A DNA stretch of 64,000 nucleotides, taken from Candidatus Rokubacteria bacterium 13_1_40CM_69_27 (GTDB lineage: Bacteria > Methylomirabilota > Methylomirabilia > Rokubacteriales > CSP1-6). The stretch is from the NCBI GenBank assembly GCA_001917535.1, contig MNEF01000029.1, forward strand, positions 13,815-77,814. Reading direction: 5' to 3'. How positions within the stretch are numbered: position 1 is the stretch's first letter; each line of letters opens with the position of its first letter. Positions 1-64,000 of this stretch are shown here, piece after piece. The position numbers and the translations under genes are program-made. The notes under the pieces were generated by a model, which searched no databases, had not been told where the DNA came from, and saw nothing but the letters and a program-made list of their open reading frames with translations.

Positions 1-566
1 GCCCCGGGCCCCGCGCCGCGCCGAAGACGCGCGCGCGCCCGCTCGACCAGGACGGGTGGTGCTCGACCTCCCAGATGAGATACCGGATGGCGAGGAAAGC
101 GCCGGCGCCCAGACCGAGCATCATGCCCAGGCCCGACAGCGACAGCGCGCTCGTCGCCGAGAAGAAGCCGCCGATGTTGCAACCGAAGGCGAGGATGGCG
201 CCAACGCCCATGAGCAGGCCGCCCAGCGCGCCCTTTACCAGCTCTCCGGCCGGCGGCACGCGCACGGCGAACTCGCAGCTGAGCAGCGCCGCCACCAGGC
301 CGCCCACCAGCACGCCGGTGTTCAGCAGCGCTCCCGAGTAGAGCCACGGCGCGATCAAGTCCGGGCGGTGCAGCGCGCCGAGCCCGGTGAGGATCCAGTC
401 GCCCCAGTTCCGCATGCCGTCGGAAGCGGTCCAGGGGCGATCGAAGGCGAAGAGGAAGACGTTCACCGTGGCCACCAGCACGGCCGCGCCCCACACGGGC
501 CAGGGCCGCCGGAACATCGCGTCATGCTGCGCGGCGAAGAGCCCTTTCATTCGGACGAGCATTCTA
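1..566 (-). CDS. YeeE/YedE family membrane protein (putative sulfur-compound transporter), 3' end outside window
   Basis: Own translation of reverse strand from ATG at 566-564 is open to position 1: MLVRMKGLFAAQHDAMFRRPWPVWGAAVLVATVNV...GAILAFGCNIGGFFSA; hydrophobic with the GCNIGG motif typical of YeeE/YedE; not in ORF track because no stop lies in the window. Confidence 0.6.
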
Positions 567-639
567 GCATTACGCCGTGACCAGCGGGGCCGGCGAGGTA
601 TCATCCAGCAACCCACCGCCCAATGGAGCCGGAAGCGCA

Positions 640-875
640 ACGATGAATCTGGCGGCTCTCGGCAAGGACAACGTCCGGACATTCGGCGAGTGCCCGGCGC
701 TCGCGTTCGAGGGCCGCCAGCTGACCGCGCCGCCAATCGACTGGCCAACGCGCTGCGCCGGCTCGGCGCGGGTCCGGGCGACCGGGTCGTCGTCATGCTC
801 CCGAACTGCCCGGAGGTGATGCAGATGTACGCGGCGACCGCCAGCCCGAGGAAACCGCTGGCTTCCTTTATATAG
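640..875 (+). pseudogene. Remnant of acyl-CoA synthetase (AMP-binding) N-terminus, split over two frames
   Basis: Frame 1 (ORF 577..819) MNLAALGKDNVRTFGECPALAFEGRQLT then frame 3 (ORF 387..875) ...RLANALRRLGAGPGDRVVVMLPNCPEVMQMYAA: typical start of fatty-acid CoA ligases, then stop after ~80 aa. Confidence 0.45.
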
Positions 876-1148
876 CATGCTGGGCGATGCGCTTCGCGAC
901 GTGCTCGACCCGCGCCTGCGCGGATCGTAACCCCCTGCCGCCGGCACCGATCAGAAACATCGAGCGGTGTCCGGCGTTCTGACACCGATCCGTCCACGGG
1001 CCTCGGCCGGAATCGCCGCGGAACCCTCGTCAAAATTGGCACGATTCCCCCGTTCGGGGAGTTTGGCACGGGCGCTGCACAACTCACACGCGGTTCGAAA
1101 TCGGGCTTGCCCGGATGGCGGGGCAGGCCACATGAACGAGGTGGAGCA

Positions 1149-2084
1149 ATGGAACACAGGCAGCCCATCGTGGGGTTGAAGCGCTGGAGCCTTTTCCTCA
1201 TCGTCGCGCTCATGCTCGGCGCGGCGGTTCCGGCGGGAGCCCAGAAGCCGGCGGAGACCGATACCCAGCTCGGCAAGGAGGCGAGGGAGATCGACGCCTC
1301 GGCGAGTCGCGCGGACGCGGCGCGCGTGTCCCGGCGGATCGCCGAAGAATTCTCCACGGTCCAGGTGAAGTCGTCGGCCACGGACCCGAACGCGCGGCCT
1401 CTGACGCTCCAGGACGTCCAGACCCTCCGGAGCAAGGGGCTCGGCTACGGCGAGATCACGATTCTCCTGGCCCTCTACGCCCGCCAGTCGAGCGTCACGT
1501 TCTCCACGATCGATCAGATCCGGGAGATGAAGCAGTCGGGCCAGGGTTGGGGCCCGATCGCGAAGACCCTCGGCGTCGAGCGGCTGGGTGCCGTGCGACG
1601 CGACGTCAAGCGGACCGATCACGCCGTCCGCGCCCTCGCCCAACCGATGAACGAGGGGGAGCAGAAGCACGCCGCCCAGCTCCAGGCGGAAGCCAAGGGG
1701 GTCGACGCGGAGGCGGCCGCGGCCGGATCCACCCCGGACGGCCAGCGGCGGGTGACACAGGCCATCGCGAAGGAATTCAAGGTCGACGAGTCGGTGGTCA
1801 CCAGCCTGCGCAATCGGGGGCTCGGCTTCGGCGAGGTGGCCATCACCCTCGCGCTCGCGGACGAGCTGAAGAAGCGCGGGATGACCGACCAGGACGCTCT
1901 CAAGACGATCCTGGATCGACGGGCTGCCGGCCAGGGCTGGGGCCAGATCACCCACGACCTCGACCTCAAGCTCGGCCGCGTGCTCAGCAAGGTCAAGAAG
2001 ACGCAGAAGGAAGTCGCACACGCCGACGGCGCGGGGGCGGCGAAGGCCGAGAAGCCTGAGCGAACGGAGCGGGTCGGACGCTGA
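1149..2084 (+). CDS. Secreted hypothetical protein with internal tandem duplication
   Basis: ORF 1107..2084; Met at 1149 followed by signal-like WSLFLIVALMLGAAVPAGAQ; two repeats of ...SLRxxGLGxGEIxIxLAL...QGWGxIxxxL... Confidence 0.55.
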   Translation: MEHRQPIVGLKRWSLFLIVALMLGAAVPAGAQKPAETDTQLGKEAREIDASASRADAARVSRRIAEEFSTVQVKSSATDPNARPLTLQDVQTLRSKGLGYGEITILLALYARQSSVTFSTIDQIREMKQSGQGWGPIAKTLGVERLGAVRRDVKRTDHAVRALAQPMNEGEQKHAAQLQAEAKGVDAEAAAAGSTPDGQRRVTQAIAKEFKVDESVVTSLRNRGLGFGEVAITLALADELKKRGMTDQDALKTILDRRAAGQGWGQITHDLDLKLGRVLSKVKKTQKEVAHADGAGAAKAEKPERTERVGR

Positions 2085-2238
2085 TGAACCGCCGGGCGCC
2101 GGCGCGGCAACTCCGCCGCGCCGGCGCCCGTTTCCATTTGTAAGGCCGAGTTGTCAGGCCGAGGCCCCTGTGACTATGCTCAAGCCCAGAGACCGCCCGC
2201 TGACAGGCGACTCCATCATCCTCGACCGGAGAACAGCT

Positions 2239-3012
2239 ATGCGCTACTGCGCTGTCATGATCGTGGTCGGGCTCACCTTCGTCGGCGTCACCCCCGCCCT
2301 GGCCGAGGACCCGCACTGGCTGTTTTCGACCTCCATCAACTACTCGCGCGGCGACTACGGCACCGACGAAAACACCACGATCGTCTACGTGCCGTTCACC
2401 TTCGGCGCCGCCTGGGACCGGCTGGAGTTCAAGCTCACCGTGCCGTACCTCCGTCAGACGTCGGAGAACGTCACCGTGACCGGCGGCGGCGTCGCCGTAC
2501 GGAGCGGACAGCAGGCCCGGACCACCGAGGGCGGCATCGGCGATATCCTGCTGCGGGGGTCCTACATCATCCTCGAGGAGCAACAGGTACTCCCCGAGGT
2601 CGCCCCCTACGTCAAGATCAAGTTCCCCACCGCCGACGAGGATCGGGGGCTGGGCACGGGCAAGTTCGATGAAACGCTTGGCGTCGACTTTGCCAAGACC
2701 TTCCTGGAGCGCTGGACGGGATTTCTGACCCTGGCCTACACGTTCATCGGCTCGCCCTCCGGGGCGGACCTCCGCGACTCCTTCAGCTGGTCCATGGGGG
2801 CGGCCTACAGCGTGACGCGGCCGCTCAGCGTCTTTGCGTTCCTCGATGGCGCGCAGGCCATCTCTCCGCACCAGGTAGATCCCTGGGGGCTGCGTTTCGG
2901 CTCGGAGTACCGGCTCACCAGGGTCATGAAGCTGACGGGCTCGGTGGGCGTCGGGCTCACCCGCGGCGAGGCCGACTTCAGCCTGTCGGGCGGGGTCGCG
3001 TTCCGGTTCTGA
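2239..3012 (+). CDS. Outer-membrane beta-barrel protein (MipA/OmpV-like), signal peptide, C-terminal Phe
   Basis: ORF 2170..3012; MRYCAVMIVVGLTFVGVTPALA signal; alternating amphipathic strands; ends ...GGVAFRF. Confidence 0.55.
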   Translation: MRYCAVMIVVGLTFVGVTPALAEDPHWLFSTSINYSRGDYGTDENTTIVYVPFTFGAAWDRLEFKLTVPYLRQTSENVTVTGGGVAVRSGQQARTTEGGIGDILLRGSYIILEEQQVLPEVAPYVKIKFPTADEDRGLGTGKFDETLGVDFAKTFLERWTGFLTLAYTFIGSPSGADLRDSFSWSMGAAYSVTRPLSVFAFLDGAQAISPHQVDPWGLRFGSEYRLTRVMKLTGSVGVGLTRGEADFSLSGGVAFRF

Positions 3013-3016
3013 GAGC

Positions 3017-3825
3017 CTACTTCCCCAGGGCCTTGCGCCGCCAGAGCTCCCACGGGCGGCCGTAGGTCCCGGAGACCGAGGCGTCCGCCTTGCGCGCCTC
3101 CTCGGGATCGAGGTAGGTGACGGGGCCCAGCGCCATCGCCTGGGCCTGCAGCCGCGCGTTCATCTCCATATAGACGCTGCGGGCGACGGCGTGGACGATC
3201 GTGGGGCCCACGACCACCGCGCCGTGGCCGCGCATGATGGCAGTGGTGTGCTGGCCCACCGTCTGCGCCAGCGCCCGGCCGAGCTGCGGGTTACGGACGA
3301 GGAGGTCCGTCAGGCCGCCCGCGTTCCGGATCTCGAAGACCGGTACGCCCTCGCCCAGGAACGCCGCCATATGATAGATGGGTCGAAGCGCGGCCGTGCT
3401 CACGCTGAAGGGGATGACCGACGGCGAGTGATGGTGGACGATGGCCTTGACGTCCGGCCGGACCTTGTAGATCTCGCCGTGGATGAACCGCTCGAGGTAG
3501 CTGGTCCGGCCCCGGGCATCCACCGGATTATTGTCGAGGTCGTACTCCATGATGTCCGCGGCCGTCACCAGCTCGGGGGCGAGCGAGCGCGACATAAGAT
3601 ATCGGTTGGCGTCGCGGTCGTGCCGCACGCTGACGTGTCCGTAGCCGTCGAGCACGCCCTGATCCACCAGGATGCGGTTGGCGGCGACGAGGTCCTCGAT
3701 CAGCTTGGGGTCGGCCGGTCCGGCCGAGGCGGGGGCGGGCTCGGCCGCCGCCCGCCGGGTCACCCCCAGGACGACCACCGGCAGGACGCGGCAGCCGGAC
3801 ACGAGGAGCTGGCGGCGCGTCACCA

Positions 3826-3826
<1 letters not shown>
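3017..3826 (-). CDS. Class II aldolase/adducin-family protein with Tat-like signal
   Basis: ORF 3017..3826; MVTRRQLLVSG... then class II aldolase-like core (HHHSP, GHGAVVVG). Confidence 0.75.
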
Positions 3827-5904
<2,078 letters not shown>

Positions 5905-5951
5905 TCGCGACCTCCCGGGGCGGAGCGATGCGGTGGGGAGATGCTACCATA

Positions 5952-6066
5952 TTTGCTCGGAGGGGGACTCCGTCCCCCGTCCTCGTCGGAGGGGGCCTCG
6001 ACGGCCCCCTCCGAGACCTCCCCCTAGGATAGGTCGCGCCGGCGGAGCCGGCGCTCGAGCTCCGGT
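5952..6066. repeat. GC-rich palindromic repeat element (REP/MITE-like family, copy A)
   Basis: ctcggagggggactccgtcccccgtcc...tcggagggggcctcgacggccccctccga...cctcccc...gcgccggcggagccggcgctcga; the same modules recur at 8.15, 23.65, 38.47, 39.34, 45.72 and 56.28 kb. Confidence 0.6.
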
Positions 6067-7302
6067 TCAGCGCGTGAGGACCTGCTGGACCCGCGCGACG
6101 ATGTCGTCGTCGGAACCGGTGAGGTCGACGGGCGGCGGCAGCGGTGGGGGCTCGTTCTTGATCCCGCTTCCGGTGAGGACGAGGACGATCCGGGCATCGG
6201 CGGCGAGCGCGCCCCGGTCTTTCAGCTGAATCAGCGCCGCGACCGTCGCCGCCGCCTCCGGCGCCGTCCACACGCCGTCGACCCGCGCCAGCAGGCGCTG
6301 GGCCTGGCGGATGGCGGTCTCGCTCACGGCCAGGGCCTCGCCCTTGCTCTCGCGGATCACGCCGAGCATCTGACGTCCCGCGAAGGGAGAGGGCACGCGC
6401 AGCCCCGCCGCGTGGGTCACCGGGCTCGCCCAGGGGCTGGTCGTCTCGGCGCCCTCACGCCATGCCTTGACGACCGGCGCGCAGCCCTCGGCCTGCACGC
6501 TGACGAAGCGCGGCAACGCGCCGGCGAGCCATCCCATCGCCCGCAGCTCCTCGTAGGCCTTGGCGATACCGACCAGGCCGGTGCCGCCGCCGGTAGGGTA
6601 GACGAGGAGGTCGGGCATGGTCCAGCCCAGCTGCTCGGCCAGCTCGAGCCCCATCGTCTTCTTGCCCTCGAGGCGGTACGGCTCCTTGAGCGTCGAGAGA
6701 TCGAACCAGCCGACCTGGGGCGCGACCTCGGCGACGATCTTGCCGGCGGTGGCGATCGAGCCCTCGACCGTGAAGACGTGCGCGCCGGCGATCAGCGCCT
6801 CGGCGACCGCTGCGGGCGGCGTGCCCCGTGGCACGATCACGGCGCACGGCAGGCCGCACCGCGCCGCGTACACCGCCGCCGCGCCGCCGGCGTTGCCCGC
6901 CGACGGGATGACGAAGCCCCGGGCCCCCAGGGTCCGGGCCCGCGTGATCGCCATGCCGAGCCCCCGGGCCTTGAAGGTGCCGGTGGGATTCTGGCCCTCG
7001 TCCTTGGCCAGCACGTGGCGCAGCCCAAGCTGCGCGGCCAGTCGCGGCAGCGGTAGCAGCGGCGTGCCTCCCTCGCCGAGCGTCACCGGCTCCTCGCCGT
7101 CGTCCAGCGGGGTCAGCTCGCGGAAGCGGTACATCCCCGGCGGCCGGCCGCGCAGCGCATCCTTGCTCACGTGCGCCGCCAGGCGCTCGAGGTCGTAGCG
7201 CGCAGCCAGCATCTGGCTGCACCTCTCGCACACGGTGAGCAGGCGCTTGGCGTCGTGGCGGTGACCGCACACGGTGCACTCGACGTGGGTGAGAAAGCTC
7301 AT
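6067..7302 (-). CDS. thrC: Threonine synthase (PLP-dependent, with N-terminal Cys4 zinc-ribbon)
   Basis: ORF 6067..7347; MSFLTHVECTVCGHRH...CERC then GTFKARG Lys motif of fold-type II PLP enzymes. Confidence 0.8.
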   Translation of the reverse strand: MSFLTHVECTVCGHRHDAKRLLTVCERCSQMLAARYDLERLAAHVSKDALRGRPPGMYRFRELTPLDDGEEPVTLGEGGTPLLPLPRLAAQLGLRHVLAKDEGQNPTGTFKARGLGMAITRARTLGARGFVIPSAGNAGGAAAVYAARCGLPCAVIVPRGTPPAAVAEALIAGAHVFTVEGSIATAGKIVAEVAPQVGWFDLSTLKEPYRLEGKKTMGLELAEQLGWTMPDLLVYPTGGGTGLVGIAKAYEELRAMGWLAGALPRFVSVQAEGCAPVVKAWREGAETTSPWASPVTHAAGLRVPSPFAGRQMLGVIRESKGEALAVSETAIRQAQRLLARVDGVWTAPEAAATVAALIQLKDRGALAADARIVLVLTGSGIKNEPPPLPPPVDLTGSDDDIVARVQQVLTR

Positions 7303-7430
7303 CGCGATTTCTGGCTCGTGGGGGTCCTGAGCGCGAGTATAGCCCACGGACCGCCCGCGAGCCGTGTATCGGAATGCCGACGCTGACGAGCCTCCACCAC
7401 CACGCTAGAATGGCCGGCAGGAGACTCCCC

Positions 7431-8138
7431 ATGAGCGATCTCCTCACGCGGCGCCGGTTCACCGTCGAGGAGTACCATCGGATGGGCTCGGCGGAAATCC
7501 TCGCCAAGGACGAGCCGGTCGAGCTCATCGCCGGGGAGATCGTCGTGCGCGAGCCGATCGGCTCGCGGCACGCCGGCACGGTGAACCACCTCACTCATCT
7601 CTGGACGTGGCGGCTGGGGGAGCGTGCCGTCGTCCAGATCCAGAACCCCATCGAATTCCTGAAGGAAGACTCCGAGCCCCAGCCAGATGTGACGCTGCTG
7701 CGTCCACGCGCGGACTCTTACAGGGCGGCGCACCCGGTGGCGGCCGACGTCCTGCTCCTCGTCGAGGTGGCGGACGGCAGCCTCGCCGTCGATCGCCGCG
7801 TGCGGATGCCGCTCTACGCGCGCGCCGGCATCCGCGAGGCCTGGCTCCTGGATCTGACGGCGGACCGCGTGGAGGTCTACCGCGCGCCGACCGCTGACAG
7901 CTACCAGCACGTGGTGTATCACGTAGGCGAACTCGTTGGCGATCGCCGCGTGCTCCTCACCGCAGAATCCGGGCGGGAACGTGTACTCCACCACCGCCAC
8001 CGCCTCGTTGTTCAGCACGACCTTGTCGGCGACGTCCTGCGTCGTCCCTCCCGCCGGCACGAGCAGGGCCAGCACCGTCCCCAGCATGGCATGGCGTGGC
8101 TTCACCGGACACCTCCGACCTGGCGCGGGCGCGATTGA
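7431..8138 (+). CDS. Uma2-family (DUF820) putative endonuclease; C-terminal ~60 aa look degenerate
   Basis: MSDLLTRRRFTVEEYHRMGSAEIL...ELIAGEIVV..PIGSRH...EPQPDVTLL...LLLVEVADGSLAVDRRVRMPLYARAGIREAWLLDL...VEVYR; canonical Uma2 motifs; the tail after ~7930 is low-complexity. Confidence 0.55.
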   Translation: MSDLLTRRRFTVEEYHRMGSAEILAKDEPVELIAGEIVVREPIGSRHAGTVNHLTHLWTWRLGERAVVQIQNPIEFLKEDSEPQPDVTLLRPRADSYRAAHPVAADVLLLVEVADGSLAVDRRVRMPLYARAGIREAWLLDLTADRVEVYRAPTADSYQHVVYHVGELVGDRRVLLTAESGRERVLHHRHRLVVQHDLVGDVLRRPSRRHEQGQHRPQHGMAWLHRTPPTWRGRD

Positions 8139-8149
8139 GACGACATTTC

Positions 8150-8235
8150 GAGCGCGGGCGGAGCCCGCGCAACCGAGTCCTGGGGGGAGGTATCGGAAGG
8201 GGGGCAAAGCCCCCCTCCGAGGCTAAATCGACTGA
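8150..8235. repeat. REP/MITE-like element, copy B (inverted module order)
   Basis: gagcgcgggcggagcccgcgcaa...cctggggggaggt...tcggaaggggggcaaagcccccctccga between convergent Uma2 and ispH ends. Confidence 0.5.
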
Positions 8236-9215
8236 CGCATGACGGTCCGCGAGGGCAGAGTGATCTCCCGCTCGCGAGCCATGTGCTCGAGCTCCGAGGG
8301 CAGCCCGAACCGCACGTTCTCCTCGACGACGTGAACCTCCCGCACCGCGGCGCCCCCTCGTCGGAGCGCTGCCACCGTCTCCGTGACCAGGATCTCGGGC
8401 GTGGATGCGCCGGCGGTCACGCCGATCCGCTGGGCGCCCTGCAGCCACTCGGCCTTGACGTCGTGGACATTGTTGATCAGGTAGGCCGGCGTGCCGGCCG
8501 ACTGCGCCACCTCGACCAGTCGGATGGCGTTCGAGCTGTTGGCCGCGCCGATCACCAGCAGCACGTCCACGTCGCCCGCCACCGTCTTCACGGCCGCCTG
8601 GCGGTTCTGCGTCGCGTAGCAGATGTCGTCCCGGGACGGGCCCACGATCCTGGGAAACCGGCGCCGGAGCGCCTCGATGACGTCCCGCGTGTCGTCCACC
8701 GACAGCGTCGTCTGTGTGAGGTAGGCGATCTTCTCGGGGTTCGGAACCTTCAGCTTCTCGACCTCGGCGACGCTGTCGATGACGAAGATGCGTCGGGGCG
8801 CCTCGCCCAGGGTGCCGATCACCTCGTCGTGGTCCTCGTGGCCGATGAGGATGATGGAGTAGTTTTCTCGCGCGTACCGGATCGCCTCCAGGTGCACCTT
8901 GGTGACGAGCGGGCACGTCGCGTCGATCACCCGCAGGCCGCGGCGAGCGGCGTCCTCCCGCACGGCCGGGGAGACCCCGTGAGCGCTGAAGATCACCGTG
9001 GCGCGGTCGGGAACCTCGTTCAGCTCGTCGACGAATATCGCGCCCTTGGCCCGGAGCTTCTCCACGACGTAGCCGTTGTGGACGATCTCTCGCCGCACGT
9101 AGACGGGCGGCCGGCACACCTCCAGCGCCAGCTCCACGATGTCGATGGCGCGCTCGACCCCGGCGCAGAAACCCCGGGGACCGGCCAGGACGATTTCGGC
9201 GATGGACGTGGCCAT
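8223..9215 (-). CDS. ispH: 4-hydroxy-3-methylbut-2-enyl diphosphate reductase
   Basis: MATSIAEIVLAGPRGFCAGVERAIDIVE...ATCPLVTKVH...: full-length IspH/LytB with conserved Cys ligands. Confidence 0.9.
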   Translation of the reverse strand: MATSIAEIVLAGPRGFCAGVERAIDIVELALEVCRPPVYVRREIVHNGYVVEKLRAKGAIFVDELNEVPDRATVIFSAHGVSPAVREDAARRGLRVIDATCPLVTKVHLEAIRYARENYSIILIGHEDHDEVIGTLGEAPRRIFVIDSVAEVEKLKVPNPEKIAYLTQTTLSVDDTRDVIEALRRRFPRIVGPSRDDICYATQNRQAAVKTVAGDVDVLLVIGAANSSNAIRLVEVAQSAGTPAYLINNVHDVKAEWLQGAQRIGVTAGASTPEILVTETVAALRRGGAAVREVHVVEENVRFGLPSELEHMAREREITLPSRTVMRQSI

Positions 9216-9222
9216 GTGGCTC

Positions 9223-9828
9223 CTACTTGAAGAAGAATGATACGCCTGCCAGGCCCGTATGTGCCTCGAAACCTCGATTGGGGGTCTCGGTGTTCCCGTT
9301 GGACATGTGGACCAGGCGGTAACCGGCGTAGATCGCGGTGTGGTCGGTGATGAAGATCGAAGCTCCCAGGCCGCCGGCCAGCCAGAACGCGAACTCGGAT
9401 CGGATCTCCCTGACCCTGAGATCGGTGGCCCCCGCGGCTCCGGCGATCTCCACATAGGGAACGACGCGGCCGAACGACAGGAAATGGTAGCGGCCCACCA
9501 GCCCGAGGCCGGCGTAGAAGGCCGTCACCGGCTCGGTGTACCTCTGGTAGACCGGCTCCAGCCCGATCTCCAGCGCGCCGTGGAGCAACCCATTCCCCAG
9601 CGGCTGGAAGGGCAGCAGCGACGCGCGGACGCCGGCGTACCAGAGATCGAGACCGGTCTGGACGTCCTGGCCGTCGAGGTTGTGCTGAGCGCCGCCTCCG
9701 GCCTCGAGGGAGAGGATGCGTGTCCCCTTCTGGTACGCCTCGTCGGGGTCGAACGCCAGGGCGGGCCCGACCGTGGCCAGGAGTGCCCAGACCAGCGCGA
9801 GCCCGAGGACTCTCGGAGGCCACGTCAT
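9223..9828 (-). CDS. PagL-like lipid A deacylase / acyloxyacyl hydrolase family outer-membrane protein
   Basis: Signal peptide MTWPPRVLGLALVWALLATVGPALA; C-terminal ...GYRLVHMSNGNTETPNRGFE...VSFFFK (His/Ser catalytic pair as in PagL). Confidence 0.6.
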   Translation of the reverse strand: MTWPPRVLGLALVWALLATVGPALAFDPDEAYQKGTRILSLEAGGGAQHNLDGQDVQTGLDLWYAGVRASLLPFQPLGNGLLHGALEIGLEPVYQRYTEPVTAFYAGLGLVGRYHFLSFGRVVPYVEIAGAAGATDLRVREIRSEFAFWLAGGLGASIFITDHTAIYAGYRLVHMSNGNTETPNRGFEAHTGLAGVSFFFK

Positions 9829-10850
9829 GGCTCGATCAGCACTTTCAACGCCTCGCCTCTCGACATGAGCTCGAGCGCCTCCCGGACGCGCTCCAGTCCC
9901 ATACGATGCGTGAGCAGGCCGTCGGGGTTCAGTGCGTCCGATTCAAGGAGCTCGACCCCCCGGCGGATCAGGTCAGGCGTATGGTGAAACGCGCCGACCA
10001 GGGTGAGCTCTTCGTAGTGCACTCGCCGTGTGTCGAGGGGCACGGTCGTTCCCGGCGCACAGCCGCCGAAGAATACCACGGTCCCGCCCCGCGTCGCCGC
10101 CGCCATCGCCTGCTGCCACACCTCCGGCAGGCCGGTGGCGTCCACGGTGACGTCGGCGCCCCGGCCGGCCGTCACCGCCCGGAGGTCGGCCACGACGTCG
10201 GCCGAGGCCGTGGCGTCGACGCACTCTCCGATCGCCAGCGCGCGCACCCGCTCGAATCGCCAACCGCGCTTGCCCACCAGGATCACGCGCGCCTTGCGGG
10301 AAGCCGCCACCATGCCGAGCAGGCAGCCGAGCGGCCCATGGCCGAAAACGACCACGGTCTGCCCGCGCTCCAGGCGTGCGCGCTCGATCGCGCCGAGGGC
10401 GCAGGCCAGAGGCTCGGCGAACGCCGCCCGCGCCGCGGAGAGCGCGCGGCCCAGGGGCACGACGTTACGCCGGACGAGACGCGGCGGCAGCGCGATGGCC
10501 TCGCCATAGGCCCCGTTGACGAAGAGCAGGTCCTCACACAGGTTGGCCCGACCGCCGAGACACAACGCGCACGCACCACAGGGCGCGGAGTTGGCCGCCA
10601 CCACGCGATCCCCTTCGCGGAGATCGCTCACGCCGGCGCCCACGGCGGACACGGTGCCGGCGAGCTCGTGGCCGAAGACGGTGGGCAGGCGGGGGATCAT
10701 GACCGGATGCCCGCGCCGGAGCGTCTTCACGTCGGTGCCGCAGGTGAGCGCGGCGTCGATCTTGACGACGATCTCGCCGGGTCCCGGCGTGGGCCACGGC
10801 AGATCCTCGTAGCGGAGATCGCCGGGGCCGTGGAAGACGACGGCCCTCAT
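9825..10850 (-). CDS. Zn-dependent alcohol dehydrogenase (MDR superfamily)
   Basis: MRAVVFHGPGDLRYEDLPWP...CGTDV...GHE..G...GDRV.....PCGAC..C; GxGxxG NAD site; ATGA overlaps on both sides. Confidence 0.8.
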   Translation of the reverse strand: MRAVVFHGPGDLRYEDLPWPTPGPGEIVVKIDAALTCGTDVKTLRRGHPVMIPRLPTVFGHELAGTVSAVGAGVSDLREGDRVVAANSAPCGACALCLGGRANLCEDLLFVNGAYGEAIALPPRLVRRNVVPLGRALSAARAAFAEPLACALGAIERARLERGQTVVVFGHGPLGCLLGMVAASRKARVILVGKRGWRFERVRALAIGECVDATASADVVADLRAVTAGRGADVTVDATGLPEVWQQAMAAATRGGTVVFFGGCAPGTTVPLDTRRVHYEELTLVGAFHHTPDLIRRGVELLESDALNPDGLLTHRMGLERVREALELMSRGEALKVLIEP

Positions 10851-11854
10851 GGGGTGACGTACACCTTGACGGCGTCGCGGCGGCGCATGAGATCGACGCC
10901 CTCGCCGAGACGCTCGATCGACACCCGGTGCGTGTACAGCCGTGCCACGGCGATCTCGCCCCCCGTGATGAGTCGAGACGACTCCGCCAGATCCGCCGGC
11001 GACGACGAATAGGTCGCCGTGATGGTGAGCTCTCGTTGATAGAGCGTATCGAGCGCGATCGGCAGCGCGTCGCCATGACCACCGGCGAAGTAGTGGATGC
11101 TGCCCCCGTCCCGGACGACGCCCACGGCCCACGCCAGAACGCTGGCGGCGCCGCCAGTGACGATCACGTGATCGGCTCCCCGGCCCTCCGAAAGCGTGGC
11201 GATCCGCCCCCGGGCGGCCGGCGGGCGCAGCGCCTCCAGGCCGAGTCGCTCGGCGAAGTCGATGCGGTGAACCGCGTCGTCGACGCCGACCACGGTGGCG
11301 CCGGCCCGCTGGAGCAGCGGGACGAAGAGGTGTCCGATCGAGCCCAGCCCCACCACCACGGCCGTGTCGCCCGCCGCGACGTCGGCGCGCCGCACCGCGC
11401 GCAGGCAGCAGCCGACGGGCTCGATGAACGACGCCGCCTCATCGCTGACGGGCGGCGGGATCTTGAACGTCGCGTGACGCACATTCGGCGCCGGCACCCG
11501 GACGTACTCCGCGAACCCACCAGGGTCGAGATGGCTGGTCTTGAAGGCCGGGCACATGGAGTGGCTGCCGCGCCGGCAGTAGTGACAGTCCCCACAGGGC
11601 ACGTGGTGGGCGGCCACGACACGGTCGCCGGGCGCGAAGTCCGCGACACCCGCGCCGATCTCCACCACATCGCCGACGATCTCGTGGCCGAAGACGGCCG
11701 GCGCCGCCGACGTCGGCGTCAGCATCTTCGCGATGTCCGAGCCGCAGAGCCCGCACCCGCGCAGCCGAAGCAGTAGCTCCCCGGGGCCGATCGAGGGGCG
11801 GGGCCACTCCTCGGTCTCGAGCCGCCCGGTGCCTCGGAAGACGGCGGCTCTCAC
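10847..11854 (-). CDS. Zn-dependent alcohol dehydrogenase (second MDR paralog), GTG start
   Basis: VRAAVFRGTGRLETEEWP...CGLCGSDI...FGHEIVGDVVEIGAGV...PCGDCHYC...VVGLGSIGH; GTGA overlap with hpnD stop at 11851-11854. Confidence 0.75.
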   Translation of the reverse strand: MRAAVFRGTGRLETEEWPRPSIGPGELLLRLRGCGLCGSDIAKMLTPTSAAPAVFGHEIVGDVVEIGAGVADFAPGDRVVAAHHVPCGDCHYCRRGSHSMCPAFKTSHLDPGGFAEYVRVPAPNVRHATFKIPPPVSDEAASFIEPVGCCLRAVRRADVAAGDTAVVVGLGSIGHLFVPLLQRAGATVVGVDDAVHRIDFAERLGLEALRPPAARGRIATLSEGRGADHVIVTGGAASVLAWAVGVVRDGGSIHYFAGGHGDALPIALDTLYQRELTITATYSSSPADLAESSRLITGGEIAVARLYTHRVSIERLGEGVDLMRRRDAVKVYVTP

Positions 11855-12741
11855 GCGATGGCCCCGCGGAGGCGCTGGGCGCCCGGCAGGCGCGCGGCCG
11901 TCCAGCACGCGAGCGCGATCGCGAGCTTGCGGCGCCGGGGGACGGTGATCCGCTCGTCGAAGACCCGGAACTGGCGCGCCTCGATCTGGCCGAGCAACGC
12001 GTAGTAAATGCGCCCCATGATCTCGGCGGCGACCAGGGAGCGGGCGTCGGCGGGAGGAAAGGCGGTGCGGGCCCGGCGAAAGAAGGCATGGGCCCGGCCG
12101 GCCTGCCGCTCCATCAGGCCGACGAAGGCGGGGGTGTAGCGGCCGGCGCCCAGATCGTCCACGGTGACGCCGAACGCGCGCAGGTCCGCCTGGGGCAGAT
12201 AGACACGCCCGGCGCGGGCGTCGGCGCCCACGTCTCTCAGAATATTGGTGAGCTGCAGCGCGATCCCGAGGTTCACCGCGTACTCCCGCGCGCGCGGGTC
12301 CCTGTAGCCGAAGATCTCGATGGCGGCCAGGCCCACCGCCGACGCCACCCGGTAGCAGTACGGGTAGAGCGCCTCGATCGTCTCGTAGGCGACGCCGTCG
12401 ACGTCCATCTCGACGCCGTCGATGATCGCCTCCAGCGCCTCGCGGGGGATGGCGTACCGATGAACCGCGGCGGCCAGCCGCTGAGCGATGGGGTGCTGGG
12501 GCGCGCCGCCCGGCTGGTAGCAGCGGGCCACCTCGCGCCGCCAGCATCCCAGCTCCTCCCGCAGCGTCGCCGGCTCGGCGCCCCGCTCCAGCCCCAGGTC
12601 GGCGATGTCGTCCACGGTCCGGCAGAACGCATAGACGGCGTAGAGCGCCTCCCGGCGGGGCCGGGGCAGGGTGAGGAAGGCGTAATAGAAGTTCGAGCGG
12701 CTCCGGCGCGTGAGCCGGGAAACCAGGTCGGTGGCGCTCAT
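11851..12741 (-). CDS. hpnD: Squalene/phytoene synthase family, HpnD-like (presqualene diphosphate synthase)
   Basis: MSATDLVSRLTRRSRSNFYYAFLTLPRPRREALYAVYAFCRTVDDIAD...NILRDVGADARAGRVYLP: both Asp-rich motifs; closer to HpnD than HpnC N-terminus. Confidence 0.7.
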   Translation of the reverse strand: MSATDLVSRLTRRSRSNFYYAFLTLPRPRREALYAVYAFCRTVDDIADLGLERGAEPATLREELGCWRREVARCYQPGGAPQHPIAQRLAAAVHRYAIPREALEAIIDGVEMDVDGVAYETIEALYPYCYRVASAVGLAAIEIFGYRDPRAREYAVNLGIALQLTNILRDVGADARAGRVYLPQADLRAFGVTVDDLGAGRYTPAFVGLMERQAGRAHAFFRRARTAFPPADARSLVAAEIMGRIYYALLGQIEARQFRVFDERITVPRRRKLAIALACWTAARLPGAQRLRGAIA

Positions 12742-13751
12742 GTCGCGGCGGCGCGCCTGGTCGCCCCTACATAGCCGTGCTCGGAAAACCACTCGACCGC
12801 GTCGGCCAGCGCCTCGCGCACGTCGGTCTGAGGCAGCCCGAGCTCCCGCACCGCCTTGGCGGGGTTGAAGAACATGCGCTTGCGCGCCATGCGCACCGCC
12901 GTCAGCGACACCTGCGGGCGGCGGCGAGTCAGGCGTGCCGCGCCCTCCAGGCCGGCGGCGGCCAGCCAGGCGACCGCATACGGGATGCGAAGCCGCGGGG
13001 GCCGGAGCCCCGCGATGTCGGCGAGCAAGCGGAAGATCTCGGCGAGCGGGAGATTGGCGTGGCCCAGGATGTATTTCTCGCCGACCCGCCCACGCTCGGC
13101 CGCCAGGAGATGACCGCGCGCGACGTCGCGCACGTGCACGACGTTGAGCCCCGTGTCGAGCGAAGCGAACATCCTGCCGCGAAGAAAGTCCACGATCATC
13201 TGCCCGGTCGGCGTCGGCTTGATATCCCAGGGGCCCACCGGCGCCGACGGATTGACGATGACCACCGGCGCGCCGGCGCGGGCTCGCTCGAGCGCCACCT
13301 GCTCGGCGAGGAACTTGGAAGCCTTATACGGGCCGATCATGTCCGTCAGCGACACGGGCGTGTCTTCGGTTCCCGGGCTGCCGTCCTTCGGGATGCCCAG
13401 CGCCCCGACCGTGGACGTGTAGACGATGCGCTTGGCCCCGGCCTCGGCGGCGGCGTCGAGGATGGCCCGCGTGCCTTCGACGTTGGTGACGTAAAGCTCT
13501 TCCGGCCGCGACGCCCACAGGCGATAGTCGGCGGCGACGTGGAGCACGGTGTGAACGCCGGCGACCGCACGGCGAAGCGAGGCGGGGTCACGCAGGTCGC
13601 CCTCGCAGATCTCGACCGCGAGCCCGGCCAGCGTGCGGCGGTCGCCCCCCGGCCGCGCCAGCACGCGGACCGTCGCGCCCTGACGCAGCAGCTCGCGCAC
13701 GACATTGGCGCCGACAAACCCGGTACCGCCTGTCACCAGCGCGTCAGGCAT
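12738..13751 (-). CDS. hpnA: Hopanoid-associated NAD-dependent sugar epimerase/dehydratase
   Basis: MPDALVTGGTGFVGANVVREL...YKASK...: SDR-e fold; position in hpn cluster. Confidence 0.8.
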   Translation of the reverse strand: MPDALVTGGTGFVGANVVRELLRQGATVRVLARPGGDRRTLAGLAVEICEGDLRDPASLRRAVAGVHTVLHVAADYRLWASRPEELYVTNVEGTRAILDAAAEAGAKRIVYTSTVGALGIPKDGSPGTEDTPVSLTDMIGPYKASKFLAEQVALERARAGAPVVIVNPSAPVGPWDIKPTPTGQMIVDFLRGRMFASLDTGLNVVHVRDVARGHLLAAERGRVGEKYILGHANLPLAEIFRLLADIAGLRPPRLRIPYAVAWLAAAGLEGAARLTRRRPQVSLTAVRMARKRMFFNPAKAVRELGLPQTDVREALADAVEWFSEHGYVGATRRAAAT

Positions 13752-13954
13752 GAGGCTCTCGGTGCGAACGGGTGGCGGGGGAGCACTCCCCATCCGTCAG
13801 CAGCCTGTGGCACCTCGCGCGGAGGGCGGAAGAAATCACGACGGACGCCAGGGGTCGATTCGCCTCGCCCGCAACGCAAGTCGGCGACAGCGATGCCGGA
13901 TGGGGGGGGCGACCCCGACAGGACCCGTTCGCACCGAGAGCCTCATGCCCTGAC
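13743..13954. mobile_element. MITE-like element: ~150-bp core flanked by ~31-bp terminal inverted repeats, between hpnG and hpnA
   Basis: gtcagg-catgaggctctcggtgcgaacgggt (13743-13773) is the reverse complement of acccgttcgcaccgagagcctcatgccctgac (13923-13954); inner 20 bp perfect; the repeats contain the hpnG stop (TGA) and hpnA start (ATG). Confidence 0.5.
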
Positions 13955-14617
13955 GATCTTCCCCAGCGCGGCCGCGACGGTCTTGAGGGCGGCAGCCGTG
14001 CCGCGCCCGAGGATCACCGCGTCGGCTACCGCGCGTGGCCGTCCCAGCGCGACGCGCAGGGCCCGCCCGGCGCGGACGCCGCCGCCGGGCTCCACCAGCG
14101 CGGCGAGATCGGCGGGCACCGTCTGCTGCGCCGTGTCGGCGACGCCGCGTACGACCACGACCGGCACGCCGCGCGCGCGGGCCCACGTGACGATCGTGGC
14201 GGACTCCATGTCGACGGCGAGGGCGCCCGTCGCCACCCACAGCCTGGCCTTGGCGGCGGGGGTCTCCACGAGCTCGGCGACGGTGAGGAGCGCGCCGGCG
14301 CGGACGAGCCCGGGCCGGGGATCGGTTGCGTGCCGGGCCCCGGTGGGGGCGATCACGGTCTCGGGCACGACGAGATCACCCGCGGCCAGATCCGGCGCCA
14401 GCGCGCCACACGCGCCCGCCGACACGACGAGCGAGGGCGGCGAACCGCCGGCCACGCGTTCCTCCAGGCAGCTTCCGCGCACGCCGATGCCGGCGATCTC
14501 CAGCGCGCCCCCACGGTAATGCGGCCAGCCGGCGCCGCCCACGGGCTCCAGGCCCAGGTGCCGGGCGAGACCACGGGCTTCCACGTCGACGGCGGCGAGC
14601 ACGAGGACGTGCGTCAC
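13943..14617 (-). CDS. hpnG: Hopanoid-associated phosphorylase/nucleosidase (PNP/MTAN family)
   Basis: VTHVLVLAAVDVEARGLARHLGLE...AVDMESATIV...: PNP_UDP_1 fold; GTG start overlaps upstream stop (GTGA). Confidence 0.75.
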   Translation of the reverse strand: MTHVLVLAAVDVEARGLARHLGLEPVGGAGWPHYRGGALEIAGIGVRGSCLEERVAGGSPPSLVVSAGACGALAPDLAAGDLVVPETVIAPTGARHATDPRPGLVRAGALLTVAELVETPAAKARLWVATGALAVDMESATIVTWARARGVPVVVVRGVADTAQQTVPADLAALVEPGGGVRAGRALRVALGRPRAVADAVILGRGTAAALKTVAAALGKIVRA

Positions 14618-14946
14618 GCCGGCGGTGCGGACTCTTCGGCCTGGGTCTTGCGACGGAGCCAGGCCTCGTACGACTTTCCGGCCGCCGTGTCCCTGCCCGT
14701 GAACCGGACCGTGCGGACCTCGGCGTAACGGAAGGTGTGCGAGGCGCCGGTGGGGTCGAACAACTGCAAGAACGGCTCGGGCACGTCGCGGTTGCGGTTG
14801 TAGACGTACCCGATCACCTCGGTGCCGTCACTCCGGACGATCGTGACGTCCCCGCGATAATCGAAGGCGAGGTCGACCACCTCGTGGAGGGTGACACCGC
14901 CGCCGATCGTCGGCGACCAGCCCTCCAGAGACCTCTCGACCATCAT
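14614..14946 (-). CDS. Small conserved hypothetical protein (110 aa) embedded in hpn operon
   Basis: MMVERSLEGWSPTIGGGVTLHEVVDLAFDYRGDVTIVRSDGTEVIGYVYNRNRDVPEPFLQLFDPTGASHTFRYAEVRTVRF...; protein-like composition; stop overlaps hpnG GTG start. Confidence 0.5.
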   Translation of the reverse strand: MMVERSLEGWSPTIGGGVTLHEVVDLAFDYRGDVTIVRSDGTEVIGYVYNRNRDVPEPFLQLFDPTGASHTFRYAEVRTVRFTGRDTAAGKSYEAWLRRKTQAEESAPPA

Positions 14947-14962
14947 CAGCTCGTCTCGGACG

Positions 14963-15985
14963 TCAGAGCCGGCCAGTGACGGTGGTGACGACGGCGTCCC
15001 TGAAGCCGCGCCAGGAACTGAAGGTGTGATCCACCGCGGTGGCCTCGTACCCGCAGTGGACCATGCAGTCGCGGCACTTCGGATTGCCGCTCTTGCGGCC
15101 GTACTGCTCCCACGTCGTCGTCTCCATCAGTTCCTGGAACGTCGACGCGTACCCCTCCTGCAGCAGATAGCAGGGGCGCTGCCAGCCGAAGAGGTTGTAG
15201 GTCGGATTGCCCCAGGGCGTGCATTCGAAGTCCTGCTTGCCCATGAGGAACTGGAGGAAGAGGGGCGACTGGTTGAACCGCCACCGTCGCTTGGCCCGGG
15301 CGAGCATGGTCGAGAACAGCTCGTGGGTTCGCTGGCGCCGCAGGAAGTGCTCCTGGTCCGGCGCCTTCGAGTAGCTGTAGCCGGGGGAGATCATCATCCC
15401 CTCGACGCCGAGGTCCATCATCTCGTCGAAGAACTGGCGTATGCGGAGCGGGTCGGCGCCCTCGAAGAGGGTCGTGTTGGTGGTGACGCGGAAGCCCCGC
15501 CGGAGCGCCTCCTTGATCCCCTCCACCGCCTCGTCGTACACGCCTTCGCGGCAGACGGCCTCGTCGTGCTCCTGACGGGGGCCGTCCATGTGGATGCTGA
15601 AGGAGAGGTACGTCGAGGGCTCGAACGTCCCCTCTTCCAGCTTCTGCTTGAGCAGGATCGCGTTGGTACAGAGGTAGATGTACTTCTTCCGGGCGACCAG
15701 CTCCTTCACAAGCTGGCCGATCTCCGGGTACATCAGCGGCTCCCCCCCGGGGATGCTGACCATCGGCGCGCCGCACTCCTCCACCGCCCGCAGGCACTGC
15801 TCCACCGTGAGGTGCCGCTTCAGGATGTGGGCGGGGTACTGGATCTTGCCGCAGCCGGCGCAGGCCAGGTTGCACCGGAACAGCGGCTCCAGCATGAGGA
15901 CGAGGGGATAACGCGCTCGCCCCTTGAGCTTCTGCCCGAGCACGTACGTCGCCACGGTCCACATCTGCGACAGCGGAACACTCAT
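14963..15985 (-). CDS. hpnH: Hopanoid biosynthesis radical SAM protein (adenosylhopane synthase)
   Basis: MSVPLSQMWTVATYVLGQKLKGRARYPLVLMLEPLFRCNLACAGCGKI...: CxxxCxxC radical-SAM motif, typical HpnH N-terminus. Confidence 0.9.
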   Translation of the reverse strand: MSVPLSQMWTVATYVLGQKLKGRARYPLVLMLEPLFRCNLACAGCGKIQYPAHILKRHLTVEQCLRAVEECGAPMVSIPGGEPLMYPEIGQLVKELVARKKYIYLCTNAILLKQKLEEGTFEPSTYLSFSIHMDGPRQEHDEAVCREGVYDEAVEGIKEALRRGFRVTTNTTLFEGADPLRIRQFFDEMMDLGVEGMMISPGYSYSKAPDQEHFLRRQRTHELFSTMLARAKRRWRFNQSPLFLQFLMGKQDFECTPWGNPTYNLFGWQRPCYLLQEGYASTFQELMETTTWEQYGRKSGNPKCRDCMVHCGYEATAVDHTFSSWRGFRDAVVTTVTGRL

Positions 15986-16757
15986 GCGCTCTCAACCCCC
16001 CTCGTTCCGAAACCGCCGCCCCTCTCCGCGCTCAGACGCAGCACGCGGAGAGAGACCGCGCTGAGCGCGTGGAGCGCGAGACCCACCCCCAAGAGCGGCC
16101 ACTCGCCGATCCACGCCGTCACGGCCAAATTGAACCCGAGCACCGCGTAGTATAACGCGACGCCGGCCCCGAGGCGGCGGTCTCCGGGGGCTGGGCCCGC
16201 TCCCCCCGCGAGCAGATAGGCGCCCACGCCGATCACCCCCACCAGCCACCAGCCGGCGAAGTTCGACAGCGGGACACCGAAGTACACGCCGCCCTCCGGA
16301 TAGTAGAAGACCCGCCCCAGGAACCAGCGGTCGCCGCGGACGGCGAGGGGGTCGATCACCACGTCCAGAAGCATCATCAGGAAGCCCGTGCACCCCGCCA
16401 GGGCCAGGCGGGACACCCGCCGACCGGCCAGGGCCGCGCGGGCCAGGCAGAACGCCGCGTAGGCCAGGAACGTGAACGACAGCGAGTCCATGAACGGCAC
16501 GTTGGCGATGTAGAGCTCCTGCCCTCGCGTGGTGCCGGTATAGTGGTAGAGCCCGAACGGCACGCCCACGCGCGTCGAGGAGAACTCGGCGAGCCACGCC
16601 ACCGGCCAGACCCCGGTCGCGAAGAGCAGCGTGCGGCGCCACCCGAGGTCGGCCGCGCCGGCGGCCAGAAACGCCGCCAGGAAGCCGAAGACGTAGGGGC
16701 GCAGCACGATCGTGCCGAAGAGCAGTTCCATGGGTTTTCCGCGGCGAATCCGCATGT
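15982..16757 (-). CDS. Polytopic membrane protein, unknown function (start at 16757 or 16733)
   Basis: MELLFGTIVLRPYVFGFLAAFLAAGAADLGW... ~7 hydrophobic segments; stop overlaps hpnH ATG; divergent from shc. Confidence 0.5.
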
Positions 16758-18676
16758 TACCATCTGCGATCGTGACAGGGCTCTCCGAAGCCATCTCCCG
16801 CGCTCAGGTCCACCTCCTCTCCCGCCAAGCCGCCGATGGCTACTGGGTCGGCGAGCTGGAAGCCGACACGACGATCACGTCCGAGTACCTGCTGCTCTGT
16901 CATCTCATCGACCGGGTGAATCGCGAGCGGGAACTCAAGGCGGTGCGGTATCTGAGGTCGCGGCAGCTCCCCGACGGCGGCTTCAATCTCTTCGAGGGGG
17001 GGCCAACCAATCTGTCGGCCACGATCAAAGCGTACTTCGCCATGAAGATGGCGAGCGTGGCGGTCGACGATCCGGCCATGGTCCGGGCCCGAGAGCGCAT
17101 CCGCGCCATGGGCGGCCCGGCCCGGGCCAACGTCTTCACCAAGATCCAGCTGGCGCTCTTCGGCGAGTACGACTGGAACGGCGTGCCGGCGATGCCGGTG
17201 GAGATCATGCTGCTGCCGCCGCCGTTCTTCCTGTTCAACATCTACGAGGTCTCGTACTGGTCACGGACCGTGATCGTGCCGCTGCTCATCATCATGGACC
17301 GCAAGCCGGTGAAGTGGCTGCCGCCCCACCTCTCCCTCGACGAGCTGTGGCCGGTGCCGCGCGAGCAGACCAGCCTGCGCTTTCCCCGCCTGCCCGAGCC
17401 GTTCTCGTGGCGCGCGCTGTTCTGGAAGAACTTCTTCATCGCCGTGGACGACGGCCTCAAGATCTGGGAGCGCTTCTCGCCCCGGCCCCTGCGCAAGCGC
17501 GCGGTGGAGGCGGCGCGGCTGTGGCTGGAGGAGCGGCTGGCCGTGCCCGGCGGGCTGGGCGGGATCTACCCGGCGATGGCGTACGCGGTGGTGGCCCTGA
17601 GGCTGCTCGGCTATCCCGACGACCATCCGCTGATCCGCGGCCAGCTCAAGGAGATCGAGGCGCTGGCGCGCGAGGATGCCGACCAGATCCACTACCAGCC
17701 CTGCCTGTCGCCGGTGTGGGACACGGCGCTGGCCATCAACGCGCTCATCGAGAGCGACCTCGAGCCCGACCATCCGGCGCTCCGACGCGCGGGCGAGTGG
17801 CTGCTCGACGGTCAGGTGCTGGTGTCCGGCGACTGGCAGGTGAAGCGGCCCTACGTGCAGCCGGGGGGCTGGGTCTTCCAGTACGCGAACGACTACTACC
17901 CGGACCTGGACGACACCGCCATGGTGCTCATGGCGCTCGAGAAGCTCCGCGGTCTCGATCCCGATCGTGTGCAATCGGCTCAGGAGCGCGGCCTGGGCTG
18001 GCTCCTCGGCATGCAGGCCACCGACGGCGGCTGGGCCTCGTTCGACACCGACCAGAAGCGGCTCTACCTCAACAACATCCCATTCGCCGACCACGGCGCC
18101 CTGCTCGATCCCTCGACCGAGGACCTGACCGGCCGCGGGCTGGAGCTGCTCGGGACCTGCGGCTACCGAGCGGATTTCGAGCCGGCCCGGCGCGGGCTCC
18201 AGTTTCTCCGGCACACGCAGCGCCACGACGGCCCGTGGTTCGGCCGCTGGGGCGTAAACTACGTCTACGGCACCTGGTCGGTGCTGCGGGGACTGCGCGC
18301 GATCGGCGAGGACCCCCAGCAGGAGTACGTGCAGCGGGCGGTGCGCTGGTTGGAGCGCCACCAGAACCCGGACGGCGGCTGGGGCGAGACCTGCGAGAGC
18401 TACGACCGGCCGGAGCTGGCCGGCAAGGGCGACTCGATCCCGAGCCAAACCGCCTGGGCCTTGCTGGGGCTCCTGGCGGCCGGCTCCACCAACCGGCGCG
18501 TCATCGACGCCGGCATCGGTTATCTCTTACAGACACAGCGTGCGGACGGCTCCTGGGAAGACTCGCGGTGGAACGGGACGGGCTTTCCCCGCGTCTTCAT
18601 GCTCAAGTACCACCTCTACGCCGCGTACTTTCCCCTCTGGGCGCTCGGGGTCTACCGCCGAACCCTCGATGGCTGA
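16754..18676 (+). CDS. shc: Squalene-hopene cyclase
   Basis: MLPSAIVTGLSEAISRAQVHLLSRQAADGYWVGELEADTTITSEYLL...; QW repeats; GWVFQYANDYYPDLDDTAMV (DxDD protonation motif). Confidence 0.9.
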   Translation: MLPSAIVTGLSEAISRAQVHLLSRQAADGYWVGELEADTTITSEYLLLCHLIDRVNRERELKAVRYLRSRQLPDGGFNLFEGGPTNLSATIKAYFAMKMASVAVDDPAMVRARERIRAMGGPARANVFTKIQLALFGEYDWNGVPAMPVEIMLLPPPFFLFNIYEVSYWSRTVIVPLLIIMDRKPVKWLPPHLSLDELWPVPREQTSLRFPRLPEPFSWRALFWKNFFIAVDDGLKIWERFSPRPLRKRAVEAARLWLEERLAVPGGLGGIYPAMAYAVVALRLLGYPDDHPLIRGQLKEIEALAREDADQIHYQPCLSPVWDTALAINALIESDLEPDHPALRRAGEWLLDGQVLVSGDWQVKRPYVQPGGWVFQYANDYYPDLDDTAMVLMALEKLRGLDPDRVQSAQERGLGWLLGMQATDGGWASFDTDQKRLYLNNIPFADHGALLDPSTEDLTGRGLELLGTCGYRADFEPARRGLQFLRHTQRHDGPWFGRWGVNYVYGTWSVLRGLRAIGEDPQQEYVQRAVRWLERHQNPDGGWGETCESYDRPELAGKGDSIPSQTAWALLGLLAAGSTNRRVIDAGIGYLLQTQRADGSWEDSRWNGTGFPRVFMLKYHLYAAYFPLWALGVYRRTLDG

Positions 18677-19463
18677 CGCACCGACCTGGGCCGTCCTCCG
18701 TCCGTTCGAGCTGCTGGGCGAACGGGTGCTCGGCCTGCTCGAATCGCTGGGGCGTTTCGGCTCGTTCTTCGCGCGCGCCGTCCTCTCCATGGTCACGCCG
18801 CCGTTCAAGGTCCGCGCCTTCGTCGACCGCATCGACTACATCGGGTATCGCTCGCTGGTCATCATCGTTCTGACGGGCGCGTTCACCGGGATGGTGCTCG
18901 GCCTCCAGCTCTTCCTGACCCTCTCCCGGTTCGGCTCGGAGGCCTTCCTGGGCCCGGCGGTGGCGCTGGGGCTCATCCGGGAGTTGGGGCCGGTGCTGGC
19001 CGCGCTCATGGTGACCGGCCGGGCCGGCTCGGCGCTCACCGCCGAGATCGGGATCATGCGGATCACCGAGCAGATCGACGCGCTCACGGTGATGGCCCTG
19101 AGCCCGTTCCGCTACCTGGTGACGCCGTCGATCCTGGCCGGCGTCGTCACCTTCCCCCTCATGACCGCGCTCTTCGACGTGGTGGGGATCTTCGGCGGCT
19201 ACCTGGTGGGGGTGAAGCTTCTGGGGCTGTCGGAGGGCACCTACTTCGGCGAGATGCAGACGTTCGTCCACCTGGACGACATCTTGACCGGCTTCTGGAA
19301 GTCGCTGTCCTTCGGCGTGCTCGTCACCTGGGTCTGCACCTACAAGGGCTACTACGTCGGCCACGGCGCCGAGGGCGTGGCGCGGGCGACAACGCAGGCG
19401 GTGGTGCTGTCGTCCGTGCTCATTCTGCTCTGGGACTACTTCCTGGGCTCGGTACTGCGGTGA
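18669..19463 (+). CDS. mlaE: MlaE-family ABC transporter permease
   Basis: MADAPTWAVLRPFELLGERVLGLLESLGRFGSFFARAV...; start overlaps shc stop (ATGGCTGA). Confidence 0.85.
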   Translation: MADAPTWAVLRPFELLGERVLGLLESLGRFGSFFARAVLSMVTPPFKVRAFVDRIDYIGYRSLVIIVLTGAFTGMVLGLQLFLTLSRFGSEAFLGPAVALGLIRELGPVLAALMVTGRAGSALTAEIGIMRITEQIDALTVMALSPFRYLVTPSILAGVVTFPLMTALFDVVGIFGGYLVGVKLLGLSEGTYFGEMQTFVHLDDILTGFWKSLSFGVLVTWVCTYKGYYVGHGAEGVARATTQAVVLSSVLILLWDYFLGSVLR

Positions 19464-19654
19464 TCGTGGTGAGTCTATGATCGTGGCCGTGCGAGCCGCA
19501 GCCGAAGGTGAGGCGAGCCTGTGATCGTGGCCGTGCGAGCCGCAGGACGGCGGCGGGCCGCTGGGCGAGCCGCCGGGCGCCCAGGGGCTGGGGCCCCTGC
19601 GCCCGAGGCGAGCGAACCTCGAGAGCCCCGCCCGTCGGAGGCGAGCCTGTGATC
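19461..19654. repeat. Tandem direct repeats in mlaE-mlaF spacer, duplicating the mlaF initiation region
   Basis: tgatcgtggccgtgcgagccgcag at 19478-19501 and 19522-19545; gaggcgagcctgtgatc at 19510-19526 and 19638-19654 (the second carries the mlaF GTG start). Confidence 0.5.
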
Positions 19655-20404
19655 AAAGTCGAGGGGCTCACCAAGTCCTTCGACGGCCAGATGGTCCTCC
19701 GGGGCTTGGAGCTGGAAGTGCGCGACGGGTCGATCACGATCATCATCGGCCGGAGCGGCGGCGGCAAATCGGTCTTTCTCAAGCATCTGCTCGGCCTCCT
19801 GCGTCCGGACGCCGGCCGCGTCCTGGTAGGCGGCGTCGACCTGACCGGCGTCTCCCGGCGCGAGATCGACCGGGTTCGCGATCGGTACGGGGTCGTCTTC
19901 CAGGGCGGCGCGCTCTTCGACTCGCTGACGTGCGCGCAGAACGTCGCCTTCCCGCTGCGCGAGAAGACCCGCCTGGGCCGCGCGGAGATCACCAAGCGCG
20001 TGGAGGTGGGGCTGGCCCAGGTGGGACTGGAGGGCGTCGGCCCCAAGTACCCGGAGGAGATCTCGGGGGGCATGCGCAAGCGCGTGGCGATCGCCCGGGC
20101 GCTCATCACGGAGCCGGAGATCGTCTTCTTCGACGAGCCGACGACCGGGCTCGATCCCATCCTCGTGAACAGCATCCACGGGCTCATCCAGGATCTCCAC
20201 CGGCGCTTCGGCTTCACCGCGGTGATGGTGAGCCACGAGATCCCCGAGATCTTCGGGATCGCCGATACGGTGGCGATGCTGCACGACGGCCGGATCGTCG
20301 AGGTCGGACCGCCGGAGGCGATCCAGGGGTCGCGGAATCCCATCGTCCAGCAGTTCATCCGCGGCCAGCCCGACGAAGGCGGAGCCTTCAAGGAGAGCGG
20401 CTGA
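19649..20404 (+). CDS. mlaF: MlaF-family ABC transporter ATP-binding protein (GTG start)
   Basis: VIKVEGLTKSFDGQMVLRGLELEVRDGSITIIIGRSGGGKS...LSGGMRKRVAIARAL...FFDEPTTGLD. Confidence 0.85.
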   Translation: MIKVEGLTKSFDGQMVLRGLELEVRDGSITIIIGRSGGGKSVFLKHLLGLLRPDAGRVLVGGVDLTGVSRREIDRVRDRYGVVFQGGALFDSLTCAQNVAFPLREKTRLGRAEITKRVEVGLAQVGLEGVGPKYPEEISGGMRKRVAIARALITEPEIVFFDEPTTGLDPILVNSIHGLIQDLHRRFGFTAVMVSHEIPEIFGIADTVAMLHDGRIVEVGPPEAIQGSRNPIVQQFIRGQPDEGGAFKESG

Positions 20405-20844
20405 TGGACCGGTCCAAGGTGAATATCGCGGTGGGGATCTTCGTCGTCCTGGGTATCTTGGCATTGGGGTACCTTTCCATTAAACTCGGCAGGGTCAGTT
20501 TCTTCACGGGTGGCGGCTATCAAGTGACGGCCGATTTCCCCTCCGTGGGAGGCTTGCGACCCGGCGCCAGCGTCGAGATCGCCGGCGTCGAGGTCGGGCG
20601 GGTCGAGTCCATCGGGTTGGCGGACTATCAGGCGCACGTCGTCCTCCGGCTCAATTCGGACGTGAAGCTGCAGGATGATGCGATCGCGTCGATCAAGACC
20701 AAGGGCCTGATCGGCGAGAAATTCATTCGCATCAGTCCCGGCGCCTCCGAGAAGCTCATCGCGCCGGGGGGCCGTATCCGCGAGATCGAGGCTCCCGTCG
20801 ACCTCGAAGAACTGATCTCCAAGTACGTGTTCGGGAAGGTGTAG
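20404..20844 (+). CDS. mlaD: MlaD-family MCE-domain protein
   Basis: MDRSKVNIAVGIFVVLGILALGYLSIKLG...; single N-terminal TM + MCE domain; TGATG overlap with mlaF. Confidence 0.8.
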   Translation: MDRSKVNIAVGIFVVLGILALGYLSIKLGRVSFFTGGGYQVTADFPSVGGLRPGASVEIAGVEVGRVESIGLADYQAHVVLRLNSDVKLQDDAIASIKTKGLIGEKFIRISPGASEKLIAPGGRIREIEAPVDLEELISKYVFGKV

Positions 20845-20867
20845 TCGCAGGAACGGGAGGTCCGCCA

Positions 20868-21500
20868 ATGACGTCGTTACAGCGTGGCTTCGCGCTCGTG
20901 GTCGCCCTGGTCCTGGCCGCGGTGGTCGGCCCGGCGCCCGCGGCCGCCGCCGGTCCGACCGACCAGCTGCGCGCCCAGATCGACAAGGTCGTGAAGACGC
21001 TCGAGGACCCCGCGTTCAACAAGGAAGGCCAGGCCAAGGAACGCCGGGTGGCGGTGCGCAAGATCGCGGAGGAGATCTTCGACTTCGGCGAGACCGCCAA
21101 GCGCTCGCTGGCGCGCCACTGGCTGGCGCGCACGCCGGCCGAGCGCGAGGAATTCGTCGCGCTGTTCGCCGATCTCCTGGAGCGCTCGTACATCTCGAAG
21201 GTCGAGCTGTTCAACGGCGAGCGGATCACCTACACCGGGGAGACCATCGACGGCGACCAGGCCGTCGTGAAGACCAAGATCATCACCAAGCAGGGGACCG
21301 AGATCCCCGTCGACTACCGCCTGCTGCGAAGGGGCGAGCGCTGGCTCGTCTACGACGTGATCATCGAGGGCGTGAGCCTGGTCGCCAACTACCGGACGCA
21401 GTTCAACAAGATCATCCAGACCTCGTCCTATCAGGAGCTGGTCAAGAAAATGAAGACCAAACAGGAAGAGTTCCTCGAGCAGGAGAAGAAGCGGACATGA
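20868..21500 (+). CDS. hpnM: MlaC/Ttg2D-family periplasmic lipid-binding protein (HpnM-like)
   Basis: Signal peptide MTSLQRGFALVVALVLAAVVGPAPAAAAG; ...KVVKTLEDPAFNKEGQAKERRVAVRKIAEEIFDF... Ttg2D fold. Confidence 0.7.
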   Translation: MTSLQRGFALVVALVLAAVVGPAPAAAAGPTDQLRAQIDKVVKTLEDPAFNKEGQAKERRVAVRKIAEEIFDFGETAKRSLARHWLARTPAEREEFVALFADLLERSYISKVELFNGERITYTGETIDGDQAVVKTKIITKQGTEIPVDYRLLRRGERWLVYDVIIEGVSLVANYRTQFNKIIQTSSYQELVKKMKTKQEEFLEQEKKRT

Positions 21501-23164
21501 GCAAGGCCCACGCGCTCCGCGAGCTGCTGGCCGGTCCCGGTCTGGTCCCCGCAGTGGGGGCCCACGACGCGCTCAGCGCGAAGCTGATCGAGGCCGCCGG
21601 GTTTCCCGTCGTCTGGTCGTCCAGCTTCACCGTCTCCGCCGCCCAGCGGGCCATGCCCGACGTCAACCTCCTGACGATGACCGAGACGCTGGAGGCGGCG
21701 CGGCACATCGACAACGCCGTGAGGCTCCCCGTGATCGCCGACTGCGACAACGGCTACGGCAACGCCGTGAACGTCGTGCGGACGGTGGAGGAGTACGAGC
21801 GGGCGGGCATCGCCGGCATCTGCATCGAGGACAACCTCTTTCCGAAGAAATGCAGCCTCTATCCGGGGATGCGGCGCGAGCTGGCGTCGATCGAGGAGCA
21901 CGCCGGCAAGATCCGCGCGGCCAAGAAGGCCCAGCGGGATGCGGCGACGGTCATCATCGCCCGCACCGAGGCGCTGATCGCCGGCTGGGGGATGAAGGAG
22001 GCGCTGCGGCGCGCCCAGGCCTACGCCGAGGCGGGGGCCGACATGATCCTCATGCACTCGAAGGCGCCGACCGCGGCCGAGGTGCTGGAGTTCATGCGAC
22101 TCTGGGAGCGGCCCACGCCCATCGTGGTGGTGCCCACCCTCTACCCGTCGGTGACCTTCGAGGAGCTGGAGGCGGCGGGCGTCAAGCTCGTCATCTGGGC
22201 GAACCAGGTGCTGCGGGGCGCCGTGAAGGGCATGCAGGAGACGCTGGCGACGCTCGGGCGGGCCCGCCGCCTCGACGCCCTGGCCCCCCACATCGTCGCG
22301 CTGGAGGAGATCTACCGTTACGTCGGCGTGGACGAGTTCAAGCGGATCGAGACGGAGTTCCTGCCGCGGGGCGCCTCGGACGTGCGGGCCGTCATCATCG
22401 CGGCGGGCTCGGGCAAGTCGCTCCTGCCGCTGACCGAGGACCGGCCCCAGTGCATGCTCGACATCAAGGGGCGGACGGTGCTGGAGCGGCAGCTCGAGAC
22501 GCTGCGCGCCGGCGGTATCCAGGAGATCGCGGTGGTCCGCGGCTACCGCAAGGAGACCGTGGTGGCCCCGGGGGTGCGCTTCTACGACAACGACGCCTTC
22601 GACGAGAGCGGCGAGCTCGCCTCGCTCTTCGCGGCCGAGCCCGAGCTGCACGGCCGCGTCCTCTTCCTCTACTCGGACATCCTGTTCGAGCGCGCGGTGC
22701 TGGACAAGGTGCTCCGCGCCGAAGGGGACGTCGTCATCGCCGTGGACCGCGCCTGGGTGGACCAGCGGGACCGCCTGCTGCCGCTGGCCAAGCCCGTGGA
22801 TCTGGTGGTCACCTCCGACCCGCCCCGGCCCGGCCGCCGCTCGCTCGGCGAGGACTGGCGTGACGAGCTGGTGCTGATCGGCCAGCGCATCGCCCCGGAG
22901 GCGGCCACCGGCGAGTTCATCGGGCTGGCGGCCCTTTCGCCGCGGGGCGTGGAGCTCGCGCGCGAGAGCCACGCCCACGCTGTGGCCGCGGGCGCCGCAC
23001 CCTTTCACGAGGCGGCCAGCGTCCGGTACGCCGCCTTCACGGACCTGCTGCAGACGCTGGTGGCGGCCGGCCACCCCGTCACCTGCGTGAGCACGTGGAA
23101 GGGCTGGCTCGAGATCGACACGTTCGAAGACTACCAGCGCGCCTGGGCCGAGATCAGGTCGTAG
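21497..23164 (+). CDS. Phosphoenolpyruvate mutase fused to C-terminal nucleotidyltransferase domain
   Basis: N-term ~290 aa: ...LLTMTETLEAARHIDNAVRLPVIADCDNGYGN...GICIEDNLFPKKCS (PEP mutase/ICL family with the EDK(x)5NS-type motif); C-term ~250 aa: AVIIAAGSGKSLLPL...KGRTVLERQLETL (NTP_transferase fold). Confidence 0.85.
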   Translation: MSKAHALRELLAGPGLVPAVGAHDALSAKLIEAAGFPVVWSSSFTVSAAQRAMPDVNLLTMTETLEAARHIDNAVRLPVIADCDNGYGNAVNVVRTVEEYERAGIAGICIEDNLFPKKCSLYPGMRRELASIEEHAGKIRAAKKAQRDAATVIIARTEALIAGWGMKEALRRAQAYAEAGADMILMHSKAPTAAEVLEFMRLWERPTPIVVVPTLYPSVTFEELEAAGVKLVIWANQVLRGAVKGMQETLATLGRARRLDALAPHIVALEEIYRYVGVDEFKRIETEFLPRGASDVRAVIIAAGSGKSLLPLTEDRPQCMLDIKGRTVLERQLETLRAGGIQEIAVVRGYRKETVVAPGVRFYDNDAFDESGELASLFAAEPELHGRVLFLYSDILFERAVLDKVLRAEGDVVIAVDRAWVDQRDRLLPLAKPVDLVVTSDPPRPGRRSLGEDWRDELVLIGQRIAPEAATGEFIGLAALSPRGVELARESHAHAVAAGAAPFHEAASVRYAAFTDLLQTLVAAGHPVTCVSTWKGWLEIDTFEDYQRAWAEIRS

Positions 23165-24324
23165 TGAGCGGACGCGACTTCGCCGCCCTGCTGGAGCGCC
23201 GGGGGTTCGACTTCTTCGCGGGCGTACCCTGCTCGCTGATCGAAGACCTGATCGCGAACCTCGAGAGCCATCCGCGCCTACCCTACATCGACGCCGTCCG
23301 GGAAGACGTGGCGGTGGGCCTGGCCGGGGGCGCCTGGCTGGCCGGCCGGCGCCCCGCGGTCCTCATGCAGAACTCAGGGCTCGGCACGAGCCTGAACGCG
23401 CTCGCCTCCTTCTCCTTGATGTACGGCCTGCCGGCGCTGCTGCTCGTCACCTGGCGCGGCTTCGGCGGCAAGGACGCGCCCGAGCACATCCTCATGGGCG
23501 AGATCTCCCCGGGCCTGCTGGACCTGCTGGGCATCCCCTACCACGTGCTGGCCGGCGACTCGCTCGAGGCGGGCGTCGCCTGGGCGCGGGAGGAGATGGA
23601 CGCCCGCATGAGCCCGGTGGCGCTGCTCATCCCGCCCGGCATATTTTACTCGGAGGGGGCCTCGACGGCCCCCTCCGAAGCCTCCCCCAGGATTGCGCCG
23701 GCAAAGCCGGCGCTCGAACCGCGGCCGCGCCACCGCGCGGAAGGCGCACCGTTGGTGGCGAGGATTTCCCGGATGCAGGCGATCACGGCGGCGGTCAAGC
23801 AGCTGGGTGACGAGCCGGCCATCCACGCCAACGGCTACCCGTCGCGCGAGTCCTGCGCGGTCGCCGACCGCCCGCAGAACTTCTACATGATCGGCTCCAT
23901 GGGCCTGGCTTCGGCCATCGGCCTGGGCGTGGCGCTCGGCCGACCCCAACGGCGCACGATCATCTTCGACGGCGACGGGAACCTCCTGATGAACCTCGGC
24001 GTGATCACCAACGTCGCCGCGCTGGCTCCGCGCAACTTCATCCACTGCGTCTTCGACAACGAGGCCTACGGCTCGACCGGCAACCAGCGGTCGGCGTCGG
24101 CGCACGTCCGGCTCGATCGGGTGGCCGCGGCGGCCGGCTACCGGACGGTGGCGGCGGTGACCGAGGCCGACGAGGTCGCCGCGGCGCTCCGGACGATGCT
24201 CGCCTCGGACGGTCCCCACTTCCTCCTCGCGAAGGTGACGCGCGAGCAGGCGAAGGTCCCGCGGATCCCCCACACCCCCCCGGCGATCCGCGACCGCTTT
24301 CGCGCCAGCATGCTGGGACCGTGA
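23164..24324 (+). CDS. Phosphonopyruvate decarboxylase (ThDP-dependent), carrying an in-frame repeat insertion
   Basis: VSGRDFAALLERRGFDFFAGVPCSLIEDLIANL... (pyrimidine-binding half) and ...GSMGLASAIGLGVALG...IIFDGDGNLLMNLG (ThDP-binding GDG motif); TAGTG overlap with PEP mutase stop. Confidence 0.8.
   Translation: MSGRDFAALLERRGFDFFAGVPCSLIEDLIANLESHPRLPYIDAVREDVAVGLAGGAWLAGRRPAVLMQNSGLGTSLNALASFSLMYGLPALLLVTWRGFGGKDAPEHILMGEISPGLLDLLGIPYHVLAGDSLEAGVAWAREEMDARMSPVALLIPPGIFYSEGASTAPSEASPRIAPAKPALEPRPRHRAEGAPLVARISRMQAITAAVKQLGDEPAIHANGYPSRESCAVADRPQNFYMIGSMGLASAIGLGVALGRPQRRTIIFDGDGNLLMNLGVITNVAALAPRNFIHCVFDNEAYGSTGNQRSASAHVRLDRVAAAAGYRTVAAVTEADEVAAALRTMLASDGPHFLLAKVTREQAKVPRIPHTPPAIRDRFRASMLGP
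23649..23745. repeat. REP/MITE-like element copy C, inserted in frame inside the phosphonopyruvate decarboxylase CDS
   Basis: tcggagggggcctcgacggccccctccgaagcctcccccaggattgcgccggcaaagccggcgctcgaa matches the intergenic copies; encodes the interdomain stretch EGASTAPSEASPRIAPAKPALEPRPRH. Confidence 0.55.
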
Positions 24325-25061
24325 AGGCCATCATCCTCGCCGCCGGCGTGGCCCGCCGCCTCGCGCCGCTCACCGACCGGACGCACAAGTGCCTGCTGCC
24401 CGTGGGCGACCGGCCGCTGCTCACCCGGATGCTGGCCGCCCTGGAGGCCGTCGGCGTCGCCGAAGCGCTGCTCGTCGTCGGTCACTGCGCGGACCAGGTC
24501 CGCGCGGTGGCGGGCGCGCGCTTCGGCCGGATGAGGGTTCGCTACATCGACAACCCGGAGTACACCAGGGGCTCGGTGCTGTCGCTCTACGCCGCGCGCG
24601 AGCACCTCGCCGAGCCCGCCCTGGTGATGGACGCCGACGTCCTCTTTTCCCGCGAGCTCCTGCGTCGCCTGCTGGCGGCGCCGCCCCCCAGCGCCTTCCT
24701 CCTCGATCGCGGGTTCCAGGATACGGGCGAGGAGGTGAAGTACTACACGCGGGGCGATCGGGTGATCGCGCTCGGCAAGAAGGTCGTGCCCGAGTCCTGG
24801 GAGCTCGCGGGGGAGGGTGTCGGCTTCTTCAAGTGTGGCGCCGAAGCCGGCCCCGAGCTGGTCCGCCTGCTCGAGCGCGTCATCGCCGCGGGCAACGGCC
24901 TCAACGAGTACGAAGACGCCCTGCACCTCCTGGTCACGCGGCGTCACGTCGGGTGGGTCGACATCACCGGCCTGCCCTGGACCGAGATCGACTTCGCCGA
25001 GGACCTGCGCCGCGCGCGGGACGAGGTGCTGCCGCACGTCGTCCGGCTCGACGGCGCGTGA
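24321..25061 (+). CDS. Nucleotidyltransferase, LicC/cytidylyltransferase-like (candidate phosphonate cytidylyltransferase)
   Basis: VKAIILAAGVARRLAPLTDRTHKCLLPVGDRPLLTRMLAAL...: GxGxRL-like motif; GTGA overlap with ppd stop. Confidence 0.7.
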   Translation: MKAIILAAGVARRLAPLTDRTHKCLLPVGDRPLLTRMLAALEAVGVAEALLVVGHCADQVRAVAGARFGRMRVRYIDNPEYTRGSVLSLYAAREHLAEPALVMDADVLFSRELLRRLLAAPPPSAFLLDRGFQDTGEEVKYYTRGDRVIALGKKVVPESWELAGEGVGFFKCGAEAGPELVRLLERVIAAGNGLNEYEDALHLLVTRRHVGWVDITGLPWTEIDFAEDLRRARDEVLPHVVRLDGA

Positions 25062-26224
25062 TCACCGAGGCCGCGCTCTATCTCGCGAGCCCCGAGGACG
25101 CGAGCAGGGCGCGTTCAGCGGTGGCCGGCCGGCCGGTCGCCTTCCGGATGCTGATGGCGGCGATCCGCGCGGGGTGCCGGCGGGTGTACGTTCCGGACAT
25201 CTTCCGGGGCAGCGACGTCGAGCGCGCCATCGCGGCGGCCGCCTCCGCGCGGGCCGCCACCGTCTGGCTCGATCACGACGCGAAACCGCCGGAGGGGCCG
25301 ATCCTGCTCCTACCCGCCGCCGCCCTCGTCCCGCCCTCCGCGCTGGCCGCGCTGCTGGCCGCGCCTCCCCTCGCGCTCCTGGCCGCCTCCCGCGACAGCG
25401 ACGCGCCCGTGGTGGCCGCCGGCGCGGCCCTGGCCGCGGCGCTCTGGACGTCGATCGCGGCGGGTCAGCCGCTGGGAGATGCGTTGGAGCGCGCCCTCAA
25501 GGGCACCGAGGTCACGGTGATTCCGGGCGCCGGATGGTACGTGCGGTCGGTGTCGCCCGCGGCCGGGAAGGAGGCGGAGGTGCAGATCTACGCCGGCCTG
25601 GCCAGCGCCATCGACACCTGGCTCGACACGGTCTTTCATCGGCGCTTGTCACTTCCGCTGAGCCGGGCGGCGGTAGCGGGGGGCCTGACGCCCAACCAGG
25701 TCACCCTGGCGAGCCTGCTGGTGGGCCTGGGGGCGGTCTGGTGTTTCTGGCAGGCGACGCCGGCTCGCGCGATCGTCGGGCTGCTGCTCTACGCGGCGGC
25801 CGTCGTCCTCGACCACGCCGACGGTGAGGTCGCGCGGCTCACCCTCACCGAGTCACCGCTGGGCGCGTGGCTCGACGTGGCGGTGGACACCGCGATCCAC
25901 GCGCTGCTCGTCGTGGCTATGGGCATGACGGCCCAACAGGTCGGGGGCGACGGCGCCGCGCTGGCCGGGGTGGTGGCGGCGATCGGCGTCGTGGCGAGCG
26001 CGACGCTGACGCAGACCTCGCCGCCGGCCCGAGGCGGCGGGATCGGCCTGCTGCTCGACGCACTGAGCAACCGGGACGGGTTCTACGCGATGCTGGTCAT
26101 CTTCATCCTGGGGCTCGCGCTCCGGCCAGGCGCGCTCCCCGCGCTCATGATCTTCCTGGCGGTCGGCTGTCACGCCTTCTGGTTGAGCCGGTTGGCCTGG
26201 CGCCCGTTCCTGCGCACTAAGTGA
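25058..26224 (+). CDS. Bifunctional-type protein: degenerate nucleotidyltransferase-like N-domain + CDP-alcohol phosphotransferase membrane domain (IPCT/DIPPS- or BEPIS-like)
   Basis: C-terminal half with ...LDHADGEVARLTLTESPLGAWLDVAVDTAIH (CDP-OH_P_transf D-G-x2-A-R...D-x3-D motif) and 5-6 TM segments; N-terminal ~190 aa soluble; GTGA overlap. Confidence 0.65.
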   Translation: MITEAALYLASPEDASRARSAVAGRPVAFRMLMAAIRAGCRRVYVPDIFRGSDVERAIAAAASARAATVWLDHDAKPPEGPILLLPAAALVPPSALAALLAAPPLALLAASRDSDAPVVAAGAALAAALWTSIAAGQPLGDALERALKGTEVTVIPGAGWYVRSVSPAAGKEAEVQIYAGLASAIDTWLDTVFHRRLSLPLSRAAVAGGLTPNQVTLASLLVGLGAVWCFWQATPARAIVGLLLYAAAVVLDHADGEVARLTLTESPLGAWLDVAVDTAIHALLVVAMGMTAQQVGGDGAALAGVVAAIGVVASATLTQTSPPARGGGIGLLLDALSNRDGFYAMLVIFILGLALRPGALPALMIFLAVGCHAFWLSRLAWRPFLRTK

Positions 26225-26355
26225 ATGTGCGCGATGGTGGGCCCTCGTGATCGAGCTAACCGCCGCGCGGAGATGAGTTGCCTTCCTGGTGCTATAGTAA
26301 GGACCCGGCCGTGACGACCTCACGATCGGACGTGACGTCCTGCGATCGAGCACGA

Positions 26356-27051
26356 ATGTCGGCGAACAGCTGCGGACTTACTGGAGCTGTGCTGTTCGAT
26401 TTCGGCGGCACGCTGGATGCCGACGGTCTACCCTGGAAAGAGCGCGTGGCCCGGCTCTTTAGGCAGGAGGGCCTCGTCGTTACGGTTGAGCGGTTCGATC
26501 CCCTCTTCTACGCGGCGGACGACGCGCTCGTCGGTGCGGTGCCGCCCACCCTGCCGCTTCGGGAAACGGTGTTTCGGCTCGTAGCCGGTCTGGCCCGCAG
26601 CCTCGGGCTGCGTGACGACACCATGGTCGATCGCGTCACGACACGATTCGTCGAGCATGCGGTAGAGAACCTGCGGGGCAATCGGCCCCTGCTCTGGGAG
26701 CTCAGCCGCCGCTACCGTTTGGGCCTCGTCGCCAACTTCTACGGCAATCTCGCCGCGGTGTGTGCGGAGTGCGGAATCCGCGAGCTCTTCGGCGTCATCT
26801 TAGATTCGGCAGACGTGGGATGCGCGAAACCGGACCCCAAGATCTTTCGCATAGCGGCCGAGGCGCTGGGGCTAGCGCCCGCTCACGCCCTGTTCGTGGG
26901 CGACTCCCGGCCCCGCGACATGGCCGGCGCACGAGCGGCCGGCATGCCCCACGTCTGGTTGGTCGGCGAGACCTCTAGCGACGGGCAGCCCTGCTGTCCG
27001 GGCGACGCGGTGATCCGTTCGCTGAAGGACCTGGAAGAGCTGCTATTGTGA
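26356..27051 (+). CDS. HAD-superfamily hydrolase (phosphatase-like)
   Basis: GAVLFDFGGTLD (motif I DxG), ...LGLVANF..., ...FVGDSRPRDMAGARAAG (motif IV). Confidence 0.65.
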   Translation: MSANSCGLTGAVLFDFGGTLDADGLPWKERVARLFRQEGLVVTVERFDPLFYAADDALVGAVPPTLPLRETVFRLVAGLARSLGLRDDTMVDRVTTRFVEHAVENLRGNRPLLWELSRRYRLGLVANFYGNLAAVCAECGIRELFGVILDSADVGCAKPDPKIFRIAAEALGLAPAHALFVGDSRPRDMAGARAAGMPHVWLVGETSSDGQPCCPGDAVIRSLKDLEELLL

Positions 27052-27758
27052 CGCGTGAGCCGACGCTTCGAGGAGGCATCATCGCGGCGGGCAAGGGTCG
27101 CCGGTTGCGCCAGGGGGGCTGGACGATGCCCAAGCCTCTGGTTCCCATCGCCGGTGTGCCCTTGATCGAGTCGGTGATTCGGAACTTCAGCGCCGCGGGC
27201 ATCACCTCCCTCGTCATCATCGTGAACGAGCAAGGACGCGACTGCTTGGAGCACGTGCGCCGGCGCTTCCCCGACCTGGACCTGGACTTCATCGTGAAGA
27301 CTACCGCGTCGTCCCTCGAGAGTTTCGGCGAGGTGGCGACGCGTCTGGGTCGTGGCCGCGCATTGATTTCGACGGTCGACGCCTGGTGCCGGGAAGCCGA
27401 CTTCGTGCACTTCGTGGAGGCGGCGCGACAGCGCCCGGTTCAGGCGACGGTCCTCGCGGTGACGCCGTTGGTGTCGGATGAAGACCCGCTGTGGGTGAGG
27501 CTTGACGACGACGGCCGTGTCAGCGATCTCGGGGGCCGCTCGGGCGAGATGGTCACCGCTGGGATCTATCTGGTCTCCGAGCGTGTGCGGACGATGGTCC
27601 CGCCGTCCGAGCTGGCGCGGCTGCGGGACTTCTTGACCTGGCTCCACTCCCGGGGAGAGGTGCTCTGCGGCGAAGTCATCCAAACGGTCGTCGATGTCGA
27701 CGAGGCCGAAGACGTGGCCCTCGCCGAAGCGCTGGTGGGCGCCGGCAAGAACCCGTGA
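27048..27758 (+). CDS. Nucleotidyltransferase (sugar/alcohol-phosphate NTP-transferase fold)
   Basis: VTREPTLRGGIIAAGKGRRLRQGGWTMPKPLVPIAGVPLIESVIRNF...; GTG start overlaps HAD stop. Confidence 0.65.
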   Translation: MTREPTLRGGIIAAGKGRRLRQGGWTMPKPLVPIAGVPLIESVIRNFSAAGITSLVIIVNEQGRDCLEHVRRRFPDLDLDFIVKTTASSLESFGEVATRLGRGRALISTVDAWCREADFVHFVEAARQRPVQATVLAVTPLVSDEDPLWVRLDDDGRVSDLGGRSGEMVTAGIYLVSERVRTMVPPSELARLRDFLTWLHSRGEVLCGEVIQTVVDVDEAEDVALAEALVGAGKNP

Positions 27759-27777
27759 GTCCTTCGGGAGGTGTCGC

Positions 27778-28614
27778 GTGAGCCGAGCATGTTGGGGCAT
27801 TTTTCGAGAACGGGCGCATTCGCCCGGTCGGGAGAGCGACGACACCGAAATCCTCCGTCTGACGGGAAAGCACCTCGAGGCGAATGGGTACGAGGTGATC
27901 TTGAAGGCGCCGGAGGAGGTGAACGGCGCCACCGACGGCCGCCCGCGCTTTGCGTTCCTGATGTGTGAAGGTCTCGCCGTGCTGGGCCAACTCCGGGCCT
28001 GGGAGGCCGACGGGGTGCGGCAGGTGAACAGCCCCCTGGCGGTCCTGAACACGTATCGGGAGCGGATGATCGCGCAGCTCAAGGAGGCGAACGTTCCGTT
28101 CATCCAGAGCCGTATCGTTTCGACCGCCGAGCCCTACCGTGGCGCGGCTCCGCCCGTATGGGTCAAGCGAGCCGATGTTCACTACACCCAGGAGGGCGAT
28201 GTGGTCTTCGCGCCCAGCGAGGGTGTGCTCGGCGAGTCGCTCCGGGGGCTGGCCGAGCGCGGGATTCCCCGCGCGGTGATCCAGGCGCACGTCGAGGGCG
28301 ACCTCATCAAGTTCTACGGGATCGGCAGCGGAGGCGGAGCCGACGGCGGGCCACAGTGGTTTCGGTGGCTCTATCACAAGGACCAGACGGTGGCCGGCCA
28401 CCCGTTCGACCCGGTGCGATTGGCCCGGCTCGTGCGGAGAGCGGCCGGAGCCCTGAGCCTCGAAGTCTACGGGGGCGACGCAATCGCCACCGCAGCCGGT
28501 GACCTCGTGTTGCTCGACCTCAACGCCTGGCCCAGCTTCGCCCTGTATCGGGAGGAGGCGGCCGCCCGCATCGCCGCCTACCTCGCCCTTCGCTTCCGGG
28601 AAGAGGCGCTGTGA
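27778..28614 (+). CDS. ATP-grasp-fold protein (putative carboxylate-amine/alcohol ligase); start uncertain
   Basis: ...ILRLTGKHLEANGYEVILKAPEEVNG...WVKRADVHYTQEGDVVFAPSEG...VIQAHVEGDLIKFYGIGSGG...; RimK/GshB-like topology; first in-frame start after upstream stop is GTG 27778. Confidence 0.5.
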   Translation: MSRACWGIFRERAHSPGRESDDTEILRLTGKHLEANGYEVILKAPEEVNGATDGRPRFAFLMCEGLAVLGQLRAWEADGVRQVNSPLAVLNTYRERMIAQLKEANVPFIQSRIVSTAEPYRGAAPPVWVKRADVHYTQEGDVVFAPSEGVLGESLRGLAERGIPRAVIQAHVEGDLIKFYGIGSGGGADGGPQWFRWLYHKDQTVAGHPFDPVRLARLVRRAAGALSLEVYGGDAIATAAGDLVLLDLNAWPSFALYREEAAARIAAYLALRFREEAL

Positions 28615-29939
28615 CCGCGCGGCGTCCGGTCGGTCCCCGGTCTCAACGGATCGTCGCCCAGGAAGCGCGGCGGATCGCCCCCGGTTTGCAGTCGTACGCC
28701 CTTTACTCGGGTCTGGCCATGGCGCGGGGAAGCGGCTGCACGCTCGTCGACGAGGACGGGAACGAGTACATCGACTTCATCGCGGGGATCGGAGTGGGCA
28801 GCGTCGGCCACTGCCATCCGCACTACGTGGAGGCGCTCAAACGGCAGGTCGAGCGATTGACCTTCGGTAGCTTCACCACCGAGGGGCGGGCGCGCTTTCT
28901 CGAACTGCTGGCCACCGTCACCCCGCCGGGATTGACGCGTATCCAGTTGTTCTCGGGAGGAGCCGAGGCGGTGGAGGCGGCCTTGCGGCTGGCGAAGGCG
29001 GCGACTCGGAAACACGAGGTCATCGGATTCTGGGGCGGGTTCCACGGGAAAACCGGCGGCGTACTGGGGCTGCTGGGGAGCGAGTTCAAGCACCATCTCG
29101 GACCCTTCGTGCCCGGCCAGTACCTGTCGCCGTATGCGGACTGCTATCGCTGCCCGCTCCGGCTCCGCTACCCGGAGTGCGGCATCGCCTGCGCCGAGTA
29201 CCTGCGCGACGTCATCCGCTATCAGACCAGCGGCGAGATCGCGGCGGTCATCGTCGAGTCTATCCAGGGGACGGCCGGCAACGTCGTCCCTCCGGAGGGG
29301 TTCCTCCGGGCCATCCAGACGATCGCCCGCGACCACGGCGCCCTGCTGATCGTCGACGAGATGCTGACCGGCTTCGGTCGAACCGGGTCCATGTGGGGCT
29401 GCGATCACGACGGGGTCGTCCCCGACGTCATGACGGTGGGCAAAGGCATCGGCGGGGGCTTCCCCATGAGTGGCGTGGTCTCCACGGACGAGCTCACCAG
29501 CCGCAAGCCGTGGTCCAACCCGAGCGCGAGCTCCTCGAGTTACGGTGGCAACCCGCTGGCCGCCGCCGCCGGGCTGGCGTCGCTCGAGATCATCCTGAAG
29601 GAGGACCTCGTCAAGAAGGCCGAGCGGGTGGGCACCGTGATGCTGGCGCGGCTGGAAGCACTGAAGGAGAAGTATCGGTGCGTCGGCGACGTGCGGGGCC
29701 GAGGCCTCATGCTGGGCATCGAGCTCGTGAAGGATCGCATGACGAGGGAGCCGCTGGCCAAGGAGGTGACGCAGGCTCTCTATCAGGAGTGTCTGCGGCG
29801 CGGCTTGGTGGCGATGTGCTATTCACCCTCCATTCGGATCAACCCGCCGCTCATCATCGGCGAGGACCGCGCCCTGGAAGGTCTCGCCATCCTCGACGAG
29901 GCCCTGGCGGCGGTCCTCCGGCAACACGGGCTCACGTAG
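28611..29939 (+). CDS. Class III (omega-type) PLP aminotransferase
   Basis: ...DFIAGIGVGSVGHCHPHYVEAL...LLIVDEMLTGFGRTGSMWGCDHDGVVPDVMTVGKGIGGGFP...: fold-type I class III signature with the Lys in TVGKG; GTGA overlap. Confidence 0.8.
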   Translation: MTARRPVGPRSQRIVAQEARRIAPGLQSYALYSGLAMARGSGCTLVDEDGNEYIDFIAGIGVGSVGHCHPHYVEALKRQVERLTFGSFTTEGRARFLELLATVTPPGLTRIQLFSGGAEAVEAALRLAKAATRKHEVIGFWGGFHGKTGGVLGLLGSEFKHHLGPFVPGQYLSPYADCYRCPLRLRYPECGIACAEYLRDVIRYQTSGEIAAVIVESIQGTAGNVVPPEGFLRAIQTIARDHGALLIVDEMLTGFGRTGSMWGCDHDGVVPDVMTVGKGIGGGFPMSGVVSTDELTSRKPWSNPSASSSSYGGNPLAAAAGLASLEIILKEDLVKKAERVGTVMLARLEALKEKYRCVGDVRGRGLMLGIELVKDRMTREPLAKEVTQALYQECLRRGLVAMCYSPSIRINPPLIIGEDRALEGLAILDEALAAVLRQHGLT

Positions 29940-29940
29940 G

Positions 29941-30999
29941 ATGCTGCGCGGAGCGATCGTCGGCCTCGGCAACGTCGCCGTTCACGCGCACCTTCCTGGC
30001 TGGCTCCAGCGTTCCGACGTCGAGATCGTCGCGGCCACCGATACGCTCCCGACGCGGCGCGCTGCCGCGGAGGCTCTTCTACCGGGCGCCCGCTGGCACG
30101 ACTCCGCCGCGGAGCTCATGGCGCGCGGAGATCTCGACTTCGTCGACATCTGCACCCCTCCCTCGAGCCACGCGGGGCTGATCCGGACCGCCCTCCAGCG
30201 CGGCCTCCACGTGCTGTGCGAGAAGCCGTTGGTCTGCTCGGTCGACGAACTGGCGGCGCTGGCGCGACTGGCGGCGGCCAGGGATCGGGTGCTCCACACC
30301 GTTCACAACTGGCACTACGCGCCGATCATCCAACGGACCTGGACGCTGCTCCGAGACGGGGCGATCGGCCAAGTCCGGCGGGTCGTCTGGCAGACCCTGC
30401 GGACGAAACCCGCTGACGGCGGCGACGAACGCAACGGGAACTGGCGCGTCAATCCGGACGTCGCCGGCGGCGGCATCCTCACCGACCACGGCTGGCACAT
30501 CTTCTACGTCCTGCAACGCTGGATCGGCCAGCGACCGACGTCGATCAGCGCCACGCTGGAAACGCGCCAGCACACCCAGTGGCCCGTCGAGGACACGGCG
30601 ACCCTTCGACTGACCTTCCCGGAGGCGACGGCGGAGGTCCTGCTTACCTGGGCATCCAATGTGAGGCGAACCTGGGCCGAGGTCACGGGCACCGAGGGCA
30701 CGATCCGGCTGGAAGACGGCACCCTCGTCCTGAAGCGCTCCGGCCGCGAACGCCTGGAGCGGCGGTGGACGTGCCGACCAGGGCTGTCGGAGGGATCGCA
30801 TCATCCCGACTGGTTCCACACAGCCGCGGACCATTTCCTGGCCGCGGTCAACGGCTTGAGTCCGCGGACCGCGAATCTCGCCGAGGCGTCGCTCTGCGTC
30901 ACGCTAGAGGCGCTGGCTCGGGAATCGAATCACCGAGGGCAAGCGCTGTCACTGTCCCCACTCTCTGTTCCCCTCCCCGGGCCGGAGTCATCCCTCTGA
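29941..30999 (+). CDS. Gfo/Idh/MocA-family NAD(P)-dependent oxidoreductase
   Basis: MLRGAIVGLGNVAVHAHLPGWLQRSDVEIVAATD...HVLCEKPL...: Rossmann N-domain + Gfo C-domain. Confidence 0.8.
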   Translation: MLRGAIVGLGNVAVHAHLPGWLQRSDVEIVAATDTLPTRRAAAEALLPGARWHDSAAELMARGDLDFVDICTPPSSHAGLIRTALQRGLHVLCEKPLVCSVDELAALARLAAARDRVLHTVHNWHYAPIIQRTWTLLRDGAIGQVRRVVWQTLRTKPADGGDERNGNWRVNPDVAGGGILTDHGWHIFYVLQRWIGQRPTSISATLETRQHTQWPVEDTATLRLTFPEATAEVLLTWASNVRRTWAEVTGTEGTIRLEDGTLVLKRSGRERLERRWTCRPGLSEGSHHPDWFHTAADHFLAAVNGLSPRTANLAEASLCVTLEALARESNHRGQALSLSPLSVPLPGPESSL

Positions 31000-31037
31000 A
31001 CACGGAGACCGCTGGCTCCATCCAGTCCGGGGAGGAC

Positions 31038-32186
31038 GTGGTGGTCGTCCTCCCGTCCCGGACGGAGGAGGTTCCCCCGAGCACGCGGCTCGCCGGGCTT
31101 CCGTTGCTCCGTCGGATCGTGCTGGCGGCCGGGCGCGCGGGGTTCGGACGAGTTCTGGTGGGGTGCCTGCGGAGCGAAGACCAGCCGCTGCTCGCCGGCA
31201 CCTGCGCCGGGGCGCTGCGCCCGAACGGGCCGACGTCGCTGTCGGCCCGGCGCATCGTGCTTCTGCCCATGAACGTCGTGCCGCAGCCGAGCTGGTTGCG
31301 ACAGCTTCGGGAGATCGAGCTCGAGCCCGACCGGCTGTACGTAGACCAGGCGTCGGTGGCGGTCGTGGAGGCGACGGACCCGGCGCGGGTGGTCGCCGTG
31401 GCCGCTCGGTGTGGCAGCGCGGCCGACGTCGTCGCGACCTTGCGGGGCACCTTCAAGGCCGCAGACCGGGCCTTCGATGAGAAGGGGCGATTCCCGCTGG
31501 CGTCGCTCCGCGACATCCCGGCCGCCGAGACCTGGCTCCTGCGGAGCCTGATCAAGCAGCACGAAGGGTTCATGTCACGCCACCTGGAGCGACGAATCTC
31601 CCTGGCCCTGACCCGCAGGCTGGTCACCACGCGAATCACGCCGAATGCGATGACCGTGGTGAGCGTCGCCATCGGGCTTGTCGGCGCGCCCTTCTTCCTG
31701 TCTTCCGCCCCCGCCTACCAGTTGGCGGGGGCGCTCCTCTTCTTGACCCATTCGATCGTCGACGGGTGCGACGGAGAGATCGCCCGATTGAAGTTCCTGG
31801 AGTCGGCGGCCGGCGCTGTCCTCGACTTCTGGGGCGACAACCTCGTGCACGCGGCGGTGTTCACCTGCCTGGCGGTCGGTTGGAGCCTCGATACCGGGAC
31901 CACCTGGCCGCCGCTGCTCGGCGGTATCGCGGTCGCGAGCACGCTGGGATCGGCCGCCGTCGTCTATGGGCGCGGCCTCCGGGCCTCCCACGCGAACGGT
32001 GAGACCTCACGGCTGTCGCGCCTCGCCGATGCGCTCTCTCACCGGGACTTCATCTATGTCATCCTCCTCCTGGCCGCAGCGGGAAAGGCCGCATGGTTCC
32101 TCGTCATTGCCGCGGCCGGGGCGCCGATCTACCTGCTCCTGCTCGCGTGGATCGGTCGAACGGATCGAGGTGCTGCGCCGTCGTGA
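31038..32186 (+). CDS. Second IPCT/DIPPS-like protein: nucleotidyltransferase-like N-domain + CDP-alcohol phosphotransferase (paralog of 25058..26224)
   Basis: ...VVVVLPSRTEEVPPSTRLAGLPLLRRIVLAAGRAGFGRVLVG... then ...FLTHSIVDGCDGEIARLKFLESAAGAVLDFWGDNLVH (DG..AR..D...D motif) and TM segments; exact start (GTG ~31038) uncertain. Confidence 0.6.
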   Translation: MVVVLPSRTEEVPPSTRLAGLPLLRRIVLAAGRAGFGRVLVGCLRSEDQPLLAGTCAGALRPNGPTSLSARRIVLLPMNVVPQPSWLRQLREIELEPDRLYVDQASVAVVEATDPARVVAVAARCGSAADVVATLRGTFKAADRAFDEKGRFPLASLRDIPAAETWLLRSLIKQHEGFMSRHLERRISLALTRRLVTTRITPNAMTVVSVAIGLVGAPFFLSSAPAYQLAGALLFLTHSIVDGCDGEIARLKFLESAAGAVLDFWGDNLVHAAVFTCLAVGWSLDTGTTWPPLLGGIAVASTLGSAAVVYGRGLRASHANGETSRLSRLADALSHRDFIYVILLLAAAGKAAWFLVIAAAGAPIYLLLLAWIGRTDRGAAPS

Positions 32187-32721
32187 CCGCGTTCCTCGAT
32201 GTCGTGCTCCACGGCGCCGGTCTGTCGAGTCAGGCCATCGCCGTCGGAGGTGTCCTCTTCGTCCTCCTGGTGCTTCGGCCAGCAGGCGTGACGGCGGCGG
32301 AGATCGCCCCGCTCGTCGGCCGATCCCTTACGCTCGTGGCCGGGTGCGCCGTCGGCGTGGCCATCGCCCAGTGCCTGAGCCTCGTGCTGCAGCTCGACGC
32401 CTTGGCGGGCGACGACGGCTCTTCGAGTGGATGGTGCGAACCGGGCGGCTTCGCTCTCGATGCTGCGCGCTCGTCTTCCCGCTCCTCTGCGCCGTCGGCA
32501 GTGGGCTCCTCCTCACGCATTCGCACGCCCTCGACAGCCTCAAGACGGAATTTCTCGTCGAGGTGACACACGCCCCGCTGGCGATCGTGGGGATGCTCGT
32601 CGGGTGGGCCCGGTGGCTCGAGCTCCGGCTGCCGCCTCCCGACGACCGCCTGCCCGGCCGGCTCTGGCCGGCGGGCCTTACGCTGGTCGGCCTGCTGCTG
32701 CTCCTCTACCGGGAGAGCTGA
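32183..32721 (+). pseudogene. Internally deleted, frameshifted paralog of the CopD-CtaG-like membrane protein at 48055..49629
   Basis: Frame A (ORF 32093..32566) VTAFLDVVLHGAGLSSQAIAVGGVLFVLLVLRPAG... matches N-terminus MAGFLDVLLRGLLLTCVSVAVGGIAWLRLVLRAEP; frame B (ORF 31966..32721) from ~32430 FEWMVRTGRLRSRCCALVFPLLCAVGSGLLLTHSHALDSLKTEFLVEVTHAPL...LLLLYRES matches C-terminus FEWMVRTGRLRPRPWSYVFPLLCAVGGGLLLTHSHAMFSLKDEFLTEVAHAPL...LLLFYRES. Confidence 0.55.
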
Positions 32722-32728
32722 GGTCGGG

Positions 32729-33721
32729 ATGCGCTCCATCCGTTTGGGGTTCCTCGCGCTGGGGGCGACGCTGCTCGTCGGCCTGATCGTCGAGAACGAC
32801 CCGGGAGCGATCCTGGCCTCCATGTCGCAGCTGTCCTGGCGGCTCCTCATCGTGCTCTGCTTCCCGATGCCGCTCGTCGCGCTCTTCGACACGCTTGGGT
32901 GGCGTTCCGCGTTCCCGCGGCACCGCGTCGCGTTCCGCACGCTGCTGTCGGTGCGGCTCGCCGGCGAAGCCTTCAACATCACCACTCCCACGGCCGCCCT
33001 GGGCGGCGAGGCCGTCAAGGCCTGGCTGCTGCGGGATCGCGTCCCGCTCGACGAGAGCCTGCCGTCCCTGATCGTGGCGAAGACGACGATCACGATCGCG
33101 CAGGGTGTCTTCCTCCTGCTCGGGGTCACGCTCGCTCACTGGACGTTGCCGCCGGATTCGCTGCTGCTCCGGGGCATGCAGGCGTTGCTGGTGGTGGAGG
33201 TCGTTGCCCTGACCGGATTCGTCCTCGCCCAGATGCGGGGCGTGCTCGGATGGGGCAGACGCCTGCTGAGCGGCTTCGGCTTCGGCTTGCCGCGGTTCTT
33301 CGAGGCCCGCGGCACGCTCGAGCGCGTCGACGACGGGCTGGCACGCTTCTACCGCCACGAGCGGGGGCGATTTATCGCGTCGATTCTCTGGCATCTCGTC
33401 GCCTGGCTGCTTGGTTCGGTCGAGACCTACCTGATCCTCCGCTTCATCGGTGTGGGCGTGTCGTTGACCACCGCCACCGTGATCGAAGCCTTCGGCGCCG
33501 CCGTCCGCGTCGCCACATTTTTGATCCCGGCCAGTCTGGGGGCCCTCGAGGGCGGCTTCGTCGCGACGTTCGTGGCCCTGGGGCTCGGGCCGACCGCCGG
33601 CGTCTCGTTCAGCCTGGTGCGGCGCGTGCGCGAGGCGACCTGGGCCGGAGTCGGACTCGTGGCGTTCGCGGCGCGCGCCCGGTCGCAGGCGCGTGGCCAC
33701 CGCCCGGCTTCCGCCCACTGA
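32729..33721 (+). CDS. Lysylphosphatidylglycerol-synthase-TM / UPF0104 'flippase-like' membrane protein (possibly HpnL-related)
   Basis: MRSIRLGFLALGATLLVGLIVENDPGAILASMSQLSWRLLIVLCFPMPLVALFDTLGWRSAF...: ~8 TM, conserved Arg/Glu pattern of LPG_synthase_TM domain. Confidence 0.6.
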   Translation: MRSIRLGFLALGATLLVGLIVENDPGAILASMSQLSWRLLIVLCFPMPLVALFDTLGWRSAFPRHRVAFRTLLSVRLAGEAFNITTPTAALGGEAVKAWLLRDRVPLDESLPSLIVAKTTITIAQGVFLLLGVTLAHWTLPPDSLLLRGMQALLVVEVVALTGFVLAQMRGVLGWGRRLLSGFGFGLPRFFEARGTLERVDDGLARFYRHERGRFIASILWHLVAWLLGSVETYLILRFIGVGVSLTTATVIEAFGAAVRVATFLIPASLGALEGGFVATFVALGLGPTAGVSFSLVRRVREATWAGVGLVAFAARARSQARGHRPASAH

Positions 33722-33754
33722 GGCTCTCCCGGCGGGGCCGGCGATCCTCCGAGA

Positions 33755-34502
33755 TCAGCGCGTGAGGGGGGAGGCGCGGCGGGCGGCGCCGCCAAAGACC
33801 GACCGGAAGCCGAAGTAGGCGATCGAGTCCTTCATGTTCGACACGAACCGCTTGAGCGGACTCATTCCCGGGTCCGTGACGTACTCGAGCGTGAGGCTCA
33901 CGCGCTCCTCGCCCTCGCCCAGCGGCGTGATCGTGTGCCACAGGTTGTCGCCGTTGAACAGCACGAGGGTGCCCGGCTCGGTGGCCAGCCGGATCTCCAG
34001 GGGCTCGCGCCGCGGGTCCTTGCGGTAGGGCTGGCAGACCAGGCGGCTCGACGACCGCTCGATGAGGCCTACCAGCACCGTGTAGCGGGCACCGTTGTAA
34101 TAAGACGTGTCGAAGTGGAAGCCGATATGATCGCCCGGCTCGGTGTAATAGTAGAGCGCGCACGCGTGCGGATCGGTGTCGGGACAGCACTGGAGCGGTC
34201 GTCCCGTCACCCGGCGCAGGAAGTCGATGAACGCGGGCGAGCGGTAGAGCGCCAGGATGGCCGGCGCTTCGGCCGCCAGCGTGAAGGAGCTCACGCTGCC
34301 GCCCTTCTTGTGCTTGGGGATGTAGTTGCGGTGAACGGCGGGCCGGACGCGCTCGACCTCGGCCACCAACGGCTCGATGACGGACGACGGCAGGCAGCGC
34401 TCGAGATAGACGAACTCGTTCTGCCGCCAGTACGCCGCCTGCACCGCCTCCACGTCGAGCGCGCGGATCACGCGCGCGATCTCCTCCTGCACCGGGTCCA
34501 TC
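33755..34502 (-). CDS. 2OG-Fe(II) oxygenase-superfamily protein (putative hydroxylase); start uncertain
   Basis: ...[24 protein letters not shown]...[11 protein letters not shown]...: H-x-D...H facial-triad spacing of 2OG-FeII_Oxy/PhyH-like enzymes. Confidence 0.5.
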
Positions 34503-34649
34503 AGGCGATCGAGCACTCGGCCCTCCGGGCGATCGTGTCGGCTCGCTGGCGACGCGCGGCCCCGCCCGCTATGGTACACTGGCCCGGTCCCGCTGACCGG
34601 GGGATCGTTCCCGCTCATCGCGCGTTCATATCGACGAAGGAGGCACCCC

Positions 34650-35723
34650 GTGGCATCGGTTCGAGTCGCCCTCATCGGCGTCGGCAACTGCGCGTCGGCC
34701 CTCGTCCAGGGCGCGCAATTCTACCGCACCACTCCCGAGGAAGGTTTCGTGCCCGGCCTGATGCACCCGCGGCTGGGCGAATATCATATCGGCGACATCG
34801 AGTTCTCGGCGGCCTTCGATATCGATGTCCGCAAAGTCGGCCGGGATCTTTCCGAGGCGATTTTCGAGGTTCCGAACAACACCGTGCGCTTCGCCCAGGT
34901 CCCGCCCCTGGGCGTGCCGGTGCACCGGGGCATGACCCATGACGGGTTGGGAACCTACCTCTCGCAGATGATTCGCAAGGCCCCCGGCTCGACGGCCGAC
35001 ATCGCGGGCATCTTGCGGGAGACGGGGACCCACGTCGTCGTCAACTTCCTCCCGGTCGGCAGCGAGATGGCGACGAAGTGGTACGTCGAGCAGGTCCTCG
35101 ACGCCGGCTGCGCCTTCGTCAACTGCATCCCCGTCTTCATCGCCCGGGAGGCCTACTGGCGCCGGCGCTTCGAGGAGCGCGGGCTCCCGGTCGTGGGCGA
35201 CGACGTCAAGTCCCAGGTGGGCGCCACCATCGTCCACCGGGCGCTGGCCCGGCTCTTTATGGATCGCGGCGTTCGCCTGGAGCGCACGAGCCAGCTCAAC
35301 GTCGGCGGCAACACCGACTTCTACAACATGCTCGAGCGCGAACGGCTGGTGTCGAAGAAGATCTCGAAGACCGACGCGGTGCGCTCCCAGCTCCGCCACG
35401 ACCTGCCGAGCGAGGCGATCCACATCGGACCCAGCGACTACGTGCCCTGGCTCGAGGACCGCAAGTGGGCGCACATCCGCCTGGAGGGCCGCAGCTTCGG
35501 CGATCAGCCGGTGACGGTGGAGCTGAAGCTCGAGGTCTGGGACTCGCCCAACTCGGCCGGCGTGGTGATCGACGCCATCCGCTGCGGCAAGATCGCGCTC
35601 GACCGCGGCCTCAAGGGCGCGCTCCTGGCGCCCTCCGCGTACCTCATGAAATCACCGCCGGAGCAGTGGGCCGACGACACGGCCCGCCAGCGTCTGGAGC
35701 GGTTCATCAGCGGCGAAGAGTAG
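34650..35723 (+). CDS. ino1: myo-inositol-1-phosphate synthase (bacterial/archaeal short type)
   Basis: [26 protein letters not shown]...[28 protein letters not shown]...: ~357 aa MIPS with Rossmann N-terminus and conserved SKxxSKT-like region. Confidence 0.85.
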
Positions 35724-35724
35724 C

Positions 35725-38481
35725 TTGGCGCTCGTCACGACGACCGGCGGCGTCCTGCGCCGGCTGGTGCGGGTCGCCTGCACGTTTCCCGCTCTCACGG
35801 TGGCCGCGGCGCTCGCCCTGTCCGCGGCGTCCGTCTGGTACGCCCTCACCACGCTCACCTTCGCGACCTCGACCCGCGCGCTCCTGCCCTCGGGCCTACC
35901 CTACATCGAGCGGTACGTCGAGTACGACCGAGAGTTCGGCGAGCTCGATGACCTGGTCGTCGTGGTCGAGGCCCGATCGCCTCCGGAAGCGAAGGTCTAC
36001 GCCAGCCGCCTGGTCCGCGAGGTGCGCGCCCAGCACGTCCCCCTGCGGCGCATCGCCTACCGGATCGATCCCAAGCAGTTCGAGGGGCGCGCGCTGCTGT
36101 ATATGTCCAAGGAGAAGCTGACCGAGATCCGTGACAAGGTCTTCGACTACCAGGAGTTCATGGAGACCTTCGCCGCCCAACCCACGCTCGACCAACTGGT
36201 GGCCGGCCTGGCCACCCAGATCGCCAACTCTTTTGTCACCGGCTTCTTCGATCTCGGGCTCGAGGACACCAAGGCCACCAGCGACCTGCGCTTCATCGAG
36301 GACCTGGAGGCGCAGGTCTCGGCGCGCCTCGAGCGCCCGGCGCCTTACCGCTCGCCGTGGGGCGCGCTCTTCTCGGCGGAGGCCGAAGAGTCGGGCGCCG
36401 GCTACTTCCTCTCCGACGATCAGCGGCTGCTCTTCATCCTGGCCGATCCGGAGAGCGATGCCGGCAGCTTCAGCCAGGACCGCCGCGCAGTCGAGGCAAC
36501 CCGCGCCGTCATTGCCTCGCTCCGGCGCGACTTCCCCCAGGTCAACGTGGGCGTTACCGGCAAGCCGGCCCTGGCCAGCGACGAGATGACGGCGGCGTTC
36601 CGGGACAGCGAGAAAGCCACCCTGCTGGCCTTCGCGCTGACGCTGGTCCTCCTGATCGTCGCCTTCCTGCGGGCGGGCAAGCCGCTGCTCATGCTGTTCG
36701 TGCTGGCCATGAGCCTCGGCTGGTCGATCGGCATCGCCACCCTGGCCATCGGCCACCTGTCGCTCTTCTCGGTGATGTTCATCTCGATCGTCATCGGCAT
36801 CGGCATCGACTACGGCATCTATTTCCTCTTCCGCTACGAGGAGGAGTTGTTCCTGGGCCGGAGCCTGCGCGAGGCGATCGAGGTGACAGCGGCCCGCAGC
36901 GGTCCGGGCATGCTGGTGGGCGCGGCCACGGCCGCGGCCACCTTCTACGTGCTCATGCTGACGGACTTCCGGGGGCTCCAGGAGCTGGGGCTCATCGCGG
37001 GAAGCGCCATTTTAATGTCCTGGCTGGCGATGATGACGGTCTTCCCAGCCACCCTCATGCTGGTCGACCGGCGGCACGCCCGGCGGCCCCAGCGGACGAT
37101 TCCGCGGGCGATGGAGCTGGAGCGTATCCGCGTACCGTTGCTCGATCTCATCGCCGCCCACCCCAAGACGGTGCTGGCGCTGGCCGCTCTCGTCACCGCC
37201 GTCTCCGCCTGGGGACTCCGCTGGGTCCAGTTCGACTACAACCTGCTCAACCTCCAGGCGGACGGGACCGAATCGGTCGTCTGGGAGAAGAAGGTGCTGG
37301 CCACGGCCGGCCGCTCGGGGTTCGCCGCGCTCGCGCGCGCCGACTCCTTCGAAGAGCTGCGACGCAAGCACGCCGCCTTCAGCCGGCTGCCCAGCGTGTC
37401 GGAGGTGGATTCGGCGCTGCTCCTGATCCCCGAGGACCAGGACGAGAAGCGGAAGATCATCAGCGACTTCGCCCCTCTGGCGGCGCCCGTGCGGGTGAAC
37501 CGACCGCTCCCGGTGGACCTCGATCGCCTGGTCAACGCCTTCGAGACCCTGAAACGACGCCTCGACATCGCGGCGAAGGAGGCGCCGCCCGGCGACGCCA
37601 AGCGCCGCCTCGAGCGGCTGGCCGAGCAGCTCAGCGAGCTGCTGACGAAGCTCCGGCAGGGCGACCGCGACGCCACCGAGGCCGCGCTGGCCCATCTCCA
37701 GCAGCAGCTCTACCGCGACTTCGTGCGGAGCTTCCAGCGGCTGCAGGCGAATCTGGCGCCGCCGCGCATCGGCCTGACGGACCTGCCCCCCGAGATCCGG
37801 CGCAAGTTCGTCAGCGACCGCGGCCGGTTCCTGATGCAGATCCATCCCGCCGTCGACATCTGGGGCCGCGAGGGCGCGCAGCGTTTCGTCACCGAGCTGC
37901 GGTCGGTCGACCCGGACGTCACCGGGACGCCGGTCATCACCTTCGAGGCGATCCGGCTGATGGAGCGCGCCTACCAGCAGGGCACGGTCTACGCGATCCT
38001 GCTGGTGGCCGCCCTCACCGCGCTCACGATCCGGCGCTGGCGCGAGACGCTGCTGGCGCTGCTGCCGCTGGGGCTGGGCCTCCTGTGGACGTTCGGTCTG
38101 CTGTACTTCTTCGACCTGAAGCTGACGCTGGGCAACGTCTTTGGGATCCCCCTGATCCTCGGCGCGGCCGCGGAGTTCGGCTCGAACATCGTGCTGCGCT
38201 TCATGGAGGGCCAGGACTACGAGGGGCCGCTCATCGCGCGCAGCACGGTCATGGCCGTGCTGGTCAACGGGCTGACCACGATCGTCGGCTTCGGCAGCCT
38301 GATGCTCGCGCGCCACCGGGGGATCTTCGGGCTGGGGCTCCTGCTCACGCTCGGAATGGTGACGAGCCTGATCGCGGCGCTGGTCGTGCTTCCCGTGCTG
38401 CTGCGGATGGTCCGGCAGATGCGGACCACCCGCCGGGCACCACCCGCCCCGCGCTCGGTCGAGCCCGTAGGAACGGGCTAG
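35725..38481 (+). CDS. hpnN: Hopanoid-associated RND/MMPL-family transporter (HpnN-like, ~918 aa)
   Basis: 12 TM with two large periplasmic loops; ...FLSDDQRLLFILADPES... FDYNLLNLQADGTESVVWEKKV...; start codon (TTG 35725 or GTG 35767) uncertain. Confidence 0.8.
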   Translation: MALVTTTGGVLRRLVRVACTFPALTVAAALALSAASVWYALTTLTFATSTRALLPSGLPYIERYVEYDREFGELDDLVVVVEARSPPEAKVYASRLVREVRAQHVPLRRIAYRIDPKQFEGRALLYMSKEKLTEIRDKVFDYQEFMETFAAQPTLDQLVAGLATQIANSFVTGFFDLGLEDTKATSDLRFIEDLEAQVSARLERPAPYRSPWGALFSAEAEESGAGYFLSDDQRLLFILADPESDAGSFSQDRRAVEATRAVIASLRRDFPQVNVGVTGKPALASDEMTAAFRDSEKATLLAFALTLVLLIVAFLRAGKPLLMLFVLAMSLGWSIGIATLAIGHLSLFSVMFISIVIGIGIDYGIYFLFRYEEELFLGRSLREAIEVTAARSGPGMLVGAATAAATFYVLMLTDFRGLQELGLIAGSAILMSWLAMMTVFPATLMLVDRRHARRPQRTIPRAMELERIRVPLLDLIAAHPKTVLALAALVTAVSAWGLRWVQFDYNLLNLQADGTESVVWEKKVLATAGRSGFAALARADSFEELRRKHAAFSRLPSVSEVDSALLLIPEDQDEKRKIISDFAPLAAPVRVNRPLPVDLDRLVNAFETLKRRLDIAAKEAPPGDAKRRLERLAEQLSELLTKLRQGDRDATEAALAHLQQQLYRDFVRSFQRLQANLAPPRIGLTDLPPEIRRKFVSDRGRFLMQIHPAVDIWGREGAQRFVTELRSVDPDVTGTPVITFEAIRLMERAYQQGTVYAILLVAALTALTIRRWRETLLALLPLGLGLLWTFGLLYFFDLKLTLGNVFGIPLILGAAAEFGSNIVLRFMEGQDYEGPLIARSTVMAVLVNGLTTIVGFGSLMLARHRGIFGLGLLLTLGMVTSLIAALVVLPVLLRMVRQMRTTRRAPPAPRSVEPVGTG

Positions 38482-38560
38482 AAGACTCGGAGGGGGGCTT
38501 CGCCCCCCTTCCGAACCCTCCCCCCAGGACGGATGGCGCGGGCCAAGCCCGCGCTCGGGC
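38472..38560. repeat. REP/MITE-like element copy D
   Basis: ctcggaggggggcttcgccccccttccgaaccctccccccaggacggatggcgcgggccaagcccgcgctcggg between convergent hpnN and 38586..39317. Confidence 0.55.
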
Positions 38561-38585
38561 CGGTCGTCACCCAGTTCCGCGAGTC

Positions 38586-39317
38586 TCACGAGGCGGCGGC
38601 GCCGCCGAAGGCCTCGAGCATCCCCTCGGCGCAGATGCGCCGCACGGTGATGGCGCGTCGCAGGGCCAGCCGGCCCCGTGCCTGCTCTTCATCGGTGACG
38701 GCCAGCCGCTCGAGCAGCCGCACGGCGCGCTCGGCGTGATCACCCTCCACCTCCATGTGGACGTAGTAGAAGTCGAGCGCGTCCCGGGCCACCCCGTAGT
38801 GCTTCTCCATCGCCTCGGCCATCTGTTTCATGTGGAGGGGGTTGATCGACTCGGTGGCGATGTTGCCGCCGCACAGCGCCTCCAGCACTGAGGAGCGCTG
38901 CAGGAGGAACAACTCGTTCTTCTCGATGATCGTGGTCGGCAGATACTCCGTCGCGAACACCTCGGCCCGCGGGATGCCCAGCGCCTCGGCCAGACGGAGA
39001 AAGAGGTAGGCGTGGGCGGTCGTCTTGCCGCCGATCGTGTCCTCGCCGCCCTCCTCGACGACGAGCGGGATCAGGGCGCGCTGGCGCTCGAGGTCCTCGA
39101 ACGTCGGCATGGAGCCGCCGACGGAGATGATCTTCCACGCCGCGTGGCGGAGCGTGTCGAGGAAGAAGCAGCCCTGCTGCCGGATCACCCGCTGGAGCTG
39201 GCGCCGGTCGAGCTTGCCCTCGTAGATCAGGTGGAAGAGCCGGTGGTGGAGCCAGGGATGCGTCTCCCGGGCTTCGTTCAGCAGGCTTGCCGCGAACTCC
39301 GCCGGAGCGAGCGCCAT
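38586..39317 (-). CDS. Iron-containing redox enzyme family protein (heme-oxygenase-like fold, TenA/PqqC/CADD-like)
   Basis: MALAPAEFAASLLNEARETHPWLHHRLFHLIYEGKLDRRQLQRVIRQQGCFF...HMEVEGDHAERAV...: all-helical, conserved Glu/His pattern. Confidence 0.55.
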   Translation of the reverse strand: MALAPAEFAASLLNEARETHPWLHHRLFHLIYEGKLDRRQLQRVIRQQGCFFLDTLRHAAWKIISVGGSMPTFEDLERQRALIPLVVEEGGEDTIGGKTTAHAYLFLRLAEALGIPRAEVFATEYLPTTIIEKNELFLLQRSSVLEALCGGNIATESINPLHMKQMAEAMEKHYGVARDALDFYYVHMEVEGDHAERAVRLLERLAVTDEEQARGRLALRRAITVRRICAEGMLEAFGGAAAS

Positions 39318-39334
39318 GCTTACCTCCTGTTCGG

Positions 39335-39445
39335 GCGCGGGCTTCGCCCGCGCAACCACCGGGGTGTTTCAGAGGGGGCCGCGCGGCCCCCTCTGACTAT
39401 GGATCTCGGAGGGGGCCATCGAGGCCCCCTCCGACCCGTACCCGC
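39335..39445. repeat. REP/MITE-like element copy E (two hairpin modules)
   Basis: gagcgcgggcttcgcccgcgc...agagggggccgcgcggccccctct...tcggagggggccatcgaggccccctccga. Confidence 0.55.
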
Positions 39446-39574
39446 CGGCCGGGCGTTACACCGGCGGCTATCCGCGACGATGGCCCGGAGGGCCTGGGCA
39501 TCCCCGGCTTGCAGCGCTGGCCACACCGGCGCGGCTTCACCCGTCCCCGGAAGGACGCGGCGGGCATGACCGGA

Positions 39575-41635
39575 TCATACGCCGGCCGTGGGAGCGAGCG
39601 CGACCTCGACGAGGTTCGAGTGGAAGGCAGGACCGCCCCCCAGGTCCGTGACTCGGTCGCTCGTCAGCACGTTGACGGCGTGGCCACCCGGGTGAAAACG
39701 GTGCCACCAGATGCCTTCGATCACGACCACGCCCGGCCGCGTGGCATCGCTGACGTGCGCCGTGAAGCGCGACGATCCTCGATCGTTGACGACACGCACG
39801 GGATCCCCCTGCCCGATCCCGCGCCGCGCCGCGCCGCGTCTTCGGGGGCGATCAACACCATGGGCGTCTTCTGCCGGCTGCGCAGCAGCGCAGACTGGCT
39901 GAACGACGAGTTCAGGAAGAACCGGTTCGGCGGCACGATGCACTGGAGCGGGTATGACCTGGCTCGCTCGACGTCGTCGGGACCCTCGACCAGCGGGACG
40001 TAGGTGGGCAGGGGCGGATGGCCCTGCGCCGCCAGGCGCTCGGAGTAGAACTCGATCTTGCCCGAGGGCGTCGGCGCGCTCTCAGCGAACAGCATGTACG
40101 GGCGCGGCAGGTTGAGGCGGACGGAGTGCTCCTCGCGCAGCCGCTCGTACGTGATCCCGTGCACCGATTGACCGCCGGCCGCGAGCAGCTCGCGAATGAG
40201 CTGCTCGGCCGGCTTCGCGTAGTGATCCTCGGCCACCCCCAGGGCCCGCGCCAGGAGCCCGAAGACCTCCCAATTGGACTTCGCCTCGCCCGGTGGCGAG
40301 AGCACGGGTTGCGCCAGCTGCAGGTGGTAATGGCCGTACGACCGGTAGAGGTCCTCGTGCTCGAGGGACATCGTCGCCGGGAGCACGAGGTCGGCGTAGC
40401 GGGCCGTGTCGGTCATGACCTGCTCGTGGACGACCGTGAAGAGGTCCTCGCGCCCGAGCCCTCGGAGCACGAGCGCCTGGTTGGGGCACACCGCCGCCGG
40501 GTTGGAGTTGTAGACGTAGAGCGACCTGACCGGCGGCGAGAGCGCGGGATCGGTGAGCACGCGGCCCAGGTGGATCATGTTGATCACTCGCGGCGCGGCC
40601 GGCGGCGTCAGATCGGGCCGGGTCAGCACCGAGTAGTCGAACTCGAAGCCGTCACTCGAGGACAGCAACGCGCCGCCGTGGGGATCGGCGTAGGCGCCGG
40701 TGAGCGCGGGCAGGCAGGCGATCGCCCGGCAGGTCATCCCGCCGTTGGTGTGGCGGCTCAGCCCGATGCCCACGCGAATGAACGAGCGAGGGCTCGCCCC
40801 GTAGAGCCGCGCGAAGGCAACGATCGTCGCCGCCGGCAGGCCCACGATGTCGGCCACGCGCTCCGGCGGGTATGCTTTCACGTGCTCGGCCAGCCGCTCG
40901 TAGCCGGCGGTCGCCCGCGCGATATAGCTCCGATCGACACGGCCCTCGCTGATCAGGACGTGCATGACGCCCAGGACCAGTGCCGTGTCGGTCCCGGGGT
41001 GGACCATCAGGTGCTCGTCCGCCTGCTCGGCGGTGGGCGTGCGATACGGATCGATCGCGACGACCCAGGCCCCGCGCTGGCGGGCCTGCTTGACCAGCGT
41101 CATCACGTTGATCGTCGAGTAGGCGGCGCTCAGGCCCCAGAGCACGACGAGATCGGCGCCGACCATCTGCTCGGAGTCGTTGCCGTCGACGGCGCCCACC
41201 GTGGCCCGCCAGCCCGCGTAGGCGGTCGAGACGCAGATGGTGCGATCGAGCTGGCTGGCCCCCAGCGCGTGGAAGAGCGGATGGCCGGCGTAGTACTGCA
41301 CCTGGCCCATCGTGCCCGCGTAGGAGAACGGCAGGATCGCCTCGGCGCCATCGGTGGCGATGATGGCCCGCCAGCGCGCGGCGATCTCGGTGATGGCCGC
41401 GTCCCACGAGATCTGCTCGAGCGTGCCCTCGCCCTTGGGGCCGACACGCCGCAACGGATGGAGCACGCGCAGCGGCGAATGGACGCGCTCGGCGTAGGCC
41501 CGCACCTTGCCGCAGATCACGCCCTGGGTGAACGGGCGGTCGGGGTTCCCGGTGACCTCGGTCAGCCGCCCGTCCTCTACGGTGACGACCAGCGAGCACG
41601 CCGAAGGGCAGTCGTGAGGGCACACCGAGAACATC
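39575..41635 (-). pseudogene. Molybdopterin (bis-MGD) oxidoreductase catalytic subunit, reading frame broken near 39.83-39.87 kb
   Basis: MFSVCPHDCPSACSLVVTVEDGRLTEVTGNPDRPFTQGVICGKV... (4Fe-4S CxxCxxxC + MopB domain) in ORF 39721..41988; C-terminal molybdopterin-dinucleotide-binding domain (GDPVRVVNDRGSSRFTAHVSDATRPGVVVIEGIWWH) continues in another frame (ORF 39575..39943); junction in a cgcgccgcgccgcgccgcg simple repeat. Confidence 0.6.
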
Positions 41636-41661
41636 ACGGATAACGTATCATTGCGCCCGGG

Positions 41662-42912
41662 ATGCTCGACCGCCTCCGACGGCTGCACCCCTTCCAGACT
41701 CCCGACGCTCGACGCCTCGCCCTCCTGTTCGCCATCGTCTACTTCGCCCAGGGCATGTGGTACGTGCCCAACCAGACGATCACCATCGTCCTCAAGGACC
41801 GCGGGTTCTCCGCCGGCGACGTGGCAGTGTTCTTCTCGATCACAACCATCCCCTGGCTGATCAAGCCTGTCTATGGACTCATCTCGGACTTCGTGCCGCT
41901 CTGGGGCCGGCGGCGGAAGAGTTATCTGCTGCTCACCTCTGCGCTGGCGGCGGGCGCCGGCGCCATCCTGGCGCTGGTCGCGGATCATTCCTACGGGCGG
42001 CTGGCGATCTTCTTCACGATCATGGGGCTAGGTCTGGCGTTCACGGACGTGCTGGTCGACGCGCTCATGGTCGAGAACGGGCGGCCGCGTGGCCTCACGG
42101 GCGCCTTCCAGTCGGTCCAGTGGGCCGCGATCTACACCGCGTCGGTCTTGGTCGGGCTCCTCGGCGGTCATCTCGCCGAAAAGCGCGACCTCCACACCGG
42201 CTTCGCTATCGCCGCCTGCTTCCCGCTGATCTCGTTCCTCATGACGGCCCTGGCCATCACCGAGGGCCCGGTACCGGCCGACCGCGAGGCCTTCCGCAAG
42301 ACGCTGACGGCGATCCGCGGAGCCCTGCGGGAGCGGGACGTGTGGGTGGTGGCCGGCTTCATCTTCTTCTGGACCTTCAGCCCCTCGTTCGGGCCCGCGC
42401 TCATCTACTATCAGACGGACGTCCTGAAGTTCAGCCAGCACTTCATCGGCTTGCTCGGCTCCCTGGCCGCCATCGCCGCCGTCGTGGGCGCGTTCGTCTA
42501 TGCGCCGCTCTCGCGCCGGGTGCCGCTCAGGACCCTGATCAACCTGGCGATCGGGATCGGCGTCGCGGGCACACTGGCCTACCTCGGCTACCGGGACTGG
42601 ATCTCCGCCCTCGTCATCGACATCGCCTTCGGCTGCATCGGCATGATCACGCAGCTCGCCTTCCTCGACCTGGCGGCCAAGAGCTGCCCCCGTCGTGTGG
42701 AAGCGACGTTCTTCGCCCTGCTGATGTCGGTGTTCAACGGCGGCGTGCAAGGCTCGCAGATCGTGGGCGGCTACCTGTACGACTGGCTCGGTTACACGCC
42801 GCTCATCTTCATCTCGACCGGGATGACGGCGCTGGCGTGGTTCCTCGTCCCGCTGGTGAAGATCGACCGGATCGACGCCAAGGCCCGGGCCGAGGCCGCC
42901 ACGTCCGTCTGA
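41662..42912 (+). CDS. MFS-type transporter (BT1/folate-biopterin-transporter-like)
   Basis: 12 predicted TM; MLDRLRRLHPFQTPDARRLALLFAIVYFAQGMWYVPNQTITIVLKDRGFSAGDVAVFFS... Confidence 0.7.
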   Translation: MLDRLRRLHPFQTPDARRLALLFAIVYFAQGMWYVPNQTITIVLKDRGFSAGDVAVFFSITTIPWLIKPVYGLISDFVPLWGRRRKSYLLLTSALAAGAGAILALVADHSYGRLAIFFTIMGLGLAFTDVLVDALMVENGRPRGLTGAFQSVQWAAIYTASVLVGLLGGHLAEKRDLHTGFAIAACFPLISFLMTALAITEGPVPADREAFRKTLTAIRGALRERDVWVVAGFIFFWTFSPSFGPALIYYQTDVLKFSQHFIGLLGSLAAIAAVVGAFVYAPLSRRVPLRTLINLAIGIGVAGTLAYLGYRDWISALVIDIAFGCIGMITQLAFLDLAAKSCPRRVEATFFALLMSVFNGGVQGSQIVGGYLYDWLGYTPLIFISTGMTALAWFLVPLVKIDRIDAKARAEAATSV

Positions 42913-42925
42913 GGCGCGCCCGCAA

Positions 42926-43228
42926 TCAGTCGGTCAGCGAGCGGTAGATCTCAACCTCGACGGCTCTGGCCACCAGTCCCTTACGCTGCTCTTGAAAGGC
43001 GGCCAGGTGTGGCGCCGTGCGATGGAACTCGAACGCCGCCGCCGAGCGGTACTGCTCGTAGAAGAGGAAGACGACCGGCTCTTTGGCCGACCGGTGCGGC
43101 CGGTACACGATGCAGTCGGGCTCGGCCTTGCGGACCGCCTCCGCCTGCTTGATCAGGATCGCCTCCAGCTGGTCCTCGCACCCCGGCTTCGGGTAGATCC
43201 TCGCCACCACGGTCAACACGTCAGGCAT
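42926..43228 (-). CDS. Antibiotic-biosynthesis-monooxygenase (ABM/Dabb) family protein
   Basis: MPDVLTVVARIYPKPGCEDQLEAILIKQAEAVRKAEPDCIVYRPHRSAKEPVVFLFYEQYRSAAAFEFHRTAPHLAAF... Confidence 0.7.
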   Translation of the reverse strand: MPDVLTVVARIYPKPGCEDQLEAILIKQAEAVRKAEPDCIVYRPHRSAKEPVVFLFYEQYRSAAAFEFHRTAPHLAAFQEQRKGLVARAVEVEIYRSLTD

Positions 43229-43510
43229 CGGGCTCGTCCTCCTCGGGGCCGCGCGTGGTGGCGGCCCAGGCGCGCCGCAGCCAGCGCAGCGCCAGGTCCA
43301 TCTGGGCGGGGTCGTCGATGATCAGCTCCACCCAGCCGCGGCGGGCGAAGCGGCGGTGCGGGCGGACGCGGCGATCGCGGAGTGCGCGCGCCTGGTCCTC
43401 GGCGGTCAGGCGGATCCACAGGTCCCGGTCCTTCTCGCGCACGGGAAAGCAGGCGAAGAGCCGCGGGCCCACGAAGTAGCCCCAGCGCCCGAACATGGGC
43501 GCGATCTTCA
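43221..43510 (-). CDS. TfoX-N-terminal-domain-like small protein (start uncertain)
   Basis: ...VKIAPMFGRWGYFVGPRLFACFPVREKDRDLWIRLTAEDQARAL...: resembles the TfoX_N ...MFGGyG.y.dGk.Fa.. core. Confidence 0.4.
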
Positions 43511-43621
43511 CGCCCGTCCACCGCGCCAGGGCCTCGTTCAGGTGGTAGGCGGGCCCGGCCCCGCCCCGCGTGAGCGTACGCCGCGTCCGGCGCCCGCGGC
43601 CGAGACCGCGGAAGCGTCGGA

Positions 43622-43933
43622 CTATGGCCAGACCTGCATGTACGCGAAGCGCGCCCGCTCGCTCACCGCACCGAACGCGGCATCGTACTCGGCCTTGAGC
43701 TGCTTGAAGTGCGGCGACTCCATGAGCCGCCGGAACGTCGCTTCGTCCTGCAGCTCGTAGACGGCCATGTACTGGTACCGGTCCTCTCCCATGATGGCCT
43801 GGTAGCGCCGGGCGCTGACCGCGCCCTTGAACTGGAGAAACTGCGGAATATGCTCCTCGTTGTACCAGCGGTTGAACGCTTCCTCCCGATCCTTGGTGAT
43901 GGTGGCCTTCACCACGAACAGCACGGTGGCCAT
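43622..43933 (-). CDS. Small conserved hypothetical protein (~104 aa, Dabb-like)
   Basis: MATVLFVVKATITKDREEAFNRWYNEEHIPQFLQFKGAVSARRYQAIMGEDRYQYMAVYELQDEATFRRLMESPHFKQLKAEYDAAFGAVSERARFAYMQVWP. Confidence 0.5.
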   Translation of the reverse strand: MATVLFVVKATITKDREEAFNRWYNEEHIPQFLQFKGAVSARRYQAIMGEDRYQYMAVYELQDEATFRRLMESPHFKQLKAEYDAAFGAVSERARFAYMQVWP

Positions 43934-44046
43934 GGCGAACCTCCTGGGGACATTCCCTCGCCGCGCCCCCCGCGGCGCCCGCATTCTGCCATTGACAGGT
44001 CTTGGCCGCCATGCGAAAAGGTATCGGTTAAACCAAGGAGCGATTC

Positions 44047-45726
44047 ATGGCAGGTTCGGCAACGACGCGCGCGCGCTGGGCGCGGGTCGAGGGCGCGGCG
44101 GAACTGTTCACGCCGGCCTTCCTCGACTACCTCCTGAGCCTCCACGATCGGTTCGCGCCGCGCATCCGCGAGCTCCTGGCCCGACGGGCAGAAGCGCTCG
44201 ACCAGGCCCTTCGGCAGGGCCGTCCGCCCACCCATCCGCCGGCCAGCGTCGCCACCACGGGCCACTGGAAAGTTCCGCCCGTGCCGGACGACCTCAGGAA
44301 GCCCGGTATCGAGATCTCGGGGCCCTGCTCCATCACGCCCATGTTCATCAACGCGCTCAATCCCGGCCCGGAGGGCGAGCGCGCCGAGGGCGACCTGGAC
44401 GACGACGAGGATTCGGGCGGCCATCGCCTCATCGACACGGTCCGGGCGGCCCACAATCGGAGTGCCGCCATTCATCGCGAGCTGCACTACTTCGACCGGG
44501 AACGGAACAAGGAGTACAAGATCGTCGAGGGCGAGCTGCCCTTCTTCATGCACCGCGAGCGCGGCCTCCACCTCGAGGAGCCGGACGTGACGATCGACGG
44601 CGCGCCCGTGAACGCCGCCATCCTCGGCACCGCGCTGACGCTCTTCTATGCCGGCCGCGCGCAGGCCGAGCGGGGCCAGGGCATCTACTTCTACCTGCCG
44701 AAGCTCGAGTTCGCGCCCGAGGCGCACCTCTATCGCGATCTCTTCGACGCCAGCCGCGAGCGGCTGCCGTGGCTCGAGAGCGCGACCATCCGGGCGGTCG
44801 TCCTCGTCGAAGCGCTGCCGTGCGTGTACGAGATGGAGCAGATGCTGTACGAGCTGGGGCCCTACGCGGCGGGGCTCAACGCCGCCCGCTGGGATCTCAA
44901 GGCCAGTATCTTCGAGTACGTCATGACGAATCCCAAGTCGGTGTGGCCCGATCGCTTCGGCGTGGACATCAAGACCACGCCGTTCCTCGCCGACATCTTC
45001 CGACGCCTCGTTGCCATCTGCCTCAAGCGCGGCGCCGCGCCCATCGGCGGCATGGCCACCGCCCTGCCCAGTTCCGATCCGGAGGTCAACCGCGTCGCCG
45101 CCGAGGCCATCCGCGCCGACAAGGAGTGGGAGGCCCGCCAGGGCTTCATCCGCGCCTGGGTCGCGCACATCTTCCACATGAAGACCGCCGCCGACCCCTT
45201 CAAGAAGCTCATCGCGTCAGGCTGGAAGCCGACACCGGAGATGGCGAACCCCGACAACTACCCCGTGCGGATCGACGTCCCCCAGGGGCCGATCACCGTC
45301 GAGGGGACGCGCCGCAACTGCCGGATGCTCATCGAGTACGTGGAGGGCTGGCTCAACGGCCGCGGCGCCAAGAGCATCGACAGCCTCGCCGGCAGGCCCG
45401 GCGTCCACCCCGCGTTGATGGAAGACCTGGCCACCGGCCGCATGTCCGTGGCCCAGATCGCCCAGCGCATTCGTCACCGGGTGCCCCCGACCGAGGGCCC
45501 GGCCGACGTCCACGACGTCGCGCTGGTCAAGCGACTGCTCCAGGAGGAGGTCGAGGACATCCTGGCGCGCGCGAAGCCGGATGCGCCGGGCCAGGCGCGC
45601 TACCGCAAGGCGATGAAGATCGCCATGCGCTGGATCAAGAACTACGCGGAGCTGGACTTCCGCAGCCTCGGCTCTTACACGCGCGCCGACCTGGAGAGGA
45701 TCGCCGCCGGGCCGGAGGCGCTTTAG
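44047..45726 (+). CDS. aceB: Malate synthase A
   Basis: ...LPFFMHRERGLHLEEPDVTIDGAPV...IYFYLPKLEFAPEAHLYRDLF...IRAVVLVEALPCVYEMEQMLYELG...: full-length ~559 aa with catalytic Arg/Asp region. Confidence 0.9.
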   Translation: MAGSATTRARWARVEGAAELFTPAFLDYLLSLHDRFAPRIRELLARRAEALDQALRQGRPPTHPPASVATTGHWKVPPVPDDLRKPGIEISGPCSITPMFINALNPGPEGERAEGDLDDDEDSGGHRLIDTVRAAHNRSAAIHRELHYFDRERNKEYKIVEGELPFFMHRERGLHLEEPDVTIDGAPVNAAILGTALTLFYAGRAQAERGQGIYFYLPKLEFAPEAHLYRDLFDASRERLPWLESATIRAVVLVEALPCVYEMEQMLYELGPYAAGLNAARWDLKASIFEYVMTNPKSVWPDRFGVDIKTTPFLADIFRRLVAICLKRGAAPIGGMATALPSSDPEVNRVAAEAIRADKEWEARQGFIRAWVAHIFHMKTAADPFKKLIASGWKPTPEMANPDNYPVRIDVPQGPITVEGTRRNCRMLIEYVEGWLNGRGAKSIDSLAGRPGVHPALMEDLATGRMSVAQIAQRIRHRVPPTEGPADVHDVALVKRLLQEEVEDILARAKPDAPGQARYRKAMKIAMRWIKNYAELDFRSLGSYTRADLERIAAGPEAL

Positions 45727-45945
45727 CCTCGGAGGGGGGCTCCGCCCCCCTTCCGAAACCTCCCCCCAGGAATCGATTGCGCCGGCGAAGCCGGCGCTCG
45801 AATGCCGCGAGATCTTCCCGGTCCGCTACGGGCGCGTCGGAGTAAACACTGGTCGAGCGCGGGCTTCGCCCGCGCAATCTTTGCTAGGGGGAGGCTTCGG
45901 AGGGGGCCGTCGAGGCCCCTCCGATGACCTAGGGGAAGCGGTAGC
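45724..45945. repeat. Composite pair of inverted REP/MITE-like elements (copy F)
   Basis: ctcggaggggggctccgccccccttccgaaacctccccccaggaatcgattgcgccggcgaagccggcgctcgaa ... gagcgcgggcttcgcccgcgcaatctttgctagggggaggcttcggagggggccgtcgaggcccctccga; between convergent aceB and 45929..46690. Confidence 0.6.
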
Positions 45946-46690
45946 GGCTGATGTGCAGATGCACGCCGTGACTGGACACCGGCTCGATGGTCACCTCGCC
46001 CGTCCCCCGGAGGAACTTCACGCGGGCCCGGTCGCAGGCCTCGGTCAGAGCGGCGAACTCCTCGGCGACGAACGACAGCGCCACCATCCCCTCCGTCCCG
46101 CCCACCTCGTCGGCCGGCACGACCAGCAGCGCGCCCTGGCCCACGCCCAGCATGGTGCGGGGCCCGCCGTTCATCGCCACCTCCGACAGCGCGAAGAGCG
46201 TCTGGAAGATGTCGGCGGTGCGCTTCGGCTCGCTGGCTCCGATCACCAAGCGCTTGAGCTGGAGCGGCGATGGGCGCGCGTCCCCCGCGTCCTCGGCCGG
46301 CGTGGCCAGTTCCACCAGCACGCCGGCGCACGCCCGCGGGTGCAGGAAGGCGATGCGACCGGCCAGGCCCGGGCGCGGCGCCGTGTCGATCAGCTCGACG
46401 CCGCGGTGCTTGAGCCCGGCGAGCGCGGCCTCGACGTCGGGGGTGTCGAAGCAGAGGTGGTGGAGGCCCTCGCCGTGGCGCGCGAGATACCGCCCGACGC
46501 CGCTCGATCCATCGAGCGGCTCCAGCAGTTCGATCTCGCACTCGCCGGCGCCCAGCAGGGCCGCGCGCACGCCCTGATCCGGGAGGTCCGCCTTCCTGAG
46601 CAGCGGAAGCCCCAGCGTATCGCGATAGAACCTATAGGCCTCCGGGAGACGCTTCACCACGATTCCCACGTGATGAATCCGTCGCACCAC
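45929..46690 (-). CDS. Two-domain VOC (glyoxalase/methylmalonyl-CoA-epimerase-like) family protein
   Basis: MVRRIHHVGIVVKRLPEAYRFYRDTLGLPLL...HHLCFDTPDVEAALAGLKHRGVELID...: tandem beta-alpha-beta-beta-beta modules. Confidence 0.7.
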   Translation of the reverse strand: MVRRIHHVGIVVKRLPEAYRFYRDTLGLPLLRKADLPDQGVRAALLGAGECEIELLEPLDGSSGVGRYLARHGEGLHHLCFDTPDVEAALAGLKHRGVELIDTAPRPGLAGRIAFLHPRACAGVLVELATPAEDAGDARPSPLQLKRLVIGASEPKRTADIFQTLFALSEVAMNGGPRTMLGVGQGALLVVPADEVGGTEGMVALSFVAEEFAALTEACDRARVKFLRGTGEVTIEPVSSHGVHLHISRYRFP

Positions 46691-46925
46691 GTTCGGTCCC
46701 TCCTTTAGCGGATGAATGCCGTGACCCGGGGCGCGCGGCCGTCAAGGACACGGAGGCGGTGGTTGGGCAGCACCGGGGCCGGCCGGCGTCGCGGGCGAAG
46801 GAGCAAGCTCGAGGGTCGCGTCGCACGCCGTGAGCTGGCCGACGACGTCGGGGTCAATCGTGATCACCCGCACACCGTACCCGAGGGCCGGCGGCTCTGC
46901 AAGGTGCCGAGGCCCGCGCATCGGA

Positions 46926-48038
46926 TCAGGCCTGGGTGAACAGGCGCCCGAATTGCTTCCAGGGCATCGGCGACGTGGCGGCCACGGCCGCGTTTTCCTC
47001 CACGTGGGCGACCGATTTCATTCCGACCAGCGCCGTGCCGATCCCGGGCGTGGAGCGTACGAACTGGAGCGCGCGCTGCGCGTCCGTGGTGAAGCCTGGC
47101 AGGTACTGGGCCACGACCGGGGGCAGGTTCCGCGTGAGCTGGCCCTGGTACACCGACGCCGAGGCCATCACGTAGACGCCGAGACGGCGCGCGGCCTCCA
47201 CGGTCGTCACCGTCTGGGTCCCCACGCGCTGGTTGGCGCGGGTGAACGCTTCGGGCATGGCGAGGTTGTAAGGGAGTTGAATCACCTTGAAGTGATGGTC
47301 GGGGCCGCCGACGGCGCGGGCGGCGGTCACCAACTCCTCGAGCGACAGATAGTCCGGCGCGTCAGGTGGCTGGCGGTAGCCATTCCACGTCGCCGTGCCG
47401 TAGCAGCCGATCTTCCCTTCCCGGGCGGCCTGCTCGAGGGCCTGGAAGGCGTCGCGAATCCGGGTCAGGAACTCCTCGCGCTCGACCTCCTGGAGCTGGG
47501 TCTCCGGGTTATGCAGGTAATAGACGTCGACGGTCTCCAGGCCGAGGTTCGCGCAGCTGCGGCCGAGCTGATCCTGGAGGTACCGCGGCGTCATGCAGTG
47601 GGCACCGGCCACCACATCGTCGGGGCGAATGATGCCCGGCCGGAGATAGGTTTCGGTGAAGTACGTGCGCGGGTCGAGCGTGGACTCGGCGTCGAGCGGA
47701 ATGTAGCCGCCCTTGGTGGCCACGACCACCTCGTCACGCTGGAGGGTGCCACGGCCGACGAGGTCGCCGAGGGTGGCGCCGACGGCGCGCTCGCTCCGCT
47801 GGTGGCGGTAGTTCACCGCGGTGTCGATGACGTTGAAGCCGCGCTCCACCGCCCGCGTGATCGCGCGCCGGTAGAGGGCGTCGGTCGCGGCGTCCTCGGC
47901 TCCCAGATAGGTGCCGAGGCCGAGGCTCGAGGGCAGCCCCAGGGGCCCGAAGGGCCGAAAATGCTCGACGGGGACGCTCGGTGCACAGCGGGCGGCGTAC
48001 CGCTCGGTCCCGGCGTTCGTCGCGCGACCGGTCAGCAT
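46926..48038 (-). CDS. Aldo/keto reductase family oxidoreductase
   Basis: MLTGRATNAGTERYAAR...LGLGTYLGAED...IDTAVNYRHQRSERAVG...VYYLHNPE...: AKR TIM-barrel motifs. Confidence 0.8.
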   Translation of the reverse strand: MLTGRATNAGTERYAARCAPSVPVEHFRPFGPLGLPSSLGLGTYLGAEDAATDALYRRAITRAVERGFNVIDTAVNYRHQRSERAVGATLGDLVGRGTLQRDEVVVATKGGYIPLDAESTLDPRTYFTETYLRPGIIRPDDVVAGAHCMTPRYLQDQLGRSCANLGLETVDVYYLHNPETQLQEVEREEFLTRIRDAFQALEQAAREGKIGCYGTATWNGYRQPPDAPDYLSLEELVTAARAVGGPDHHFKVIQLPYNLAMPEAFTRANQRVGTQTVTTVEAARRLGVYVMASASVYQGQLTRNLPPVVAQYLPGFTTDAQRALQFVRSTPGIGTALVGMKSVAHVEENAAVAATSPMPWKQFGRLFTQA

Positions 48039-48054
48039 GGCGCCATTATGCCCC

Positions 48055-49629
48055 TCAGCTCTCGCGATAGAACAGCAGGAGCAATCCAACGCCGACCAGG
48101 CAGGCGCGCCAGAGCCAGCCCGGTGTCTCGCCGGCCTCGGGCAGCCGGACCTCCAGCCAGCGCGCCCAGCCGGCGAAGGCTCCAAGGGTCCCCAGCGGCG
48201 CGTGCGCCACTTCAGTGAGGAACTCATCCTTCAGGCTGAACATCGCGTGGGAGTGCGTGAGGAGGAGCCCGCCGCCGACGGCGCAGAGGAGCGGAAAGAC
48301 GTAGCTCCAGGGCCGAGGACGCAGGCGCCCGGTGCGCACCATCCACTCGAAGACGCCGAAGGCGACGATCAGCAGCACGAACGCGCGGTGCTGCAGCACG
48401 TCCGGCAGTGTCATGCTTTCCCAGAAGCCCGTGGGGCCGAGCGGCCAGGCCCGGGGATCGTTGCGGATGAAAAGGAAGGTCGCCAACCCCAGCAGCGCGA
48501 GCGGCCAGTGGCGCCCCCCGCGCAGGCCGAGGCGCTCGAGCACCGCGAGCGACCCCATGGCCAGCACGAACAGTCCCGCCCAGTGGTGGTTGTACTCCGA
48601 CCACGCGCGCTCGATGGGCTTGCGCTCCCCCGGCGGCGCCATGAGCGGATCGGCAGTACGTAGCAGCTCGTCGATCGGGGGGCTGGCCAGGCGCGGCGGC
48701 GCGGGCGCGAACCGCGAGGCGACCTCGGCGACGGTCGCCCGGTCGGCCCGCACGTCCACCGCCGGCGGCAGCGAGGTGAGGGACGCCGCGGCGAAGAGGA
48801 CGGTGACGCCAAGCCCGAGCTCCACCTCCACGAAGCGCGCCAGGCGCGCGGTCGACGCCGCGGCGGCCCGACGCACCAGACGGAAGTTGGCGTAGGCGAG
48901 CACCAGGGCGGCCCCGAGCAGCACGACCTTGCTGAGGATCATCACCCCGTACGCGGTGCCCACCAGAGCCGCGAGATCGCCCACGTACATCACCGTCAGC
49001 GTGGCCCCCGTCGCCGTGAGCGCGGCCACGGCGCCGAGCGCCATCGACGAAAAGCGGCGCGCCACCACGCCGTCGCGAGGGTCCGCCTCGTCCCGGCCCC
49101 GCACCGCGTGGAGCGTGAGGTGGGCGAGACCACCCACCCAGACCGCGACGGCGAGCTGGTGGGCGGCGTCGATTGCGAAGAGGAGCGCGCGATCGCTCAC
49201 GCGGGCGACGGCGTGGCTCAGCGCCGCCGACGAGACGACGAGGGACAGGCCTAGCGCCGCCAGCGCCGCCCAGGCCCGCCGCCCCGCGGCGCGGTGCGCC
49301 AGTCTCGCCGCCACCAGGCCCAGTACCACGCCGAGGACGATGCGCCCCAGCGCGATGCGCGCGAAGGTCGTTTCTAAGTAGAGCCCCAGCTGGAGCCCGC
49401 CGGTCCTGGCGGCGAGATCCCCGAGGAGCAGCAGCACGATCGCGCCCTGCACGGCCGCTGCGAGCCACGCCGCGATCGAGACCACGCGGAGCGAGGCGAA
49501 CGTGGCGGCGTCGGGCTTCGCGTAAGGCTCCGCCCGGAGGACCAGGCGAAGCCAGGCGATGCCGCCGACGGCCACGCTGACGCACGTCAGCAGCAACCCC
49601 CGCAGGAGCACGTCCAGGAAGCCCGCCAT
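48055..49629 (-). CDS. copD: CopD-family copper resistance membrane protein fused to a C-terminal CtaG/caa3-assembly-like domain (524 aa)
   Basis: MAGFLDVLLRGLLLTCVSVAVGG... ~14 TM; C-terminal ...FEWMVRTGRLRPRPWSYVFPLLCAVGGGLLLTHSHAM...; immediately downstream of copC. Confidence 0.7.
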   Translation of the reverse strand: MAGFLDVLLRGLLLTCVSVAVGGIAWLRLVLRAEPYAKPDAATFASLRVVSIAAWLAAAVQGAIVLLLLGDLAARTGGLQLGLYLETTFARIALGRIVLGVVLGLVAARLAHRAAGRRAWAALAALGLSLVVSSAALSHAVARVSDRALLFAIDAAHQLAVAVWVGGLAHLTLHAVRGRDEADPRDGVVARRFSSMALGAVAALTATGATLTVMYVGDLAALVGTAYGVMILSKVVLLGAALVLAYANFRLVRRAAAASTARLARFVEVELGLGVTVLFAAASLTSLPPAVDVRADRATVAEVASRFAPAPPRLASPPIDELLRTADPLMAPPGERKPIERAWSEYNHHWAGLFVLAMGSLAVLERLGLRGGRHWPLALLGLATFLFIRNDPRAWPLGPTGFWESMTLPDVLQHRAFVLLIVAFGVFEWMVRTGRLRPRPWSYVFPLLCAVGGGLLLTHSHAMFSLKDEFLTEVAHAPLGTLGAFAGWARWLEVRLPEAGETPGWLWRACLVGVGLLLLFYRES

Positions 49630-49638
49630 CGTGATGCG

Positions 49639-49995
49639 CTACGGCCTGATCCGGAAGGGGAAGGCGCCGCTCACCAGATGGCCATCGGTAGAGAGCACGG
49701 ACCACTCCAGGCGGTACGCTCCCGGCCCCAGGGTCGGCGCCTCCGCCTCCAGCTGCTCGGAGGGCCCGTCGGGCAGCGTCGCCAGCACGCGCGCCTCACC
49801 ACGCGGGTCGACGAGGCGGATACGCGAGAGGCGCTTCTCGATCCGGTTGTTGAACCTGAGGCTGACGCGGGCCGGCGGCGCGACCACGGCGCCGGCAGCG
49901 GGCGACGAATCGAGCAGGAGCGAGTGAGCGGAGGCGGCCGCCCCCAGGCTCAGGAGCAGGGCGCCGGCGATGAGGGTAAGCCAGCGGGACGTCAA
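49639..49995 (-). CDS. copC: CopC-family periplasmic copper-binding protein (TTG start)
   Basis: LTSRWLTLIAGALLLSLGAAASAHSLLLDSSPAAGAVVAPPARVSLRFNNRIEKRLSRIRLVDPRGEARVLATLPDG...: mature N-terminal His right after the signal-peptidase site, as in CopC; TTGA overlap with upstream stop. Confidence 0.7.
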   Translation of the reverse strand: MTSRWLTLIAGALLLSLGAAASAHSLLLDSSPAAGAVVAPPARVSLRFNNRIEKRLSRIRLVDPRGEARVLATLPDGPSEQLEAEAPTLGPGAYRLEWSVLSTDGHLVSGAFPFRIRP

Positions 49996-51023
49996 CGCCA
50001 GTCGTCGAGCACCAGGTGGGTGGGGTCCTCGTACCCCTCCTGCTTGCCGCGCTGCATGCGGACCATCGTGAAGTCGACCTGATACCCCCCGCGGAGCAAG
50101 GTGCTGTAGGCCGTCCAGTAGGTCGTATAGGCAGGCAGGATGACCCGCTGGATGCCCAGCTCGTGGCCGAGATCCTCGAGCGCCGCGATGAACTGCTCGA
50201 GGTACTCCACCCGCTTCTGCTGTGGATCGATGGCGAGGTACTTGACGTAGAGGGTGCCCGCGGGCGCCTCGCTCACGCCGGGCGTGTGATAGATCGCAAA
50301 GCCCACCAGATCGCGGCCGCGCTCCAGCAGCAGAGTGTCCCCCAGCGCGAGGCCATCGACGATCTCGACCTCCTTGGCCAGGTCGAGGCCCCGGCACACG
50401 GCGTTGGTGATCCGGTGGAATCGCGCGAGCGCCGCCTTCTTTTTCGTCTCCTCCAGCGTGGAGAAGCGACGCGCTGCCAGCGGCCCCTTCGGCGAGCGGG
50501 GCGCCGCGCTCCGGCTGTCGCGCCGCTCGAGCACCCGGCTCATCACCACCATCAGACCCTTCGGCCGGTAGCCGAACTTGTGATAGATGGCGAGATGCTT
50601 CGCGCTCGTCGGATAGGTGACGCAACCGTGCAAGGCGACCTTGTTCTCCTCGAAGAAGTCCTCGACCGCCTGGATGAGCTGCTGGCCGATCTTCTGGTTC
50701 TGATAGTTCGTGAGCACCGCGATGGGCCCGATCACGCCGACGGCGCCCCACGTCACGCCCAGCCCCGCCCCGACGATCTTGGACTGATCCTCCTCGGCGA
50801 CGAAGCAGCCCCAGGGCTCCATGAGCCAGCGGTGGTGGACGTACTGGGCGCCACCGAACGGTTGCCGCGGGCGCGTCCCCAGCTGGCGCTCGAGGAAATC
50901 GCTGAAGGTCTGCTCGATGACGTCGCGGACCTTGGAGAGATCGCCCTTGCGGACGCGCCGGATCTGGACCTTGGTCGAACGCCCGTGGGAATCGATCCCG
51001 ACGCGGTCGACCGTCGCCCTCAC
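49992..51023 (-). CDS. GNAT-family N-acetyltransferase (two-domain, GTG start)
   Basis: VRATVDRVGIDSHGRSTKVQIRRVRKGDLSKVRDVIEQTFSDFLERQLG...IVGAGLGVTWGAVGVIGPIAVLTNYQNQKIGQQLI...: acetyl-CoA-binding Q/RxxGxG/A-like segment; GTGA overlap with upstream stop. Confidence 0.65.
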   Translation of the reverse strand: MRATVDRVGIDSHGRSTKVQIRRVRKGDLSKVRDVIEQTFSDFLERQLGTRPRQPFGGAQYVHHRWLMEPWGCFVAEEDQSKIVGAGLGVTWGAVGVIGPIAVLTNYQNQKIGQQLIQAVEDFFEENKVALHGCVTYPTSAKHLAIYHKFGYRPKGLMVVMSRVLERRDSRSAAPRSPKGPLAARRFSTLEETKKKAALARFHRITNAVCRGLDLAKEVEIVDGLALGDTLLLERGRDLVGFAIYHTPGVSEAPAGTLYVKYLAIDPQQKRVEYLEQFIAALEDLGHELGIQRVILPAYTTYWTAYSTLLRGGYQVDFTMVRMQRGKQEGYEDPTHLVLDDWR

Positions 51024-51904
51024 GCGGAAGCGCCCGCGAGGTCTTCCAGCAGGGTGATCACGGCGGAGTGGTCGAGGCCGCCACGTCCCTTGACCCGCAA
51101 CGCGTTGAACAACTCCTGCACGACGGCCGTCGCGGGAAGCGGCACGCCGAGCGCGCGCGCGGCCTCCATGATGAGGCCGAGATCCTTGTAGTGCAGGTCG
51201 ATCTTGAAGCCGGGCTTGTAGCTGCTGGCGATGTAGTTGGGCGCCTTCTGGTCGAGGCACTTCGACCCCGCCAGTCCGCCCGCGAGCGCCTTGAGCGTCA
51301 GCTCACGGTCGAGGCCGGCCTTCTTGGCGAGCGTCAGGGCCTCCCCGAGCGCGGTCAGGTTGATGGCGACGATGATCTGGTTGGCCAGCTTGGTGAAGCC
51401 GCCGGACCCGAGCGGCCCCAGGTGCGTGATCGTCTTGCCCATCGCCTGGAAGATCGGCAGCACCGACTCGAAGATGGCCTTGTCGCCGCCCACCATGATG
51501 GAGAGCGCGCCCTCGATCGCGCCCTTCTCACCCCCGGAGACGGGGGCATCCAGCATCCTGACGCCCTTGGCCTCGAGCGCCTTGCCGACCTTCTGCGACA
51601 CGATGGGCGAGATCGTGGACATGTCCACGAAGATCAGCCCCGAGCGCACGCCCTCGATGATCCCGTCTCTGCCGAGCGCGACCAGCTCGACGTCGGGGGA
51701 GTTCGGAAGCATGGTGACGAGGACATCGCACCGGCCGGCCACGTCCCTGGGCGATGCGGCGGCCTTGGCTCCGGCCGCAACCAGTTCGTCTACCGACCCC
51801 CGGCTTCGGTTGTAGACTACCAGGGGGTAACCCGCCGATACCAGTCTTCTGGCCATGGGGCGGCCCATAATGCCAAGACCAATAAATCCAACGACTTGCG
51901 CCAT
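51020..51904 (-). CDS. 3-hydroxyisobutyrate dehydrogenase-family NAD(P)-dependent oxidoreductase
   Basis: MAQVVGFIGLGIMGRPMARRLVSAGYPLVVYNRS...DAPVSGGEKGA...: HIBADH/6PGDH N- and C-domains. Confidence 0.8.
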   Translation of the reverse strand: MAQVVGFIGLGIMGRPMARRLVSAGYPLVVYNRSRGSVDELVAAGAKAAASPRDVAGRCDVLVTMLPNSPDVELVALGRDGIIEGVRSGLIFVDMSTISPIVSQKVGKALEAKGVRMLDAPVSGGEKGAIEGALSIMVGGDKAIFESVLPIFQAMGKTITHLGPLGSGGFTKLANQIIVAINLTALGEALTLAKKAGLDRELTLKALAGGLAGSKCLDQKAPNYIASSYKPGFKIDLHYKDLGLIMEAARALGVPLPATAVVQELFNALRVKGRGGLDHSAVITLLEDLAGASA

Positions 51905-51940
51905 GAAACCCCCATGCGGAGAGGGCTCAGTTTGGATCGT

Positions 51941-51985
51941 AAGCCCGCCGACACATAACACACGGTTGCGCAGTGGGTCAAGGCG
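51941..51985 (-). promoter_or_regulatory. Candidate sigma70-type promoter for the minus-strand HIBADH-GNAT-copCD operon
   Basis: Reverse strand reads TTGACC-17 nt-TTATGT about 40 nt upstream of the ATG at 51904, inside a locally lower-GC spacer (51.91-52.06 kb); GGGGG 5 nt before the ATG as possible RBS. Confidence 0.3.
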
Positions 51986-52179
51986 TATTCAGCCTATTGA
52001 CACGCATGTATGGCCGTAAAACCATTCTTAATAATCCCGGTCGAAATACTTCGTGGCGAACGCGCCGGCGGTGCTCGGCTTCGACCCCTTCGCCCGCTTC
52101 GCCCACTGCATCGTCCGCGTGGCGACGCGCGGCCGGCGCGGCTGAAGCCAGCGCGCGCCGACCGGCCACCGCGGCGGCG

Positions 52180-54111
52180 CTACTTCTTGGCCCCCCAGAG
52201 GTCCCGGGCCAGCCAGTCGAGCCGCAGATCCTTGAGCGTCTTGGGGAGGGGCTTGCCGGTCTTGCGGTCGTAGCCCACCTGCACGTACCAGGTGTCGACC
52301 ATCTTCTCCCACTGCTCGCTGACGGCCTGCCCCTTGGCCGGGCCGTCGTGCGGCGTGGAGCCGTAGCGGGCCGACGGCCGCTCGAGCTTCGGGCCGATGC
52401 CACAGCGGAGCCGCACCGATCGTAGGATCGCGGCGGTGCGCCGCCCGAACCTCATCGCCTCGTCCAGGGTGTAGTACCAGCCGGTGGCCGCCGAGAGCGC
52501 TCGACAGAGGTTCTCCATGCGCGTGCGTGCGGTGAAGATGCAGATGCCCAGCGAGTCTTCGAAGTGGCGACGCCCGAGGATGCCGGCGACCTGCCGGGAC
52601 ACCGCCTCGCCGTCGAAGGGGGTGATGCGCGTGGGCAGCCCCAGCTCGGCCACGTGGACGGGGACGCCGCTTTCCAGGGTTCCGGTGCCGGCCGTGCAGG
52701 TGTCGAGCATCTCGTCCCAGCGCCCGCGGTGATCGTGGCCCCGCGGCGAGGCGCCCAGCAGTGTGTAGATCGCGCACTCCTTGGCCCGGCCGCCCAGGCG
52801 CTCGGCGGCGATCTTCACGCCCTCGGCCAGCAGGTCGCCGAGCCCCTCGCGGTGCGAGATCATCCGCAGCAGCCGGTGGGCGCCCTTGATGTCGCCCCAG
52901 CGGAGCTCGAAGCCCAGCTGCTGCTTGGTGATGTAGCCCTTCTCCTGGCACTCCATCACCCAGCCGCAGACCCAGCCGAACTCGTTGACGTCCACGCAGG
53001 CACGATCGCACTCGGTGTTGAGCCAGGAGATCCCTTCCTTGTCCCGCGCGCCGATCTGCCAGCCGCAGCCCGACCACCCTTCGTACTCCGGCTCATCGAC
53101 GACCTTCCCCTTGTGCTCGCCGCCGCGGATCACCTGCATATGGCAGTGGTGCATGCCGCAGGCGTTGCACTGGTGACCGCGGTGGTCGAAGCCCTCCCGC
53201 AGCTTGGGGGCTTCCCAGGTCGACGTGTCGTCGTAGGGCACGTTGGTCGTGTAGTTCTTGATGGGCAGCATGCCGAGCTTGGAGAGGTTGACGACGCCCG
53301 GCAGGGTGCCGTACTCGTACAGCGACTTCGCCGAGGGGTCGGTGCGGAGGTCGTGGGCGATGTCATCGGCGGCCTGGATCACGCCGCGGTAATCGGCGGC
53401 CGTGAGGGCCTGCGTCCCCTTCACGATGGCCACCGCCTTGAGCTTTTTCTTACCCATGACCGCGCCGCACCCGTTCTTCGAGGCGACGTGGCCATAGTCG
53501 CCGTGGATGGCCGCGAAGCGCACCAGGTTCTCGCCGGCCGGGCCGATGGCATACACGGACAGCTGATGGCCGGAGAGCCCGTGGGCGGCGCCGAGCGCCT
53601 CCTGCGTCTCCCAGGTGTCCTTGTCCAGCAGGAACTTCGCATCGCGCAGCTCGACGACGTCGTCGTCGATGTAGAGATAGGCCCAGTCCTTCGACCGCCC
53701 CTGCACGATGATCGCGTCGTACCCGGAGTACTTGAGGTTCGTCCCGAAGAACCCGTTGGCCTGGGTGGACGTGGGGCCGTTGGTCTGGGCCCCGATGGTG
53801 ACGACCGTGAGCGCGCCCGTCCCCCACACGGGCAGGCCCGCCAGCGGACCGGTGGCGAGCACGAGCCGGTTGTCGGGATGGTCCCAGGCGACGTTGCCCT
53901 TGCCGCCGCGCGTGGCGGTCTCCCGGTAGAGGATCAGCGCTCCCAGCCCGACGCCGCCGAGCAGGTCACGCATCTCGTCCGGGCTCCAGGGCTCGGCCCA
54001 GCACTTCTTGCGCGTGAGATCGACGCGGAGGAGACGGCCGGCGTAGGCGCCGGGGCGCGCAGGGGCCGACTTCGTCTTGGTCGCCGACGCGGCGAGGGTC
54101 GGGGGGCTCAT
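52180..54111 (-). CDS. aor: Tungsten-containing aldehyde:ferredoxin oxidoreductase (AOR family)
   Basis: MSPPTLAAS...YAGRLLRVDLTRKKCWAEPW...GGVGLGALILY...CNACGMHHCHMQ...: AFOR_N + AFOR_C domains with tungstopterin/4Fe-4S ligand region. Confidence 0.9.
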   Translation of the reverse strand: MSPPTLAASATKTKSAPARPGAYAGRLLRVDLTRKKCWAEPWSPDEMRDLLGGVGLGALILYRETATRGGKGNVAWDHPDNRLVLATGPLAGLPVWGTGALTVVTIGAQTNGPTSTQANGFFGTNLKYSGYDAIIVQGRSKDWAYLYIDDDVVELRDAKFLLDKDTWETQEALGAAHGLSGHQLSVYAIGPAGENLVRFAAIHGDYGHVASKNGCGAVMGKKKLKAVAIVKGTQALTAADYRGVIQAADDIAHDLRTDPSAKSLYEYGTLPGVVNLSKLGMLPIKNYTTNVPYDDTSTWEAPKLREGFDHRGHQCNACGMHHCHMQVIRGGEHKGKVVDEPEYEGWSGCGWQIGARDKEGISWLNTECDRACVDVNEFGWVCGWVMECQEKGYITKQQLGFELRWGDIKGAHRLLRMISHREGLGDLLAEGVKIAAERLGGRAKECAIYTLLGASPRGHDHRGRWDEMLDTCTAGTGTLESGVPVHVAELGLPTRITPFDGEAVSRQVAGILGRRHFEDSLGICIFTARTRMENLCRALSAATGWYYTLDEAMRFGRRTAAILRSVRLRCGIGPKLERPSARYGSTPHDGPAKGQAVSEQWEKMVDTWYVQVGYDRKTGKPLPKTLKDLRLDWLARDLWGAKK

Positions 54112-55454
54112 ACGGCCACCGGAGTCGTGCCGGGCGCTTTGGACGGACGCCCCAGCACGGTCTGAGGGAGCAGCTTGCTCGTCGCCTTCGAGGCGATGTA
54201 GGCCGGCTTGATGTCGAATGGGTTCTTCCGGAGGTAGTCCTTGAAGCGCGCGAGCGAGACCTGGGAATGCACGAGGCCCTTGAGCATACCGATGTCGTTC
54301 GTCGTCCAGATGGCGCTCGAGAGGCCCACGATGATGGCGCCGGTCAGCCGGTCGCCCGTCCACAGGAGTTTGCGATAGGCGGACCGATCCGACTTGACCC
54401 CCGTCACCGCCTCGGCCTTGGGATCGTCCCAGGCGCCGAACGACGCGATGTCGAGGTGGCAGACCTCGACGATGTTCATGGAGAGGCTCCCGCGGTAGGG
54501 GACCTGGCGCCCCGCCATGTTGGCGCCGACCACCCGCCCGTGCTCCTGCGCCGTCGGCTCGATGGCGTGGACCACACTGGCGCCCGAGATCAGCTCACGC
54601 CCCTCGGCGACGTCACCGGCGGCATAGACGTTGGGAACGGTCGAACGGAGATGGTCGTCCACGACGATGCCCTGGTCGATCCGGAGACCCGCGCCCTTCA
54701 GCCATTCGAGATTCGCCCTGATGCCCGTGGCCATGATCACCACGTCAGCGACGATGTCGGCGCCTTTGGCGAACCGGAGCCGCTTCCGGATTGTCTTGGA
54801 GCCGCGGGCGCCGGGGACATCCTCGATGTGGGCGAGCCGGGCGTCGGTGCGGATGGTCACCCCGTGTTTCCGGAGCCACGCCTCCACCACGTCGGCGCCG
54901 GTGGCATCGATCATGCGCGGCAGGATCCGCGGCGCGATCTCGACGATGGTGAGCGTGGCGCCCCGGGCCAGGATCGAGTTGAGGATGGTGAAGGCGATGA
55001 AGCCGGCGCCCACCATGACGACATGGCTCCCCGGCCTGGTGTCGGCGATGAGCCGGCGGCACTCGTCGAGCGTCCAGAACGAGTGCACGCCCCGTCCGTC
55101 GGCGCCGGGCACCGGCGCCTTGACCGGGGAAGAGCCCGTGGCGATCAGGCAGTCGTCGTACGCGATCGTGGTCCCGTCGTCGAGCGTGCAGACGTTGGCC
55201 TTGGTATCGAGGCTCGCCGCCCGCCGGCCGAGATGGGCCTTCACCCCCCACTCGGCCAGCACCCCCGCCGTGGCCGTGAAGACGTGCGACTCGGCGATCG
55301 AGCGGTCCAGATAATACGGCAGCACCATCCGGGAGTACGGCTTCTCGGCGCTGACGAGGGTGAGCTCCGACCGCTCCTTCTCCTCTTCGCGGATCGTGCG
55401 CATGGCGTTCATGCCCGCCGTGCCGCCGCCGATGATCAGATGGCGCGCCGGCAT
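54108..55454 (-). CDS. FAD-dependent pyridine-nucleotide-disulfide-family oxidoreductase (AorC-like NAD(P)-binding subunit)
   Basis: MPARHLIIGGGTAGMNAMRTIREEE...HVVMVGAGFIAFTILNSILARG...AAGDVAEG...: two GxGxxG dinucleotide sites; ATGA overlap with aor. Confidence 0.8.
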   Translation of the reverse strand: MPARHLIIGGGTAGMNAMRTIREEEKERSELTLVSAEKPYSRMVLPYYLDRSIAESHVFTATAGVLAEWGVKAHLGRRAASLDTKANVCTLDDGTTIAYDDCLIATGSSPVKAPVPGADGRGVHSFWTLDECRRLIADTRPGSHVVMVGAGFIAFTILNSILARGATLTIVEIAPRILPRMIDATGADVVEAWLRKHGVTIRTDARLAHIEDVPGARGSKTIRKRLRFAKGADIVADVVIMATGIRANLEWLKGAGLRIDQGIVVDDHLRSTVPNVYAAGDVAEGRELISGASVVHAIEPTAQEHGRVVGANMAGRQVPYRGSLSMNIVEVCHLDIASFGAWDDPKAEAVTGVKSDRSAYRKLLWTGDRLTGAIIVGLSSAIWTTNDIGMLKGLVHSQVSLARFKDYLRKNPFDIKPAYIASKATSKLLPQTVLGRPSKAPGTTPVAV

Positions 55455-55922
55455 CACCGGACTCCCGCCAGCAGGCGCGTCGTCCGCTCGGCGGCGAAAT
55501 CTCCGAGCCAGTCGACGGTCGGGACGTCGTCGTAAGTGATGGCGGCGGTGGGACAGGCCTGAGCGCAGGCGGGATCGCCGCCGCACAGGTTGCACTTGAA
55601 CGCCTTCCGCGTGTCGGGATCGTAGAACATTGTCCCGTAGGGGCAGGCGATGGTGCAGAGCTTGCAGCCGACGCAGGTGTCGTCGAGCACGTCCTTGGCG
55701 CCCGCCGCGTTGATCGTGATGGCCCCCACCGGGCACGCCGTCATGCACCACCCCTCGGCGCACTGCGGGCACGTGTAGGGCGCGTAGGAGGTGTGGCCCT
55801 CGAAGGGGGAGACGCGGATGACCGACTTCGCTGGCTGGAACGTCCCCGTCTGCATGTACGAGCAGGCGATCTCGCACCGCAAGCAGCCGGTGCACTTCTC
55901 GGGCATGATCTTGAGGATCCTC
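55454..55922 (-). CDS. 4Fe-4S dicluster ferredoxin (AorA-like electron-transfer subunit)
   Basis: MRILKIMPEKCTGCLRCEIACSY...CPQCAEGWCMTACPVGAI...CVGCKLCTIACPYG...CNLCGGDPACAQACPTAAI: four Cys clusters; TGATG overlap with downstream gene. Confidence 0.8.
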
Positions 55923-56235
55923 ATCGCTTCTTCCGAGCCCCGGCCTTCCCGTTGTGCTCGAGCCGGCTGATGAACTCCTCGAGGGGGATGGCGGCCATGG
56001 TCATGCCGGCCACGCCGCCCCGCGCGCCCAGTTCGACCGACACGCGCGAGATGGTGGCGTTGTCCGGCGCCTCGATGACGGTGACGAAGTCGTAGGGGCC
56101 GAGCACGGCGTACTGGGCGAGCACGCGGGCGCCCATGCGCTTGACGTCGGCATTGACCTTGCGGATCCAGCCGGGTCGCTCGCGAAGGACCCGCCGGCCC
56201 GATTCCGAGAGCGTGCTGAGCATGATGTAGAGACT
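55921..56235 (-). CDS. GYD-domain small protein (start uncertain)
   Basis: ...YIMLSTLSESGRRVLRERPGWIRKVNADVKRMGARVLAQYAVLGPYDFVTVIEAPDNATISRVSVELGARGGVAGMTMAAIPLEEF...: G-Y-D triad present. Confidence 0.5.
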   Translation of the reverse strand, partial: SLYIMLSTLSESGRRVLRERPGWIRKVNADVKRMGARVLAQYAVLGPYDFVTVIEAPDNATISRVSVELGARGGVAGMTMAAIPLEEFISRLEHNGKAGARKKR

Positions 56236-56278
56236 CACGGCCGATCTCCTCTCGCCCGAAACGCCCGCGTAGTATAGC

Positions 56279-56405
56279 ACGCGAATTTCGAGCGCCGGCT
56301 CGAGCGCGGGCCATCGACCTGTGGGGAGGTTCGGAGGGGGCCGGGCGGCCCCCTCCGACTATGGATTTCGGAAGAGGGGCGAAGCCTCCCTCCGAGGCTA
56401 GACGG
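56279..56405. repeat. REP/MITE-like element copy G
   Basis: gagcgccggctcgagcgcgggcc...ggggaggttcggagggggccgggcggccccctccgactatggatttcggaagaggggcgaagcctccctccga. Confidence 0.55.
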
Positions 56406-57300
56406 GAGCCTCCCGACTCGACGGCTCGAGGAACCGATAGACTGACGAGAAGTCCTTGCGCCCGAAGCCGTGCGACGAGGCCAGGCGGAGAAGCTGCTGG
56501 GCCGCCGGCGCCACCGCGACAGGAATGCGGAGCTCGCGAGCGGCGTTCACGGCGAGCCCCAGATCCTTCGCCATCAGATCCGTCATGAACCCGGGCGCGT
56601 AGTCGCGGCTGGAGGCCGCCTTCTCCACGATGCCCGGCACCGGATGGCCGTGCTCCATCACCCAGGTGCTGCCGGAGGACTTCGAAATCACCTGGGTGAG
56701 GATCTTCGGATCGACGCCGAAGCCTTCGGCGATCCGGAAAGCCTCGCTCACCGCCACCATCGCCACGCCGGCGATGAGGTTGTTGCAGAGCTTGGCGACC
56801 TCCCCCGCGCCCACGTCCCCCACGTGGATGACGTTGGTCCCCATGGCCGCCAGCGCGGGCCTCGCCTCCTCCAGATCCCGGGCGTCGCCGCCGACCATGA
56901 TCGTGAGCGTGCCCTCGACGGCCCGCGGCACCGCGCCGGACACCGGCGCATCGAGAAAGCGTACGCCCCGCTCGCGCAGCCGGGCGGCCACGCGCCGCGA
57001 GGTACCCGGGTCGATCGTGGACATGTCGACGCAGATCCGGCCCCGCGCCACGCCCTCCAGGACACCCCCGGGGCCGAGGTACGCGCTCTCGACGTGGGCC
57101 GATGAGGGCAGCATGGTGATGACCAGGTCGCCCTGCTTGGCGGCCTCCGCCGCCGAGCCCGCGGGGGCGGCGCCCAGCCGGAGCGCGGCCTCCAGGGCCG
57201 CCGGGGCCACGTCGTAGCCGACGACGGCGAAGCCCTTCTTCAGCAAGTTGTTCACCATCGGCTGTCCCATGGTTCCCGTTCCGATGAACCCGACTTTCAT
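56398..57300 (-). CDS. 3-hydroxyisobutyrate dehydrogenase-family oxidoreductase (second paralog)
   Basis: MKVGFIGTGTMGQPMVNNLLKKGFAVVGYD...DAPVSGAVPRAVEGTL... Confidence 0.8.
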   Translation of the reverse strand: MKVGFIGTGTMGQPMVNNLLKKGFAVVGYDVAPAALEAALRLGAAPAGSAAEAAKQGDLVITMLPSSAHVESAYLGPGGVLEGVARGRICVDMSTIDPGTSRRVAARLRERGVRFLDAPVSGAVPRAVEGTLTIMVGGDARDLEEARPALAAMGTNVIHVGDVGAGEVAKLCNNLIAGVAMVAVSEAFRIAEGFGVDPKILTQVISKSSGSTWVMEHGHPVPGIVEKAASSRDYAPGFMTDLMAKDLGLAVNAARELRIPVAVAPAAQQLLRLASSHGFGRKDFSSVYRFLEPSSREAPV

Positions 57301-57334
57301 GGGCGAGCTCCCGTGCAGTGCGAGGGTGGTACCA

Positions 57335-57988
57335 TCATCGTTCCTCCAGTCCGAAGATGCGCGCGGGCGCGCCATCGCCCCCCCGGATCTTGAGTGGGAA
57401 CGCGCCGATGCTCAGGCGCCGCCCCCCGATGCGGGTGAGGTTCGCCAGGTTCTCCGCGATGAGGACGCCCGCCCCCAGCAGCCGGTGGTGCACCGGCCAG
57501 TCGAAGCCGGGCGGCCGCAGGGGCACCGGCAAATCCGCGGAGAAGAAGTCCACGCCCACCATCCGAACACCGCGCTCGACCAGCCAGGCCGCGGCCTCAT
57601 CGCTGAGATAGGGGTGCGTGTGGTAGTCCGGCGTCGAAAACTTGCGGTCCCAGCCCGTCGCCAGCAGCACGATGTCGCCGCGCTCGACGGTGAGGCCGGG
57701 GGCTTCGAGATGGCGGACGGTGATCGGCTGGCTCGCGCCCGCGTGGACGGGCAGCACCAGGCCGGGACCGCCTAGCTCGCCGAGGGCGTAGGTGTCGATG
57801 GTCCGCCCGCCCTTGATGAAGTGGAAGGGGGCGTCCACGTGGGTGCCGAGGTGCGTGCCGAGCACGAGCCGTTGGATGTTGAAGGGGCGCTCCCCGATCG
57901 TCCAGACGTTCTCGATGCAGGGCGGGCCGATCATGGGCTGCGTCGTCATCGCCGCGTGATAGTCGTGGGCCAGATCGTGCCAGATCAC
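57335..57988 (-). CDS. Cyclase-family protein (kynurenine-formamidase-like metal hydrolase)
   Basis: ...LVLGTHLGTHVDAPFHF... (HxGTHxDxPxH motif). Confidence 0.75.
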   Translation of the reverse strand: MIWHDLAHDYHAAMTTQPMIGPPCIENVWTIGERPFNIQRLVLGTHLGTHVDAPFHFIKGGRTIDTYALGELGGPGLVLPVHAGASQPITVRHLEAPGLTVERGDIVLLATGWDRKFSTPDYHTHPYLSDEAAAWLVERGVRMVGVDFFSADLPVPLRPPGFDWPVHHRLLGAGVLIAENLANLTRIGGRRLSIGAFPLKIRGGDGAPARIFGLEER

Positions 57989-58401
57989 GGGGTGAGCACC
58001 ATCTGAGTCTGGACGGTCATGGCCAGCAGACGCCCGGACTCGTCGGTGATGCGCGTCTGCCAGACCATCGTGCGCCGCCCGCGGTGCAGCGGCGTCGCCT
58101 CTGCCCGCACCCGGCCCTCACGGCCAGCAGCGAAGAAGTTGGTCTTCGACTCGATCGTGGTGGTCGAGGCCCCGGCTGGGAGATTGATGAACGTCGCGGT
58201 GGCGCCCACCGTGTCGGCGAATGCCATGATCGTGCCCCCGTGCAACGCCCCGCCCAACGTTCTCAAGTCGTCGCGGATGCTCAACTCCGCCACGACGCGC
58301 TCCGGGCTGACCTCGACGAAGCGCACGCCCAGGAACGCCGCCAGCGTGCCGCGCTGCCGCTCCTCGAGCGTCTTCGGGTCGATCGTGCTCGGCTGCGGCA
58401 T
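57985..58401 (-). CDS. PaaI/hotdog-fold acyl-CoA thioesterase
   Basis: ...AFLGVRFVEVSPERVVAELSIRDDLRTLGGALHGGTIMAFADTVGA...: 4HBT-type hotdog motif. Confidence 0.75.
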   Translation of the reverse strand: MPQPSTIDPKTLEERQRGTLAAFLGVRFVEVSPERVVAELSIRDDLRTLGGALHGGTIMAFADTVGATATFINLPAGASTTTIESKTNFFAAGREGRVRAEATPLHRGRRTMVWQTRITDESGRLLAMTVQTQMVLTP

Positions 58402-58430
58402 GTCCCCACCCTCCGCTATAATGCCCCGAC

Positions 58431-59303
58431 GTGCTGCAGGGCCTTCTGCTGATCGCTCTGGCGGCCGTCTCCTGGGGCACCACCGGCTCGGTCACCGCCG
58501 TCCTCGTCGACCGGGCCGCCGCCCAGCCGCTGCTCATCGGCACCGTGCGCCTCGCCGTGGCCGCCGTGCTGCTCCTCCTGGGCGCGCGGATCATCGCGGG
58601 CCCGCTGGCCATCGCCCGGGGCGATCTCCCCCGCTGTCTGGCGATGGCCGCGTGCATGGCCGCCTACCAGGCGACCTACTTCACCGCGGTGACGATGACG
58701 GGGATCGTGCTGGCCGCGCTCATCTCCATCTGCTCGGCGCCCGTCATCATCGCGGCGCTGGCCGTCGGTCTCCTGGGCGAGCACCTTACCGGGCGGGTCG
58801 CGCTGGCCCTCGTCCTCGGCGTGCTCGGCACCGCCCTGCTGATCGCCGACCCGGTTCCGGCCGGCCCCGCGCCCCGTTTTCTCGCCGGGACCCTGCTCGC
58901 CCTGGGGGCGGGAGTGGCCTACGCGCTCTACGTCGTCACCGCCAAGGCCAGTCTCGCGCGTACGGCTCCCCTCCCGCTGACGGCCGTGACCTTTACGGCC
59001 GCGGCGCTCTTCACGCTCCCGCTGCTCGCGTGGACCGACGCGCCGGTCGCCCAGGTCGCGCGGGGCTGGCCCTGGCTGCTGTACTTGGGCGCCGTGGCCA
59101 CGGCCGGTGCCTATGCGCTCTACTCGGTCGGCCTCCGCCGGGTGCCGGCGTCGGTGGCCGGGGTCGTCACCCTGCTCGAGCCGCTCACGGCGACCCTGCT
59201 GGGCGTGTTCATCTTCGGGGAGCGGCTCAGCGGCACTGGAATCACCGGCGCCGCTCTGCTCCTCACCGCGATCGTGCTCCTGCTCGTGGATCAGTCCCGG
59301 TAG
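58431..59303 (+). CDS. EamA/DMT-family transporter (GTG start)
   Basis: 10 TM in two EamA repeats; VLQGLLLIALAAVSWGTTGSVTAVLV... Confidence 0.75.
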   Translation: MLQGLLLIALAAVSWGTTGSVTAVLVDRAAAQPLLIGTVRLAVAAVLLLLGARIIAGPLAIARGDLPRCLAMAACMAAYQATYFTAVTMTGIVLAALISICSAPVIIAALAVGLLGEHLTGRVALALVLGVLGTALLIADPVPAGPAPRFLAGTLLALGAGVAYALYVVTAKASLARTAPLPLTAVTFTAAALFTLPLLAWTDAPVAQVARGWPWLLYLGAVATAGAYALYSVGLRRVPASVAGVVTLLEPLTATLLGVFIFGERLSGTGITGAALLLTAIVLLLVDQSR

Positions 59304-59353
59304 ATCCTGGCGCCTCGTGCACCCTGGCCGCCCGCGTTCGGCCGTGGTCGCCC

Positions 59354-60394
59354 TCACGCTCCCCGGCCCGGGAGGCGGATCGGACGCGAGGCGGCGCGGC
59401 TGAAGCAGCAGTTGGGCACGACGCTCGAGTGCTTGCCGGGCCCGCCGGCCACGACGACGAAGACGTCCTCGGGCGACGGCACGCGCGGGGGCAGCGCGTC
59501 GTCGTCGCGCAACGCCGTCATCCAGGCGGGCCAGTCCTGCATGCCCCACATGCCGCCCAGCTTGAGCGTCCGCAGTGGCAGCCGCGCGTGTTCGTAGACG
59601 AACCGCTGCACGTCCGCGCGCGTCAGACCGTCAGTGGCGATGGTCTGAGCGTGCTCGGGCCCCAGGACGAGCAGGAGCTGACTCTGGGAGAAATACCAGC
59701 CGACATTGGAGCCGAGGGTAACCGCGGTGTGGGCGACGGTGGTGAGGATGCCGGAGGCGGTGGTCGAGCCGTGATCGTTGATGTTGTGCGGCGCCTCGCC
59801 GCCGTACACGGTCACGACATCCCCCTCGTGCAGCGGGCCCCACGGCGAGGCCGCCTCGTTCTCGGCGAGGCAGTAGCTGAACTTGGCGGGGCTGCCCTGC
59901 GTCGCCATGTCGTGCCGGCCCGGCCAGCCGCCCCCGACATTCATGAGGATCAGGCGGATGGCCCGGCCGATGGTGGCATTGACGCGGAAGCCGGGGCCGA
60001 AGCAGCCGCTGCCGCCGTGGAGGCCGATCTCGCGCGCGTAGGGACCGTTGACGATGGTCAGCGGCGCGACCGGATGCGTCGTGGCCTGCACCCCGTAGAG
60101 GTTGAAGGCGGGGTCCAGCATCGCTTCCACCGCGGCGACGATCACGGGGAAGTACTCCGGCCGGCACCCCGCCATCACCGCGTTGATCGCCAGCGTCTCG
60201 AGCCTGGCTTCCCGCCAGAGGGGAGGCATCGCGCCCAGCGAGAACCGCCCGTCGGCGCCGCCCAGCATCGTCCGGACGCGATCCTCGGTGGGGGGCACGA
60301 TCGGCAGCCCGTCGCACCACTCGCGCTCGACGAAAGCCTCGAGAAGGGCCTCCGGCGCGTCCTCGACCTCGAGCTCCCGGGCACCCGCCGTCAT
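59354..60394 (-). CDS. Conserved hypothetical protein, translationally coupled to the UGSC selenoprotein gene
   Basis: MTAGARELEVEDAPEALLEAFVEREWCDGLPIVPPTEDRV...LAINAVMAGCRPEYFPVIVAAVEAML...GVQATTHPVAPLTIVNGPYAREIGLHGGSGCFGPG...; TGATGA overlap with upstream stop. Confidence 0.5.
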   Translation of the reverse strand: MTAGARELEVEDAPEALLEAFVEREWCDGLPIVPPTEDRVRTMLGGADGRFSLGAMPPLWREARLETLAINAVMAGCRPEYFPVIVAAVEAMLDPAFNLYGVQATTHPVAPLTIVNGPYAREIGLHGGSGCFGPGFRVNATIGRAIRLILMNVGGGWPGRHDMATQGSPAKFSYCLAENEAASPWGPLHEGDVVTVYGGEAPHNINDHGSTTASGILTTVAHTAVTLGSNVGWYFSQSQLLLVLGPEHAQTIATDGLTRADVQRFVYEHARLPLRTLKLGGMWGMQDWPAWMTALRDDDALPPRVPSPEDVFVVVAGGPGKHSSVVPNCCFSRAASRPIRLPGRGA

Positions 60395-60924
60395 CAGCGA
60401 CGCCCGAGGAGACTCGTGAGTTGTTCTAGGGCCTGCTGAGCCCGGCGAGCGACCCCTTCGGCGCGCTCGCCGCCGAGCGGGTGCTCGATCACCAGCAGCG
60501 GCAGCCCGGACACGCCGCGGGCGGCGAGTTGGCGTACGGCCAGCCCCTGAAAGGCGGTGGTGGCGATCAGTCCGGGCGGCGTGCCGACCTTGGCCAGCTC
60601 AAGGGCATCGTGGAGACTCCACGACGTGCACGACCCTCAGTCGGCGGAGCCGGCGAAGACCACGTCGCACGCCTTCGCCAGCTCGGCGATCAGCTCGGAC
60701 GACGCGGCCGTGGACGCGTTCGCTTTCCGGCGGTGGACGATCGCTTTGACGCCGTAGCGCTCGCGCAGCAGCTGGCCCATCTCGCCGGCGAGGCGGTCGA
60801 AGTTGGGCTTGGTATTGTCGAGGAAGCCCACGGTGCGGTTCGCGAGGTCCGGCGGGAGCGCGGGAACGGTGACCGTCTCGCTGGACTCGACGCCGACGGG
60901 GCTCAGGACGCGGATGCGTGCCAT
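60394..60924 (-). CDS. UGSC-family selenoprotein; in-frame TGA (Sec) at 60637-60639 (minus strand)
   Basis: MARIRVLSPVGVESSETVTVPALPPDLANRTVGFLDNTKPNFDRLAGEMGQLLRERYGVKAIVHRRKANASTAASSELIAELAKACDVVFAGSAD-U-GSCTSWSLHDALELAKVGTPPGLIATTAFQGLAVRQLAARGVSGLPLLVIEHPLGGERAEGVARRAQQALEQLTSLLGRR*; ORF track stops at the TGA (60637..60924), but my own translation shows the frame stays open and protein-like for 79 more codons to a TGA at 60394-60396. Confidence 0.7.
60605..60636 (-). promoter_or_regulatory. Putative bacterial SECIS hairpin immediately 3' of the Sec-UGA
   Basis: mRNA: UGA GGGUCGUGCAC GUCGUGGAG-UC-UCCACGAU GCCC; 8-bp stem (GUCGUGGA/UCCACGAU incl. one G-U) begins 11 nt after UGA with a small apical loop containing G/U. 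Confidence 0.4.
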
Positions 60925-60954
60925 CGGACCCTCCTTCGGGCGCTTTATTCTACT

Positions 60955-61176
60955 TCAGCGGCCGCCGCCTCGCGGGAAACCCTTCGACCGCGCCAGGAGT
61001 CGGCCGAGCGCGTCGTGCACCTCGCTGAGGATGGACCGCTTGACGCGCACGGTGATCGACTCCACCGGCTCAGTGCTGCCGACGCGGTGGATGACCAGCG
61101 TGCCCGTGAACTCCTCGGCGCGCTCGTCGGTCGCGGCCAGCCCGCGCAGCGTGAGAACTTCCCACGTCTCGCCCAT
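60955..61176 (-). CDS. Small hypothetical protein (73 aa) upstream of the selenoprotein gene, weak call
   Basis: MGETWEVLTLRGLAATDERAEEFTGTLVIHRVGSTEPVESITVRVKRSILSEVHDALGRLLAR...: first 60 aa protein-like, tail low-complexity. Confidence 0.3.
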   Translation of the reverse strand: MGETWEVLTLRGLAATDERAEEFTGTLVIHRVGSTEPVESITVRVKRSILSEVHDALGRLLARSKGFPRGGGR

Positions 61177-61205
61177 GAGCGGTATCTTACCCGAGGCGGC
61201 CTACT

Positions 61206-62651
61206 ATGATCATTGCGCTCGACATCGGCACCTCGTCCGCCCGCGCCGCGGCGTACGACGATGGGGGTCGGCCCCTGCCGGGCCGGTTCCACCGGGTGCG
61301 CTATCGCCCGAGGGTGACGCCCGACGGCGGCGTGGAATACGAGCCCCAGCATCTCTTCGACGCGGTGGTGGCCTGTCTCGACGCCGTCCAGGCGGGAGGC
61401 CGGCCGCCGGAGGTGGAGGGGGTCGGCGTCGCCACCTTCTGGCACGGACTGCTCGGCTTCGACGGCGCCGGCCACACCGTCACGCCCATCTACATGTGGG
61501 CCGACACGCGCAGCGCGCCGGACGCGATGCTGCTGAGGGAAGCGCTGGACGAGAGGGCGGTCCACGCGCGCACCGGCTGCCACCTGCACTCCTCGTACTG
61601 GCCGGCCAAGCTGCGCTGGCTCGTCCGCGAGCGACCCGAGGCGACGGCGCGCGTCGCCCGGTGGGGCTCCTTCGGCGAGTATCTGGAGCTGAACCTCTTC
61701 GGCGAAGCATCCACCAGTGTCTCGATGGCCTCGGCCACGGGGCTGTTCGATCAGCAGGCGCTGCGCTGGGACGCTGAGGCGCTGGCCGCCGCGGAACTCG
61801 ATGAGAGGTGCCTGTTCCCGCTCTGTGACCGCCGCGATGCGCGGCGGGGGTTCCGGCCCCAATGGGCGAAACGCTGGCCCGCCCTGCGGAGCCGGCCCTG
61901 GTTCGCCGCCGTGGGCGACGGGGCGGCCAGCAACATCGGCTCGGACTGCATCGATCCCGGCCGCGTCGCGTTGAACGTGGGGACGTCGGCGGCCCTCCGG
62001 GTGGCCACGACCGCGCCGGGCCGGCCGCCCTGGGGACTCTGGCGCTACCGTGTCGACCGGGGGCTGTCGCTCATCGGCGGGGCCCTCTCCGAGGGCGGCA
62101 ACGTGTACGAGTGGTGCCGTGACGTGCTGCGCCTGCCTGCCGACGAGGAGCTCGAGGCCGCGCTGGCCGCGGCCGCGGCCGACGCGCACGGCCTCACGAT
62201 GCTCCCCTTCGTCGCGGGTGAGCGCGCCCCCGGCTGGCGGGGGGAGCGGCGGGCGGCGCTGACCGGGCTCAGCCTGGACACGACCGCGCTCCAGATCCTG
62301 AAAGTCGCGCTCGAAGCCGTCGCGCTCAGGATCTCGCTGGTCTATGACTTGCTTCGGTCGTGCGCGCCGCCCGACCATCAGATCGTCGCCTCCGGCGGCG
62401 CGATCGCGCGATCGCCGGCCTGGGCGCAGATGATCGCGGACGCGCTGGGTCGTCCCATCACCCTGTCCGGTGAAGAGGAGGCTACGAGCCGCGGCGCCGC
62501 GCTGCTGGCGCTGGAGGCGCTCGGGCGGCTGCCGGATCTCGCGTCCGCGCAGGCGCCGCTGCACCGGACCTTTCACCCCGATGCCGCGCGACACGCGCGC
62601 TATCGTCACGCCCGCGACCGCCAGCGAGGGCTGGACCAGAAGCTCCCGTGA
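61206..62651 (+). CDS. FGGY-family carbohydrate kinase (gluconokinase/xylulokinase-like)
   Basis: MIIALDIGTSSARAAAYDDGG...GVATFWHGLLG...: FGGY_N (DIGTSS) and FGGY_C domains. Confidence 0.8.
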   Translation: MIIALDIGTSSARAAAYDDGGRPLPGRFHRVRYRPRVTPDGGVEYEPQHLFDAVVACLDAVQAGGRPPEVEGVGVATFWHGLLGFDGAGHTVTPIYMWADTRSAPDAMLLREALDERAVHARTGCHLHSSYWPAKLRWLVRERPEATARVARWGSFGEYLELNLFGEASTSVSMASATGLFDQQALRWDAEALAAAELDERCLFPLCDRRDARRGFRPQWAKRWPALRSRPWFAAVGDGAASNIGSDCIDPGRVALNVGTSAALRVATTAPGRPPWGLWRYRVDRGLSLIGGALSEGGNVYEWCRDVLRLPADEELEAALAAAAADAHGLTMLPFVAGERAPGWRGERRAALTGLSLDTTALQILKVALEAVALRISLVYDLLRSCAPPDHQIVASGGAIARSPAWAQMIADALGRPITLSGEEEATSRGAALLALEALGRLPDLASAQAPLHRTFHPDAARHARYRHARDRQRGLDQKLP

Positions 62652-62710
62652 GCCGATGGCGGGCATGACGCGGGCGGCGAAACGGTCCGGAGTATGATCT
62701 GGGCATAGCC

Positions 62711-63454
62711 ATGGAGACAAAGACGGACGTCGCGGTGTTTGCCGATCCCGGCGCGCTCGCCGACGCCACGGCGCAGACGATCGTCAGGGAAGCCGCCGCG
62801 GCCGTCGCCGCCCGCGGGCGCTTCCTGGTCGCGCTGGCGGGCGGGGCCACGCCGCGCGAGACGTACGCGCGGCTGGCGCTTCCTCCGCGCAGCGAGGCGA
62901 TGCCGTGGCCGCGAACCTTCGTCTTCTTCGGCGACGAGCGCTGCGTGCCTCCCCAGCATCCGGAATCCAACTACCGCATGGCCCACGAGATGCTGCTCGG
63001 CAAGGTCGCCATCCCGCCTTCCCAGGTTTTTCGCTTGCGCGGTGAAAGCGACGACCCGGAGGCGGCGGCGGCCGAGTACGGGCGCACGCTCGCCGAGGTG
63101 TTCGGCACGCGCCGGGGCGAGATACCGCGCTTCGATCTGATCCTGCTCGGGATGGGTCTCGACGGGCACACGGCCTCCCTCTTCCCGGGCTCGCCGGCGC
63201 TCAAGGAGATCTTCCGCCCGGTGGCCGGCGTCCACGCCGCCGCCGCGGCCATTCCCCAGCGACTCACCCTGACCTTCCCGGTGCTGAACGCGGCGGCCTG
63301 CGTGGTCTTCATCGTGGCGGGCGCAGAGAAGGCCAAGGCGGTGAAGGCAGTGCTCGCCGACGGCGCCATGCTGCCCGCCGGCATGGTGCGGCCGGAGAAT
63401 GGGCGGCTCCTGTGGCTGGTCGATCGCGCAGCTGCCGCGCTGCTCAAGGCCTGA
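62711..63454 (+). CDS. pgl: 6-phosphogluconolactonase
   Basis: ...RFLVALAGGATPRETYARLA...FFGDERCVP...LILLGMGLDGHTASLFPG... Confidence 0.8.
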   Translation: METKTDVAVFADPGALADATAQTIVREAAAAVAARGRFLVALAGGATPRETYARLALPPRSEAMPWPRTFVFFGDERCVPPQHPESNYRMAHEMLLGKVAIPPSQVFRLRGESDDPEAAAAEYGRTLAEVFGTRRGEIPRFDLILLGMGLDGHTASLFPGSPALKEIFRPVAGVHAAAAAIPQRLTLTFPVLNAAACVVFIVAGAEKAKAVKAVLADGAMLPAGMVRPENGRLLWLVDRAAAALLKA

Positions 63455-63457
63455 GCG

Positions 63458-64000
63458 ATGCGCATCGCGATCGCCGGCGACCACCACGGCGCGGCCTACA
63501 AGAAGGAGCTCATCCGGGCGCTGACGAGCGAGGGCCATGAGGTGCTGGACCTGGGTCCTTCGTCCACCGACCCCGTCGACTACCCCGACTACGCCCGGGC
63601 GGTGGGGCTGGCGGTCCGCAATGGGCGCGCCGAGCTCGGCGTCCTGATCTGCGGCAGCGGCGCCGGCGTGTCGATCGCCGCGAACAAGATCCACGGCGTG
63701 CGCGCCGCGCTCTGCCATGACCTCTTCACGGCGCGCCAGGCGCGCGAGGATGACGACGCCAATGTCCTCTGCCTGGGCGCGCGGGTGGTGAGCCTCGAGC
63801 TCGCCATGCAGCTGACCCGCGCGTTCGTGGGCGCGCGCTTCTCCGGCGCCCCTCGACACGCCCGCCGGCTGGCCAAGGTGCTGGCGCTGGAGGCGGCCCG
63901 GGGGGACGACGCGGTCGCTGACGCGACGCCCGAGTGGCCGATGGCGCCCGCCGTCACCGCCGCGCTCGAGCGGCTCGAGCGCGCGTCGGTCGGTGCCCGG
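63458..64000 (+). CDS. rpiB: Ribose-5-phosphate isomerase B (RpiB/LacAB family); 3' end not reached in window
   Basis: Own translation from ATG 63458: MRIAIAGDHHGAAYKKELIRALTSEGHEVLDLG...GVLICGSGAGVSIAANKIHGVRAALCHD...; no stop before window end. Confidence 0.8.
   Translation, partial: MRIAIAGDHHGAAYKKELIRALTSEGHEVLDLGPSSTDPVDYPDYARAVGLAVRNGRAELGVLICGSGAGVSIAANKIHGVRAALCHDLFTARQAREDDDANVLCLGARVVSLELAMQLTRAFVGARFSGAPRHARRLAKVLALEAARGDDAVADATPEWPMAPAVTAALERLERASVGAR

Follow-up and report, generated by a model that had tools for sequence, protein, structure and literature searches.

The CDP-alcohol phosphotransferases IPCT/DIPPS (A. fulgidus AF0263, PDB 4MND) and AF2299 (PDB 4O6M), enzymes of polyol-phosphodiester solute synthesis, combine a six-TM transferase domain with a cytosolic nucleotidyltransferase (NT)-like domain. 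The DIP, GPI and DGP pathways of Archaeoglobus consist of exactly an NT, a transferase, a HAD phosphatase and myo-inositol-1-phosphate synthase (MIPS). In Rhodothermus marinus BEPIS, an ether lipid alcohol reportedly receives its head group from CDP-inositol. Hopanoid side chains are tailored by hpnI/J/K/L/O. In addition, predicted “Group 1” phosphonolipid clusters encode a Ppm-NT fusion, a second NT, a CDP-OH transferase and a 2OG oxygenase (PMC8942020).

We analyzed a window of 64,000 nucleotides from an uncultured soil bacterium (Rokubacteria/Methylomirabilota), in which two conserved gene sets for putative inositol-phosphate, and possibly phosphonate, head groups lie within a hopanoid synthesis and export operon. 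[quoted passage not shown] It differs from them in the mutase loop (EDNxFPK[KR]CS), a BesD/HalD-like oxygenase, the lack of a class-V AEP transaminase, the position of the cassette between hpnM and HpnN and the addition of MIPS. With IPCT/DIPPS and AF2299 it has in common the domain architecture, the full DxxDGxxAR...GxxxDxxxD signature and an associated cytidylyltransferase, MIPS and phosphatase. It differs from both in that the active NT has a gene of its own, the N-domain of g10 has neither the GxGxR loop nor a Pfam NT match, the NCBIfam equivalog scores are 84 and 50 bits (cut-off 580), the hosts are mesophilic bacteria and the partners are flippase-like, CopD and lipid-transport proteins. 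The likeness to BEPIS is by description: an inositol phospholipid would arise, without CDP-diacylglycerol, from MIPS, a CTP:inositol-1-phosphate cytidylyltransferase activity and a transferase of DIPPS type, but here the enzyme is split over two genes and the acceptor is a prediction. The hpnI/J/K/L/O systems resemble the locus in their hpn placement, an HpnL-like protein and a class-III aminotransferase (HpnO family), whereas the locus lacks the HpnI glycosyltransferase, the HpnK deacetylase and the HpnJ radical-SAM enzyme, its chemistry is phosphodiester/CDP-alcohol based and its aminotransferase belongs to an operon found mostly outside hpn loci. To our knowledge, such chemistry is known for no bacteriohopanepolyol.

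Organization of the island

The island has exactly the limits proposed in an earlier, sequence-only reading (21497-35723), and all protein families named there are present, as judged by Pfam and NCBIfam profiles, GC3 frame analysis and, for the ATP-grasp fold, a structure model (Table 1). Instead of at least 14 co-directional genes, it holds 12 that are intact and co-directional, one remnant and one gene on the opposite strand, namely the 2OG/Fe oxygenase g13, which had been taken as co-directional (GC3 of the minus frame 0.89; start codon uncertain, 34501 or 34618). The plus-strand ORF at 33935-34942 is, by GC3 frame analysis, a shadow ORF opposite g13. The predicted start/stop overlaps occur at hpnM/g1, g1/g2, g2/g3, g3/g4, g5/g6 and g7/g8, and g14 and g15 are spaced by 1 nt.

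The island is not the single unit that had been assumed but two cassettes, one inserted into the other. Module A comprises g1-g4, g13 and g14 (PepM-like/NT fusion, Ppd-like, NT, AF2299/DIPPS-type CDP-alcohol transferase, 2OG oxygenase, MIPS), and module B comprises g5-g12 at 26.3-33.7 kb (HAD, NT, ATP-grasp, class-III aminotransferase, Gfo/Idh/MocA, AF2299-type transferase, CopD, LPG_synthase_TM). The aminotransferase, earlier assigned to phosphonate synthesis, is thus part of the module B operon, and the typical hpn-embedded cassette has none; the ATP-grasp, Gfo/Idh/MocA and HAD proteins and one NT are likewise module B members outside the phosphonate pathway.

Table 1. Features of the island and its flanks (positions in the window).
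Feature	Positions	Strand	Evidence
shc	16712-18676	+	Pfam SQHop_cyclase
MlaE	18669-19463	+	Pfam MlaE
MlaF	19649-20404	+	Pfam ABC_tran
MlaD	20404-20844	+	NCBIfam MlaD 145.8 bits
HpnM/MlaC-like	20868-21500	+	Pfam MlaC; NCBIfam HpnM 88.7 bits, cut-off 160
g1 (A), PEP-mutase-like domain + MobA/LicC-type NT fusion	21497-23164	+	PF13714 203 bits, PF12804 45 bits
g2 (A), phosphonopyruvate/sulfopyruvate-decarboxylase-like TPP enzyme	23164-24324	+	TIGR03297 301.5 bits, cut-off 312.5
g3 (A), stand-alone LicC/IPCT-like NT	24321-25061	+	PF12804 66 bits
g4 (A), CDP-alcohol phosphotransferase, N-terminal cytosolic domain ~180 aa	25058-26224	+	PF01066
g5 (B), HAD-IA phosphatase	26356-27051	+	PF00702, PF13419, PF13242
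g6 (B), sugar-1-phosphate/MurU-like NT	27048-27758	+	PF12804 44 bits
g7 (B), ATP-grasp-fold enzyme (ligase or kinase)	27778-28614	+	AF2 pLDDT 85.8 + Foldseek
g8 (B), class-III (omega) aminotransferase	28611-29939	+	PF00202 344 bits
g9 (B), Gfo/Idh/MocA sugar/inositol-type dehydrogenase	29941-30999	+	PF01408, PF22725
g10 (B), AF2299-type CDP-alcohol phosphotransferase, degenerate NT-like N-domain, six TM helices	31041-32186	+	signature, AF2, Foldseek
Decayed CopD gene (B)	32183-32721	+	tblastn with CopD of L010
g12 (B type), LPG_synthase_TM/HpnL-like flippase-type membrane protein	32729-33721	+	PF03706 93 bits; TIGR03476 HpnL 165 bits, cut-off 196
g13 (A, accessory), 2OG/Fe(II) oxygenase, BesD/HalD-like family, hydroxylase type	33755-34501	-	PF23169 HalD 35.5 bits
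g14 (A), MIPS	34650-35723	+	PF01658 122 bits; TIGR03450 503 bits, cut-off 638
g15, HpnN-like RND (HAE3) lipid exporter	35725-38481	+	TIGR03480 HpnN 590 bits, cut-off 752

Upstream, the order shc-MlaE-MlaF-MlaD-HpnM/MlaC is kept in all relatives. The genes hpnD, hpnA, hpnG and hpnH lie further upstream of this block in divergent orientation, and BHT is available as an alcohol via hpnH and hpnG. MMPL and sterol-sensing domains were detected in g15, and LPG_synthase_TM/HpnL-like membrane proteins occur in modules A and B alike. The HpnM, HpnN and HpnL scores are all below the NCBIfam cut-offs, so that “hopanoid-specific” transport is itself presumed.

Module B is headed by g5. The sole PDB match of g6 is MurU (4Y7T), and its 236-aa start retains the AAGKGRRL loop. 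No Pfam or NCBIfam match was found for g7, which is 70-81% identical across the phylum and matches PsnB, RimK, Ddl, ArgX/LysX and also ITPK1 (7TN7, TM 0.67/0.70) in Foldseek. The most conserved gene of the module is g8 (75-86% identity), with GABA-AT-like enzymes as closest PDB entries, while g9 weakly matches inositol 2-dehydrogenase and scyllo-inositol dehydrogenase. Of 80 genome loci, 44 carry a full-length CopD, a membrane protein of ~500 aa, after g10. Here, tblastn with the L010 protein places residues 1-85 in frame 2 (32183-32419) and residues 425-523 in frame 1 (32422-32718, 74% identity), i.e., an internal deletion of ~340 aa and a frameshift. g12 resembles its counterparts at the module B terminus (56-68% identity) more than those within module A (43-54%).

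Conservation in relatives

In this lineage, module A is a constant component of the hopanoid operon. Among 62 metagenome contigs that encode a homologue of g1 with at least 65% identity, each neighbor being scored only if the contig extends to its position, hpnM lies directly upstream of that homologue in 50 of 50, and downstream are found Ppd (43/44), NT (39/39), the CDP-OH transferase (33/33), MIPS (23/23) and HpnN (18/18). The MIPS-HpnN adjacency persists where other genes change, and the overlap with hpnM and the 1-nt gap to HpnN suggest co-translation. In distant PepM-like/Ppd/NT/CDP-OH sets, hpnM was present in 0 of 14, and the CDP-OH genes are adjacent in loci L161 and L159.

The expectation that the insert travels with hpnM and hpnN therefore held for module A but not for module B, which was found at this site in 0 of 18 relatives. 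Module B is a conserved, phylum-wide operon present in 266 species-level genomes and complete in 54 of 55 genome loci with enough flank. It stands beside shc, hpnM or HpnN-like genes at 15 of 80 loci (11 of the 36 flanked by at least 8 kb on each side); about 20-30% of copies adjoin hpn genes and about 70-80% lie elsewhere, as in L010, where it follows ftsZ. These juxtapositions represent six or more distinct arrangements, among them a Methylomirabilis-type shc-HpnL-like-module B, and at least two orders, and their repeated independent occurrence argues for a functional link. In the genome analyzed here, module B has moved into module A and its CopD gene has decayed.

CDP-alcohol transferases and inositol phosphate genes

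The two proposed CDP-alcohol transferases are borne out: g4 and g10 (30% identity over 180 aa) are both of the AF2299/DIPPS type, not ordinary PgsA, and the signature is intact in each (DhaDGevARx10GawlDvavD and DgcDGeiARx10GavlDfwgD). In the PDB, g4 best matches AF2299 (44 bits), followed by IPCT-DIPPS (38 bits). g10 matches AF2299 with 77 bits in phmmer, and its AF2 model (pLDDT 87.2) is closest in Foldseek to AF2299 (TM 0.65/0.73, 23% identity), followed by IPCT-DIPPS and PIPS; its N-domain is indeed NT-like, but degenerate. The best matches of both are Ino1P-using families (DIPPS, AIP synthase, PIP synthase), and in the alignment the conserved R336 of g10 coincides with the acceptor-phosphate motif (RxxR) of PIPS/DIPPS. 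g3 matches the N-terminal half of the NCBIfam IPCT/DIPPS model across its full length (71 bits), with LicC (50 bits), IPCT 2XME (36 bits) and PntC 6PD1 (30 bits) as PDB matches. g14 is 81-89% identical in relatives and, in the inspected loci, immediately precedes HpnN.

The closest matches, together with the fold, N-domain, six TM helices and R336 alignment of g10, are those expected if the products were soluble polyol-phosphodiesters (relatives of DIP, glycero-phospho-inositol or diglycerol phosphate, possibly aminated or phosphonylated), acting as compatible solutes or periplasmic substituents and placed in the hopanoid operon only through a common stress regulon. An NT would then form a CDP-alcohol, the AF2299/DIPPS-type enzyme would join it to inositol-1-phosphate and the HAD protein would strip the terminal phosphate; with MIPS, this equals the enzyme complement of the DIP, GPI and DGP pathways. 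AF2299 and DIPPS process no lipids, and the six-TM form is tied to soluble acceptors (PMC4634129). However, a flippase-type LPG_synthase_TM protein and the CopD membrane protein are conserved cassette parts, module A always sits between two lipid-transport genes, the hosts are mesophilic (soil, groundwater) while the known producers of DIP-type solutes are (hyper)thermophiles, and the aminotransferase, dehydrogenase, ATP-grasp enzyme, mutase, decarboxylase and oxygenase would be superfluous for known solutes. BEPIS, moreover, is said to show that a DIPPS-type fold can take a lipid acceptor. We consider soluble products less likely than lipids, but a serious alternative.

PEP-mutase-like protein and associated enzymes

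The mutase-like domain of g1 spans residues 1 to ~290 and the NT residues 297-420. Its earlier designation as PEP mutase stands as far as the nearest solved relatives are concerned (PepM 5UNC, 280 bits; PPH 2DUA, 228; Mytilus PepM, 226), with the lyase MICL far lower at 126 bits. On the other hand, the canonical EDKX5NS motif is absent from the mutase domain, which has the loop EDNLFPKKCS, and the TIGR02320 score of 281.6 is below the cut-off of 319.55. An isocitrate-lyase-family ORF without the phosphonate motif, named beforehand as contrary evidence, was found as regards the motif, with PepM and PPH still the nearest structures. All homologues of at least 50% identity in which the loop is covered (82 sequences) keep the variant EDNxFPK[KR]CS; 26 of the best 150 representatives carry it and 84 carry EDKX5NS. 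This loop would have screened the clade out of motif-based Ppm inventories.

The Cys falls at position 122, the residue held to tell mutase from hydrolase (PMC7916636), where mutases have Asn, phosphonopyruvate hydrolase Thr and lyases a catalytic Cys. g1 may hence form no C-P bond but carry out a different conversion of an oxo-acid or PEP-like substrate, leaving module A without a phosphonate; the uniform loop, the low TIGR02320 score, the name given by NCBI to a relative (only “isocitrate lyase/PEP mutase family protein”) and genomes that have the decarboxylase but not the mutase all fit this. Yet the equivalents of the Mg ligands, K120, S123, L124, R159 and H190 are retained in the alignment, and the PF12804 fusion, present in 33% of Ppm (PMC6697681), and the Ppd-like neighbor are hallmarks of true Ppm. 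We give this alternative a limited chance; with Cys at the separating position and no EDKX5NS motif, phosphonate synthesis by g1 is plausible, not established. g2 contains both TPP_enzyme_N and TPP_enzyme_C, and the typical module A holds no gene for converting phosphonoacetaldehyde to AEP or HEP. In g13, the H-x-D motif, distal His and Arg are conserved in 14 homologues.

Proposed function

It is possible, at slightly under an even chance, that both cassettes make CMP/CDP-activated head groups around myo-inositol phosphate, and that the lipid products are handled by MlaFED-HpnM/HpnN export. MIPS (g14) would provide inositol-1-phosphate, as established for its family. g3 may activate this compound, or a phosphonate, using CTP, and g4 would make the phosphodiester, by analogy with Rhodothermus BEPIS preferably with a lipid alcohol (the terminal hydroxyl of BHT or a glycerolipid). 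g1 and g2 might furnish a further C2 phosph(on)ate unit in activated form, which is doubtful and would require that the variant mutase forms a C-P bond, and g13 could hydroxylate this unit. In module B, the HAD, Gfo/Idh/MocA and class-III aminotransferase proteins would convert a polyol or cyclitol into an amino-polyol, which g7 may phosphorylate or ligate to a carboxylate; g6 would activate the product, g10 would condense it with a phosphorylated or lipid alcohol, and the LPG_synthase_TM protein would flip it. Judged from the genes, the acceptor may be a hopanoid; within the lipid proposal, hopanoid and glycerolipid carry roughly equal weight.

Observations in line with lipid products are the invariant hpnM-HpnN slot of module A with its hpnM overlap and 1-nt HpnN spacing, the module B-hpn juxtapositions, HpnL-like proteins in both modules, the intact CDP-alcohol phosphotransferase signatures of g4 and g10, their best matches to Ino1P-using families and the BHT supply via hpnH and hpnG. 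Precedents are the similar four-gene set of the predicted “Group 1” clusters and a PepM-terpene linkage recorded in Acetobacteraceae (PMC8776678). Those at odds with them are the six-TM AF2299/DIPPS architecture of g4 and g10, the ~70-80% of module B copies away from hpn genes, the missing Ppm motif, the lack of an AEP/HEP-forming enzyme in the typical module A, some genomes retaining a Ppd-like gene, or g3-g4, without the mutase, and the sub-threshold HpnM, HpnN and HpnL scores.

Ordinary phospho(no)lipids (phosphatidylinositol and a “Group 1” AEP-type phosphonolipid), next to hpn genes merely by lineage-inherited order, would agree with the hpnM-free sets of distant relatives, the majority of module B copies lying elsewhere (e.g., after ftsZ in L010) and the Mla and RND systems of the window scoring below hopanoid-specific cut-offs, but are improbable given that the much reshuffled module B still rejoins shc, hpnM or HpnN in several arrangements and at least two orders, that MIPS-HpnN adjacency outlasts other changes, that the hpnM overlap and tight HpnN spacing suggest co-translation, and that g4 and g10 are not of the PgsA/PIPS lipid-donor type.

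No description of a lipid of the predicted kind was found in the literature searched. Conserved head-group gene sets inside a hopanoid operon predict an undescribed membrane lipid. The product and any C-P chemistry are predictions from genes; if they are true, this bacterium would make a membrane lipid that has not yet been described.

Gene content of the hopanoid locus

GC content is about 70% throughout the window. Since shadow open reading frames (ORFs) are abundant in such GC-rich DNA, third-position GC and the gene calls of identical contigs were used to fix the genes. A product identical to g1, the first gene of the island between the HpnM/MlaC-like and HpnN-like genes, is encoded on contigs of two ENA soil assemblies, JGI metagenome 3300002562 and the MAG GCA_036820235.1, and the nearest named homologues belong to Candidatus Rokubacteria/Methylomirabilota. 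All gene families that a sequence-only reading had placed in the island were found there. That reading had taken the island genes as co-directional; for the 2OG oxygenase (g13) the family assignment holds, but the gene lies on the minus strand, and the plus-strand ORF at 33935-34942 was ruled out as a gene by third-position GC.

Features of the hopanoid locus and of two comparison loci (L008, L005)
Feature	Position	Strand	Remark
Zinc-type alcohol dehydrogenase	9825-11132	minus	closes the divergent hpnD-hpnA-hpnG-hpnH operon
hpnD, hpnA, hpnG, 110-aa ORF, hpnH, PF04240 gene		minus	Pfam and NCBIfam
110-aa ORF	14614-14946	minus	between hpnG and hpnH; without family match
PF04240 'carotenoid synthesis' membrane protein	15982-16794	minus	between hpnH and shc; in nearly all relatives whose contigs extend there
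shc, MlaE, MlaF, MlaD, HpnM/MlaC-like		plus	after the minus-strand genes; Pfam and NCBIfam
Island	21497-35723		followed by the HpnN-like RND gene
g1	21497-23164		PepM-like/nucleotidyltransferase fusion
CopD remnant	32183-32721		between g10 and g12
g13, 2OG oxygenase	33755-~34501	minus	BesD/HalD-like family
BT1-family transporter and malate synthase	41662-45726		downstream of HpnN
Full-length CopD paralogue	48055-49629	minus	524 aa; 51% identical to L010 CopD; 16 kb downstream
L008, MlaE and MlaF	1663-3237		called as a single 524-aa protein
L008, HpnN and HAD phosphatase	5813-9247		called as a single 1144-aa protein
L008, BT1-family transporter and malate synthase	17678-20750		downstream of the module B CopD gene
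L005 (GCA_016184365), radical-SAM gene and third divergent CDP-OH-type protein (399 aa)	12178-14294		after module B

The NCBIfam models for HpnL, HpnM and HpnN are the best-scoring ones for their respective proteins, although the scores miss the trusted cut-offs (165 vs 196, 89 vs 160 and 590 vs 752, respectively). A promoter and terminator scan of the 20-39.5 kb region returned sites no more numerous than in shuffles and thus did not define the ends of operons. Nothing supports acquisition of the island by horizontal transfer: GC is uniform (~0.66-0.74) and every gene has homologues within the phylum. The shared BT1-family transporter and malate synthase neighbours of the window and L008 suggest an ancestral gene order that rearrangement has altered since.

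The island consists of two cassettes

Two samples of comparison loci were mapped by tblastn with the window proteins: 80 metagenome loci around homologues of g1, and 80 loci around homologues of the ATP-grasp gene g7 in species-representative genomes (from 266 matches, mainly Methylomirabilota and some Nitrospirota). They resolve the island into two modules.

Module A encodes, in order, a PepM-like/nucleotidyltransferase (NT) fusion, a Ppd-like decarboxylase, an NT, a CDP-alcohol phosphotransferase (CDP-OH transferase), an LPG_synthase_TM protein or an oxygenase, and myo-inositol-1-phosphate synthase (MIPS). The earlier question whether the insert travels with hpnM and hpnN is clearly answered in the affirmative for this module. 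Counting g1 homologues of 65-88% identity, and only contigs reaching far enough, hpnM lies directly upstream in 50/50 loci, with MlaE upstream in 30/30 and HpnN accompanying the module in 18/18. The Ppd-like gene adjoins g1 in 43 of 44 cases, and the NT (g3, 39/39), the CDP-OH transferase (g4, 33/33) and MIPS (23/23) are always present. Both mutase and decarboxylase are absent from L027, L035 and L042, which keep g3-g4-LPG_TM-MIPS, while in L029, L032 (Rokubacteria CSP1-6) and L057 the Ppd-like gene comes directly after hpnM and lacks a PepM-like neighbour. The more distant g1 homologues (50-63% identity) are not flanked by hpn genes and keep the decarboxylase and second NT; at least L159 and L161 also have a CDP-OH transferase beside the homologue. 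Locus L004 (ERZ27285562 k141_848704) matches the window at 99-100% identity between mlaF and g3 and at only 71-86% between hpnH and mlaE, a jump that represents either a strain recombination breakpoint or a chimeric assembly.

Module B has the order HAD, NT, ATP-grasp, class-III aminotransferase, Gfo/Idh/MocA dehydrogenase and CDP-OH transferase (g5 to g10), usually followed by a CopD protein of 500-520 aa and an LPG_synthase_TM protein. Of the 55 loci with enough flank, 54 have the module complete, and g7 and g8 show 60-86% identity phylum-wide. Most copies occupy unrelated places, e.g., straight after ftsZ. None of 18 module A relatives carries module B at the insertion position seen in the window, which is thus an unusual derivative: module B has moved in between g4 and the oxygenase together with its own LPG_TM gene (g12, 56-68% identical to B-type and 43-54% to A-type copies), and CopD decayed afterwards. 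The CopD remnant retains the first 85 and last 99 codons (residues 1-85 and 425-523) in two frames. Module B also occurs at 66-73% identity to the window in L017, L036, L059, L060, L064, L077 and L084, whose record titles name Binatia, Nitrosotalea (an archaeon), Dormiibacterota, Verrucomicrobiia, Acidoferrum and Limnocylindria; these contigs are most likely mis-binned Rokubacteria.

For module B, the synteny comparison yields a statistical link. Genes of the hpn type were found near 15 of 80 loci (11 of the 36 whose flanks measure 8 kb or more on each side), in at least six arrangements: MIPS-HpnN-module B; HpnN(-)/module B/MIPS(-); shc-mla-hpnM-NT-LPG_TM-MIPS-module B-HpnN; a Methylomirabilis-type HpnN-like-hpnM-shc-HpnL-like-module B; a divergent MMPL + MlaC + MlaA; and the window itself, with module B inside module A. 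Repeated re-association after rearrangement is the classical sign of functional coupling. The HpnN-HAD fusion of L008, if real, would physically tie module B to the exporter; the fused calls of this locus may be gene-calling or frameshift artefacts.

The PepM-like protein g1 and its partners

The mutase-like domain of g1 belongs to the PEP_mutase/ICL superfamily (PF13714, 203 bits), and PepM is its nearest characterised relative, as the PDB matches indicate (PepM 5UNC 280 bits, phosphonopyruvate hydrolase 228, Mytilus enzyme 226, MICL/lyases 126). Its score against the NCBIfam equivalog TIGR02320 (281.6 bits) lies below the trusted cut-off of 319.55. The catalytic loop reads EDNLFPKKCS and departs from the Ppm-specific EDKXXXXXNS motif (K116N and N122C, Mytilus numbering). 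An EDNxFPK[KR]CS-type loop is kept in every homologue covering it (82 sequences, identity down to 50%); among the 150 best representatives of a 1.8-billion-protein library, 26 carry the variant and 84 the canonical EDKX5NS. Tracing ten EDN..CS representatives through their cluster members returned almost no taxonomy. Asn122 is generally regarded as the residue that sets mutase (Asn) apart from hydrolase (Thr) (PMC7916636); g1 has a Cys at this position, in exact alignment with the one that is catalytic in the lyase branch (compare EDQVWPKRCGH in L083).

Ppm most commonly occurs fused to a PF12804 nucleotidyltransferase, and such a domain fused to or beside Ppm has been described for PntC (PMC6697681). 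In the window, PF12804 covers residues 298-418 of g1 and g3 lies two genes off, matching this placement. The PDB matches of the fused domain (LicC 41 bits, PntC 6PD1 24 bits) do not discriminate 2-aminoethylphosphonate (AEP) from phosphocholine or inositol phosphate as substrate, and for g3 (LicC 50, IPCT 36, PntC 30 bits) neither PDB nor NCBIfam scores distinguish IPCT from PntC.

The decarboxylase-like g2 contains both the N- and C-terminal TPP domains and scores 301.5 bits against TIGR03297 (cut-off 312.5); a Ppd-like neighbour argues for a phosphonopyruvate intermediate. No enzyme converting phosphonoacetaldehyde is encoded in typical module A; the zinc-type alcohol dehydrogenase at the end of the divergent hpn operon might in principle act as a phosphonoacetaldehyde reductase. 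The PEP mutase fusion proposed in the sequence-only reading is borne out in its PepM-nearest domain and its NT domain; it lacks the Ppm motif and falls below the TIGR02320 cut-off. The class-III aminotransferase that this reading had enlisted for AEP synthesis (g8) is a module B gene. On this evidence, we consider C-P bond formation by g1 plausible but unproven, if on balance favoured.

The CDP-alcohol phosphotransferases g4 and g10

[quoted passage not shown] They are paralogues with membrane domains 30% identical. Against the IPCT/DIPPS equivalog NF041135 (cut-off 580) they score 84 (g10) and 50 bits (g4), and the transferase half alone is matched. The AF2 model of g10 (pLDDT 87.2) superposes over its whole length on Archaeoglobus AF2299 (Foldseek TM 0.65/0.73, 378 columns), with IPCT-DIPPS and PIP synthases next best. 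By phmmer, AF2299 is matched with 77 bits by g10 and 44 bits by g4, and the best sequence matches of g4 are the same as those of g10. The N-terminal domain of g10 has an NT-like fold (Foldseek MurU, KdsB, IPCT 4JD0), though its resemblance to nucleotidyltransferases is distant, without a GxGxR loop or Pfam NT match. According to its model, g10 is thus an AF2299-type CDP-AP in fold and domain order, with an NT-like cytosolic domain and six TM helices. The IPCT/DIPPS architecture claimed earlier for both proteins is retained for g10 by the model, with an inactive-looking NT domain, and for g4 by sequence matches.

Further relatives were seen outside the modules. The 399-aa CDP-OH-type protein of L005 lacks the full catalytic signature, and MMPL, MlaC, MlaA and a diacylglycerol-kinase-like gene border its locus. 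Paralogues of g10 (~60% identical) stand alone, away from both modules, in L007 and the P0091 contig, where they adjoin an FAD-dependent (DAO) oxidoreductase and an ORF of ~100 aa.

Other genes of the island

MIPS (g14) matches PF01658 (Inos-1-P_synth) with 122 bits; its score against TIGR03450 (503 bits over residues 4-353) is below the equivalog cut-off of 638, which is tuned to mycothiol-type enzymes. The g7 protein has no Pfam match and an ATP-grasp fold (model pLDDT 85.8; 611 PDB matches at E<=1e-3, the top ones all ATP-grasp enzymes), and Foldseek does not separate a ligase from an ITPK1-like kinase. HpnO and AEP transaminase were both rejected as the primary role of g8, because the operon it belongs to also occurs, in some genomes and at some positions, with neither PepM nor hpn genes nearby. 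The conserved H-x-D of g13 marks it, by sequence, as a predicted hydroxylase-type enzyme; a PDB sequence search gave insignificant BesD/HalB/HalD matches only (E>=0.09).

Proposed products

As is established for the respective families, MIPS produces inositol-1-phosphate, PF12804/NTP-transferase enzymes activate phosph(on)o-alcohols as CMP or CDP derivatives, class I CDP-alcohol phosphotransferases pass the substituted phosphate on to an alcohol, and HAD enzymes remove terminal phosphates. In module A, MIPS, the IPCT-like g3 and g4 would form an inositol-phosphate phosphodiester, to which the mutase, decarboxylase, fused NT and oxygenase may add a C2 phosph(on)ate unit. The latter has a parallel in the Group 1 phosphonolipid clusters, which are predicted and uncharacterised (PMC8942020). 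Module B would use its HAD enzyme, dehydrogenase and aminotransferase to make an amino-polyol from a polyol, in the simplest case inositol; its ATP-grasp enzyme may phosphorylate (ITPK1-like) or acylate the amino-polyol, with activation by g6 and coupling by g10.

Among the possible carriers of these products, a membrane lipid is the likeliest, because both modules include LPG_synthase_TM/HpnL-like proteins and the island lies within the shc-Mla-HpnM...HpnN operon. A soluble or periplasmic product that is co-regulated with hopanoids is a less likely but serious alternative. The nearest relatives of the two transferases, AF2299 and DIPPS, handle no lipids, and the six-TM architecture goes with acceptors that are soluble, inositol phosphate being one (PMC4634129). 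NT, transferase, HAD enzyme and MIPS are also just what the synthesis of soluble polyol phosphodiesters requires, and in g10 a conserved Arg aligns with the acceptor-phosphate RxxR motif. For a membrane lipid, bacteriohopanetetrol (BHT) is an attractive but unproven acceptor, hpnH and hpnG for its synthesis being within the window, and a head group covalently attached to a hopanoid is an unproven candidate that gene position alone supports. In its fullest form, the proposal is that Methylomirabilota (perhaps also Nitrospirota) make composite hopanoids, i.e., bacteriohopanepolyols with a phospho-inositol head group plus an amino-cyclitol or C-P unit, assembled by AF2299-type transferases, flipped by HpnL-like proteins and exported by MlaFED-HpnM/HpnN, and that the EDNxFPK[KR]CS clade performs C-P formation with a different loop or a new reaction. 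We consider this full scheme improbable as a whole.

Significance

The component families are all known; new are the way they are combined, their fixed place in a hopanoid operon, the variant loop of the mutase and the very widespread module B. The literature searched holds no description of the cassettes, of a phosphodiester-linked hopanoid or of the EDN..CS clade. The nearest prior remark mentions in passing PepM genes beside terpenoid genes in some Acetobacteraceae as an 'undiscovered terpene-phosphonate' (PMC8776678), and inositol or phosphonate genes go unmentioned in a 2025 preprint on hopanoid-associated genes (PMC12324291). Inventories filtered by motif (PMC6697681, PMC8942020) would have thrown out the EDN..CS clade: an EDKX5NS filter leaves out a sizeable PepM-like/NT clade with its Ppd-like partners, which alters estimates of environmental phosphonate biosynthetic potential, whichever activity the clade has. 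Module B is a highly conserved operon of six to eight genes, present in 266 of the species-level genomes scanned and without an assigned function.

Hopanoids are prominent among bacterial membrane lipids and serve as geological biomarkers. To our knowledge, their polar head groups are all sugar-, amino- or nucleoside-derived, with no phosphodiester. A conserved CDP-alcohol gene set fixed between two hopanoid-transport genes makes a concrete, testable prediction: this abundant, uncultured soil phylum should contain a new lipid class, or else a lipid that is exported along with hopanoids. As module B adjoins shc in Ca. Methylomirabilis, for which enrichment cultures exist, this prediction can be tested experimentally.

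Follow-up and report, generated by a model that had tools for sequence, protein, structure and literature searches.

The 64,000-nucleotide stretch analysed here (the window) encodes a 555-residue protein that is probably the first enzyme of a Kennedy-type phosphonate head-group pathway for membrane lipids. Its N-terminal domain is most likely a genuine PEP mutase (Ppm), and by sequence appears to belong to a large, overlooked branch of proteins with cysteine where the defining mutase motif, EDKX5NS, has asparagine; inventories filtered by that motif miss these Cys-type enzymes. The surrounding module lies inside a hopanoid gene cluster, a link of which no description was found in the literature searched.

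A fused protein with a variant gating loop

The fusion gene and its landmarks are:

21497-23164, plus strand: fusion gene, 555 residues, ATG start overlapping the MlaC stop (ATGA); PEP-mutase-like N-domain at residues 1 to ~292, LicC/PntC-type nucleotidyltransferase at residues ~296 to 555
21824-21862, plus strand: active-site gating-loop motif IEDNLFPKKCSLY (residues 110-122)
22400-22459, plus strand: P-loop of the fused nucleotidyltransferase, AAGSGKSLLPLTEDRPQCML (residues 302-321)
23108-23134, plus strand: C-terminal motif LEIDTFEDY of the same domain (matching LicC YEIDSVQDY)

That one polypeptide joins a mutase to a nucleotidyltransferase, as the original prediction held, is borne out by the open reading frame and by Pfam matches to PEP_mutase (PF13714, residues 7-251, E 6.6e-60) and NTP_transf_3 (PF12804, residues 298-418, 44.9 bits, cut-off 27). 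Four public contigs carry the identical gene as a called gene, and the AlphaFold2 model comprises two folded domains (mean pLDDT 81). The architecture is of a known and common type: ~60% of motif-defined PEP mutases are fused to nucleotidyltransferases, 33% to PF12804 (Rice et al. 2019, PMC6697681).

The best NCBIfam model for the fusion protein is PEP_mutase at 281.6 bits (PrpB scores 180.6), which is under the curated TIGR02320 cut-off of 319.55, and newer NCBI annotations name fusion-type proteins only 'isocitrate lyase/PEP mutase family protein'. The closest solved sequence and fold for the N-domain is Ppm 5UNC (E 1.7e-81, Foldseek TM 0.94, 48% identity), in company with the Mytilus Ppm; phosphonopyruvate hydrolase (PPH) comes next, and methylisocitrate lyases are far behind.

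The canonical Ppm active-site signature is nevertheless absent. The position of EDKX5NS reads EDNLFPKKCS (K116N and N122C in Mytilus numbering): N113 of the fusion protein stands for K116 and C119 for N122, with K117 (K120) and S120 (S123) retained. In the Mytilus enzyme, established mechanistic studies assign N122 a part in holding the migrating phosphoryl group. Among the 120 closest homologues (57-100% identity), 117 have the CS motif and 118 the EDN..FPK scaffold, the extra one having SS. Of 80 genome loci, which come from Rokubacteria, Sorangium/Polyangiaceae, Planctomycetota, Omnitrophota, Binatia, Acidobacteriota and one Chlamydiae-labelled MAG, 79 have the CS motif as well, and the last is a 5'-truncated match that does not reach it. 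The Cys-type consensus is ED[NAST]xFPKxCS, as against EDKX5NS; there are eight class-specific substitutions, five of them within the gating loop. Every Mg/PEP ligand is conserved in the branch, and W44, S46, D58, D85, D87, E114, D115, K120, S123, R159 and H190 (Mytilus numbering) are kept as in canonical Ppm. It is this conservation across the branch, the retained ligands and the phosphonate-type gene context that argue for a genuine mutase. (The literature searched contained no assays on any member of the Cys-type branch.)

A different ICL-superfamily reaction is, on balance, quite improbable for the N-domain. Such an enzyme could be a lyase or a hydrolase, or could make another 3-substituted pyruvate that is then decarboxylated by the Ppd-like enzyme encoded next to it. 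The absence of EDKX5NS, the TIGR02320 score and the class-specific substitutions are all consistent with this reading, as is the alignment of C119 with lyase C123, the general-acid, catalytic Cys position of isocitrate and methylisocitrate lyases (KKCGH / KRCGH); in a crude neighbour-joining tree, the KNS clade of canonical sequences excludes the CS and N..NS sequences, which fall closer to the lyase-like outgroup. On the other hand, the fusion protein lacks the Gly-His of the lyase motif and keeps the Ser-Leu of Ppm, Ppm and PPH are far nearer to it in sequence and fold than lyases are, and R159, H190 and K120 all persist. Moreover, it is steadily linked to Ppd, and in 23 loci to an AepZ-type 2-aminoethylphosphonate (AEP) aminotransferase as well, a linkage that makes sense only downstream of phosphonopyruvate and therefore speaks against a non-mutase activity. 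The original prediction had equated loss of Ppm-specific residues with lyase-like behavior; the loss of the motif is real, but the wider evidence favors a variant mutase over a lyase.

Three nucleotidyltransferase domains

Pfam confirms three nucleotidyltransferase domains: in the fusion, at 24321-25061 (NT2) and at 27048/27126-27758 (NT3, for which the public gene call starts at 27126). The GxGxR motif anticipated for the fused domain is not there. Its P-loop reads GSGKS...PQ in place of GxGxR...PK, with S308 at the position of the LicC GxGxR Arg (K307 is one residue before) and Q318 at that of the LicC PK Lys. The NT3 loop, GKGRRL...MPKPL, is canonical-looking, and that of NT2 reads ...RRL...HK.

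The fused domain may possibly, although this is doubtful, have little or no catalytic activity in this strain and play a structural or regulatory role, leaving NT2 and NT3 to activate the phosphonate. Both lost residues, and the availability of the NT2 and NT3 loops, are consistent with such a division of labor. Among close Rokubacteria relatives the PK Lys position varies between K, Q, A and T (~15 of 121 sequences), suggesting relaxed constraint, and degenerate loops also occur in canonical Ppm-fused domains. Yet GSGKS, LEIDTFEDY and numerous further residues do not vary among sequences down to 57% identity, most branch members retain PK, and the fusion is kept across phyla; K307 and R316, which adjoin the lost residues, could also stand in for them.

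Hopanoid gene setting and a proposed phosphonolipid pathway

Genes from squalene-hopene cyclase to the first CDP-alcohol phosphotransferase constitute one operon-like run, joined by start/stop overlaps. With the fusion gene, the tightly packed run includes:

16772-18676, plus strand: squalene-hopene cyclase (SHC)
18669-19463, plus strand: MlaE
19649-20404, plus strand: MlaF
20404-20844, plus strand: MlaD
20868-21500, plus strand: MlaC/HpnM-like
23164-24324, plus strand: phosphonopyruvate-decarboxylase-like TPP enzyme (Ppd), 386 residues, alpha and beta parts fused
24321-25061, plus strand: NT2, 246 residues, LicC/IPCT/PntC-like, loop AAGVARRL...THKCLL
25058-26224, plus strand: CDP-alcohol phosphotransferase 1 (CDP-OH1), 388 residues, N-terminal extension of ~190 residues

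Overlaps in this ten-gene run are at SHC/MlaE, MlaF/MlaD, MlaC/fusion, fusion/Ppd, Ppd/NT2 (GTGA) and NT2/CDP-OH (GTGA). The fusion/Ppd junction is as first described: stop TAG (23162-23164) and start GTG (23164-23166) share 1 nucleotide in the string TAGTG, and public gene callers start Ppd at the same base. Ppd has TPP_enzyme_N and TPP_enzyme_C domains (Pfam) and scores 301.5 bits against TIGR03297, just under the cut-off of 312.5. CDP-OH1 has an intact DxxDGxxAR(x8)GxxxDxxxD signature; among solved structures it is closest to AF2299 and IPCT/DIPPS.

Divergent hopanoid genes lie upstream of this run, and an insertion and further genes downstream:

8223-9215, minus strand: IspH
9825-11908, minus strand: two Zn-ADHs
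11851-12792, minus strand: HpnD
12738-13751, minus strand: HpnA
13943-14617, minus strand: HpnG-like
14963-15985, minus strand: HpnH
15982-16755, minus strand: CruF/Caroten_synth-like
26356-32186, plus strand: strain-specific inserted block, main part, GC3 below that of flanking genes, comprising the next six genes
26356-27051, plus strand: HAD hydrolase
27126-27758, plus strand: NT3
27778-28614, plus strand: protein of unknown kind, 278 residues
28611-29939, plus strand: class III aminotransferase
29941-30999, plus strand: GFO/IDH/MocA oxidoreductase
31041-32186, plus strand: CDP-alcohol phosphotransferase 2
32431-32721: 96-residue ORF
32729-33721, plus strand: HpnL-like flippase-like membrane protein (LPG_synthase_TM; TIGR03476 165 bits, cut-off 195.65)
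33755-34618, minus strand: protein with a weak HalD / 2OG-Fe(II)-oxygenase match; in Rokubacteria its place next to the module is conserved
34650-35723, plus strand: inositol-3-phosphate synthase (MIPS)
35725-38481, plus strand: HpnN-like RND hopanoid transporter

The original prediction overlooked both the hopanoid genes that enclose the module (HpnD/A/G/H, SHC, Mla/HpnM, HpnL, HpnN) and the insertion in which NT3 lies. Placement in a hopanoid cluster is shared by Rokubacteria, Planctomycetia/Omnitrophota-labelled MAGs and a third lineage. The inserted stretch extends over ~26.3-33.7 kb (~7.4 kb): a 95%-identical relative (L085) is without the block, the 96-residue ORF and the HpnL-like gene, although the latter accompanies the module in several phyla.

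Across the genome loci, Ppd follows the fusion in most, and NT2 with a CDP-OH transferase is present in many; in Planctomycetia-labelled relatives the last two are fused into one protein. The AepZ-type homologues of the 23 loci stand beside an orthologous fusion (the one in the L062 module scores 347 bits against TIGR03301, cut-off 360.8), and two Rokubacteria loci have the order fusion-Ppd-AEPT-NT2. No AepZ-type aminotransferase is found in cis in the window or in most Rokubacteria loci.

The pathway that we infer would begin with conversion of PEP to phosphonopyruvate by the Cys-type N-domain, the translationally coupled Ppd-like decarboxylase pulling this unfavorable equilibrium toward phosphonoacetaldehyde. 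An aminotransferase (AepZ-type in many relatives; here possibly the class III enzyme of the inserted block, or one encoded elsewhere) would then yield AEP; alternatively, the two Zn-ADHs of the cluster might reduce the aldehyde to 2-hydroxyethylphosphonate. The CMP-phosphonate would be made by a nucleotidyltransferase (the fused domain, NT2 or both are candidates, joined in this strain by NT3), and a CDP-alcohol phosphotransferase would transfer the phosphonyl head group to a putative lipid alcohol in Kennedy-pathway fashion, with export by the HpnL-like, Mla/HpnM-like and HpnN-like proteins. The phosphonolipid or phosphonoglycan assignment originally proposed is thus upheld in outline by Ppd, the two further nucleotidyltransferases and the two CDP-alcohol phosphotransferases of the window, and by AepZ in relatives, with correction of its details. 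Channelling from phosphonopyruvate, in particular, is unlikely in the literal sense, since the PntC enzymes that have been characterised use AEP as substrate, which arises two steps later (PMC6697681).

NT2, CDP-OH1 and MIPS might instead provide an IPCT/DIPPS-like CDP-inositol route to inositol-phosphate lipids, to which the mutase/decarboxylase pair would be merely adjacent and independent. Bifunctional IPCT/DIPPS is the best model for NT2 and both CDP-OH proteins, NT2/CDP-OH also match IPCT and IPCT/DIPPS structures, and a conserved MIPS recurs 5-8 kb downstream, at 81-96% identity, in 12 related Rokubacteria loci (the 14 matches of the search also include the window and two misbinned contigs). 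However, all inositol-model scores are far under their cut-offs, LicC is a better match for NT2 than IPCT, and in Sorangium, Planctomycetia and the L087 lineage the NT2/CDP-OH pair accompanies fusion and Ppd without a MIPS homologue in the fetched ~10 kb flanks, making this route unlikely.

Comparison with known systems

Mytilus edulis Ppm (1PYM/1M1B), Streptomyces platensis Ppm (5UNC) and PPH (2DUA) share 40-49% identity with the mutase domain of the window, at TM 0.92-0.94, and all metal and substrate ligands. The Cys-type changes relative to them (K116N, N122C, L48F, T121K/R, I/L125Y and Q130R) together constitute a concerted remodelling of the lid loop; at position 122, PPH has Thr. Isocitrate and 2-methylisocitrate lyases and petal death protein (K[KR]CGH) have the same TIM-barrel and a Cys after Lys-Lys/Arg at the equivalent loop position, but only 27-31% identity (Foldseek); the window loop continues with Ser-Leu/Phe as in Ppm rather than Gly-His, and its gene context is of phosphonate type, not that of propionate or glyoxylate metabolism.

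Ppm-PntC (PF13714-PF12804) fusions have the same order, with the mutase N-terminal and a MobA-like NTP transferase C-terminal, and likewise have Ppd and a second, stand-alone nucleotidyltransferase close by. The inventory describing them demands EDKX5NS, which the window protein lacks, and of 905 fused PF13714 proteins only 22 were without it, and these were dropped as presumed non-Ppm; stand-alone Ari-PntC and the PntC-AEPT fusion Tde1415 were assayed there, and no Ppm-fused PF12804 domain was characterised (Rice et al. 2019, Nat Commun, PMC6697681). Fom1 of fosfomycin biosynthesis also combines Ppm and a cytidylyltransferase in one polypeptide, although its transferase is N-terminal and of PF01467 type, and acts on the later intermediate HEP, so that such fusions need not mean direct channelling.

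IPCT/DIPPS (Archaeoglobus 4MND) and AF2299 resemble the window in having a nucleotidyltransferase followed by a CDP-alcohol phosphotransferase with the catalytic Asp signature kept, and IPCT/DIPPS, like the NT2/CDP-OH fusion of Planctomycetia-labelled relatives, carries two activities in one protein. In contrast, the window pair scores far below the family cut-offs and is linked to mutase and decarboxylase, not to inositol-phosphate synthase only. The 'Group 1' or Burkholderiales_CDP-OH phosphonolipid clusters, whose product has been predicted and never isolated, share with the module its Ppm-PntC fusion, Ppd and second PntC, as well as a gene resembling 2OG oxygenases and phospholipid genes of the CDP-alcohol phosphotransferase type (Yu et al. 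2013; Li & Horsman 2022, PMC8942020). The window differs from them in its Cys-type mutase, in having only the class III aminotransferase of the inserted block in place of a class V AEPT, and in the surroundings of the module, a hopanoid cluster that includes Mla, HpnL and HpnN genes and an inositol-3-phosphate synthase.

The fusion protein and its predicted decarboxylase partner

The PEP mutase (Ppm) and nucleotidyltransferase domains that had been predicted to share a single polypeptide are both found in one 555-residue ORF, and the overlap predicted between its stop codon and the start of the phosphonopyruvate decarboxylase (Ppd) gene amounts to one shared base: the final G of the TAG at 23162-23164 is also the first base of the Ppd GTG.

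21497-23164, + strand: fusion ORF, ATG start, 555 aa
23164-24324, + strand: Ppd-like gene, GTG start, both TPP domains (Pfam)
24321-25061, + strand: second nucleotidyltransferase (NT2), nearest LicC, IPCT and Tde-PntC
27126-27758, + strand: third nucleotidyltransferase (NT3), in an inserted block

Pfam places PEP_mutase (PF13714) at residues 7-251 of the fusion (E 6.6e-60) and NTP_transf_3 (PF12804) at residues 298-418 (44.9 bits, as against a gathering score of 27). Gene calls for the fusion and Ppd are identical on four public contigs, and the fusion protein is 100% identical to an annotated protein of 'Candidatus Rokubacteria bacterium 13_1_40CM_4_69_5'. The joining of Ppm to a nucleotidyltransferase is an already-known architecture, and the commonest one: 59.5% of the motif-defined PEP mutases in RefSeq are fused to another domain and 33% to PF12804, and a nucleotidyltransferase is present in two-thirds of ppm neighbourhoods (Rice et al. 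2019, PMC6697681). Literal channelling of substrate between the fused domains, the further proposal, is not implied, because characterised PntC enzymes work on 2-aminoethylphosphonate (AEP), not on phosphonopyruvate (PMC6697681).

The best NCBIfam model for the Ppd-like protein is TIGR03297 (phosphonopyruvate decarboxylase), at 301.5 bits with a cut-off of 312.5; the TPP N- and C-domains are present, and the best PDB matches come from 9IZ3 (putative alpha and beta subunits of a Ppd). Identity as a sulfopyruvate decarboxylase is less likely (ComE 178 and ComD 119 bits, versus 301 for the Ppd model). Ppd is a single fused polypeptide in Rokubacteria, and is divided into separate alpha and beta ORFs (ComD/ComE-like) in Sorangium, in Planctomycetia and in the lineage of locus L087. 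Two examples of the split form are:

L038 (Sorangium cellulosum So0157-2), 11670-12742: split Ppd, with the fusion orthologue at 10001-11665
L062 (Planctomycetia-labelled locus), 19102-20187: split Ppd

Variant motifs in both domains of the fusion

Alignment to solved mutases gives the window protein the signature EDNLFPKKCS, without EDKX5NS. Its gating loop reads IEDNLFPKKCSLY, where the Streptomyces enzyme (5UNC) has IEDKRFPKVNSF and the Mytilus enzyme LEDKLFPKTNSLH; Mytilus K116 is replaced by N113 and N122 by C119. A perfect EDKX5NS is what defines PEP mutase in large inventories of phosphonate biosynthesis (Rice 2019, PMC6697681; Li & Horsman 2022, PMC8942020; a December 2025 actinomycete survey), and by that rule the window protein is classed as 'presumed non-Ppm'. 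The TIGR02320 equivalog model gives the mutase domain 281.6 bits, below its cut-off of 319.55, and is still the top-scoring model; the newer NCBI annotation is only 'isocitrate lyase/PEP mutase family protein'.

The original prediction had made a C-P bond-forming role depend on Ppm-specific active-site residues. EDKX5NS is lost, yet the ligands of Mg2+ and PEP/oxalate are retained and the predicted fold is Ppm-like. All of these ligands are kept (W40, S42, D55, D82, D84, E111, K117, S120, R156 and H187, equivalent to Mytilus W44, S46, D58, D85, D87, E114, K120, S123, R159 and H190). They are conserved throughout the class in which ED[NAST]xFPKxCS replaces EDKX5NS (Cys-type) and, together with D115, are common to the Cys-type and canonical classes. 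Eight positions separate the two (canonical to Cys-type: L48F, E72R, K102E, K116N, T121R/K, N122C, I/L125Y and Q130R), five of them within the gating loop (residues 115-133). In sequence and predicted fold the domain is nearest Ppm (48% identity to 5UNC with a Foldseek TM of 0.94; 40% to Mytilus); phosphonopyruvate hydrolase (PPH) is next in similarity, and the methylisocitrate lyases are clearly more distant.

Judged by its recurrence among related sequences, the variant mutase motif is no local accident. Of the 120 closest database clusters, which are 57-100% identical, 117 end in CS and one more has SS on the same scaffold. ED[NAST]xFPK[KRTQ]CS is present in 79 of 80 genome loci; in the remaining one (L033) the match is truncated at its 5' end and leaves the motif uncovered. 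These loci belong to Rokubacteria/Methylomirabilota, Sorangium and other Polyangiaceae, Planctomycetota, Omnitrophota, Binatia, Acidobacteriota and Thermodesulfobacteriota, and to one Chlamydiae-labelled MAG. The best 150 50%-identity representatives of the whole library include 88 with K..NS, 26 with [NS]..CS and 11 with N..NS. Cys-type sequences fall outside the canonical KNS clade in a crude neighbour-joining tree, which was built from BLOSUM distances without support values and is used solely for this placement. The window protein belongs to a Cys-type branch of PEP-mutase-like enzymes that is large and conserved. The literature searched yielded no assayed member of this branch, and nothing relevant on motif variants of Ppm.

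Other departures from the motif are also seen. Representatives P0130, P0137, P0142, P0183, P0195 and others have EDNxxxxxNS (Asn122 retained, Lys116 lost), and still others end in HS or SS; all are likewise excluded by a strict EDKX5NS filter, and lie between Cys-type and canonical sequences in the crude tree. Fusions at 73-78% identity also occur on three contigs (L010, L005 and L058) whose labels are Candidatus Nitrosocosmicus, an archaeon, and Verrucomicrobiia. On two of these (L010 and L005) the Rokubacteria-type cluster is present with identical synteny; all three contigs have probably been mis-binned in the public MAGs.

The branch is widespread in soil and groundwater lineages and includes cultured Sorangium. 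If it is active, estimates of phosphonate producers are too low, and Asn122 is dispensable for the mutase reaction.

The fused nucleotidyltransferase domain, whose closest solved relatives are LicC (1JYK, E 2e-11) and the Tde1415 PntC (E 2e-5), also departs from expectation. Its P-loop aligns as AAGSGKSLLPLTEDRPQCML with AAGLGTRLRPLTENTPKALV of LicC: the predicted GxGxR/K is absent, the Arg being replaced by Ser308 with Lys307 one residue before it (loop G304-S-G-K307-S308). On the other hand, PF12804 and a C-terminal acidic motif (LEIDTFEDY, residues 538-546, corresponding to LicC YEIDSVQDY) are present. GSGKS is the P-loop consensus across the Cys-type branch, and canonical Ppm-fused nucleotidyltransferase domains likewise have irregular loops. 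The catalytic Lys of (T)PK is Gln318 in the window (RPQCML; branch consensus RPKCM); PK is kept in most members of the branch, with Q, A or T in ~15 of 121 sequences, this strain and its 95% relatives among them. Conceivably, though on balance doubtfully, the fused domain is inactive in this strain, which would leave the pathway unchanged. A tie between Q318 and the inserted NT3 block is unsupported, since a 95%-identical relative without the block also has PQ.

Gene context and alternative readings of the mutase

Ppd and a second nucleotidyltransferase come after the fusion in most related loci, and are often joined there by genes for a CDP-alcohol phosphotransferase and for an HpnL-like membrane protein; in Sorangium cellulosum So0157-2 the module is confined to these genes. 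The Planctomycetia-labelled locus L062 has an AepZ-type AEP aminotransferase (AEPT) directly beside its split Ppd (TIGR03301 347.1 bits, cut-off 360.8). Homologues of this protein (37-76% identity) lie beside a Cys-type fusion in 23 loci, two of which are Rokubacteria loci with the order fusion-Ppd-AEPT-NT2. In the window itself an AepZ-type/class V AEPT is absent, being present in relatives. Mutase, decarboxylase and AEPT form the canonical AEP triad, and of all the evidence at hand its recurrence with the Cys-type enzyme speaks most strongly for phosphonopyruvate as the product of this enzyme.

Both CDP-alcohol phosphotransferase genes of the window encode PF01066. The first of them (CDP-OH1, 25058-26224) has a complete DxxDGxxAR(x8)GxxxDxxxD signature, which appears as DHADGEVARLTLTESPLGAWLDVAVD in an alignment with AF2299, and is nearest AF2299 and IPCT/DIPPS. 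The most economical reading of the module is a Kennedy-type phosphonolipid route in which, every chemical step being inferred, PEP would be converted to phosphonopyruvate, phosphonoacetaldehyde and AEP (or 2-hydroxyethylphosphonate, HEP), and then by way of a CMP-phosphonate to a phosphonyl-lipid, with diacylglycerol or a bacteriohopanepolyol as candidate acceptor.

That the N-terminal domain is instead a lyase, or has some other chemistry, is conceivable in view of the Cys that it places at the lyase general-acid position. The Gly-His that should follow this Cys is missing, however, and the rest of the loop is Ppm-like; overall similarity and the AEP gene context are also opposed, making this reading very unlikely. 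A catabolic PPH conflicts with the adjacent decarboxylase, nucleotidyltransferases and CDP-alcohol transferases, and PPH has Thr at the key position where the window has Cys. An arsenoenolpyruvate mutase of bisenarsan type is rejected: the proposed C-As mutase, BsnN, belongs to the phosphoglycerate-mutase family, not to the ICL superfamily (PMC4943196, PMC12159101), and no EPSP-synthase or ars genes are among the annotated genes of the window between 8 and 39 kb. Downstream of the mutase, NT2 and CDP-OH1 might serve, with inositol-3-phosphate synthase (MIPS), an independent CDP-inositol role in Rokubacteria; this would not account for the NT2/CDP-OH pair accompanying the mutase in loci in which no MIPS was found close by, and such a role is rather unlikely.

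Two paralogous Zn-dependent alcohol dehydrogenase genes accompany the module, in the window at 9825-11908, adjoining HpnD, and in L087 at 708-2825, directly upstream of the fusion. By best match they are Tdh/scyllo-inosose-dehydrogenase-like; their role could be the reduction of phosphonoacetaldehyde to HEP or a reaction on a cyclitol.

Hopanoid surroundings, inserted block and known phosphonolipid clusters

Hopanoid-related proteins of the window, scored with curated models
HpnD: 305.4 bits, above cut-off
HpnA: 467.2 bits, above cut-off
HpnH: 543.5 bits, above cut-off
Squalene-hopene cyclase (SHC): 768.7 bits, above cut-off
HpnG-like: 100.8 bits, best match, below cut-off
HpnM-like (MlaC gene): 88.7 bits, best match, below cut-off
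HpnL-like: 165.4 bits, best match, below cut-off
HpnN-like: 589.8 bits, best match, below cut-off

The same searches also yield IspH, the two Zn-dependent dehydrogenases and MIPS. SHC, MlaE, MlaF, MlaD, MlaC/HpnM, fusion, Ppd, NT2 and CDP-OH1 follow one another in a single run marked by overlaps of stop and start codons, and this arrangement is kept in all Rokubacteria loci with enough flank. Elsewhere the gene orders differ. Six Planctomycetia- or Omnitrophota-labelled loci surround the fusion with NT2-CDP-OH (as one protein), HpnG-like, HpnA, HpnL, CDP-OH, AEPT, Ppd and HpnH genes; L087, from a third lineage (57-58% identity), has the two dehydrogenases, fusion, Ppd, HpnL, CDP-OH, a nucleotidyltransferase, a CruF-like gene, HpnA, HpnG and SHC, and two other contigs with the same protein as L087 have an SQS_PSY gene upstream of the dehydrogenases. 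The hopanoid link recurs independently. It is not obligatory for the module, since in Sorangium loci no homologues of the window's SHC, HpnH, HpnA, HpnD or HpnG are found within 10 kb, and none is among the ten annotated ORFs of the So0157-2 locus. In the literature searched, no paper links hopanoids to PEP mutase or AEP.

Several features of these surroundings may be recorded. A complete Mla-type lipid ABC transporter (MlaE, MlaF, MlaD and MlaC, 18669-21500) lies between SHC and the fusion, with overlapping stops and starts, an arrangement common to all Rokubacteria loci. Together with the HpnM match of the MlaC gene, it suggests Mla-like trafficking of hopanoids or of the cluster's own lipid product. 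The spacer between MlaE and MlaF (19464-19648) is 185 nt long in the window and 13 nt in the 95%-identical relative L085. Within it the MlaF start region is directly repeated, as two 34-nt copies (19468 and 19512) and two 17-nt copies (19510 and 19638); the copy at 19638 ends in the MlaF start codon region, and the whole looks like a small duplication or insertion. A Caroten_synth/CruF-like membrane protein, encoded between HpnH and SHC (15982-16755) and also adjoining the module in L087 (8740-9735), may be an unrecognised hopanoid-tailoring hydratase. MIPS (TIGR03450 503 bits, below cut-off) stands immediately upstream of the HpnN-like RND transporter, the two genes together occupying 34650-38481, and is conserved in 12 related Rokubacteria loci with 81-96% identity.

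The repeated hopanoid embedding raises a testable possibility: in outer-membrane lipid remodelling, phosphonate head groups and hopanoids may be produced together, or even joined. In its strongest and speculative form, to which we give little probability, the module would be dedicated to hopanoid tailoring: the CDP-alcohol phosphotransferase would place an AEP- or HEP-type head group on a hydroxyl of bacteriohopanepolyol, the resulting 'phosphono-hopanoid' would be exported by the Mla/HpnM-, HpnL- and HpnN-like proteins, and the EDKX5NS filter would have concealed an entire branch of enzymes that form C-P bonds, together with the environmental phosphonate producers that carry them. To our knowledge such a lipid class has never been described. 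Module-bearing Sorangium strains are culturable, so the questions of mutase activity and of the hopanoid link are directly addressable.

NT3 belongs to a stretch that interrupts the conserved order:

26356-33721 (~26.3-33.7 kb, ~7.4 kb): inserted stretch with HAD, NT3, a 278-aa protein, class III aminotransferase, GFO/IDH/MocA oxidoreductase, second CDP-alcohol phosphotransferase (CDP-OH2), a 96-aa ORF and HpnL-like gene

This stretch is absent from L085, in which the 2OG-oxygenase-like gene, MIPS and HpnN come straight after CDP-OH1, and its HAD-to-GFO genes are missing from the other Rokubacteria loci too. GC3 is 0.79-0.88 for most of its genes (HpnL 0.91) and 0.92-0.97 for flanking genes, except MlaD at 0.84. 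The three nucleotidyltransferase domains predicted to lie within 6 kb are all present, but their clustering is thus partly a strain-specific acquisition. The gene content of the block points to an acquired second module for a head group, possibly of aminocyclitol or inositol type. Alternatively, its class III aminotransferase might supply the missing transamination, or play a part like that of HpnO, a hopanoid aminotransferase.

The 2OG-oxygenase-like gene (33755-34618, - strand; HalD/2OG-Fe(II)-oxygenase-like, with a weak Pfam match) is beside the module in several Rokubacteria. A known system of similar content is that of the Burkholderiales_CDP-OH (Group 1 phosphonolipid) clusters, made up of a Ppm-PntC fusion, Ppd, AEPT, a 2OG oxygenase, a second PntC and two phospholipid genes (Li & Horsman 2022, PMC8942020). 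The window likewise has a fusion, Ppd, a second nucleotidyltransferase and CDP-alcohol phosphotransferase genes. The class V AEPT of Group 1 is not in the window. The HalD/2OG-like gene, weak as its match is, parallels the Burkholderia Group 1 2OG oxygenase, the predicted maker of 1-hydroxy-AEP.

Follow-up and report, generated by a model that had tools for sequence, protein, structure and literature searches.

The ppd gene and its operon

The gene analyzed here lies on the forward strand of a 64,000-nucleotide stretch of DNA (hereafter the window), where it follows a gene for PEP mutase and encodes phosphonopyruvate decarboxylase (Ppd), whose two thiamine-diphosphate halves are joined by a tether.

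21497..23164, + strand: PEP mutase with a fused nucleotidyltransferase domain, operon partner upstream of ppd
23164..24324, + strand: ppd, phosphonopyruvate decarboxylase, 386 residues (ORF analysis, homologs, profile search)
23164..23643, + strand: PYR (alpha-like) thiamine-diphosphate half, residues 1-160 (9iz3_A alignment; confidently folded by AlphaFold2)
23632..23763, + strand: interdomain tether, residues 157-200, hypervariable and modelled as disordered (ortholog alignment; AlphaFold2)
23755..24321, + strand: PP (beta-like) thiamine-diphosphate half, residues 198-386 (9iz3_B alignment, profile match)

The window Ppd consists of PYR and PP thiamine-diphosphate domains without a middle domain, the PEP mutase gene is found immediately upstream, and this gene context is syntenic in the orthologs. 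The 1451 homologs of Ppd are labelled phosphonopyruvate decarboxylase by their sources and contain the domains PF02776 and PF02775. TIGR03297, the Ppd equivalog, is by far the best-scoring family and aligns end to end (residues 14-381 on profile positions 1-358), with a score of 301.5 bits that is below the cutoff of 312.5; this shortfall is small, and the tether is plausibly its cause. The two chains of a split Ppd align to either half: the alpha subunit (9iz3_A, residues 25-178 out of 181) to residues 9-157 and the beta subunit (9iz3_B, residues 12-175) to residues 212-380; the sulfopyruvate decarboxylase beta profile spans residues 203-382.

The GTG start of ppd overlaps the TAG of the PEP mutase gene, and its stop codon overlaps the start of the next gene downstream. 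With starts and stops overlapping, the operon has no intergenic space elsewhere. That ppd might comprise two genes, or that translation might restart internally at Met205, was considered and rejected: the frame contains no in-frame stop, the conserved residues L197 and R203 lie upstream of Met205, and 78 of 78 Rokubacteria-type ortholog loci are fused. An identical 1161-nt ppd gene was found in two other JGI assemblies; the window gene is therefore not an assembly chimera.

A palindromic element translated within ppd

The tether contains a dispersed palindromic element of about 70 nt that consists, in this order, of a G-rich hairpin, a C-rich box, a GC hairpin and TCGAA.

23650..23718, + strand: core of the element, 69 nt, encoding the 23 residues 163-185 (SEGASTAPSEASPRIAPAKPALE)
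23650..23678, + strand: hairpin 1, 12-bp stem TCGGAGGGGGCC / GGCCCCCTCCGA with loop TCGAC
23681..23688, + strand: CCTCCCCC box between the hairpins, conserved in copy alignments
23695..23718, + strand: hairpin 2 (GCGCCGGC AAA GCCGGCGC) and conserved TCGAA tail, with C-G/G-C swaps at two stem positions
23719..23751, + strand: non-repeated tail of the tether, variable among orthologs (ortholog comparison; L081/L082)

Both imperfect palindromes are able to form stem-loops, hairpin 2 with a stem of 8 bp, and the core at 23650-23718 has a predicted RNA fold of -47.5 kcal/mol (z = -5.3). Hairpin 1 (TCGGAGGGGGCCTCGACGGCCCCCTCCGA, 23650-23678) has an exact copy at 5986-6014 and a copy with one mismatch at 39406-39434, and a match like this was given by 0 of 100 shuffled sequences. 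Hairpin 2 with its TCGAA (23693-23718) recurs with one mismatch at 45777-45802, and the 33 nt at 23656-23688 are 100% complementary to 45887-45919. Over 19 copies, 97% of the stem cells are paired and four pairs have changed on both sides (22 cells), a level of pairing and compensatory change that was reached in 0 of 500 shuffles. As judged from these aligned copies, both palindromes have been kept via compensatory changes.

The ORF at 23164-24324 is open straight through the element. The initial annotation had described a member of a dispersed palindromic family that preserves the reading frame, and both points are confirmed, the former by the exact and near-exact hairpin matches and by the HMM search described below. 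The interval that it assigned to the repeat, 23649-23745, held in part: the core at 23650-23718 is repeated, and nothing in the other copies corresponds to 23719-23745. The heptamer CATATTT, found before the copies at 5945 and 23641, was rejected as part of the element, as in ppd it encodes a conserved I/L-F and the same residues are present in repeat-free orthologs.

The repeat family in the window and in metagenomes

A search of the window with an HMM built from the window copies returned eight full copies, the one in ppd included, with E values from 1e-10 to 7e-18. The seven others are intergenic.

5955..6058, + strand: two hairpin-1 modules
8147..8226, - strand: begins immediately at the stop codon (TAG, 8223-8225) of gene 8223-9455, which is co-oriented
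38486..38558, + strand: 4 nt past the stop of gene 35725-38481
39327..39435, - strand: two hairpin-1 modules
45724..45802, + strand: opens with the three bases of the TAG that terminates gene 44047-45726
45853..45924, - strand: 4 nt past the stop of gene 45929-46690 (-)
56285..56400, - strand: two hairpin-1 modules, begins at the TAG stop of gene 56398-57375 (-)

The copies at 5.95, 38.47, 45.72 and 56.28 kb had been recognized before and are found again here, and those at 8147-8226 (-), 39327-39435 (-) and 45853-45924 (-) are added to them.

A metagenome search with a pattern that included the CCTCCCCC box yielded at least 124 copies on 120 contigs. Among the metagenome matches listed, 41 of 108 copies begin 0-7 nt past a stop codon in the same orientation, with a typical spacing of 4-5 nt, and none of the 76 evaluable copies is internal to a gene, so that the ppd copy is the exception. 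The sole intragenic candidate among the at least 124 listed (L129) was rejected, because the gene concerned is an antisense shadow ORF and the copy lies between clpX and rsmI. In L184, an ORF continues through a copy, which it reads in the same frames. When 80 species-representative loci were searched by nhmmer with an 8-copy model, only intergenic copies were detected (in L027, L036, L042, L049 and L058) and no copy was found in any ppd tether, as the orthologs that bear the repeat come from metagenome contigs.

The copies start with TCGGAGG, and the preceding 8 nt are A/T-rich, with no fixed motif in these 8 nt and no GTAG-type 5' tetranucleotide. Each unit comprises two unrelated hairpins, of the GGAGGGGG type and the GCGCCGGC type, in fixed order, and is not made of inverted copies of one REP. 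Inspected by eye, the ends of the element (TCGGAG... and ...CTCGAA) are weakly inverted, and neither the ppd site nor the flanks of the sampled copies (119 upstream, 117 downstream) show a visible target-site duplication. An Rfam scan of an intergenic copy pair and the ppd copy gave chance-level matches only, far below the gathering scores, and the literature searched yielded no relevant report of a palindromic repeat in Rokubacteria. This bipartite repeat family of Rokubacteria is apparently undescribed and very abundant.

The interdomain tether

The tether has no sequence conservation in the ortholog alignment, and its length ranges from 93 to 300 nt, always in frame, among 78 fused ortholog loci and the window (126 nt), which shows that the tether is free of sequence and length constraint. 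Between fixed anchors, the tether of the window has 42 residues, of which more than half are encoded by the repeat, and those of most repeat-free Rokubacteria orthologs have 31-35. The window tether exceeds the usual ortholog tether by about 8-10 residues, and the window Ppd spans about 10 residues more than the canonical fused profile TIGR03297. Consequently, there is no clean gain of 30 residues; the initial annotation had overestimated the addition at about 30, as the repeat codes for 23.

In the AlphaFold2 model, pLDDT is below 50 at residues 165-190 and no secondary structure is predicted at residues 157-200, and both domains are confidently folded. The closest solved structure, 9iz3, has the end of its alpha chain near query residue 160 and the start of its beta chain near 201, so that the chain ends flank the site. 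The permissive location between the PYR and PP halves that had been suggested agrees with these results, and the element is predicted to fall in an unstructured region compatible with the Ppd fold. In the outgroup (Nitrospira) loci L069-L080, Ppd is split into two genes at the position of the tether.

The element in Ppd orthologs

At the DNA level, a complete element at the same site and in the same orientation and hairpin-1 frame is found in eight orthologs (L081-L086, L211 and L212), and the nine DNA-verified forward copies, the window included, start within about two codons of each other. By peptide signature, the element is also present in P0004, P0007, P0029, P0033 and P0046, and degenerate remnants are found in the sister lineages P0017, P0023, P0028, P0038 and P0041. 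The tether of P0004 apparently contains several repeat modules. Between the window and L083-L086, and among L083-L086, identity at the four-fold sites of the flanking domains is 0.50-0.64 and therefore saturated, and identity of the element in the same pairs is higher, at 0.58-0.86; hairpin 1 of the window and that of L084 are identical at 29 of 29 positions. The shared site together with the saturated four-fold sites indicates that occupation of this site predates several species-level splits.

The initial annotation had taken the insertion as a sign of recent mobility, which the eight same-site orthologs contradict. A recent private insertion of a mobile repeat, or an assembly chimera at a repeat, would agree with the identity of hairpin 1 to intergenic window copies and with the fast change of the region between L081 and L082 (see below), but it is scarcely credible given that these orthologs come from independent samples with saturated neutral sites and that the identical gene is present in two further assemblies. 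Orthologs with the same linker sequence, named previously as a sign against an insertion, do exist, yet only since they share the insertion.

The element could also have created the fused gene, if it had settled after the stop codon of an alpha gene, the stop had then been lost and alpha and beta had been joined through the translated repeat. The outgroup loci L069-L080 and PDB 9iz3 are split exactly at this position, the element starts two codons past the equivalent of the alpha C-terminus, which fits the 0-7 nt spacing to stop codons, the tether of the repeat-bearing orthologs is almost wholly element and tail, and the ORF of L184 is a case of read-through in the same frames. However, 78 of 78 Rokubacteria-type loci are fused, most without a trace of the element, and the repeat-bearing orthologs, which have at least 67% identity to the query, are a subset of these fused loci, so that the fusion most parsimoniously came first. 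The canonical TIGR03297 likewise represents a fused protein, of almost equal length, and sequence inspection indicates that, had a stop at the usual spacing simply been lost, an extra indel would be needed to give the observed hairpin-1 frame. Fusion through the repeat is therefore very improbable.

Hairpin 2 is translated in the orthologs as either IAPAKPALE-type or GAGEARART-type peptides, and its reading in two frames means that the nucleotide structure is kept and not the peptide. The domains of L081 and L082 share 98% amino-acid identity and 97% identity at four-fold sites, whereas their elements are 70% identical; the two loci differ in the element and the 33 nt behind it, and beyond sharp borders their flanks are identical. 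Judged by this sequence comparison, remodelling of the element continues between genomes that are nearly identical. The domains of L082 are 93% identical to those of the window, yet L082 possesses a different hairpin-1 type and hairpin-2 variant. The element variants are incongruent with the ppd tree, a rough neighbour-joining tree without support values, in which repeat-bearing and repeat-free orthologs are interleaved.

Given that the variants do not follow the tree and that the elements are more alike than neutral sites, repeated re-insertion or conversion could explain the shared site just as well as a single old insertion. If the tether, or else a short motif where it begins, were a preferred target, recurrent insertion or replacement would make the shared site a matter of targeting, not of descent. 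Such recurrence would accord with the incongruence between element subtype and ppd relatedness, with the difference between L081 and L082 and with elements far more similar than four-fold sites, and also with a tether that holds a reverse-oriented relative (L001/L002) and at least three unrelated families and with the strong position bias of the family elsewhere, 4-5 nt past stop codons. It is unlikely nonetheless: the nine DNA-verified copies are alike in orientation, hairpin-1 frame and start (within about two codons), remnants in sister lineages are expected if an inherited copy decayed, no conserved target motif is found upstream of the copies, and the swap between L081 and L082 takes in about 33 nt of non-repeat tail and thus resembles allelic recombination, not transposition.

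Other repeats and RNA structure in the tether

The tethers of L013, L017 and L024 match intergenic DNA at L017:5440-5620, in L014 and in L194, those of L001 and L002 match L123 in reverse orientation and carry a reverse-oriented relative of the window family, that of L043 matches L140, and that of L021 matches L139. In other lineages, the same tether has therefore received at least four further dispersed palindromic repeat insertions (three unrelated families and the reverse-oriented relative). A fold z of -3.0 or lower was obtained for 13 of 79 tethers, compared with 2 of the 76 windows taken as controls from within the PP domain, and most ortholog tethers have no structure (z near 0).

The hairpins may instead function in operon RNA or translation and be under selection for it, either as a pause that aids PYR folding or as a processing or stability site that sets the product ratio. 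Such a function would suit a stable structure (-47.5 kcal/mol) positioned exactly at the domain boundary, in an operon without intergenic space elsewhere, and two stems kept by compensatory changes despite saturated neutral sites. It is improbable, however, since most orthologs have no structure in the tether and the element has decayed in several lineages; moreover, intergenic copies are conserved likewise, so that maintenance is not specific to ppd.

Proposed history and significance

Based on these results, we propose, with a probability of roughly 0.7, that a REP-type element of Rokubacteria (Methylomirabilota) is a long-term resident of ppd, where it lies in the disordered tether and is translated in frame as 23 low-complexity residues. 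A single old insertion would have entered the already fused ppd. Afterwards, modules would have been duplicated or lost, the region would have undergone segmental replacement or gene conversion, and the element would have decayed in some lineages. Disorder prediction and linker variability suggest that the encoded peptide may be a tolerated passenger. The element would be maintained by genome-wide upkeep of the repeat family, not by selection on Ppd, and this upkeep may be selection on the hairpins or copying/conversion by a putative repeat-specific enzyme. The tether may behave as intergenic DNA toward such repeats, and this would account for the arrival of several unrelated palindromic families there in other lineages.

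A further, quite unlikely possibility is that the tether is a "cryptic intergenic region", in that what the repeats recognize, or are selectively retained at, is the 3' border of translated units and not non-coding DNA as such. It would explain why an extragenic, stop-hugging family sits exactly at the alpha/beta junction, why at least four further repeat insertions occurred at this junction and why the hairpins stay intact inside an ORF. In its strongest form, the repeat itself would have made the fusion by read-through, or would act as a pause or processing signal at the domain boundary.

In-frame palindromic repeats in genes are already known from Rickettsia, and ppd provides an example in an uncultured soil phylum. 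The Rokubacteria repeat family shows a striking bias to the first few nucleotides past stop codons, and different repeat families have repeatedly moved into one enzyme tether with the ORF always open. The tether is thus a natural experiment on which coding positions act as "extragenic" and on how the linkers of fused enzymes are built and renewed, and hairpins maintained within coding sequence in two frames separate nucleotide-level from peptide-level constraint. Translated repeats also depress profile scores, the window Ppd being just below the equivalog cutoff, and they are spots where metagenome assemblies tend to break.

Comparison with known systems

Split and fused decarboxylases (PDB 9iz3; TIGR03845/TIGR03846 versus TIGR03297) share the same two halves, and their junction corresponds to the tether that holds the element; unlike the chains of 9iz3, the Rokubacteria halves are joined by a 42-residue tether. 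Similar to intragenic MITE/ERIC fusions (Delihas 2007; Wolk 2010; PMC10969869), ppd contains a small non-autonomous repeat that is read through in the host ORF. Compared with such insertions as outlined in PMC10969869, the ppd element has no clear terminal inverted repeats or target-site duplication, and its insertion is old and conserved, not strain-specific.

The Rokubacteria family resembles REPs and REPINs in being composed of short imperfect palindromes with many copies that are extragenic and sometimes clustered, and in its vertical inheritance, persistence at orthologous sites and compensatory stem change (PMC3116915, PMC3337134, bioRxiv 10.1101/2021.07.10.451892). It differs from them in having no GTAG-type 5' motif, in copies located 4-5 nt from stop codons and in a ppd copy that is translated, and, unlike a REPIN, its unit consists of two different hairpins and a C-rich box, not of two inverted copies of one REP.

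The closest analogue of the ppd element is the Rickettsia palindromic elements (RPEs), repeats of about 150 bp described as having entered many different genes (PMC10969869). The ppd element, 69 nt long and GC-rich, is grossly different from them in length and composition. While RPEs are reported from many genes, the Rokubacteria family is extragenic save for one coding site, which is a gene boundary in other phyla, and, as a difference from the RPE insertions so described, the Ppd junction has also taken up other repeat families. By the same description, both are dispersed palindromic repeats found in frame within a metabolic gene whose ORF is kept, and both place a peptide (in Ppd, as predicted) without disturbing the fold in an insertion common to orthologous sites between species (PMC10969869).

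Repeat Element and Its Copies in the Window

The copy of the palindromic repeat in ppd, the phosphonopyruvate decarboxylase gene, is located at 23650-23718 and reads, in the window sequence, TCGGAGGGGGCC-TCGAC-GGCCCCCTCCGA (hairpin 1), AGCCTCCCCCAGGATT (box), GCGCCGGC-AAA-GCCGGCGC (hairpin 2) and TCGAA. The core shared with other copies spans 69 nt; the initial annotation had extended the repeat over 23649-23745, the 3' third of which is not repeated. Its kinship with intergenic repeats, also proposed there, is borne out. Hairpin 1 has an exact second copy at 5986-6014 and a one-mismatch copy at 39406-39434 (0 matches in 100 shuffles), 45777-45802 corresponds to hairpin 2 plus TCGAA with one mismatch, and 45887-45919 is the perfect complement of a 33-nt stretch of the ppd element. 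Copies read singly, their alignment and an HMM search of the window gave eight loci in its 64 kb, three of which carry two hairpin-1 modules. The RNA fold of the core is predicted at -47.5 kcal/mol (z = -5.3), and Rfam holds no family matching the element.

Element copies found by the HMM search of the window
5955-6058, + strand, element copy
8147-8226, - strand, element copy
23650-23718, + strand, element copy in ppd
38486-38558, + strand, element copy
39327-39435, - strand, element copy
45724-45802, + strand, element copy
45853-45924, - strand, element copy
56285-56400, - strand, element copy

The window also contains a 214-nt inverted repeat (32420-32633 and 48140-48353, 76% complementary, 15.5 kb apart), which is probably the mark of paralogous genes on opposite strands.

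The ppd Gene and the Interdomain Tether

The ppd open reading frame (ORF; 23164-24324) starts with a GTG overlapping the TAG of the upstream gene, a PEP mutase-nucleotidyltransferase fusion, and encodes 386 aa with PF02776 and PF02775. Many of its 1451 homologs are named phosphonopyruvate decarboxylase in their source, and its top NCBIfam match, TIGR03297, aligns end to end with 301.5 bits vs. a cutoff of 312.5. In agreement with the earlier claim, the element is translated in frame, into residues 163-185 (SEGASTAPSEASPRIAPAKPALE). An identical 1161-nt gene is found in two other JGI assemblies, which excludes an assembly artefact.

Starts and stops overlap between genes of the surrounding operon, with zero intergenic space. 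In the gene tables of the window and of the ortholog loci L081, L082 and L088, the gene cluster around ppd (window ~15000-30000) is conserved: squalene-hopene cyclase, a radical-SAM gene, MlaEFDC, the PEP mutase-nucleotidyltransferase fusion, ppd, a second nucleotidyltransferase, CDP-alcohol phosphatidyltransferase, inositol-1-phosphate synthase and an MMPL transporter, which suggests a phosphonate-bearing membrane lipid as the product.

The closest solved structure, PDB 9iz3, is a split enzyme, whose alpha chain, aligned to residues 9-157, ends at about residue 160 and whose beta chain, aligned from residue 212 on, starts at about residue 201. In the AlphaFold2 model (pTM 0.87) both halves are folded, residues 157-200 are without secondary structure and residues 165-190 have pLDDT <50. 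The chain ends and the predicted disorder place the repeat-encoded residues in the tether joining the two halves (23632-23763), in agreement with the permissive position first suggested.

Orthologs are of the same size as Ppd (375-400 aa), and their tethers are unconserved in sequence. Among 78 fused Rokubacteria-type loci, the tether measures 93-300 nt between fixed anchors, in frame every time, with 93-111 nt being the commonest lengths vs. 126 nt in the window, and Ppd exceeds the 360-position fused-Ppd profile by only ~10 residues. Thus, the element supplies 23 residues, yet the tether is just ~8-10 residues above the usual length, and the earlier figure of ~30 added residues is not upheld.

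In outgroup loci of Nitrospira and Chlamydiae (L069-L080; ~45% identity), ppd is two genes, and the stop/restart position coincides exactly with the Rokubacteria tether. The alpha gene ends in '...KGVVKGLHP' before its stop, followed by a 10-100 nt spacer and a beta gene starting 'MRPEEG'. A split ppd could have become fused through the repeat, but this is less likely than insertion into a fused gene, because orthologs that are fused yet lack the repeat are much more common.

Age and Remodelling of the Element in ppd

Among contigs of the closest orthologs, L081-L086, L211 and L212 contain the full element, its position, orientation and hairpin-1 frame (TCG GAG GGG) all matching those in the window. 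Its peptide signatures also occur in the ortholog proteins P0004, P0007, P0029, P0033 and P0046, and degraded versions in P0023, P0028, P0038 and P0041. Between the window and L083-L086, four-fold-site identity in the flanking domains is 0.50-0.58, i.e., saturated, a divergence at which 69 nt free of constraint could no longer be recognised; identity of the element is 0.67-0.86, and hairpin 1 is identical to that of L084 at 29/29 positions. The shared site, orientation and frame in orthologs with saturated four-fold sites show that the element in ppd is not recent, contrary to the initial annotation.

Across 19 copies (seven in ppd and 12 intergenic), 97% of stem cells are paired, with changes on both sides at four stem positions (22 cells). 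None of 500 shuffles matched the observed pairing, and sliding the partners lowered it to ~50%. Hairpin 1 of L212 contains one more compensatory change (A-T to C-G). Hairpin 2 is read in two frames among orthologs, giving IAPAKPALE/IAAAKPPLG-type or GAGEARART-type peptides. Given the kept pairing and the two frames, it is the nucleotide structure that is constrained rather than the peptide. Intergenic copies are equally persistent, with an orthologous copy at ~8750 in L036, L042, L049, L058, L060 and L070. This copy, at one intergenic site in several species, is a three-hairpin variant in which an additional stem separates hairpin 1 from the CCTCCCCC box; the variant is also found at L033:4812-4869 and in the L212 ppd tether.

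Between L081 and L082, identity is 98% for the protein and 97% for four-fold sites, and the flanks of their tethers are identical up to sharp borders. The L081 tether contains 2.5 hairpin-1 modules, belonging to two types, whereas the L082 tether contains a single module of yet another type, and its hairpin-2 variant and 33-nt tail also differ from those of L081. These differences suggest that the tether evolves by segmental replacement and module gain and loss, much faster than the rest of ppd. The element subtypes are incongruent with a rough neighbour-joining tree. The shared site could also have arisen by repeated targeting or conversion, but one old insertion followed by remodelling is favoured, given the uniform orientation, frame and start position and the decayed remnants in sister lineages.

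Other lineages carry different palindromic inserts in the tether, in frame, each with copies in non-ppd intergenic DNA.

Tether inserts of other ppd loci
L013/L017/L024: ~150 nt, -150 to -160 kcal/mol; also at L017:5440-5620, L014:4240-4400 and L194:4239-4356
L001/L002: relative of the window ppd's family in reverse orientation; matches L123:1615-1717
L043: matches a tandem repeat at L140:9922-10093
L021: matches L139:6749-6844

The ~150-nt element belongs to another Rokubacteria lineage and is unrelated to the window ppd's family. Long palindromes are also found in the tethers of L003, L025 and L040 (z -4.9 to -7.3), and fold z is ≤ -3.0 in 13 of 79 tethers vs. 2 of 76 control windows taken from within the PP domain. 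That the hairpins act at the RNA level is possible but less likely, as most tethers are unstructured. The data are best explained by a REP-type element that has long been resident, in frame, in a tether free of structural demands: the repeat-encoded peptide would be a tolerated passenger, and the element would be kept intact and remodelled by nucleotide-level processes acting on the whole repeat family.

Placement of the Repeat Outside ppd

A pattern scan of metagenome contigs found at least 124 copies in at least 120 contigs. Among the matches listed, 76 copies had sufficient flank to be judged, and in none was there a coding-like half on both sides; the sole intragenic candidate, in L129, proved to be a shadow ORF lying between clpX and rsmI. 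Also among the matches listed, 41 of 108 copies start 0-7 nt after the stop of a co-oriented ORF (mode 4-5 nt), as do five of the seven intergenic window copies (stop codons at 8223-8225, 38479-38481, 45724-45726, 45929-45931 and 56398-56400). This proximity, counted in metagenome loci L091-L210, could reflect targeting or selection, or the element may bring its own stop. Adjacent stops are rich in TAG (17 TAG, 4 TGA and 3 TAA vs. a background of 185, 233 and 20, respectively). In a few cases the 3' end of an ORF extends into a copy, as in L184, where a 435-codon minus-strand ORF (~10531) with strong coding bias lacks a stop ahead of the copy and traverses all of it in ppd's frames, ending in a repeat-encoded C-terminal tail (…SEGGCAPLPNLPPPSAAAKPPLERGNSNA, then a stop).

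Comparison with Known Systems

The recurrent colonisation of one fused-gene junction and the tight stop-codon association of the repeat family are of moderate interest, and no description of the Rokubacteria repeat was found in the literature searched. Like REP/REPIN elements (PMC3116915, PMC3337134, 10.1101/2021.07.10.451892), the family is palindromic, persistent and present in many copies, but it is without their GTAG-type motif and inverted-doublet architecture. Rickettsia palindromic elements are in-frame insertions in many genes that are common to several species (PMC10969869). Although it has no sequence relationship to them and its family is extragenic outside the ppd site, the ppd element works in the same manner, as an in-frame insert common to species.
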